DNA of 63,820 nucleotides, the filler included. It is 9 parts of 9 records of this genome, joined end to end, with 100 filler letters (N's around TTAATTAATTAA, not from the genome) between each part and the next. Parts side by side here need not be neighbours in the genome. Positions count along the whole stretch, not along the records: positions 8,311 to 14,391 come from SRR7504441_125; positions 14,492 to 22,741 come from SRR7504441_127; positions 22,842 to 33,924 come from SRR7504441_130; positions 34,025 to 38,666 come from SRR7504441_131; positions 38,767 to 44,106 come from SRR7504441_133; positions 44,207 to 52,143 come from SRR7504441_134; positions 52,244 to 58,947 come from SRR7504441_137; positions 59,048 to 63,820 come from SRR7504441_140; 1 more part is not named here. One strand, 5' to 3'. The notes beneath the pieces were generated by a model that did no database searches, was not told the origin of the DNA, and saw only the letters and a program-made list of their open reading frames with translations. Shown one piece after another: positions 1 through 63,820 of this stretch. Every line of letters starts with the position of its first letter. Within the stretch, counting starts at the first letter, position 1. The position numbers were made by a program, and so were the translations under genes.

Positions 1-89
1 TCAATTAGAACTTAATTTCTCATGATCGTGCAATCACTGTATGATGGACGGTAGATTGACGGATTATATAGTGGACCCTGACTTCCACT

Positions 90-2197
90 TCATTGTGGCA
101 TTGGCATAGGCATCGTTGGTTGTGATTCATTGTCAAAGTAATGTGCTTCAACTACATCGCACGGTCTCGGTATCCAAGGAGGCTCGACCTGAAGCAAACG
201 ATAAATCACTCCGCTAGTTGTATGTGGATGAGATGACACCTCACGGGCATAGAGCATCTCCCAGTCAATTGTCTCAAACCACGGATGCTGCTGGATCACT
301 GCGCCGTCTGGCCGCTTAGTGGGGTCACTGCATACAAGCCAGTCAAGCCAGTCACTCAGGATCCAATCAGTCCAACCACCAAGACTCGCTGGCTGGGCCA
401 GCAGTCCTAACAGACTAGCATCATCATAGCAGTGCTCGCGCACCGCGAGAGGAGCATCTGTAGAAGCTCAATCAACGACTGGTTGAAGAAATCTGGGAAT
501 CTGACCGGACGCTCAGCTCAACCAGATCGGATGCCCACTCTAGGGTTGCATTCCGAATATTTTTGAACATCTGAATACGATTGCTGTCGTAGAAGGGTGG
601 CAAGCCCTTGAGCATCTCAAAGAGTAGAATCCCAAAAGACCACCAGTCGGCCATTTTATTGTGCCCCGATCTTGCCAGCACCTATGGACAGTCACGGTCG
701 GTTCTTGGCTGCAATAAGTCGATGGGCGTGACCTCTGGCGCCAAGTATTCTGGGGTACCGCACACCGAGAACGCCATGCGCTCATCATCCATGTCCTCCT
801 TGGAAAGCCCAAAGTCGATCAGGGCACAGTGCCCCTGTGCGTCAATAAGGATATTCTCCGGCTTAATGTCCCTGTAGATGATGTGCTTGGAGTGCAAGAA
901 CTCCAATGCAAGCAGGATCTCGGCAGCTGGCACCGCAAAGATCAGTCTAAACTGGCACCAAATGGTTTGTACCATAGAAGCGGGCACGCGGCACACTGAG
1001 TCGTCCAAGCCGCTGCAAGCCCGACAGTCACGGCCGGACAGGGCAGCGATGCCTTGAGGTGCCAGAACAGTTCCCCCCCCCCAAAGTAATCCATTATGAA
1101 GTGTATCAAATCTTTGGTCTGAAACGCATAGTGCAGCTTGGCAATGAAAGGGTGGCTGAGCCTTAGCATGATATTCCGCTCGGTCAACACGCGCTGCACT
1201 TCGCGCTTTTGTATGATTGTCTCCTTCTTCATTACCTGAGTAGGCTGTCGATTGCATGGGTTTGCTTCAAGCCAGCACCTTCATAGCGTACATATCGCCA
1301 GTGGTGTTATCCCTCACCTGAATCACAGTCCCAGATGCGCCAGTCCCAATCAACTGCAAACCAGTGTCAGCTCAGTCAGCCAGACACCCGCAGCACCTTG
1401 AGTTGAGTGAAATTGCCGAGCCCCACAGCCGACTGGGCTGGTCGCTCCGCTGTCTCACATCTGTTGCACTGGCCCACTGCTGCTGGCCAGGCCACTCAGC
1501 CCGGATCGGACAGGCAAGTCACAGTCTTGGTGGTTGTCTGCGCACGAGTTGAGCAAGCCCGGGGGCGGCATGTTCCTGCGAGCGGCTCAAACGAGAGCCG
1601 CGGACTGCGGTGGGGCACATCCGCTCGGAGAGGAAGCGCTGGAGAGGGACCAGACCCTTGAGGTCGTCGTCCGCAATCACAGTGTGCAGCCAGGCCAGCA
1701 GCTCTTGCTTCCTCTGCTTTACGAAGCTGTCCTCCAACGAAGATCCGAAGATCCGCTTCCCTGGCAGGTTGGGCACACACACCCTGCGCCTGGCTGGCCG
1801 GCACGCCGAGCGGGGCTGGCACCGGGCCATGGAGCACAGTGATTCGTGCAGCTCCACGAAGTCGTTGTACCGCCTGTAGACGATCCACGAGCCTGTGGCC
1901 ACCAGGATCCGAATGTGGTACACCTGGGCCCTGTAGGCTGATGCGGGCCGGGGCCAGCCACCACGTAGTCCCGGTCCAGATACTCGTGCGACACCACACT
2001 AAACGACGGTATCGAGATGTCCTCGAGGTTGACTGCCCGGCCTGCACCGGCTGAGCGCACGGCCGAGCGGCGGGCGCAGCAGCACCGTGAGACGGGTCGA
2101 AGTTGCTGGTGCAGTCGTCGCCCTGGTCCGAGCGCAGGTTGGACGAGTACATCATCCCCTCGTTCCGCCGGGTGCTGTAGCAAGGGCCTTGCCCCAT
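90..2197 (-). CDS. PX-domain AGC-family Ser/Thr kinase (SGK3/Akt-like), multi-exon
   Basis: Spliced exons give an MGQGPC N-terminus and a PX domain ([22 protein letters not shown]). Kinase motifs: [60 protein letters not shown], then an AGC tail (HPWF..IDW, EPPWIP). Introns are ~38-46 nt; 1013-1052 is GC-AG. Confidence 0.9.
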
Positions 2198-2299
2198 GCC
2201 CCCCGTGGAGGAGCGCTCCGCAGCGCAGTGCCGGGCTGTGCTCAAACACCCCCGGCCGGAGCGGATCCGCGACAACGGCCGGACGCCCAGTGCGCAGCG

Positions 2300-3141
2300 A
2301 TGCTGGCCGGACTGCCCACGGCGGTGAGGCGAGCCTGCTGGGCAGCAGCGCCACGCCGATTAGTCTGGCCGTGCGGTGGGGCGGCGCTACTCTCGTCCAA
2401 GCCGGCCGATGGGCGCCCGGTGCTCAACCGGGCGGTGCTGGCCGCCGGGCTGGAGCGGGTGCGGCTGATCAGCCCCGACGGCGAACAGAGCGTGGTGGAG
2501 CCGGCCCGGGCGATCGAGCTGGCGGAGCAGGCCGGGCTCGACCTGGTGCTGGTGGCACCGCAGGCCTCGCCGCCGGTGTGCAAGATCGTGGACTTCGGCA
2601 AGGTGCCCGGGGCCAACCGCGGAGGCCGGGACCGGCCGACAGGTGCAGTACGACCGCAAGGAGCAGCGCAGGGCGCAGGCACAGCCGCCAGAACGGCCAG
2701 TGCCAGTGAGCTGCGTGTGCAGGCGAAGAAGCAGCGGGAGACGCGCACTGTGATGAAAGAAATCTGGATATCCGAGTCTATAGGTGACTGAACTGCCCGG
2801 GGCCAAGGCAAGCCCTGCCGACAGGCCCACACGATGCCACGCTCAAGCAGAACCAGATACGAGGGTTTCTAAAGAAGAAGTACCAAGTCACGATCTCGAT
2901 CAACAATCCCAAATCGTGGCCCGCACACAGCTAGTCCAGCCTGACGCTGGGCGTGGGTTGGCAGGCGCAGCAAGGCGATTGAGTCGATCAAGAACTTCCA
3001 GGTGAGTCCGGAATATGCAACAGTAGTAGAACTGACTCGGCTTTGTGGGCCCAGACTGCTTTGCAAGATTGTGCCGATGCGCAGATGGAGCTTCGGGTCA
3101 AGGGCAACAAGGTGTCAACTAGTTTCTACCCACCTAAGTGA
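2300..3141 (+). CDS. infC: Translation initiation factor IF-3, probably mitochondrial, multi-exon
   Basis: [41 protein letters not shown] is the IF3 N-domain. [10 protein letters not shown] and [15 protein letters not shown] match the C-domain. The N-terminus is Arg/Ala-rich and presequence-like. Confidence 0.85.
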
Positions 3142-3446
3142 CAGCAGAATGAACCGGCTAGCTGGCTGCATGTATTCTACATGTATTCAATTTGGCGACG
3201 TGCACGAACAATCGCATCGCCCGCGCAGATTACGCGATTACTTGTCACCGTTGTTAGATACGCACTTTACGTCGAGTACAAGCCTAGTACTTACAAGTAC
3301 CTCAGTACCGGTACTCGTACTCTACTCTTAGTACGTAGATCTACAACTGTTGTACCTCGTACGTACTCGTACTGACATGACAGACCACTCTGGATCCCCG
3401 AATCTGCTCCGGCAACGTACTCTGCCAAGCCGCGAGCTCGGCTCCA

Positions 3447-4318
3447 ATGGCCAGGCCACCAGCGGCCTCGGAGGAGCTGCATAAGCACTGGAGCGATGCG
3501 GTCTGGCTCAAGGCAACGGCTGCAACGCTGGGCTGAGCTGCTGACTCGGCGGCTGGCAGCAAAATCCGCTCAACAACCAGACGGCGCTCGACTACTTTTG
3601 CAACTCGATCTTCTGCGAGCCCGGCTGCGTCAACCTGCTCGCCCGCAGCCAGCAGCTGAGCGACGAGCAGCTCCGGTGGCCGGCTAGTGCCCAAGCGCCA
3701 AACTTGACCAGGTATGGTCGGCAGGTCAATGCCGGGCTTCGAGTACGCGCTGGCTTTTGCACAGGCGCGCAGTCCCGCTGGCCCACTCTGAAAGCTGTCA
3801 GGTCACTGAGCAGGCGTCCATGTTCATCATCGAACGACGGCACCGGCGCTCTATGGGCGCCGCTCAGGCACTCTAACAGGCAGCCGCTGGGCTGAGCTGC
3901 GAGGCAGGAAGTGACGGCGGTCTACTACATACTAAACGGGCTGGTATACCGGGCTCCAGACACCTACTCGGTCTTCTCCTGCTGCCTGGTGACATCTAGT
4001 CCACGCCAGAGCAGTGTGTGAGCTGGGCGGTGGCGCAGATCCAAGCCTGTCATCATTTACAAGAAGTAGTGTCTACAGTTTCCAAGCGCAAGGTTCACCG
4101 ATCTGTGTTCCGAGGTGTGAGGCTGGTCTGTGTAGGTTTTTCACTCGATGCTCGGATACCGCTGGGACTTCGATTCGACGGAGGAGCCGCTCGATGTCCC
4201 CGATAAGAAGCGAGCACGCCGGCCTCATCACTTGGCAGAGGCAGATAGAATGGCTACTCATGGCTTGATTCAAGAGATGATAGCATTAGAGGACACACCT
4301 GCCGGTGAACCGCCATAA
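3447..4318 (+). CDS. MED6: Mediator subunit 6, multi-exon (absent from the ORF track)
   Basis: Manual splicing gives WSDAVWLK|QNPLNNQTALDYFCNSIF..LR|SMPGFEYALAFAQ|ASMFIIERRHRRS..|EVTAVYYILNGLVYRAPD..FHSMLGYRW, which matches MED6 motifs. This model uses three GC-AG introns. Confidence 0.85.
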
Positions 4319-4705
4319 GTGAACATTTGATTCACTAACATAATATAGTTATACCGATGTAGGGTTGTTGTAGTGGTAGCTACTCGTACATACGACTAAA
4401 GCTAGTTCCAACTTTCGTCTGCTTTCGGTAAAAAGAATTACAGGCGTACATGTACGCATGGACTAGTTACACTCACAGTAATTATTTTAGTACTGTTTGA
4501 ACGTTCAGGTTGGTGTCTTCACCTTTTATCGTGTCATTAATTAATGACTGATGTTACGTACGTATGATGTCTGGCTCGCAAGGCTATTAACTGTGGCCAG
4601 CTTGCCAACTTTTGACAAGTTGCGGAGTCCGAGGTGTTACTACTTACTATAGCATTGCTAATATTGATCACGTTTGAAGAAGTCATGTGGCGTAGGAGTT
4701 CGATC

Positions 4706-6958
4706 TCAAGGCAGGCCAAACAGGAACGTGATCATGATTCGATGGTCTTCATACTGCTTGATACGCAGTAAGGCATCACTGCCAAAACCGCCATTCTCGT
4801 CCCCCAGGATGTATCCATCATATGATTTATGGAATACATGCGATTCTCTGCAGAACGCTAGGGTCTCTTCAACAGCCTCATCACTGAGCACAGAGTCAAA
4901 CACCTGCGTCATATCCATCAGCCCCGACTGGATCTCAGGCATTTCTCGTTGCTAGGATATTCTCGAGGTGGGTAGCCTCGCATTGCCCTCGAGGCTGCTG
5001 AAAAGTAGTCCCATGCTCTTTCCGGATAGCCAGATTCTATGAGGCTGTCACCACCACCTAGGACACTTGATCACGCCATGCGCAATTGCACATAGGTTAA
5101 ACACACTCACCGTAGAGCGACAGTGCACAGTCAGGAGCCAAACCCATGGCGAAATTGAAATCCTCAACAGCATCTTCATGCTTACCTGCCCATGTGTTCA
5201 CCAAGTTGTATCCGTGAGGTACAGACCTTGGCGCTGATAAACTGCTCCAAGATTTGCATGTGCAAAGTACGCAGTCGTGTCTGCTGCAATCGCCTTTTGA
5301 AAATGCACTGCAGCCGACTGGAGGCGGCCCTGAGCAAATGCCCTGCAAAACATAGGTTAGATATTGTACAGCTAGTACACTAGTACCTCAACCCAAGCTC
5401 ATTCTCTGCCTCGACTTGTTGCAAGTTCAATGAGGGCTGACACGCAGTCGGTTAGCACAGAAGTCAGAATGTCTTTCTATTGTACTTACAGTGTTATCTG
5501 CTGCGTGTTGGTTCATTGTTCGTGTCTCTTCCTCCTGGCGTTTCCTCTGTTGCTGCTCCTGGAGTTCCCTCTGTCTCTGTCGCTCTTGCTGCCGTTGCTC
5601 CTGCTGCTTCTCCTGCTCCTTCTGCTTTTGCGTGTTCTCTCGTAGTTTCTCCACGTCAACTTGACCTGCTCCAGCTGGAAACACAAGATGAATCTATGAG
5701 ACAGATCAATCACCATGGACACTGGACAAGGGCAACACACTATGACATGACAGGCCATGGCAGTGTCAGTGGCAGTTGTGCAAGTGCTGTGGCATCTGTA
5801 TGCAACGTGACGGTGACATATGCTTTAATGATCTGCATGCCCTTGGAGAGTTGCTATACGTTAACGACACAGCTGACGGCTGCTCATATGAGGTATGCCA
5901 ACACACAGGTCACTCACCACCCACAGCCGCAGCCCGCCGTTGTTTGAGCGCTTCCAGCAGTTTGGCGCATTCAGGATCACCAATCCGGTGGTTAATACAG
6001 AAAACACTGCAACCCAGTAACAAAACAGGTCAGCAAATTTGAGAGCCCTCCTGGCTCACCGTGAGACATCCTCGGCGTCGTCTCTCTCGTACAGCTCGAC
6101 TTGCTCAACCCGCAGTTTGCCGTTGTCCAAGACTTGAACAGGCAGCGACACGAGCAGCGCCCCACGAGGAGAGCCAGGATTGACAACTCCACCGGTATCA
6201 GCAGGTCCACCGGTATTGACAGCTCCAAACTGCTGATCAGATGCACTGGGGTATGCCTGTTACAGGTCCGGGCTAGAGCATGGCCGGATAGGGCAGGCAC
6301 CGGGGCACTAGCAGCTGCAGCTGGCTGGGCGGGCAGTTCAGTGGCTTGAGGAGCTGTCGCAGAGGCGCCGGCCTGCCAAGCAACCGAGTAAGCATGCGCA
6401 CCGCCGGAAAGAGTGCAGGTACCTCTGTGCCGCCCATTTGCTGCTGCAGCAGCGGATTGGGGAAAGTGTGCAGCTGGTCCGGCCGGAGCTCAACAGGCAC
6501 CGGGTCAGCCGAGAGCTGGACGAACAGGTGCATGTTGTTGGTCATCTCCTGGCACCCGGTGGGCTCAGCGGCGAGACCAGCGGAACACTGCGGGAGCCAG
6601 CGCTGGAGCGGGGGGCACCTCGATATTCTGGATCTCGAAGTCTTCTATGTCGAAGAACTTCAGTGCCGGGTATCTGTCCAACGTCCAGGGAGTCAAGCAG
6701 GCGCCGAGGATTGATTGGCCGCTCACTTGTCCACAGGAAGCTCGAGGCGCTCCCGCGTCTTAGTCACGAACCCATCCCAGGTCCCGGGCACCACCATCTT
6801 CTGGCCCCACTTCGAGGGCTCCCCCCGCACGAACACTTTGGCCTGCACGATCGGGGGAAATGAGCGACAGCCACGGCCCAGACCACCTTCAGGGGTTCTG
6901 TTTCGGCGCTCACACACGAGGCCACGGCCACCAGCAAACCCACAACGAGCAGCTTCAT
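4706..6958 (-). CDS. Signal-peptide protein with Q/E-rich coiled coil, TPR repeats and the start of a 2OG-oxygenase-like domain (could be two genes)
   Basis: MKLLVVGLLVAVASCVSA is a signal peptide. TPRs: AAVHFQKAIAADTTAYFAHANLGAVYQRQG|KHEDAVEDFNFAMGLAPD. C-terminus reads VFDSVLSDEAVEETLAFCRESHVF..GY..GFGSDALLRI. Exon chain not fully resolved. Confidence 0.45.
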
Positions 6959-7141
6959 GTCTGCGACTCAGCGCTCCTGTTGCCGGGGTCTCTCCGACGT
7001 GTGTCGATCCAGTGACGTCGTACTTCCGTTATTATTATGGGCCTGCGATACGCTGTAGGGGACATTGAAGGCGCGAGATCTTTAGTCAAGTTAGGTCTTA
7101 CGCTCGGATGCTATTCTATCTACTGGGCCCCGTGCTCGCGA

Positions 7142-8210
7142 CTAGCGCTCGGCTTGCTTGAGCATTCTTACTAGCTCGAGCCGTTGGGTTGTCGCGAGAG
7201 CAAGCTCTGCCTCCATCTTCTCGACAACTCGAATCGCCTCTTCGGGCCAAGCTTCCGCCTCCTTGCCATTAGATCTGCCTCTGGCTCCGTCATGCAAGTC
7301 TACTTGGCCACCAGTATACATCTGCTCCACTGAAGCTTGCGATTTCAGCCGAGCATGCAAATCCGTGAGCTCTTCTTCAAGCTCTAGAATCCTCTGACTC
7401 GCATCTGTCTTCACCGCCTCATACTCCTGCTCCAGGCTTCGATGCAGCTGCTGCTGAGCTCCTAACTCGACTGCGTGTGCCGACTGTAAAGCCATCAGCT
7501 CTTGGCCCAGCTCGGACCGCACAGCCTTGAGCTCAGCCTCAGCAGCACTGCGTGTCTCCTCTAGTCCATGCCGTGGAGAGCTCACCGCGTCTGCCTTCGA
7601 GGATTGATGGATCTGTGCGACAAGCCATGACGACTGATACTGACGTCGCACGGTTTGTTGGAGCAGATGAATCTGACCACGGAGCCCAAGGTGAATCCAG
7701 AACCATTTGCTAGGGCTGGTCTCACGCAAGCTTGTGCTCTTTGTGGCTTGTGCAGGGGGCTCTGTGTGCCCATACACGGCCTCAGTCAATAGGCTGTTGT
7801 TGAGTTGGATGACCTGCTGTTTCTGCTGGGTGAGATCAAGCTCTAGCCGCGACAGCTCAACTGCGTGGCTTGCTGCCAGGTGCTCCATATCTCTGACATG
7901 CTGCGTCTGCAATTCAGTAGATTCATACTGTAAGTCTTCAACCTGCTTCTCGAGCTCTTGCTTCTTCAGCACTGCCTCCGTCAGCTCATCCTCAAGACCA
8001 GACTGTCCTTCCCTGAGCCGCTCTACTTGTGCTCGAGTCTGATCGAGCTCATCCTCTTGCGCGTGTGCTGTGCGTGCAGAGGCCCGCTCGGCTCTAAGCT
8101 CTCTCCTTACCTGCTCTAATTCTAGTTGTGCTGTTTCACATTCTCTTTCGAGCTTGCACTGAAGCTTCTCCTGCTCCAGGAGCTCTTCCCCGTAAGCAGC
8201 CCGCACTGAT
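7142..8210 (-). CDS. Coiled-coil protein, 5' end lost at contig edge
   Basis: Long E/Q/L-rich heptad ORF open to the contig edge. Confidence 0.65.
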
Positions 8211-8310
8211 NNNNNNNNNNNNNNNNNNNNNNNNNNNNNNNNNNNNNNNNNNNNTTAATTAATTAANNNNNNNNNNNNNNNNNNNNNNNNNNNNNNNNNN
8301 NNNNNNNNNN
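8211..8310. other. Artificial contig spacer
   Basis: N44-TTAATTAATTAA-N44 (stops in all six frames). Confidence 0.98.
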
Positions 8311-8637
8311 AGGTCGCCCCCGGGGCAGTATTCCATGACGATGTAGATCTTGGTCTTCTCCTTCTCGATGATCCGGTCGTAGTACCGCACGATATGCGGG
8401 TGCCGGAACTCGCGCAGGATGTTGACCTCGGCCACGAGCAAGTGCTTCTCCTTCTCGCTCATCTTGCCGTAGTCAAGGACCTTCCAGACGAAGATCCGTC
8501 GGTCGCTCTTGCGTCGGATCTGTCGGATCACACCAAGCGGTCAGACGACTCGGCCGGGGGGCGCCGCCAAGGCTCACCCGCTGGACGGTCCCGAAGGAGC
8601 CTTTGCCGACGATCTCCAGGGGCTCGTAGTTTTCCAT
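8311..8637 (-). CDS. NIMA/NEK2-like kinase, N-terminal part
   Basis: MENYEPLEIVGKGSFGTVQR|IRRKSD..VWKVLDYGKMSEKEKHLLVAEVNILREFRHPHIVRYYDRII..IVMEYCPGGDL; one GT-AG intron; cut by contig end. Confidence 0.9.
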
Positions 8638-9187
8638 TCCTTCGCTTCGCACAGTTTGAAGCCAAAAGTGCCGTTGAACAAATTTTTACACAACGACAAT
8701 CGCAGTCACTCAGTGAGTCAGTGCATGTCAGTGTGCGCATGCTTACAGTACTGTACCATGCTACGTAGAGGTACGAGTACACGTACGAGTAGAGCGCGGC
8801 TAGACCGCTCGAGGACCTATCGAGGCCCGACAAGGCGACCTCTAGCTCAATAACCTCTCAAGCGGCGGAAAGCCACGAAGCCACGAAAGCCATACCATGG
8901 CCATACGATCAGCGCGATTTGAAGCTGTTGACAAAGCATACGCAGCCATAATCACGATTAATCATGATCGTCATGATTGTCATGATTGTACATCCGTACG
9001 TCAAAGAGTGTTTCAACTGAGGCTATACTTAGTACTAAAATAACGGCACTGAAATAGAGAGATCAGTTAATAAAGAGACGTCAGTCACGTCACGTCAACT
9101 CTCCGGACGCCGGTCAAGAGTCCGATTTTTGCATGAGGTGTCCCATTGGTGGTACTCATCTGGGTACTGGTGGCGTGCTGGTGCGTC

Positions 9188-11402
9188 CTAGCAGCTGGCC
9201 AGCCGGTCGATCAGCGCCTCCCGGCCTCCGGCGCTGCTCTGCCCGAGCTTGGTCAGCTCGTGTCTCAGCTTAGGGACGGTCATCCGCTCGATCTCCTGCA
9301 GCCGGGCCGCCGCGGCCCCATCGGCTGCCGACTTGCGCTTCCGGCTACCACTTGAAGTGGCCGCTGCCCGCTTGGACGGCTTTGAGCTCACCACACGCGA
9401 CCGCTTGACAGGAGAGTCCGCGCCGGCTGTATCGGCTCGGCTCCTCTTGCCACCCTGCCGCACGCTCAGCCGACAGCCACGCTGGCCGCTTACGCTGGCT
9501 GCGGGTGAAGCTCGGCCGGAGGCTGGGGCGGGTTGGGCTCCCTGTGCACTGGTCAGGCCTGGCCGATCGCCTGAGCACCGTCAGTCTGCTGAGCAGCTCG
9601 TTCTTGGACCCGAACGGCGAGAGCCCATTGGCAGTGCACTCTTTCCGGAGCTGGCTGGTGCTCATCTGCTGCAGCCCTCTTGCCGGGGCGCTGCCCCGCT
9701 GTCAGCCAGGCCCACAGGCGGCGCACCGGGCCGCTGGGCTGGCCGGGCGGGTCTTTTGTGCGCTCTGGCTGCGGGACTGGACCGGGCGGGCTGTGGAGTT
9801 GCTCGGCTTGCGGGCAGAGTAGCTCCGGTCGGCCGGCTGCGGCACGCTCTGGCTGGATGGCCGGTTGAGCACGCTGTGCGGCCGAGGGTTGTTCCAGGTG
9901 CGAGATCCGGCCTGCTCTGACAGCCTGGGCAGCCGACCGGCCGGAGCGACCAGCCGGACCTGCGCGGTGACAGGAGGATCCGCCAGCCAGCTGGCCAGGC
10001 CGAACCCGACCGCGTCGGCCAGGACGGCCAGCAGGATGGCGGCCAGCAGCACTGGGTCCGGCAGGGTTGGGGATACGAGCTTGAGGAGCGCGCTTGCAGG
10101 CTCGAGCAGGAGCACAAGCAGCAGAGAGGACAGGCAGTGTCCGAGCCACTGGGCCTGGGCCAGAGAGCCGAGCCCGGCGCACAGGAAGAGCCCGGTCTTG
10201 ACCAGCAGCGACACGGCGTGCGCGTCAGTCACCTGCGGTCAAGAGTCACCGCAGCGGCAGGAGCGCGGCACCGCTTGCATTGCACGCCCTGTGGATGCGG
10301 CTGCACCGAGCGATATCGGGACGCAAGAGAGGTTGCTCAGGGCACCCACCACGCACAGACTGCCGATCAGGGCTGCTGCGGCCGAGCTGGCTTGGGGACT
10401 CTTGCGGTTCGGAGCGCTAACCAGCGAGAAGAACACAGACACTGAGAGCAACGCAGCCACACTCCACCAAGCCAGCAGCGTGGGCGGCAGCCCAACCTGC
10501 GGCGTGAGCAAAGCCAGCGAGTGTGCATCCGGCCAGACAGCGGCCAGGTGGTGGCTGCCGGAGGCCACGGCCCCGGTGATTGTGAGCACAAAGCCTACCA
10601 CGCACGGCAGCCGGGCATCAGTCGGTTGGACAGGGGCGCTGGTGGCAGATGAGCCGTTGATGCAGGCCACCAAGAGAGCCAGCTGCAGAGCCCTGCCCGC
10701 GTCTCAGCCCGGCCGCCCGGGGGCGCACCAGATCGCTGCGACCTCTCTCGGCTCATCGCTGCCCAAAAGCCCGGCACAAAGCCATTCGAGTGCAGGCAGC
10801 AGGCTGAGCGCCACAGAGCCCGCCCGCCAGCAGCGCGACTGGGCCGACTCCGAGGTGAGCGCCATCGCGGCCCAGCCGGCCACGCAGACCCAGCCGAGCG
10901 CGCCGACGGTCATCATGGTGAGTTCGGAGGACCACTGCGGGCCATACTCGGAGGGCAACAGGAGCTGGGCCCGAGCCACCAGCCAGCCGCTGAGTGCCAC
11001 CGAGTACCCGCCAAACAGCCAGCGGTCTTCCCGGTCCGGACAGCTGGCCTCTCGGAGCACGAGTATCGCCCCCAGCCCGGAGGCCAGAGCGGCGCAGATC
11101 GCAGCCGGCACGGCCAGGCCGGGGCCGGGGGACGTTACCGGGTCAGGGCCCGACCCGGCGAGCAATTGGAACAGATCCGGGACCGGGGTGGCAAGCGGGC
11201 CCGGGAGCAGGCCATGTAGAGGGCCACCGGTAGCGGCCAGGCTGCAGAGGCTTTTGTGCAGCTGGGGGATTGCGAAGAGCAGGCCGAGCCCCGCGAGCAG
11301 CCAGGCGAGTAGTCGGCGGCCGAGTCCGGCAGCGCCAGGGCCGGGCTGGCCGATCGGGAGGCAGACGGCGGCGGGGATCAGCAGCAGAGCCAAGAGCCAC
11401 AT
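9188..11402 (-). CDS. Multi-pass membrane protein followed by two SAP domains (possibly one gene)
   Basis: Hydrophobic ORFs at 10704-11402, 10239-10673 and 9702-10232. SAP motifs: MSTSQLRKECTANGLSPFGSKNELLSRL and MTVPKLRHELTKLGQSSAGGREALIDRL. Confidence 0.5.
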
Positions 11403-11605
11403 CGTTCGAGATCGCTTCGTTTCAAACGCTGAACTGAACTCAGCCTCTCAGGCCTTCTGCACCTGAACATGAGTGCGCAAAAGGAGCCGGGCGTAAGCCG
11501 GGCGCGTATATTGGAGCCACACCCGGTCGTATTCACGGGCGTTTACGGCGCAGGCGGGGCTCAAATTGTTGGCTCGAGGCAGGCTTGTACGGATTTAATT
11601 AGCAT

Positions 11606-13949
11606 TCACGGCGGGTTGCCTCGGATCCCGGCCTGATTTAGTACCTCGAGCGCCGCTTCGGCTTGAGACCGCTCGGATTGTGTCCCGGCCATGCAGGCCC
11701 GGTAGAGCGGGACGGCCCCTTGCAGGAACTCCGGGCTCTCTATGCTGCCGCGACTGGCCTCCAGCCGCTCGGCGACTAGCCCCACCAACCGGTGATGTTC
11801 AGGCTGTGGGGGATTGGCCCAAGCGAGCAAGTAAACCTTTGCCAGCCGGCAATGGGACGCCACGTGCGATGCGTCTACATCTAGCGCCTGCCGCTCCGCT
11901 TAGCCAAGCCCCGGTCGGCTGGGAGCACATGCTGAAGCGCTCTTGAGGCGTAGACCACCCTCCCGAGCCCCAAAAAGGCATGGCCCAACAGCTGCAGCAC
12001 GGCCGGATGCCGGATCTGCGAGGCTTTAGTCGGCAGCTGGTGCAGCCTCAAGTGAGCCCGGACACAATCGAGCCCGGCCTGCCACTCCTCGGCCTGGAGC
12101 CGCCGCTTGGCCGCCTCCAGGTGGCAGTCGGCGCCAGGGCATGGGCAGGCAAGAGGCGAGAGCCGAGTGTAGGCGAGCTCGCGGACTCTTTGGTGGATCA
12201 GCCTGCCCACCTGCACCGAATCAACAGACCAGCAGCCACCATCCAGACCAACTGCCGGCTGCAGCACTCGAGGATCGACTGCCTGGCCAGAGCCGCCCTC
12301 GCAGCCGCCTGTTTGGGCTCCGCGAATATTCTCCGCATCGCAGCGCTGCCAGGGGTCAGAACCGAAGCTAGAGGTCAGCCACCGGAGCTGATCAACAGAC
12401 GGCTCGGCCCAGCGGTGCCCGTCCAGCTTGGCGTCGATGTTGTTGGAGTACTCTTGCCGGGCCTTCTCGGAGAGCTCGGCCGGTCGCCAGTCTATCAAGA
12501 TCGAGTTCTGATCGTTCATGAAGTCCAGTTGCCCCCCAAACCTGCCACAGCTCAGCCCCGGCCGGCGCGGCCGGCACCGGGTCCCGATCACAGGCACCCC
12601 GTGCAGCATGGCTTCCATGAACGGCCGGCCCCAGCCCTCAGACCGGGTCGGCAGCACGAAACCGTCGGCTGCCCTGCCTCCAGGCTAAGAGGAAGCCGCG
12701 ATGGAAAGGTGCCTATACAGTTGGGCCAGCTCAGACCGGGAGAGGGTCCTGTGCAGAATATGCACGTGCGGCGGCTGGCCAGGCACCTGCCAGCCATGCC
12801 CCGGGCACCGGCTCAACTCACCGTCAGCCAGCCGGCCGAGTCTAGACTCCACTGCACGCCGGCGCAGCTCTCCCCGGGGCAATTAGGCTCAAAGTAAGCA
12901 GTGGCGTCGGCCACAATTGCGTCGAGCCCAAACCCGCCCGCGCTGAAGCTGGATGCCTTGATCACTAAAGACACGTTGCTGCCAGCCCCAAACTCGGCCA
13001 GAAATCCATCCAGCAGCACGTCCCAGCCCTTCCGTTGCTGCCAGGCGAACACGGATAGCAGCAGTTTGTGACCGGCCGTGGGCAGCTCGAGCGGCGCGGC
13101 GGCCGGGATCGGGCTGAGATCAATCGACTGCGGGATCAGCACCAGCTTGTGTGCTGGGGTGCCCGAGTCGACGAGCAGCTGCCTATTAAACCTCGACATG
13201 ACCCATATCTCGTCCGCGTTGCTCTCCGGCTGCAGCGGACGGCCGGTCCAGCCAGTCGGGTGCAAGGTCTCCCAAGCCACCCTGAGCACACTCATGCTCC
13301 CGACCTGCCCGTCTCTTACCCCTCGCCACCAGCCGCAAACCTCGTCATAGTCCACTGCCGAGAGTGAGTGCGACACCGCCACCCGGGCCCGGCACCCGGC
13401 ACACTCGGCGGGCGGGCTCATCAGCCCGGCCAGTGCGGGACTCACCGGCAGCTCGGCGGCCGGGCACCGGACCGAGACCGCACGGACCGCCGCCCCGTCC
13501 TCGGCCAGCCCGAGCGCCATCTGCCGCATCTCGTCCCCAAACCCAGTCGGGCAGAGCAGGTCCCCCGTCCAGACCACCTCCGCCGGCGCCCGGCAGCTCG
13601 CCGCCCGGGCCCGTCCGTGCGCAGCTTGGAGCGGCTCGCCCGGCCGCCAGTAGCCTGCAAGCCGGCGCACCGGGCGGCCTAGCCGGGCGGCCAGACGGAG
13701 CAGCCGGTCGGTGTGCTGGGCGGCTGCCGGCCCGAGCGGGGGGCTGAGCTGCCGGTGGATGGGCCCGGCGGCACACCCGAGCTGGAGGGCGGCCAGCCAG
13801 TCGCCCGAGGCCTCGAGCTGAGCCTGCCAGGAGGGCCAGCCGGCGCAGCCAGCGGAGCGGCCACCGAGCAGCGCCCGGGTGCACTCGCCCGGCCCTCCCG
13901 CGCGAACGGCCAGCACTGCCAGCAGCACCGCGGCCGGCTGCCGGCGCAT
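11606..13949 (-). CDS. Glycosyltransferase family 4 (GT-B fold) with signal/anchor peptide
   Basis: TGFGDEMR, AWET, ADEIWVMSRFN, LSVFAWQQRKGWDVLLDGF, FVLPTRSEGWGRPFMEAM (E-X7-E motif), GGQLDFM. Confidence 0.85.
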
Positions 13950-14048
13950 GCTGTCTCGGGGCCTCTCAGACTTCCGTTGGAGCGCGGCTGCAGTGGCCAG
14001 GAGCACCACCTGTCAGCTGCCTGTGCGAGGGGGCACACCGCCGCCAGG

Positions 14049-14391
14049 ATGGGCGAGCTGGGCGGGATGGTGGCGCTTGCGGGAGGCGGGCGGGCCGATC
14101 GGGTGGCAGGTGCCCAAGGCCCGATTCGACGAGATGGTCGCCCGGCTGGCCGAGAAGGAAGCCCAGCTGATGACGCTCACCGACCGCTGGCAAGATCTCA
14201 ACACCCGGCACAGCGCGCTCGAGGCACCGGCCCGCCCGGGGCCCGGCTGACCGACCGCAGGCGGCGGTCTCCTCCGCCAACGAGGATCGCGAGCAGATGC
14301 GCGCGGCAGTGCAGGCGCTCTCGCAAGCCAATGCGAAGCAGGGCCGGACCATTCTGGCCCAGCGGCAAGGGCAGCCGGCCCAGGTGCCCCC
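14049..14391 (+). CDS. Coiled-coil protein, N-terminal fragment
   Basis: ATG 100 bp from the GT4 start; VPKARFDEMVARLAEKEAQLMTLTDRWQDLN; cut by contig end. Confidence 0.45.
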
Positions 14392-14491
14392 NNNNNNNNN
14401 NNNNNNNNNNNNNNNNNNNNNNNNNNNNNNNNNNNTTAATTAATTAANNNNNNNNNNNNNNNNNNNNNNNNNNNNNNNNNNNNNNNNNNNN
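14392..14491. other. Artificial contig spacer
   Basis: N44-TTAATTAATTAA-N44. Confidence 0.98.
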
Positions 14492-17400
14492 TGGTAGGCG
14501 TCGCTTGCGGTAGTAGCTGCCGCTTTGGCCTGCCTTACCGCGGTCTTTGCCATGGAGAGCTGCGCCTTGGCATCGTCCTTTGCTGCTGAGGCCTTGTCTG
14601 CATCCTCCACGGCATCAGTTGCACTAGCATCCGCTGCCTGAGCATCTGCCTTAGCATCCGCTGCCTGCGCATTTGCTTTGTTTGCCAGGTCTCGTGCTTT
14701 CTTCTCTTTGGCGGCAGCAGTAGCCTGAGCGGCTTCTATCGCCTTGTTAGCAGCTTTCTGTGCCTCGTCTCCTCCCAGTGTCTTCTCTTGGCTCTCCGCC
14801 TTCATCTGAACAGCATCCTTCTTCATCTCGGTTTTTGCCTCAAGGAGTTCATTCTGTATCTCTGACTGTTGGTCGCCGGCTAGCTTCTGCTCCCTCTTGG
14901 CTTCAGCAAGCTCGCGCTCAAGCTTTTCTAGTCTAGCTTGGGAACGCAGACTGGTGCGAGCTGCATTTTGGGCATCACGTTGAAGCGTATTACCAGCCAC
15001 TTGGTCTGCCATCAACTTGTCAGACTGTGACATTGTGGCTGCCTCGGCCTTTCCGGCCTCGCGCTCATCGCTTGATGCCTTTTCCTTTGCAAGTTGTGCA
15101 GCTTGAACCCGCTGGGCATTGTTCTGCTTTTCTAGCCTCATCTTTGACATTTCCTTAGCCAGCAACTTGGCGCTTGTGGCCTCGCTCTGCGCAGCATTGT
15201 GCTCGATGCTCGCCTCTCTAAGCTCCCGATTTTTGGCATCTGCTTGGTCGGCCATAGCCGACTTTTTATCAACTGCTGCGGAAGCTGCCTCCCTGGCAGC
15301 GTCTTGGTATTTCTTCTGGCTGATTTGGTCCTTGTCCGCGGCCTCACTTGCAAGCTGCTGTGCTGTAGCTAAGGCCTGTCTGGCCTTGCCTATCGTCTGA
15401 GCTGCTGCTAGCGCCGCCTTTCGGGCTGCTTTGGCCTTCCTTGTGCTCTCGTCTGCTTCTGCGGTTGCCTTGTCGCTCTTTGCCTTGTCAAACTTGAGAT
15501 CCTCCATTGCCTTGTCTGCTTCAACCTTGTATGCATGGTGGCTCTGCAGCAAAATACCCTTCTCTGTCTTGGCATCGTTTGCATTGGCCCTCTGGATCTG
15601 CGCCTCTTCTAGGCGTGCAACTGCACCTCTGTGTGCCTTTTCTGCATCCAGCACGTCCTTTTGTGCCTGCCTCTGGGATGAAGGTATCATCTTTAGCTCT
15701 TTTTGCAGCGAGCTAAGCTCTTCTGTTGCTCTGAGCTTTTCCGCGTTGGCCTCGTCGTAGACCTGTTTCAAGGTGGTGCTCTTTTGCCGGATCACAGCTG
15801 TCTGGATATCGTGAGCGGATAGGTCTCGTTGGGCATTCTTTTCAACTTCCATCGCCTCAGTAACCAGGGCTTCCTTCTCTGCGGCTCTTTGCTCCTTCTG
15901 ACTGCGCTCAATAACCAGCGCCTTGTGTTCTTCATTGAGCTTTTGCAGTTTGCCGGCCAGTTCTGCGGAGCTCAGGCTCGCGTCTTGGATTTTCTTTTCC
16001 AGTTGCTGCTTCTCGAGTTTCTCTTTCAATGCAGTCGCCTTGATGTGGTCGAGTGAGGCCTTTGACCCTGTCAGCTCGTCCTGTGCCTTGTCCAGCTCGA
16101 CTTTGACTCGCCGCACTTTGGCTGCAGCCATGGCTGAAGACTCAGCAGCCGAGGCTGCCTCTGAGCTTCTCGTGCGGAAGTTTGTCTCTGTAGCTTGTGC
16201 TGAGGCAGCCGACTTGGTGGTTGCAGTCTCCATCGCCGCTTTCTGCGCATTGATAGCGCTCAGCTTGCTTTCAACTTGAGTCAGCTCATCTTGCTTTTGC
16301 GCCCTCTCGGCCTCCTTTCTAGCAACTTCAGCCTTTGCAAGCTTCTCGGCTTCTTCTGCTGCCGATGCTTGCTCCTTTGCCGCCTCCGCTGCCGCTTCAG
16401 CAATCGCTGCCTTCTCGTCAGCCTTGATTTTCTCTTGCTGCTTCTTGGCAACTGCCTCCTCGGCCATCTCAACAGCTGCTGCTGCAACCACCTCCTTTGA
16501 GTTGTCCCCAGCAGGTGCCGACACAGCCGCTGCCTTAGCAGCAGCCTCAGCAGCGGCTTCCTTGGCAGCGGCTTCCTTGCCTCCTGCCTCGACAGCCTGC
16601 TTTGCAGCCTCCAGCTTATTGCCGATCTTGCCCAGCTCATCTTTACTGGCCGTCACTTGCCCGCCGAAGGATTCCTCCTGAGATTGCACATCTGCTTCTG
16701 CAGCTTCAGCCGCCGCCACTGCCTTGCTCGTGGCTGTTTCTTTGGCCGTGGCCAGTGCCAGCTTTTCCTTAGCTACAATCCGCTTCTGGACAGTCTCCTG
16801 CCAGGCCTGTTCCGCAACTAGCTGCTTCTTCTCCGCATCGCCGAGCTCCTTCTGCCGCTCGGCCTCAGCCTCCTTGGCAGCTTCATGATCTGCAGTAATT
16901 TGCTTGATCTGCACCTCAAGCTCTGACACGACCTCGTTCGCATCTCCCTGACTGGTTGTACTCTGCTCTTTCCGATCCTTAGCATCAGTGATATCAGCTT
17001 CCAGCTTGGCCACCTTAGCTTCGGCCTCCTCGAGCCCTTCTTGCTTCTCCTGGGCCGCAGCCACGGCCTCCTTGGCCAAACTAAGCTTGTCTTCAAGTTC
17101 TTTCAACTCGCTGTCTGCGGCCGCCACCTTGTCGGCCTCTTTCTTGGCGTCCCGCTTGGCTGAGTCGAGTCCGGACTGCTCGAGAGCCAGCTTCTCTGCT
17201 GCCTTGCTCCGAGCGGCACTTGCCTTGTCATATGCATCCTTGGCCCCAGCAGTCTGAGCTTGCGCGCTCGCGATTTTGGCCTGACCAGCAAGACTGGCTG
17301 TCTCAGCCTCCTTGTCTGCGGATTCGGCGGTTGCGACTGCAGCTTTCCTATCGACTAGTTCAGCTTGGGCGTCGAGCTTCTGCTTCTGAACCTTCCCCAG

Positions 17401-18989
17401 AGATTCCTTGGCCTTGGTGTGCAGCTGCTCAGCCAACGCAACGCGGCCCTCCAGGCTCTGCTGCTCCAGCTTGAGCACCGCCGGCGAGTCCTCAGAGCCA
17501 CTGGCCTCAGCCTCGGTCTCTATGCTCTTTTTCAGTACGTTAGCCGCCCCCTCGGCTTGCTTGGCTGCGCTTGTAGCTGCAGCCTCCTGGGCGCTCGCAC
17601 GGTCGGTGGCCTGCTGAGCAGCTTGTTCGGCTTGCGCCAGCGTCTTCTTGGCCTCTGAGATTTTCCGCTGCTGGCCCTCTGATGCTGCCTCAGCCACCGC
17701 TGACTCCTCACGGGCCTGGAGAGACTGGGTAGTGGCACCCTGCAGCGTGGCTTGCGCGCTGGCCTTGGAGGTGGATGCAGCCGCGGCCGCGGTGTTGGCA
17801 TCGGCGAGCGACTTTTGGACCTCTTCCATGTGTTGGGTGGCCTGGTCCTCTGGCTCGCTGCCTTGCCCGGTCGCTTTATCGACTTGCCGCTCGGCGTCCT
17901 TCAGGTCCACAGTCAGCTGGGCCACCTTCTGAGCTTCGGCATTGTTCAGCACCTCGGCCTTGGCATATGCAGCTTCGGCCTTGGTCTTGTCAGCCTTGGC
18001 CTTGTCAGCCGCCTGCTCCGCTCGATCCCTCTCGGTCTTCAAATCAACTGCCTTCTTCTCAGCTTCCTCCAGACTTGCCTTGGCGTCGTCGAGCTGGCGA
18101 GTCGCGGCCTTGAGGTCCGCCTTGGCCGCTGCGGAGGCCGAGTCCTTGTCCGCCTTGTTGCTTTCAGCCTGCTGGTTTTCCCTCATGGCGTCCTCGATCG
18201 CCAGCTCCTCCACTTGAGCTTCAGACTGCTCGGCTTGCTTCCCAGCATCCTTCCTGGCAGTCTGCGCTTCGGCCGCCGATTTGGCTGAGGCCGCTTGCTC
18301 CTGGTCGTGCGCCTTGACCTTGGTTTCCTCATCCTTGGCCTCCGAGCTCTTCTGGACCGCCTTCTGCTCCTGCTGCTCCACAATCGACGACTGCGCCTTG
18401 GCCGCCTCGGACGAGGCCGACGCCTTGACCGCCGAGCTCGTGGCCGCCCCGAGCGCGCTCTGCCCCGGAGCCGGTCAGCCCGCGAGCGCTTGCGGGCGAG
18501 TTTACCTCCGAGACTTTGAGCCGTTCCTCAGCCCGCGCCGCCTCCGTGTTGGCCAGACCGAGCCCCGCCCGCAGCTCGGCCGCCTTGGACGCCTGCTCGG
18601 CCTGCTCGCCGGTGACCTGCCGCAGTTTGGCGTCGTCCTCTTCGGCCTGACCCGCCGGGCTCGCCCGCCGCTTGGCTGGCCAGCACCTGGCTCTGGGATG
18701 CAGTCAGCTGCTTGCCCAGCTCGCCGGCAGCCGTCTTGAGCATGGCCGAATCCTGGGCGGCGGTCTTGGAGGCGGCCACGGCCGACTGATACACCGCCTT
18801 GATCGGTACCAGCGCCTGACCCGGCCGGTCGGCTCCGGGCGAGCGGAGGCGCACCTTTTCGGCCAGCTCAACCCGGCTCCGGGCCTCCTGGAGGCTGGGC
18901 GGGTCGACCTCATCGTCCACCAGCGGCTGGACGTCCTGGCCCAGGACGCAGGCCAGAAACCCGACCAGCAACCACAAGCTCAGGCGCAT
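14492..18989 (-). CDS. Very large Ala/Lys/Glu-rich coiled-coil protein with signal peptide, 3' end lost
   Basis: MRLSLWLLVGFLACVLG signal peptide, short 5' exons, then an uninterrupted ~1300-codon A/K/E-rich ORF. Confidence 0.85.
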
Positions 18990-19356
18990 TGATTTTGTTC
19001 AGAAAAATTCCAACGGACAACTATTATTATTTCATCTCTGGCAGAGACCCCCTGCGAGGCTGGGGCTCGGGCACTCGGGCACTACGGCCGCGGTACACTA
19101 CGGTACAGATTTTAACTGGTGTTTGAAACTACAATGTGTACGTAGTTAGTGCCGTTTATTATTACAGTCGCTGAGTCTACCAAGAGACTTTACACTCCTT
19201 CCATGATTATTCCATGATGGTCAAATACAACGTATTTGCGCCTAATAAGTAATAATGATGAAGACGGAGTGTTCAAAGAAAAGACAGCTCAGACCCGCAC
19301 TTGAAGCCTCTATACTTGTATAGTTTAGAACACCGATATCGACGTCCGTGAGCATG

Positions 19357-22300
19357 CTACAGGTCCATCCCGTCGAGTCCAAGCGTCTTGAGAAACGCCT
19401 CGTTCCTTGCAATCTTCTCCAGCCGCTCCTTCTCATAGGCAGACACCTCCACAGGCTCGCCCTGCTCGTCCTCCACCACATCCCGCGCCCTCTTGCGCCC
19501 AGTCCCACGAGTCTCCGCAGCAAACGGCTCCCGCAAGCCATGGAGGTCGGCTGCGGCGTAGCGTGCCTCCTCAGCTGGACCTGACAACCGGTCAGGCGAC
19601 CAACACAGCTAGGCAAGCACCTGTCGGGAGCTCGATCACTTGACCAGAACTGATCAGCCCGCACAGCACCCAGTCGAGTGCCTTCTCCGCTAGCTCATCC
19701 CGGATCTGCCACTGGCCATGCTCCACCGCACCCAGCCAAGGAGGGTATCTCTCGAGGCTTTCTGTTGGCTCTGGCACCGAGGCCATTTCCATGTCGAGCA
19801 GATCCAAGTCGCCCCACTTTGCTTGGAGCTCCGCCACCTGCCTGCCACTCACACCAGCCCGACGGCCAGGCTGACCCGCTCAGCAGCTGCCAGTGCGTCC
19901 TGTGGCTTTAGCAACTTGCAAAGCCGCGATCCTGCCTCGTGGTAGCCAACCACAGTCGACTGATTCCGCCATTGCTTCGACCGCCAGCGGAACTCGAGCT
20001 CAGTCTCGGTGTGCTTGTGAACATATGCTCGACTCCACTGCCCGTGCTCATCCGCAACGGTCACGCTAGTGTTGATCTTGAAAGCCCGTGCCTCGGCCTC
20101 GGTATAGAAGCTAGCCCGGGCGCCGCTGCCGATTGCGTCATCCTGCTGGCTCGAGCGAGGCCTCCGGCACTCGTGCATCAGTTCGAGCTTCACCTCGAGC
20201 GCCTCCCTCGACGAGCACGGCTGCCGGGCCCAGGAGAGCTTGAATCCGACCACTCCGGGCGACACCCAGCTGACTGCACACTCTCGCGGCACCTGCAATC
20301 AGGTGAGCGGCAAGCCTAGGCGGAGGGGTGTACTGTGAAGCACGACGCGTTGGAGCACATTGGAAGCGCAGCCAGCAGCTCTGCACGAGTCATGGCTGTG
20401 TCGGCAGCCAGTTGTACAGGCCGTTTTGGGACTGGAGCCTGTCCGTTGGCTTGGGCGATGCTCTCGTCGAGTCGACTGCAGCGCACAGTTACAGCCAGGC
20501 TGGGGCCTGGGTTGCCTGTTGAACATCTGTTTGAGTACTTTAGCCCACTCGTGGAACTCGGAACCCTCCCAGTTGTACGCCATTGCGTTGTCAAACACCT
20601 ATCGCCAGGCTCGCAGCCAATCGCCCAACGGCTCACCAGATTCACATCTTGCCGGAACGCTTCCATGTCAATGTCGCCTGTGGTGCCGCGAGGGTAACCG
20701 CCGCTCTTGAGCTTGGTCCCAACAGTGCCCAGGTCCATAGGGCACGGACACAGGGTGAGGTAATCCACCAATCCGAGCGCTACGTGGTCTACTGGCGATG
20801 CGTATGGCCAGGCAGTCTCCTGGCTGTTCAGTTCGGCCAGCAGGTTCTCAGCTCGCACTTGTGCAGCTGGCTGCCAGCCCCACGACACTTGAACCGTGCT
20901 CGACTGGCCCAGCTGTACCCACTCGGGCTGATCGCATCCCTCAAACAGCACCAGAGCTCCATCGCCCGCATCAACCGCCACACACACGCCCACCCGGCTA
21001 GCCCCAGCATGGTTGAATCTTCCCCAGCGCCCGACTTGATCCGCATGCCGGGCCTGCGTCAGCAGCAGCCCATGCACAGCGTAAGCCTCGATCCCAGCAG
21101 CCAGCTGTGCCTCACTCAAAATCTGCGAATCCTGCCAACAAAGTCGCTCAACATTTCTAAGCAAACTGGAGGCGCACCTGCTCCTGCATAGCGGATCCGT
21201 TATCATCAGCGCTCGGCTGCTCTCGGATTGCCCGAAACCACGGACGTGACGAGACGCTCTGTGCTGAGGCCGGCCGCCAGTCCGTCACGCGCCACACTCC
21301 ACGAGCCCGCCACAGCCGCTGTCCGATCATTGCGTGCCCCGCGTCCACCCACGCCGCCTCGTTGACCAGGTCATGAGCGGCGAGAGTAGGAAACCCAGTT
21401 GACTCTGCCGCATTGGCCACAGCACCGATCGGGCCGTGCAGAGTGGCCACCACCAGCTTGCGCAGCACTGCTTCCACGTCCAAGCCCACTTTCGCGCCGG
21501 TGGGAACAAAACCAGTATCGTTCTCGAGAGATGGCAGGACACGATGCAGCTTGCCTTCTTTGAGAAGCGAGTGCACTGCCGAGCCAGCCACTCGCACACT
21601 CACCCGCTGGTTGTGCTCAGCCCCAAATAGCTCGGCACCCTGGACCAGTTCAGTCAAGGTGAGTGGCTGCTGGGCCTGGGCCAGCCCATTGGTGACCAGC
21701 TCCTTGACCGACACTCGGAACTTACTCGGCTTCCTGTCACCATAAAACACTGCCTTACGCGACCTCCGCCCGCCGTCAGCCGCCACGGAGAGCTCCTCGC
21801 CGTCAATCATCCGAACTGCGTGCGCGGTCTCCCACGCCTCGATGGCCTTCTCGTATGCTTCGTGTGCTGCGTCCGCTTCCTGCTCGAAAGCCTCTTTTTG
21901 AGCCGGTTCCAGCTCGTCCCACCCGTCTGCCAGCAGCTTGGATACCTTGCCCGTGTCTATTTGCGGGTACTTGCTCTTTTGGCCGATCGGGGGCGATTTG
22001 AATTCAAACATATCGTCATCGACTCCCTCCGGCTCCTGCTCCAGCCCTCACACCCGGGCACAGACACCAGCCTACCGCACTGTCAATGTAAGCCGCGACC
22101 TCCGGTCGCGAGCGCAGCCGGATCCCGTCGGGGGTATAGTAGTAAACGTCGCCCTTTGAGCCGTCCCGCCGCCATACCACCTCCTTGTGCCAGCCGTTGA
22201 CTGGGAGGTTATTCATCCCTCGGTTGCCACCAGTGGCCGCCAGCACTCGCGCAGTGGCTGCTGCGCGCACCTGGTCCGAATACCGGCCAAATGCCGACTT

Positions 22301-22741
22301 GGGCTTTCTGGGCGGCTTCTCCTGCCCCGCCACTCGGCCCACCGCCCGGGCCTGCCCAGCATACCGGAACCAGCTCCTCTGGTGGTGGCGGCACTGGCTT
22401 CTCTGCACTCTTGGCCTTGGGAGGGTCAGCTGGCTCTTCCGCAGCGGCGGGCTCCTCTGTGGCGACAGACTCCTCCGCGGCGGCAGACTCCTCTGTGCCA
22501 GCAGGCTCCTCCTCCGCGGCGGCAGGCTCAGGCGTAGGTAGGCTGTCCAGCGTAACCAGCACCTGTTCGCGCCACAATGGCCAGCCACGGTGCTCCGACG
22601 CACTCGGGGTCGGCGGTGGAGCCGGCCGGGGGCGATTGGCCGCGGGTGGGGCAGGCTGCTCCGGGGGGGGCGGCGGCCAGGGCGGTCCGCACTTCGTCCT
22701 TCTCCAAGTCTTCCTCGTCCCCGTCGTCATGCACGATGTGC
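19357..22741 (-). CDS. Chromatin protein: HMG box interrupted by an MBD, bromodomain, Tudor-like segment; 5' end lost
   Basis: HMG: PRKPKSAFGRYSDQVR and YPQIDTGKVSKLLADGWDEL..YEKAIEAW. MBD: LPVNGWHKEVVWRRDGSKGDVYYYTPDGIRLRSRPEV. Bromodomain: AWPYASPVD..DY..CPMDLGTV..FDNAMAYN. C-terminus: SAYEKERLEKIARNEAFLKTLGL. Confidence 0.8.
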
Positions 22742-22841
22742 NNNNNNNNNNNNNNNNNNNNNNNNNNNNNNNNNNNNNNNNNNNNTTAATTAATTAANNN
22801 NNNNNNNNNNNNNNNNNNNNNNNNNNNNNNNNNNNNNNNNN
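22742..22841. other. Artificial contig spacer
   Basis: N44-TTAATTAATTAA-N44. Confidence 0.98.
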
Positions 22842-22970
22842 AGGCAGCTCCGGGGTGGGCTCGCTATCGCGCAAAAAAGCAAATTCCTCCATGGCTTGAA
22901 TGCTCACCGGGCTCAGCAACGGCTCAGCAAGCCGTAACTTCCGTTCTGCGGCTGAGAGGAGGCGGGCAAG

Positions 22971-47050: not shown

Positions 47051-47492
47051 CAGCTGCTGGCCTTGTCTCGTTGTTGCTTGTGGCCGGCTTTGTACTGGCT
47101 TGGTTGGGATCCGGCCTTGGCTGTCCGGGTGTTTGCTGGCGACTAGCTGCGGCTCCACGGATCACCCCGGCCCATCACCTCACTACTTAGCGTACGTATA
47201 CTGTATAAGCTTAATACTTGGCGACGCACCCTTGGAATCGAGCAGCGCGAGCAGCCGGAGCAGCGCCTTGACCGGCGGCACGCCGCTGGGGTGCTTGACG
47301 TGGCTTGACATCAAAGACTGAGCACCTCGTTCCGTAAGAAGACGTGGTTTACGTGGGTTTATTGCTAGTTTATTGCACCTCTATAATCTTCGGAAGCGCC
47401 ATGCCATGCCAGTGAGCGAGTGCCGTTGCCGTGCCGTGCGGGCGGTGGTGCTGTCTTCGGGCACAACAGGCGGCGCCCACAACCTGGCCGAG

Positions 47493-49555
47493 ATGGCCGA
47501 GGACCCGGCGGAGGCCGAGCTGGAGGCAGCCTGCCGATACGTGGCCGCACGGCCCGGGTGCGCCCGGGTGGCGCTTCAGGTGCCCCCCCCCCCCCTTCCG
47601 GCCGCCCAGCCTGGGGGTGCAGCTGCCCGACTCGATGCTTGGGACGGCCGCTCAGCTCACCGCCCGACTGCAGCGGGCCGTGGCCGGCCGGCCGGGCGTG
47701 CGGGTGTTCGTGCTCGGTGACACCTCCTACTCGCCATGCTGCGTGGACGAAGTGGCCGCGGAGCACCTGCAGGCGGACCTGGTTCTGCACTTCGGACTGA
47801 GCTGCCTCACCCCCAGCTCCCGACTGCCGGCCTATCACGTGCTCCCAGCCCACCCGATCCAGATCGAGCCCACCGGCGCCCAGATTCTGGCCACGGTGCC
47901 GGCGGGCGCCCCACTCCTCCTGCTCCTAGAGCTCCGCTACTGCCACGCCGGGCCGCAGCTGGCCGCGCAGCTGAGGGCCGGACGCGCGGGGGCGTTGGCG
48001 GTGGCGCGGGTGGAGCGAGCGCACGATCCGGCTGAGCCTGGCAGTGCGGTCGAGGGGGAGGAACAGAGCACGGGCTGGCGGTGGCTGGGAAGGTGGTGGG
48101 CGGTGGCAAGTCGGGGGTAGGTACAGTCTGGGTGGCCGGCCGATGGGCGAGTGGACGGTGCTGATGGTGGGCCCGGCGCAGTCGGCCCGGTTCGCCAATT
48201 TCATGCTGACCAATCGGGCGGCTGGCTACTATGTGTGCGACCCGGGCGCGTCCGAGTGCAGCGAGATAGACCCCGGCACGCATGGGCTTCTGCTCCGTCG
48301 ATATCATTGCATCGAGAGAGCCAAGCAGGCCAGCCGCGGGGCGAGTTCGGCTGACCGAGATCGGCAGGTGAAGTTCTTCGGGATTCTAGCCAATACGCTG
48401 GGCGCGGGGCGGTACATGGAGATCATTGCGAGGCTCAAGGCACAATTGACCGTTGCGGCTATAGCTGACGGTCGTTGCAGGGCATGATCAGCGCCGCCGG
48501 CCGGAAGGCCAAGGTTATGCCTCAGACAGCGAAGAGCCAACTCGGGTGCAGGTGTTCCTGGTGGGCAAGATCAATGTACCCAAACTGGCCAACTTCGCAG
48601 AGGTCGGGCCAATATCAGCTGTGAGGCCGATCTTGAGCTCATGCAGGTGGATGCTTTCGTGCTGGTCGGCTGCCCGCTGAGCACGTTGATGGACTCCAAA
48701 GAGTACATGACACCTATACTCACGCCATTCGAAGTGGAGGCGCCTCTGCCCGGCCCGCTCTGGCCCTGACAGCTGCACCAGGTGGCACTGGGGCCGTCAG
48801 GAGGAGCTCAGTGGGATGGCGGCTACCAAACTGATTTCGGGGCGCTGCTACAGCGCCCACTGCAGCTAGACGGCTCCACCCCGGCCCCTAAGGTGACTGA
48901 CAGACGGCTGGGGCTGGCCAGCCGAGCCAGGCGTGCGGGTGTGGCTCAGTGAGTGGCAAGCGAGGGTTGCTTGAGTTGGTCATGGAGCCCGAGCCCGAGG
49001 CATCTGCCGCCCGACGCTCGGTCGAGCCATCCACAGGCGCTAACAGACGGGGCGCTCATCCAAGCCAGTCAGCTACCGCAAGGGCTGCTCTCACGATCGT
49101 TCCAGGCGCCGCTTGTGCTCAGGTCGCGCCTGACTGCCAGGCGATTCAGGGGCTGGTGGTCGGGCTCTCTGACACGCCACCGGCCAAAATAGAGCCCGGC
49201 CAGTTTGGGATCGCACGAGGGTGCGCGCTGCACAGTCAGGCCGTGAGCTAGGCGCAGGTATAGCTCAGAGGAGAGCAGGCAGTTCGGGCTGGAGGCGCCT
49301 GCAGATAGCGGAGAAGAGCAGGCAGTCCGAGACATTGCACCAGAAAAGGATGAGCGTGCACCCGCTCCTAACGACGAGCAGCTCAGCTGCAGCAGCGACC
49401 AGTCGAGCGAGCCTGCTGCCGCAGAGCCGGACCCAGACCAGCCGGTGCAAACAGAGCGGGTAGTGGCAAATCCGTCGGATGAAAGTAGCGACGAGTCTTT
49501 CGAGATGTCGTTAGAGGCGTTTGCAGATCTCGAGGATTGTCTAGATAACGTTTAG
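47493..49555 (+). CDS. DPH2: Diphthamide biosynthesis protein 2, multi-exon
   Basis: RVALQ|LPD, LGDTSYSPCCVDEVAAEH, RRYHCIERAK, GILANTLG, VGKINVPKLANF, FVLVGCP, PILTPFE, GQFGIARGY. Confidence 0.9.
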
Positions 49556-49712
49556 TCGAGATTAGATTTTCAATTTACACATTACCTACGGAAGGCGGAG
49601 TCTTGTGGGGTGGTAGCGCCCAGGGTGGTGTGGTAAGCAGTCTCTACGGTACTCAGTAATAACTGTTTCAATTACATGATTGTATAAGTCATGTATCAAA
49701 TGATTCATGACA

Positions 49713-52143
49713 TTACGTGGAGTGGATCTTTGGAAAAATGCAACTGGTTCTACGCACGCCGCCGCGATTGCAGCGTTCTGGGCCTTGAAGCTCCCTTGCC
49801 CGCTCCCTTGCCACCAGGGGCATGTGTCTCCGGAGCACCACCCTTCCTCGACCCGCTGCCTGACATGATCTCGCCTGAAGCGTCTCCCTTCCCAGCTCCT
49901 TGGCCCTTGGCTGAACCGCCCCCCTTCCTGGACCCCTTGCCGGACACAGCTCCCTCGCCTTGGCGAGTATCCATCCCGCTGCCCTGGGCTGCTCCCTTGC
50001 CACCTTTCCGCTGTGGCTTGCTCCGCCGGAACTTCTCAGGCTGGCTGGGCTCCCAGTTCTTCACGTCCCGCCGAGCCGGCTGGTTGTACGCTCGGGCGCA
50101 GGCCTTGCGGAACCAGTGATCGAACTCGGCGAAGTCCATCTCACCGCTGCCGCACTTCATCTCCTCCCAGCTCGTGCTGCCCCACACTCAGCACCCCCGC
50201 AGAGACACAGCCGGACCTTGCACTCAGCCGGTCGGCGTGGCTGTTGACCAGACTCAGAAGCTCCTCCTGCATCTCATGCTGCTCCTCGGCAGTCATTGGG
50301 ACGCCTTTGGGCGCAAAGTTCCTCCAGGTCCAGCCAGCCAGCTCTTTTGCCTGCTCGGGTGAGAGCACCCCGGACCCTTCCACGTCGAGCAAATCAAACC
50401 CGAGCTTTGCCTGTGCGATTAGCTGCTGCTCTGCGTACCCTGTCTTGTTCTGCGTCCCTTGCCTGTTGGCAGACCCAGACACGTAGCCGCCAGACTGCGC
50501 CAGCTTGGGCTCCCGGGTTGGGACTGCAACTCGCCGAGCAATTGGGCTGCTGGAGACTCGACGGCGGCTGCTCACGCCAGAGACAACCGTGGGCATCTGG
50601 TGCCGCTGACTCTTGTCTGGTTGGGCCCGGCCGGTTTGCATGGTGCTGGTGGCCGTCCGCCACTCGGATCCGATCACCCGCACCTCCACGTCGTAGTCTC
50701 GCCCGGGCGCTAGGTGTCCCAGCAGGTACGCTATCTCGCCGTCATCTCCGTGATACGTCGAGAACGCCGGATCGTTGTACTCTCTAGGCTCCACCACCGC
50801 CACAGCCTCGAGTGGCTCGCCAGCCAGCGCTGTCAGCACAACATAATCTGCCAGCAGCTCAGCCCAGTTTAGCGCCAGACCCACGTGCAGATCGTCTCAA
50901 GGTGGCGTCGTGCGACCAACTGATGTAGAGGGCGTTGGGCGTGGCGTTCCGCAGCTTGACTTGTTCCACTGCCCACAGCCGCCTCAGGGCCGGCCGTTGG
51001 GTTTCGGCACAGTCACGCTCGTGGCTCGCAAGCTCGAACAGCTCTTGCTGCAGCACTGCAGCCTCGTGCTGCTCAGGCGCAGTCAGCGACCGGAACGCCG
51101 CCACAACGTCCCAGTTGTTGGCTTCGAGCGCGTCCAGCAGCATCTCTGCCCGCGGGTCAGCCAGGCCGCCGCGGATTGCACCGGGGTCGCAGCCAAGCCC
51201 TGACATCTCTGGGTCTTGCAGCAGGCTCGCCAGCTTGACCCCAGCCTCCGACTGCACGCTGCCCGCCCAGTCAGCCTATCGGCATGGGGGCACGCACTCA
51301 GCCGCGGCCGAGACCTCCACTTCGGCTGAGCAGGCCACAGCGGCTCGGTCGGCGGGTGCGGCAGATTGGCTCCACGCTAGGGCTCGGCTCGGGGCCTCAG
51401 CCTGCGGGCTCTCGCTATCACCCTCGCTGGCGGCCGACAATGGCAGCTCCTCCTGGGCTTGCTGGTCCGTCGAGCTGGACTCCGGTGGACCGACTGGTTG
51501 GAGCTCCTCTCCGTTGCAGTCTGACGGGCGGGCTGGCGGGGCGTCTGCCGCTGCTCGTGTTGGCTCACTCTGTCGCTCCATCTCCTCTTCGGGGGCAGGC
51601 GCGCCTCCAGCCACCGGTACCCTGGCCGCCGTCTGGACTGGTCGCCCCCCGCTCGACTGTGCTCCCGTTGCGTGCGCCGCCGGTTTGTGTGCGGCCGGTC
51701 TCTGGCCAGCTGGTCGGCTGGCCACTGGCTGCTTTGTGGCCTCGGGATCTGCTCGGGCGGCAGACACCGCGAGCACGCGCCCCTGCCGGTCGACCACCGC
51801 CCCGCCTGAGGAAGAGGCGCTCTGCCGCCGGGCCCTCCGCTCGGCAGCCAGCTTGTTACGCGCCAGCCTCTCGTCCGATTCTGGGGGCCTGGTCGGCTCA
51901 GCAGGCGGCGGCTGGCCCTGCCGGCCGCGGATCCCATACGACTCCTGACAGGTTGGTCTGGGCCGGTCTAGCCGGGTTGGGGGCACCTGGAGCGCGTGTA
52001 TTTTGTCCACAGTCGACTCTATCTGGCTGTACCCCCGGCCCAGCTTGTCGTGGAGCGTGTACGCAAGACCGTCCAAATTGGGCGGGAGTTCCGGCTCGGG
52101 CTCGGGTTCGGGATCCGGCTCCGGCTCCGGCTCGGGTTCAGGC
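49713..52143 (-). CDS. Protein with FN3-like and EF-hand-like segments, 5' end lost
   Basis: LGHLAPGRDYDVEVRV is FN3-like. FDLLDVEGSGVLS and GEMDFAEF are EF-hand-like. An EP repeat lies at the contig edge. Confidence 0.5.
52090..52143 (-). repeat. (EP)n coding microsatellite at contig break
   Basis: GGCTCC/GGCTCG/GGTTCG hexamer repeats. Confidence 0.8.
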
Positions 52144-52243
52144 NNNNNNNNNNNNNNNNNNNNNNNNNNNNNNNNNNNNNNNNNNNNTTAATTAATTAAN
52201 NNNNNNNNNNNNNNNNNNNNNNNNNNNNNNNNNNNNNNNNNNN
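52144..52243. other. Artificial contig spacer
   Basis: N44-TTAATTAATTAA-N44. Confidence 0.98.
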
Positions 52244-52749
52244 TCCCTCTACGTACAGGCTAGTAAACTGCCATCGTTAGCCCATGATAGCCTCGACCGT
52301 GCTGCATAGCCTGCCCGTCCGTTGGCCACCCCAAGCATCCTAACCACCGCCGACGGCGCCTCCACCTCAATATCGCTGAAATCGTCCTCGCTCTCATCGA
52401 GCTCGGGCAGCGGTTCGCCCGCCTGCAGCGCGGCCACCCAGTGGTCCAGCTCGCGGCGGGCTGCCACGAGGTCGTTGCCCGTCCGGCTCAGCGCCAGGTT
52501 CACTCTCGCGGCGGTGTGGCACCCGAAAGCCGGCTCGTACTCGGCGATCAGGCAGCTAGTCTCGATGTGCCACGCAGCGCAGGGAGCCTGCTGCTCGCCG
52601 CCGGCAGGTGCCGCCGGCATACTGACTGCCGTGCCACACCCCAGCGCTGCTGCTATGCGCTGAGCTTCAAGGGTTCCTGTGGGGTAAATTCCGTTACCGT
52701 TGGCGGCGCGAATGTCCCAGAGCAGGGCTGCTCTCAGGGGCTTGGCCAC
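52244..52749 (-). CDS. Unidentified protein, N-terminal part
   Basis: Coding-like ORF divergent from the gene at 52827. Confidence 0.4.
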
Positions 52750-52826
52750 TTGGCAGCGCCAAGCCTGGTGCGACCGCCAGCGCGAGGAGGTTTAGCGAGG
52801 TTCGAGCGGACGACAGCAAGAGCACC

Positions 52827-54798
52827 ATGTATGCCAATGAGGCTGACAATCTGGAGACGACACTGCTCGGCCGGATGCGCCTCGGGCTGCGCAAGCGGTT
52901 CAAGGGCAAGCCGGAGCCTTGGCGGATGGTGTTCGAGGGCGGCGTGCGCTACCGCCGGTCGCCGGTGTGGGGGGACGTCGTGGAGGGGCTCGAGCCGGTG
53001 CGGCACGGCCAAGTGGTGCTGGGCGCGCTCGTGCCGGGCGAGGGCGGGCTGCACTGGCTGGAGTGCACCGAGGAGCGCTTCCTGCCCACCTGCACCCCGG
53101 ACGAGCCGCGGGTGACAGTGCTGGCCCCGCACGAAACGGAGGAGCCGGAGGACACGCTGATGACCCAACTCAAGGGCAAGCTGGACCAGCACATCATCGA
53201 GCCGGTCAAGGCCTCTATCAGGGAGCCGCAGAGCCCCACCAGCGAGACGGCCCAGGACCACCAGATGATCAAAGCTCGGCAGGATACGATGGCCCGCCGG
53301 CTGGAGCTGCTGCAGAGCGAGCAGTGGATTGCTGGCGAGGAGGAGGAGGAGAGCGACGAGGAGGCTGGCCCGGCAGATGCAATGCCCGAGTGCAGACTGT
53401 CACACAATGAGTGGCTCGAGAGCATCGAGGCCCGGCTGGAGGCTCGGCTGACAGGGATCGAGAGTGGGTCTGCCAGCCAGCTGCGTGTGCTGAGCGTTGG
53501 TGCAGGGGGGTGCACGCCAGAGGCTGGGTCGGCCATCGCTGCGCTGTGCAGGGAGGCGCTACAGGCCAACAGAGCCTGGTTGGACCACGGAGCCGGCCCA
53601 GCAGGCCAGCAGCAGGTAGATCAAGGCAGCTGGGTGGGCAAAGCTGCGGCCGAAAGGTAGCCATTGGTGGGTGTGGGAGGCTGACTGCTGCGGCAGAGTG
53701 GCTGAGGTGCCAGTAGCAGCGTATCCGATGGTTACAATCGGCCGAGGGGAGGGACGCTGGCGGGTAGATGTGCAGTTAGAGCTGGCTGGGAGGGAGGATC
53801 CACCGGGGCAGCGGCTGGATGAGCAGCTGAGCCAGGCGGCGCAGCAGCGGGAGGCTGGGCTGCTTCAGTCAATGCAGGAGCTGGAGAGCGAGGCAGCCCA
53901 GGCCAGGGCCGAGGCGGCCCATCTGAAGAGCAGCCATCAGGCGCTCGAGCAGGTCATGCTCGAGTTGGAGGGCGAGGTGGTGCGGGTGCGTGGCGAGCTG
54001 CAGCAGAATGCCAAGTCTGAGGCCGCGCTGGCGGCTAGACTGGAGCAAGCCAACCAAGCGGCCGATCAGCAGCGGCAGTCGCATGAGATGTGGGCGGCCG
54101 AGTGTGAGCGCGAGCAGCAGGGTGCAGCGGAGCGGCAGACGCGACTGGAGGGCAGGGTGAATGAACTGGAGAACGAGCTAGTGCAGGCCAGGCTGATGGC
54201 TGATGAGCATCGTAACGTGGCACTGGTGACAGCAACCAAAGCACACCAGGAGCTCAGCTCGGCCAAGGTAGTGATCGAGGCTGAGGCGGCCCAGTGGCAC
54301 TCTCTCAAGCTCAATGCGATGCAGGAGGATAAGGTGCTGATGGAAACCCTGATCGAGGAGCAGCAAGAGCAGCTAGCAGACAAGAGCAGTCGGTTGGCTG
54401 AGGCCGAGGCCCGGGTGCAGCAGCTCGAGGCTCGGGTGGGCGATGCAGATCAGCAGGCGCAGCTAGTGGCAGGCCTGATGCAGGACAAGCAGCGTCTCGA
54501 GCAGGGCAACCGGGTAATGCAGGAGAGCTACAGTGCTCGGATTGAATCATTGACTGCCAAGCTTGAGAACAAGACTCAGGAATCTCAGGAGGCGAGCGGT
54601 TCTCCGGCCTCATCTAGATCTGATGGATCGTCTTCCATGTCAGCATCCGAGGATGGTTTCTTCTCAAGGATGAAGAAAAAGATCATGCTGCCCAGCCAAC
54701 CGACACGCAAGCTAAGATTCTCGATCTCTTCTACTAATGAGAGCGCAAGTACCTCAAGCCCGGCCTCTCGATCTAGAACATGCACACCAATACTATGA
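52827..54798 (+). CDS. Coiled-coil protein of unknown function, two main exons
   Basis: 277-aa and 375-aa ORFs are joinable by a short intron near 53657-53700; E/Q-rich heptads. Confidence 0.65.
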
Positions 54799-54962
54799 GA
54801 ATCTAGATTTCAGTAGATAAGTTTTCATGATCTATTCTCAATGATTTAATCACAGATGCGCTAGCGTCAAAACTGGAAATAGCTGCGTAGAGCTCTAGAC
54901 CTAGAGCTCTAGACCCGGACACGTCTCCTACACGTCTCCATCCGCTCGAGTAAGACTACGAG

Positions 54963-56420
54963 TTACTTGGCACACTTCCACGTCTCCAAATCTAGGACTT
55001 CGACAGCCTCACCATCTACCCACTTTGGAATATTCTTACTCCCCAATTCGACGCCCCTGAAGCTGCATGCTCCAAGTACATTTTCCGGTGACGTGTTATC
55101 CTCACGCGATTCGATCACAGTGCCAAAGTCAAATACAGCTCGCCCTAGGTGATCCCACGATGCGTGCAGGCCCTTTCTGGCCACGTAGCACCAGCACCCT
55201 AAGTTGACATCCAACTCGCCGTATAGCAACCCCCCAGGCATCCTCCCCCTAAACCAAGTGCCCGACCTGGTCACCAGCACAGGCTTGCCATTGTACCCAG
55301 ACAACATCTCCGGAAGACCAGCTTCACTCCAATTTCTCACTTTCCCCATCAACTTGAACCGATCTCCTCCCTGAGGCGCCCGCCTGAAATAGGCCTCGAG
55401 CAGCCGCACCCCAGGCGCGGCCTCGGCCAGATTAGCCAGCGCCACGGCAGTCGTCTCCCTCATCACAAACGTGAGCACTGCGAGCACCATCGGACCGGTG
55501 TCTGACTTATCCGAAAACATCGAGGGAGGCGTGAGTGGGAACATTACGTTCAACACCAGCACAGTTGGCACGTATGACAGCGGGTTGCCCCTGTCAATAT
55601 TGGGCAGCTTCAGCTTGGCCGCCAGGTTTAGTTGAGGCTTGCGGGCCCGGTACAGGTCAAACCCAATGCAGTCATACAGTGAGGCCTCCGACGGCGCCTT
55701 GCCCCGGGCCACCGCGTAATTGGGCTGTCGCACATCGAATCGAGAGCCATTGAGCGGGAACCAGCAGGGCCCGCTGTGTGCGCTGTCTTCCGTGCACTGG
55801 CTGCTCCCAACCCTTGGGGCCCCGGCCGGGCCCAGCCAGTCGCAGCCATCCAACACTTGCTCCGGCATCGGCTCCGGTGGCGCCGGAGCAAACCCGATGG
55901 TCAGCGGCCGCTCGGCCCGCTGGACGGCCTCTATGATCTCGCCGAAGTCCCGCCGGGCCACGGTCTCGCCGTTGACAGACCAGACGGTACATCCGTAGTG
56001 CAAACCGGGAACGTGTTCCTCTATCCTCATCAGAATCGCGCCTGGACCGGTCGGGAGCGGCTCGAGGCGCAGCCCGAGCTTGCCGGGGGTGCTCCAGGTG
56101 TGGTAGATCAGGGCCGGAGGTGACAACACCAGTTGTGACATCATCTCCTCAGCGTCGGACAGCCGGGGGGACCTCGGAGGGCTGTCCGGGTGACTAGCCA
56201 CATCGAGCGCGAACTCGACAGCGCCCATGCTCTCGCTCCGCGCGTGCCTGCTGCCCCGCCTCGAGTCCTCCACAAGCGGGCCCTGGACCGCCTCTGCTTC
56301 TTTCAGCTCGGCCTGGCGGAGAGACTCCTCGGCCAGGGCAAGCATCCGAGTCTGGTACGCGTCCTCCTCGGCCGCTGCCCCGGCCACCGGGGCTGGCCGT
56401 AGCCCCAGCAGCTCGTCCAT
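54963..56420 (-). CDS. PDZ-like plus EDR2 C-terminal (DUF1336) domain protein, intronless
   Basis: GKLGLRL..SVNGETV..RPLTIGF is PDZ-like. FDVRQPNY..KAPS, RFKLMG, YNGKPVLV, ELDVN and PENVLG match DUF1336. Confidence 0.8.
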   Translation of the reverse strand: MDELLGLRPAPVAGAAAEEDAYQTRMLALAEESLRQAELKEAEAVQGPLVEDSRRGSRHARSESMGAVEFALDVASHPDSPPRSPRLSDAEEMMSQLVLSPPALIYHTWSTPGKLGLRLEPLPTGPGAILMRIEEHVPGLHYGCTVWSVNGETVARRDFGEIIEAVQRAERPLTIGFAPAPPEPMPEQVLDGCDWLGPAGAPRVGSSQCTEDSAHSGPCWFPLNGSRFDVRQPNYAVARGKAPSEASLYDCIGFDLYRARKPQLNLAAKLKLPNIDRGNPLSYVPTVLVLNVMFPLTPPSMFSDKSDTGPMVLAVLTFVMRETTAVALANLAEAAPGVRLLEAYFRRAPQGGDRFKLMGKVRNWSEAGLPEMLSGYNGKPVLVTRSGTWFRGRMPGGLLYGELDVNLGCWCYVARKGLHASWDHLGRAVFDFGTVIESREDNTSPENVLGACSFRGVELGSKNIPKWVDGEAVEVLDLETWKCAK

Positions 56421-56485
56421 GACTCCTCCGCAAGCGCTTCCTCCCCTGGCCTGGCTCAGCTTCCCCAACGTATTTGGCGAAGCAC

Positions 56486-57248
56486 ATGCTTCGGGCGCTG
56501 TCCACAGCAACCCGGCGCACTGCGCTGCGAAGGCCGGTGCTGCCGCCCTCTGGCAGGTCGCGCCTGGCCGCTGGCCGGGCTGAGCCTGCGCAGCCGGCAG
56601 ATGGGGATGATGGACCGATTCAGGGAGGGTCGGGAGAACAAGGAGTTCAGGCGCAACGTGGAGTACCTGGCTGAGCAGGAGAGCTGGGACCTCAACAAGT
56701 TCCTGGCCCAGCTCGAGGACTCCACAAAGCTGCTCGGGATGAAGGGGTGGCCCGCCCGCCGCCGGCCCGACCCCAACCGGAGGCTGCAGGGTGAAGACGG
56801 GGCTTTTTGGCGGGGAGGCCGGCGCGGAGGTGGGGACGCCCGCGTGTACTGCTGTGGCTGAGGGGCGGGCAGATCCAAAACTATATAAACATGCTCAAGC
56901 TGATCCCGGACAGCTGCCGGGCCAACCCTAGCAGCTTCACCGCCACGGTGCGCTGACGCTGGGCCCAGTGTGCCGACCGGGGGTGCGCAGCACAAGAGAA
57001 ATGTAGCTAAACAGGCTGAAGTGGAGGTGGCTGACATCAATCAGCTATTGGCCAAGTACGAGCACTCGCGTGTCATGTGGAGCCTGATCAGAGGCATAAA
57101 AGACAGTGGCGAGGAACTCCCTGAAACAGCTGAGCAGGCGCAAGAAATGATGGGAAGGTCGCAAACTGCTCGAGCGGCAGCCATGAGTAGCAATCTAAAG
57201 CAGATGAGGAAGCAACAGAAGAGGAACCAAAAGAAGTTCGGGCGATGA
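56486..57248 (+). CDS. Stand-alone SRP54/Ffh M-domain-like protein with a putative mitochondrial presequence
   Basis: MLRALSTATRRTALRRP N-terminus; WDLNKFLAQLE..LGMKG, INML..RANPS and KRNVAKQAEVEVADINQLLAKY resemble the M domain. No NG GTPase domain. Confidence 0.6.
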
Positions 57249-57254
57249 TGGGAC

Positions 57255-57285
<31 letters not shown>

Positions 57286-57560
57286 TGCATTTATTAGTCC
57301 TCGTAGTCGAGCAAATCAACCAGTTACCTGCCACTACTAACTTATGCGTACAGTCAGTATATAAGTTACACTACTAACTTATGGCCCGCGATGATGGCCA
57401 GGGGTGTAACAATTCTATAGCAATGTATTCATGCCAACTCCACAATAAATCTAACCAGTACTTAGTGACGCCTGTCTAAGAAATAACGGTTTCGTCACTT
57501 ATTTCGTCACTCGGGGTTGACTTGTGTACCATGTCATGGTACATGTAGACTTGTGTCGAG

Positions 57561-58029
57561 TTAGCGCCATGCGCCCATAGTCTCTATGAATTCCTTGCGG
57601 TCATAATAGTTTGGCAGCTGCGATCTTGGGCTGAGATTCTGAATATCATGCTGTGGCCAGACCAAGTCCTTAGAGCGTATCAAATTAGGAGAGGCTGCGC
57701 GATGATTTGAGACTTTGATTAGTTGCTGCTCAAGCGACTTAGCATGCCTGCCCCACAACAGAGATCCAGCTCGGCTTTGGACTGATAACGTGTAGTTTGT
57801 CAGACGCGATCCCGTCCTCTTCCTCCAAAGAGTTGGCTGCTGCGATGGGATCGTACTTTTGCAGCATGGCTCTGGCGAGTTTGGTGCACAAGGTGAGGTA
57901 GGCCTCCTTTGGCAGCTGCCCATCGTGCTTAAGGTGATCGAGACTGGCCCAGAATCTGTCAATGCTTGCCCGCACAGTTGCCACGCGCCGAAGGCTCCGA
58001 CGCTGCATCAGCGCAGTTCGCGAGTACAT
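57561..58029 (-). CDS. Small or fragmentary protein
   Basis: MYSRTALMQRRSLR..IDRFWASL..KEAYLTLCTKLARAM..EEED looks coding; exon structure unclear. Confidence 0.35.
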
Positions 58030-58039
58030 GCAGAACGGG

Positions 58040-58505
58040 CCGGAAGCCGCAGAGTCCTGAATTGAAGTATCGGCTCACGCAAGCAAAGAAAGAGCTCAAA
58101 GGCGAAATCGCGAAGCTTCCAGCAGCTGAAAAGAAGAAAGCAACGGTCAGCCTGCCACTTACGCAGTGAGACTGATCTTGGCCACTGTCACAGGCCAAGG
58201 CTGAAAAGAAAAAAATAGAAAAGGCCAAAAAGGAGGAGAAAAAGGCGGAGAAGAAAGTAGAGAAGGACAAGAAGAAGGCCAAGAAGGGTGGCAAAGAGCT
58301 TGGCGAGAACTCTGCGAGCAGCGTAGTTGACAGTGATCTCCACATGAAAAACCGCCTGATGATGGAGTTCCACAAACTGATCGATGCCTCCGGAGGGCAA
58401 GAGTCTCTCGAGGAACGTGCAAGGATGTGGCAGAGCCTCCGGGATGACGAGGCGCGAAAGGAGCTGAAGCTGCGTGAGCAATTCAATGTGGAGGACTTAG
58501 CTTAA
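58040..58505 (+). CDS. Lys-rich 3' gene fragment with no evident 5' end
   Basis: LKYRLTQAKKELKGEIAK..|AKAEKKKIEKAKKEE..LREQFNVEDLA-stop. Confidence 0.4.
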
Positions 58506-58947
58506 CTTCTGATCAATTGTCACGCATGTCTCTTGCTCTCACCACGTCACCAGCTCCAAACTCTTGGCTGTGTGAGGCCCGTAAGGCGTTAGTAAGGCGT
58601 TGACTGCGTTCAGTTCATGATAATTAATTCTGTTGTTTGTAAGTTTATTTCCGTATTTTAGTTGAATGCGTGCATCGTGTATCCACAACATGGCAGCGTT
58701 AGGGCACGTCAGGGCAGCGTGCATGTATCAACTCAGGATAATTATGTTTACCTAGGTCTGCACATAATGTGAATAGTACTTACCGTAGAGTTTTAAGTCA
58801 TTTTAATCATTTTTAATCATTGACTTCAAGCACCAAGATGGACAACTTACCGCAGATGGTCAACTAATTCCGCTACAAGTCAATTGAACCTCAGAAAAAT
58901 GTAGCTAGCGAGAATAGCTTATAAAGCAATCTTGCAAATACGCTACA

Positions 58948-59047
58948 NNNNNNNNNNNNNNNNNNNNNNNNNNNNNNNNNNNNNNNNNNNNTTAATTAAT
59001 TAANNNNNNNNNNNNNNNNNNNNNNNNNNNNNNNNNNNNNNNNNNNN
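58948..59047. other. Artificial contig spacer
   Basis: N44-TTAATTAATTAA-N44. Confidence 0.98.
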
Positions 59048-59079
59048 GTAGTCTACTACAGTACGAATCGTACGGCGCT

Positions 59080-61745
59080 ATGGAACCATCGCCGGGGCCG
59101 GTGGCCAACAGCAGCGCCAATGTCCGCCATTCACAGATGCACCCCAAGTTCCTTCACTCCAACAGCACCGCCCACAAGTGGGCCTTTGGTGCCGGCCCAG
59201 CCGGCGGCCGGGCCCACTGTGCTCACAGGCGCGATCGCCGAGTTGATCGACAATGCCGCCGACCCGGACGTGTGCGCTACGAGCCTCGCGATCGAAGCGG
59301 AGAACATCGACCGGTCGGGCTCGATGGTGCGGCTGGTGATCAAGGACAACGGGAACGGGATGGAGCCGGACAGGCTGCTGAGGATGCTGAGGTGCGGTCG
59401 CCCAGGCACGTGGCTCAACCGGCGGTGGCCAGCTTTGGGTATTGTGATAAGAAGGACACGATGATCAACGGCCGGCTGCACCAGGCCATCGGGCACTATG
59501 GCAACGGATTCAAATCGGGCAGCATGCGGCTGGGTGCGGGGCTGGCCGGTGCGGGCTGAGCCAGCTGGGTGCAGCCAAGGACGCCATAGTGTTTACCCGA
59601 CCCAAGAGCAACCCGCTCCAGATCTCGGTCGGGCTGCTCTCGCAGACCTACCTGGAGGCCATAGGGGCCGATGAAGTGAAGATTCCTATTGCCACCTGGA
59701 CCGAGGACAGAAAGGAGCACCAGTGGATATTGAGAGATAACGAGACCGACTGCGCCAGCATGGAGCACATTCTACGGTACACGCCCTGGCACACCCAGGA
59801 GGCCCTCATCCAGTACGGCCGCGAGCACATTGCCAAGCACGGCGAGCGTCACGGCACAACGATTGTGATGTTCAACCTAGAGTGGTAAAACCGGCTAGCT
59901 GGCCCGTGCCCACCCTTGGGCAGCAAACCGGACGGCTCGACCGAGCTGTCATTCGAGCCGCACCAGCACGACATCACGCTGCAGTTCACAGACGTCAACG
60001 GCAAGAAGATACCGTATGCCAGGGAACGAATGTTCCAGGAGCGCGGTGCAGCGATCGATAATTCGCTCCGGGAGTACTGCGCTGTGCTCTACCGCAAACC
60101 GCGGATGAAAATCAGCATATTCGGCAAGAAAGTACCCCCTGGCGTGCGCTGTCCGCTTAGCTGTTGGGTAGGTGCAATCGCGTCTGATAGAGAAGACACT
60201 GGGCCAGACACTGGTTAAGTCTTACCGACCGCAAACAGGCCGGAGCTCAGGATGGACGGATCACCGGAACGCGCCAGAGCAAGTGATGATCGTTCTCGGG
60301 TTCAATAAGAAGGCGGACGACTATGGCATGATGCTGTATCACAAGGGCCGGCTAATCAAGTCCGGGGCTGCCTTTCTGTTCTTACTCGGTTTTCAGGCCA
60401 TATGTGAGAGTTGGCCTCCAGCAGCGGGCCAACCGGATGGGGATCGGGGTGATCGGGGTGGTCGAGGCTAATTACCTCAAACCGACCCACGAAAAGCAGG
60501 ACTTCCATCAGGACACGGTGGGTCGCCAGCCCAGCCCAGCCGACCAGCCGGGGATTGGCAGAACTACAGAAATCTGATGCACAAGCTGACTGAAGAGCTG
60601 AAAACATATTGGCAGGAGCAGACAGGCCGGCGGGGGGTTTTGCAGGGCAACACCGGGGAAGGCGAGCTCGATATGGTCCAACTGTTACAGAACGAGTTGC
60701 TTCCGGCTGCGCTACCTGGCCAGCAGCCGGTGCGGATTATTCGAGAGCAGTGGGTACAATGTGACAACCCTGACTGTCTCAAGTGGCGCAAACTGCCCAG
60801 GGAAGTTGCTGCCGACTCATTGCCTGACAAATGGACGTGCGACATGAATCCAGACCTGTCGTTCAACAACTGCATGGTCCCCGAGGAGCCGGACCACCTC
60901 GCACTACAATCACACCACGCGCTTCCAAACATCCCGCCATCACAAGGAGCCGAGCCACTTCAAGACGCACAGCGATTGGCTGCAGACCAGCAAAAGTTCG
61001 AGGAGCGAATCCAAAAGCAAGCTGCAGAGGATGCTGAGAGACAGCGCAGGAACGCAGCCGAGGCAGCCAGGCTGGAGGTGAGCTTTAGACAGGAGTTGCC
61101 TGAGCCTCTTGTGGCAGGCGCGGGCCCAGGAGCAACAAAGCCGGCTGAAGCAAGCAGTCACTGCGGACTCGGTGGTGCAGCAGGCCGTCAAGGACCAAGC
61201 AGCCCGAGCAGTGCAGGCATGCTAGCGAGGCAATATGATCTGAGTGCGTAGACAGATGCAAATAGAGCAAAACACCCAAAACCAGCAGAGGATCAATCAT
61301 GTTGTCTCTGAAGAGGGCGCGATTGCGGTGATCTGCGGTAGATGCCCTGTCCTATAGCAGTGTGACAGGTGCTCAATCAAACCAAGGCAGATCCAGTTAG
61401 TTTGCAACCCGTGATAACAGGAGTAAAACGCAGCCATGCAGATATGGAGCAACCCAGCCAGCAGCCCGCACAATCGCGAGACAATGAATTGTCTAGCCTG
61501 ATGAATGACATTCTGGGCGGAGTTTTAGAAATGATGGAAAGTCATGCTGGGCTTGAATTTGTGGTGCGCTGCTGACTTGGAAGCCATGCTTGATGATACT
61601 GATTTGTTGTTGCGTGCAGGAAGAGGAAATAGGTGATGTGTTCGAACAAGGCTCTATCGAAGAGATAGCAAAGCGTGTGCTTAGTTTAATGCCGAAGTTC
61701 AGTAAGCTTGTGAAAGCACGCCTTACTGTACACAACTTGGATTAG
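59080..61745 (+). CDS. MORC: MORC-family GHKL ATPase with S5 domain, CW zinc finger and coiled coil
   Basis: HPKFLHSNSTAHKWAFG|AIAELIDNA, DNGNGM, IGHYGNGFKSGSMRL, VGLLSQTYL, SLREYCAVLY, GVIGVVEANYLKPTHEKQDF, WVQCDNPDCLKWRKLP..WTCDMNPD..C..PEE. Confidence 0.93.
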
Positions 61746-61907
61746 AAAGCAAGGAGGTCTCTAGAGTATAATTAGCGTATACTAGTCATGTAGCTAGCCC
61801 GTAAACAGTTTATTTCCCCGGTATACGGCTATTAGAGCTGCCTACTCGTAAAGCCGCCGATCGCAAGTTCAGCTGGGCGTAAGCTGGGCAGAGACCAGCT
61901 AACAAAA

Positions 61908-63541
61908 TCAAGCGACGTCGGCTAGGCCCATGGCTAGCCCTCGAGCATTGACGCACTTCGTGCTACTCTTGATTGTGTCAAGCTCCAACACTTGGAACTC
62001 TTTCCTTTGCTGCTCTAATTGCGCAGCATTCTCCCTACAAATAACGAGTTCCTGCCATGTAATCGTTAGCTGCTGCTCTAGCTTAGCACTTGTGACTGAC
62101 CTCAGTATCTTCTGTCTTGCTCAAGATCTTGTGCCTCCGCTGTGTCGTATCCAACTCAGCGCATGCCTTATCTCTTTGGTGTGAGACCAAAGCCAGCTCG
62201 TTTCTGAGAAGATTTACCTCTTGCTGCAGCTCCCTGAAGGAAGATCTGGTCAGACAAACGGCACAAGCATAGCAGCACTACTCATAGGCCTCGGCAACAA
62301 GACTGACTTGCACTGATTGCCAAACTCTAGCAACGAGCACTCCAGCTCGTTCTTCTCACTGGTTAGCTGTGCCATGCTCAGCTCCATCCCGTCACTGAAG
62401 CACCAGCACAGCTGAGCTAGGTCAGGTCAAGAGCCCACCTGTGTGCGGTTGCCACCCCGATGGATGTGCAAAGTTCATCTTTTACACATTCCAGCCGAAA
62501 CTCGGCGTCGTCCTTCATTCTTTCCATCTCCTGGCCAGCATACGGCTGAGATTTTAAAGTCGCCAGCAAGCAGCTGGACCTGTCGCAACTTGTTGTACCG
62601 ATGTTCAGCTTGTTGCCGAGCACTCTCCAGCGACTCGATAGCTCGCCACTTGAGTTGATTCTCCTCCTGCACCAGTGCTCATCAGGCACACACCATGCCA
62701 CACCTGAGCTTCGCGCACTTGCTCGATCTGGGTAGCACGCAGGCTGTCCGAGGACAATTTCTGCTGTTTCAAATCTTCAATCTCAGCAGCCTGCTGCTGA
62801 ATCAACAACAGATCCCTGGCACTATCCTGCACACTGGATTCAGTGGACGAGTTCCCAACGGCTCAGCAGGGCCACCTTGGCATGATCGCTCAGCTCCTCC
62901 GCCAGCGCCTCCTCACGCTGCGAGGCCTGGTATAGTTGCTGCTGCAGAGCGATTAGTTCGGCCTCCAGCTCCAGCAGCCCCTGGCCTAGCTCGGCAGAAA
63001 TCTCTCAATTCAGCACCTTGCTGCGTGAAGCAAGCAGTTCACTCACTGCAGATTGCTGCAGGCTTAAGTTTGCCTCGCCCCTAAGCTCTTCGACAATTCT
63101 GTCCCCTGGAGTCACCGGCCGGCTCAAGTGTTGTGATCGGCGCGACCTGAACATTGTCTGAGCAGTCTCACAACCTTGGACCAGCGATTCCTCATTGACC
63201 TCTTGGGAGAATGCCGATTTCAGCAGACGCTGCGCGTGCTCGAGCTTTTGACACAGGAGCAGGATTGTGGTCTCGAGCAACCTGTTGCTCAGCTCCCGGC
63301 GGCACACAGCATTTCGCAACTCGACCAGCGCGTGCACAGCCAGACCGAAATCCTCGGACTCTTGAGACGTCGCATTGTCAGGCTGCTCCCACTGTCTGTG
63401 GGATCTGTGCTGAGCTCCAAAGAAATCATCCGATATCTGACGCAGGCCTGCGAGCAGCTTGGTCCCTACCAGCTCATCGTCGGCAGCCTCCGGCCGGACG
63501 AGGTCGGCGAGAGCGCCCTTGATCGCGACAGTGCTGATCAT
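61908..63541 (-). CDS. Coiled-coil protein of unknown function, multi-exon; 3' end approximate
   Basis: Chain of E/Q/L-rich exons separated by short introns, starting MISTVAIKGALADL. Confidence 0.55.
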
Positions 63542-63820
63542 CGGACCCTGCAGGCCTACGAGGGACACCAAACGACGCCTGAAGTGTATCACAGTGGCTG
63601 AGGAGCGAGCCCGAGGTTCAATCTGCCCGCTGGAGCGGCCGAGGCCCACTCAAGCATTGCAACCCAGCATTTGTAAGTTCAAGTTATAACAAATTTGTAG
63701 TAGCCTACCAGGTATTCAGTGAGCTTTCCACACGCTTTGATTCTATGATTCTGGAATAACGCGGGATTTTTAGCGACCTTATAGCGACCTAACCTATTGT
63801 CTCTTTGGAGGGTTTAGCTT

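Follow-up and report, generated by a model that had tools for sequence, protein, structure and literature searches.

Recurrent X9-TA-X9 direct-repeat scars in the non-coding DNA of a protist: candidate donor-site footprints of a DNA transposon

The window, that is, the whole stretch of DNA that was analysed (63,820 nucleotides), consists of nine contigs of 4.6-11 kb each, joined by eight 100-bp linkers that are filler (44 N, TTAATTAATTAA and another 44 N). Predicted coding segments occupy 72.6% of the window, predicted non-coding DNA amounts to approximately 16.8 kb, and the GC content is 59%. The GH65-like protein showed 56% identity to its top database matches, the best named matches of a diphthamide-synthesis fragment were oomycetes (36-49% identity), and a search with the EDR2_C protein returned no matches at E<=1e-10. 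An alignment of two polycystin paralogues was searched against the genome-contig collection, where 295 stretches matched the pattern and none was confirmed, so this collection lacks the source genome; a terminal repeat on the polycystin contig was the sole finding of a search for dispersed or inverted repeats in the window. Atlas leads for the lineage were haptophyte or oomycete clusters, with scores below 0.9. The host is a protist, and neither the GC content of 59% nor the gene content suggests a ciliate.

Scattered over the non-coding DNA are short direct repeats of variable sequence separated by an invariant TA, none of which was assigned a strand. A preliminary description had listed twelve such sites between positions 8809 and 63790, a span that crosses contig joins and is thus not one continuous stretch of chromosome; all twelve proved exact in both coordinates and sequence. 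It had counted eight perfect 9-TA-9 cases, each of which was recovered, and the count rose to nine with a further site at 3169-3188 (CATGTATTC), outside the described span, which lies in non-coding DNA between two 3'-facing coding segments. Convergent coding segments lie on either side of the non-coding sites at 11485-11504 (AGCCGGGCG) and 26661-26680 (GAGCCACGC), and the non-coding site at 19199-19218 (TTCCATGAT), intergenic or intronic, is flanked by two minus-strand coding segments. The site at 47357-47376 (GTTTATTGC), with divergent coding segments on its two sides, lies immediately upstream of the diphthamide-synthesis gene, and that at 54920-54939 (CACGTCTCC) is located between convergent genes, 27 bp away from the 3' end of the one with the EDR2_C domain. 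Two further non-coding sites were found at 58581-58600 (GTAAGGCGT) and at 63771-63790 (TAGCGACCT); for the latter, the closest coding segment is 200 bp away. The remaining 9-TA-9 site, at 30036-30055 (GCTTTGATT), coincides with the end of a truncated helicase-like ORF (28278-30044), whose stop codon is formed by the TA and the next G; when 11 bp were deleted in silico, this ORF gained only 11 codons, and a minus-strand OAS-like gene begins 170 bp downstream. In addition, a perfect 10-TA-10 site was confirmed at 57490-57511 (TTTCGTCACT), in non-coding DNA between convergent segments; an alternative parse of this site is a 9-mer with TTA or TAT as a 3-nt spacer. Together, nine 9-TA-9 sites and one 10-TA-10 site make up the ten perfect sites, located on seven of the nine contigs.

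Other candidates were less clear. The repeat previously described as 12-TA-12 at 54890-54915 is present, 4 bp from the site at 54920, but it cannot be counted safely, since TA also precedes the first copy and the same DNA is equally a perfect 14-bp tandem duplication (TAGAGCTCTAGACC twice, 54888-54915). Three one-mismatch 9-TA-9 cases were found at 43-62 (GATGGACGG / GATTGACGG), 8809-8828 (TCGAGGACC / TCGAGGCCC) and 61871-61890 (AGCTGGGCG / AGCTGGGCA), in addition to a shifted copy of the site at 63771; each may be a decayed scar and is indistinguishable from background, other spacers giving roughly one such case each once the ±1 shifts of perfect sites were subtracted by hand. Thus, the one-mismatch sites described earlier at 8809 and 61871 exist, but one-mismatch TA cases are not significantly enriched, and decayed copies are not demonstrably present. 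A 10-mer plus TAG at 13669-13692 was dropped because of its position within a segment predicted to be coding, where the local GC content is 80%.

The X9-TA-X9 pattern is real and lies far beyond chance. Exact 9-NN-9 repeats occurred nine times with TA as the spacer and once each with AC, CG, CT and AG; the AC and CG counts came from the same 10-mer site at 22910 and the CT and AG counts were shifted readings of TA sites, which leaves one independent site for the other 15 spacers. In 300 dinucleotide-preserving shuffles of the window, the TA class had a mean of 0.0033 (maximum 1), and all spacers combined gave 0.47. TA was thus enriched over the other spacers. By repeat length, the TA spacer occurred once at k=8, nine times at k=9, once at k=10, once at k=12 and at no other length, the k=8 case being doubtful in AT-rich low-complexity DNA and the k=12 case being the ambiguous duplication described above; no other dinucleotide spacer showed a peak at k=9 in the window, and no second enriched scar class was found when spacers from 0 to 8 nt and periods from 8 to 30 were tested. 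A few other 9-mers in non-coding DNA (36238, 8771 and 60194), spaced by 1 or 3 nt, are unexplained. Across 12 sites, the 9-mers all differ and share no target-site consensus, and the bases beside the TA vary as well (X9 ends in C, G or T and begins with A, C, G or T). These properties agree with the earlier suggestion that a variable repeat with a fixed spacer is a mutational scar and not a binding site. Because TA is its own reverse complement, the X9-TA-X9 design is strand-symmetric.

None of the ten perfect sites lies inside a predicted coding segment of the window, as first described, an outcome with a chance of about 2e-6 (hand arithmetic from 72.6% coding), and the sliding coding score was <=0.08 at all sites, compared with >0.1 at 70% of positions. 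No site has coding sequence abutting both sides, and deleting 11 bp never restored a long ORF across a site. On a crude gene map, with the neighbour of the 30036 site corrected, six of the ten sites lie between convergent 3' gene ends. Scar density in predicted non-coding DNA is ten in approximately 16.8 kb, or about one per 1.7 kb.

An intact T...A element flanked by 9-bp target duplications (TSDs), as anticipated by the preliminary description, was not found in the window. When exact 9- and 10-mers were paired over distances of at most 12 kb and the inner termini scored for inverted repeats, there were two or five weak candidates at chance level, none with TA...TA ends, and no T...A segment had convincing inverted termini. 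The window contained no dispersed repeats, and its 16 contig ends, which would share sequence had the contigs broken at a repeat, had nothing in common beyond coding ends of paralogues and two 11-mers at chance level. No transposase or mobile-element domain was detected among 21 ORFs scanned, in 131 of the 160 stop-to-stop ORFs of at least 128 aa, or in 150 of the 159 shorter ORFs in predicted non-coding DNA. A scar of the duplication-TA-duplication type was likewise not found to have been described in the full-text literature available outside subscription journals.

We propose that the scars are natural and mark places where a cut-and-paste (DDE-type) DNA transposon, one that generates 9-bp target duplications, was once inserted, a reading to which we give about even confidence. 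At each of the ten perfect sites, two intact direct repeats of target-duplication length enclose a few residual nucleotides, and with the TA spacer the repeat is 9 bp long nine times and 10 bp once. Such a narrow length distribution around 9 is expected of the fixed stagger of a transposase; the 9-mers, which all differ without a consensus, behave as target duplications do; and the self-reverse-complementary TA suggests that both ends gave the same base, as expected of inverted-repeat ends. Accordingly, the earlier proposal of mobile-element excision is consistent with the repeat length, the symmetric TA and the non-coding restriction, while its cognate element was not found in the window.

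Following established transposition chemistry, integration would proceed via cuts staggered by 9 nt, rarely 10, and gap repair would copy 9 bp of target onto both sides of the element. On excision, both inverted ends would be processed alike, in one of two ways. In the first, one element nucleotide would stay on each flank, on the strand ending 3' at the break, giving a T per strand that reads T then A on one strand. The 5' cut of Tc1/mariner elements lies a few nucleotides inside the element, and the first route would be a 1-nt version of this cut. In the second, each flank would carry a 2-nt TA overhang, whose self-complementarity would allow error-free annealing and ligation in a piggyBac-like manner. 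Either route would end in the structure that is observed, X9-TA-X9, the same on both strands and with both duplications intact. Only non-coding scars persist, which may reflect selection purging the 11-bp frameshift from exons, or an element that targets gene ends. The element, absent from the window, would have termini of the form T...A or TA...TA. We infer that the direction of change was an 11-bp insertion.

Comparison with known systems showed partial likeness to several. Target duplications of MULEs are given as 8-10 bp, mostly 9 (PMC5499845), and AhMITE1 is reported to have 9-bp TSDs (PMC3336055), so the duplications described here, of 9 bp and once 10 bp, fall within the MULE range. However, no MULE/IS256-type DDE transposase was matched among the ORFs scanned in the window, and the Mutator/IS256-type attribution of the preliminary description, based solely on TSD length, was unsupported. 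Muta1, described as the only MULE for which biochemical work exists, is reported to generate hairpins at the flanking DNA, and approximately 90% of its excisions are described as precise with TSDs present (PMC5499845, PMC5225508). Unlike Muta1 repair, which involves the precise loss of one TSD or flank-derived additions and deletions, the events described here kept both TSDs and a constant TA. A hairpin (P-nucleotide, palindromic) origin of the TA was rejected, since the flanking bases vary and the TA is not complementary to the flank. Merlin elements, which are reported in protists with 8-9 bp duplications and conserved 5'-GG-3' termini (PMC8101967), fit the scars in duplication length, as does IS1016; however, a residue derived from GG termini of the element would be G/C and not T/A. 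The hAT superfamily has a target duplication of 8 bp (PMC5499845), whereas k=8 with TA was seen once, in AT-rich low-complexity DNA, against nine cases at k=9.

Footprints of Tc1/mariner and Stowaway elements are described as retaining both target duplications and a few element-end nucleotides (PMC4561436). They share with our sites the symmetric processing of the ends; however, the duplication there is TA itself (2 bp) and the residue is several nucleotides long, whereas here the residue is a single TA between duplicated units of 9 bp. After piggyBac excision, the donor ends are reported to be rejoined error-free via a self-complementary overhang (PMC7351741), and a TA overhang could act similarly here, but piggyBac restores a single TTAA without a scar, whereas both 9-bp duplications stay in our case. 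In Paramecium-type IESs, TA marks the junction after the precise removal of transposon-derived DNA (PMC3464196); these differ in leaving no flanking 9-bp duplication and in lying inside genes, and the host here is not ciliate-like.

One observation against the transposon reading is that ten scars and no elements in 63 kb reverses the usual ratio. Moreover, in rice, two intact TSDs were left by only eight of 94 excisions, and known footprints are described as heterogeneous (PMC4423477), whereas the spacer here was TA in all nine exact 9-mers, a comparison biased by the fact that detection requires intact repeats. Decayed copies are not demonstrably present, which leaves two possibilities: that every event is very young, or that the scar is renewed.

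A rival explanation is break repair without a mobile element, in which a nuclease of the host, such as a domesticated transposase, would make 9-nt staggered nicks; after fill-in, the ends would be joined with a TA, either templated or untemplated. A fixed 9-bp duplication requires only a fixed stagger, the window yielded no element, and six of the ten sites lie between convergent 3' gene ends. We nevertheless consider this explanation unlikely. Untemplated polymerase tailing favours A and would thus give AT, not TA, and no end-joining pathway is known to add a constant TA. In addition, the six ordinary small duplications in non-coding DNA have no spacer and form a separate class: five of them (8870, 19066, 335, 8970 and 58801) are followed by the first 1 or 2 bases of a third copy, and the sixth, at 54888, stops after exactly two (run 14 at period 14).

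A further rival is programmed or systematic removal, in which a precise excisase cuts a transposon family, or its derivatives, from essentially every site, akin in function to IES removal in ciliates but with an 11-bp scar and a non-ciliate host. This would account for ten scars beside zero elements in 63 kb, for the invariant TA in all nine exact 9-mers, for the restriction of scars to places where 11 bp is harmless, and for decayed copies not being demonstrably above background. On the other hand, nothing points to nuclear dimorphism or to a germline copy, the GC content of 59% and the gene content are not ciliate-like, a short-read or metagenomic assembly may simply miss repeat copies, and a recent burst followed by loss would give the same picture; we thus regard such removal as distinctly unlikely. 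The related proposal that a non-ciliate protist precisely excises a whole family and leaves uniform fresh scars but no elements, or equivalently that an undescribed superfamily undergoes seamless TA-overhang excision that keeps the 9-bp duplications, appears quite unlikely as well.

An artefact of library preparation or assembly, such as Tn5 tagmentation or gap closing, deserved consideration, since the contigs are short, every convincing site is perfect, and Tn5 makes 9-bp duplications. However, an in vitro process on naked DNA is blind to coding and should not avoid exons, whereas none of the ten sites falls in the roughly 73% that is coding; tagmentation sites vary between molecules and should not reach the consensus; and at its very tip the Tn5 end carries C and G in place of T and A. 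Tagmentation explains neither the TA nor the one 10-bp repeat. No tagmentation artefact of the X9-TA-X9 type was found in full-text literature outside subscription journals. Because the sites are restricted to non-coding DNA and spread over seven of nine contigs, natural, selection-filtered events are favoured, and an artefact is very unlikely. An origin by chance or replication slippage, or a role as a sequence-specific functional motif, has negligible probability and is effectively refuted by the shuffles (9 observed vs. 0.0033 expected), the length peak and the lack of consensus: ordinary short tandem duplications do occur in the non-coding DNA of the window, but slippage yields no spacer, and 9-mers without a consensus do not form a binding site. 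The window gave no Rfam matches.

Normally, excision footprints are scarce and irregular and their parent elements are the more numerous, whereas those described here are uniform, dense and element-free. If they derive from an ordinary transposon, the 9-bp duplication together with T...A or TA...TA termini provides a ready search signature for a family that is probably undescribed and was recently very active in a poorly sampled protist lineage, and the scars would be a rare natural record of excision frequency. X9-TA-X9 is a simple genome-wide marker that can be counted in any assembly by one regular expression. Should a complete genome contain no such element, the scars would instead indicate either programmed removal on a wholesale scale or a new form of staggered-break repair, both of which would be of wide interest.

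All twelve sites of the preliminary description were recovered at their positions and with their sequences, and an additional perfect 9-TA-9 site, the ninth of its kind, was identified at 3169-3188. The perfect scars, in which an exact 9-mer (in one case a 10-mer) is present twice with a TA spacer, begin at 3169, 11485, 19199, 26661, 30036, 47357, 54920, 57490, 58581 and 63771. When exact 9-mers repeated across any dinucleotide were counted over all nine contigs, the spacer was TA in nine cases and AC, CG, CT or AG in one case each; the AC and CG counts represent a single 10-mer site with a one-base spacer (at 22910), and the CT and AG counts come from two TA sites read with a one-base offset. 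Independent sites therefore numbered nine for TA versus one across the fifteen other dinucleotides. In 300 dinucleotide-preserving shuffles, TA sites had a mean of 0.0033 and never exceeded one per shuffle, and the mean over all spacers combined was 0.47; the comparison with shuffled sequence suggested in the preliminary description, run on the window, revealed enrichment of TA (9 versus 0.0033 expected). With the spacer held at TA and the repeat length varied, we found one site at k = 6, none at 7, one at 8, nine at 9 and one each at 10 and 12, and the peak at k = 9 was exclusive to TA among the dinucleotide spacers tested. The 10-TA-10 site at 57490 is genuine, its alternative parse being a 9-mer with a three-base spacer. 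Since TA stands ahead of the first copy as well, the 12-TA-12 site at 54890 can equally be read as a perfect tandem duplication of 14 bp (54888-54915), and its class is ambiguous. One-mismatch 9-TA-9 sites numbered three (43, 8809 and 61871). Every perfect site automatically yields two one-mismatch matches under neighbouring spacers; after these were discounted by arithmetic, the other spacers showed approximately one such match apiece, so decayed copies are not demonstrably present. We concluded that the pattern is highly non-random and that the original observation is confirmed.

The placement of the scars relative to genes was addressed with a codon log-likelihood score trained on twenty Pfam-supported ORFs (GC by codon position 0.62, 0.49 and 0.68). 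Computed over a sliding stretch of 33 codons, the score exceeded 0.1 at 70% of positions and was at most 0.08 at every site; a greedy pick of high-scoring ORF segments gave 92 segments, which together take up 72.6% of the window. No predicted coding segment contained any of the ten perfect sites, in agreement with the preliminary description, which had placed them between genes or at ORF ends; overlaps were limited to 4 nt at 47357 and, at 30036, the final 9 nt of a helicase-like ORF. Under random placement, the probability of this outcome is approximately 0.27 to the tenth power, or roughly 2e-6 by our own arithmetic. This use of the gene map involves no circularity: no site had coding sequence abutting on both sides, and deletion of the 11 bp in silico never created a long ORF across a site. 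On a crude map, with the neighbour at 30036 corrected, convergent 3' gene ends flank six of the ten sites, tandem genes flank two and divergent genes flank one; the remaining site is at the end of the window. Scars occur in seven of the nine contigs, and the predicted non-coding DNA totals 16,769 bases, in which the scars have a density of about one in every 1.7 kb.

The helicase-like ORF (AAA_11; in the region 28278-30091) next to the scar at 30036 aligns with SMUBP-2/UPF1 only as far as the QYRM motif and lacks the entire second RecA domain (AAA_12). Its homology stops three codons ahead of the stop codon formed by the TA of the scar; removal of the 11 bp extends the frame by just 11 codons, and an OAS-like gene on the opposite strand begins 170 bp downstream. 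The ORF is a truncated gene or pseudogene ending beside the scar.

The 63,820-base window is not contiguous and is made up of nine contigs of approximately 4.6-11 kb. Its sixteen 44-N runs form eight pairs, each around TTAATTAATTAA, and these are the eight 100-bp linkers (8211-8310, 14392-14491, 22742-22841, 33925-34024, 38667-38766, 44107-44206, 52144-52243 and 58948-59047). Conserved coding sequence (kinase, EF-hand, low-complexity repeats) was observed at most contig ends, a pattern as in fragmented short-read or metagenome-derived assemblies. GC content is 59%. The Pfam matches (polycystin-type channels with EF-hands, DENN/dDENN, MBD, HMG box, bromodomain, PX, protein kinase, PIH1, PLAC8, an OAS-like domain pair, HATPase_c_3, CW zinc finger, a GH65-like hydrolase and EDR2_C) show a eukaryotic source, and several genes are split across adjacent ORFs, which means that introns are present. 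The organism is poorly sampled, given its distant best matches: 56% identity for the GH65-like protein, 36-49% to oomycetes, the best named matches, for a diphthamide-synthesis fragment, and haptophyte and oomycete clusters with scores below 0.9 as atlas leads for the channel protein. Two polycystin-like channel genes with C-terminal EF-hands lie head-to-head in contig 38767-44106, and their 3' ends form its near-identical (97%) inverted termini; the family is probably multi-copy, breaking the assembly. An uninterrupted minus-strand ORF of about 1,300 codons (14494-18474), with a very high coding score and strong AT skew, had no Pfam match. The OAS-like gene (NTP_transf_2 and OAS1_C; 30225-31485, minus strand) lies in a protist genome, with MBD, HMG-box and bromodomain ORFs (20319-22726) nearby, and HATPase_c_3 and CW zinc-finger ORFs are at 59048-61248.

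The sharply fixed duplication length, together with the unrelated sequences duplicated, points to the staggered target cut of a transposase; the scar is identical on both strands, so both ends would be processed alike, as expected of inverted-repeat termini. We proposed that the sites are scars left in the donor DNA by a cut-and-paste element whose target duplications measure 9 bp and, rarely, 10 bp. This footprint reading, carried over from the preliminary description, is the best available account; it is unproven, and the element was not found in the window. One element nucleotide (T, with which both element strands would begin at 5') might be left on each flank and the flanks joined after fill-in. 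Alternatively, a 2-nt TA overhang might be left on each flank; because TA is self-complementary, the overhangs could anneal and be ligated without error, which would explain the invariant spacer by analogy with the seamless rejoining of piggyBac (PMC7351741). All of these steps are inferred; what the data show is the product and where it occurs. Repair of staggered breaks by a process that involves no transposon would account for the missing elements but leaves the constant TA unaccounted for. An artefact of Tn5 or of the assembly is unlikely, as the scars keep out of exons, one of the repeats measures 10 bp, and events striking single molecules at random would not be expected to enter a consensus sequence.

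Several other readings were rejected. Neither the 9-mers nor the 12 bases next to the sites on each side share a consensus, as a binding motif would require, and RNA genes were dismissed because Rfam gave no match. Palindromic addition from hairpins would need the T and A to be complementary to the adjoining bases, and these vary (the 9-mer ends in C, G or T and starts with A, C, G or T). Ordinary slippage was dismissed since the non-coding tandem duplications of the window, unlike the scars, carry no spacer. These duplications of 8-14 bp (335-354, 8870-8887, 8970-8989, 19066-19083, 58801-58821 and 54888-54915), five of six of which continue with the first one or two bases of another copy, are a separate, ordinary class. 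Four small repeats fall within 220 bp in the intergenic region 8770-8990. Exact non-coding 9-mers repeated across 3 nt (CAC at 8771-8791, GCC at 60194-60214) or 1 nt (T at 36238-36256) may be scar variants with the same origin or may have arisen by chance, and are too few to tell. The 9-mer GACTTGTGT occurs twice around a 20-nt insert bearing the inverted repeat ACCATG T CATGGT (57519-57556), 8 bp from the 10-TA-10 scar.

Among known systems, target duplications of 8-10 bp in MULEs (in part of PMC5499845) match the 9-10 bp of the scars, and AhMITE1 makes 9-bp duplications (in part of PMC3336055). For Muta1, the passages concerned of PMC5499845 and PMC5225508 describe hairpins on flanking DNA during cleavage, approximately 90% precise excision from a donor flanked by target duplications, and footprints suggesting cuts outside the element, whereas our scars keep both duplications and TA. 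The Mutator/IS256 label initially suggested for the footprints is unsupported. Merlin, which occurs in protists, has a similar duplication length (8-9 bp) but 5'-GG-3' termini (in part of PMC8101967); Tc1/mariner elements leave end-derived nucleotides but duplicate TA alone, and hAT elements duplicate 8 bp. In a genome-wide comparison in rice, two intact duplications remained in only 8 of 94 excisions, the rest having deletions or filler (in part of PMC4423477). The uniformity and density of the scars are unusual, even allowing for a search that sees intact pairs only, and no description of such a scar was found in full-text literature outside subscription journals.

The intact T...A elements with 9-bp target duplications anticipated in the preliminary description were sought as exact 9- or 10-mer pairs up to 12 kb apart enclosing a T...A segment with inverted termini, and none in the window was convincing. 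The only dispersed or inverted repeats in the window were the polycystin 3' ends (38767-44106), and the 16 contig ends had no convincing sequence in common. No transposase or mobile-element domain was detected in the 21 ORFs scanned first, in 131 of 160 ORFs that measure at least 128 aa from stop to stop (of the other 29, 5 were covered by the first scan and 24, overlapping longer ORFs, were left out) or in 150 of the 159 ORFs of 45-127 aa located mostly in predicted non-coding DNA. The polycystin-paralogue alignment matched 295 pattern stretches in the genome contig collection, none encoding a relative, and the source genome is therefore absent from it. Ten scars unaccompanied by any element, a spacer that is always TA and the lack of demonstrable decay fit the boldest reading that the data allow, in which an element family may have been removed wholesale and precisely, leaving only fresh scars. 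The same picture would arise from a short-read assembly that dropped repeats, or from a recent burst followed by loss.
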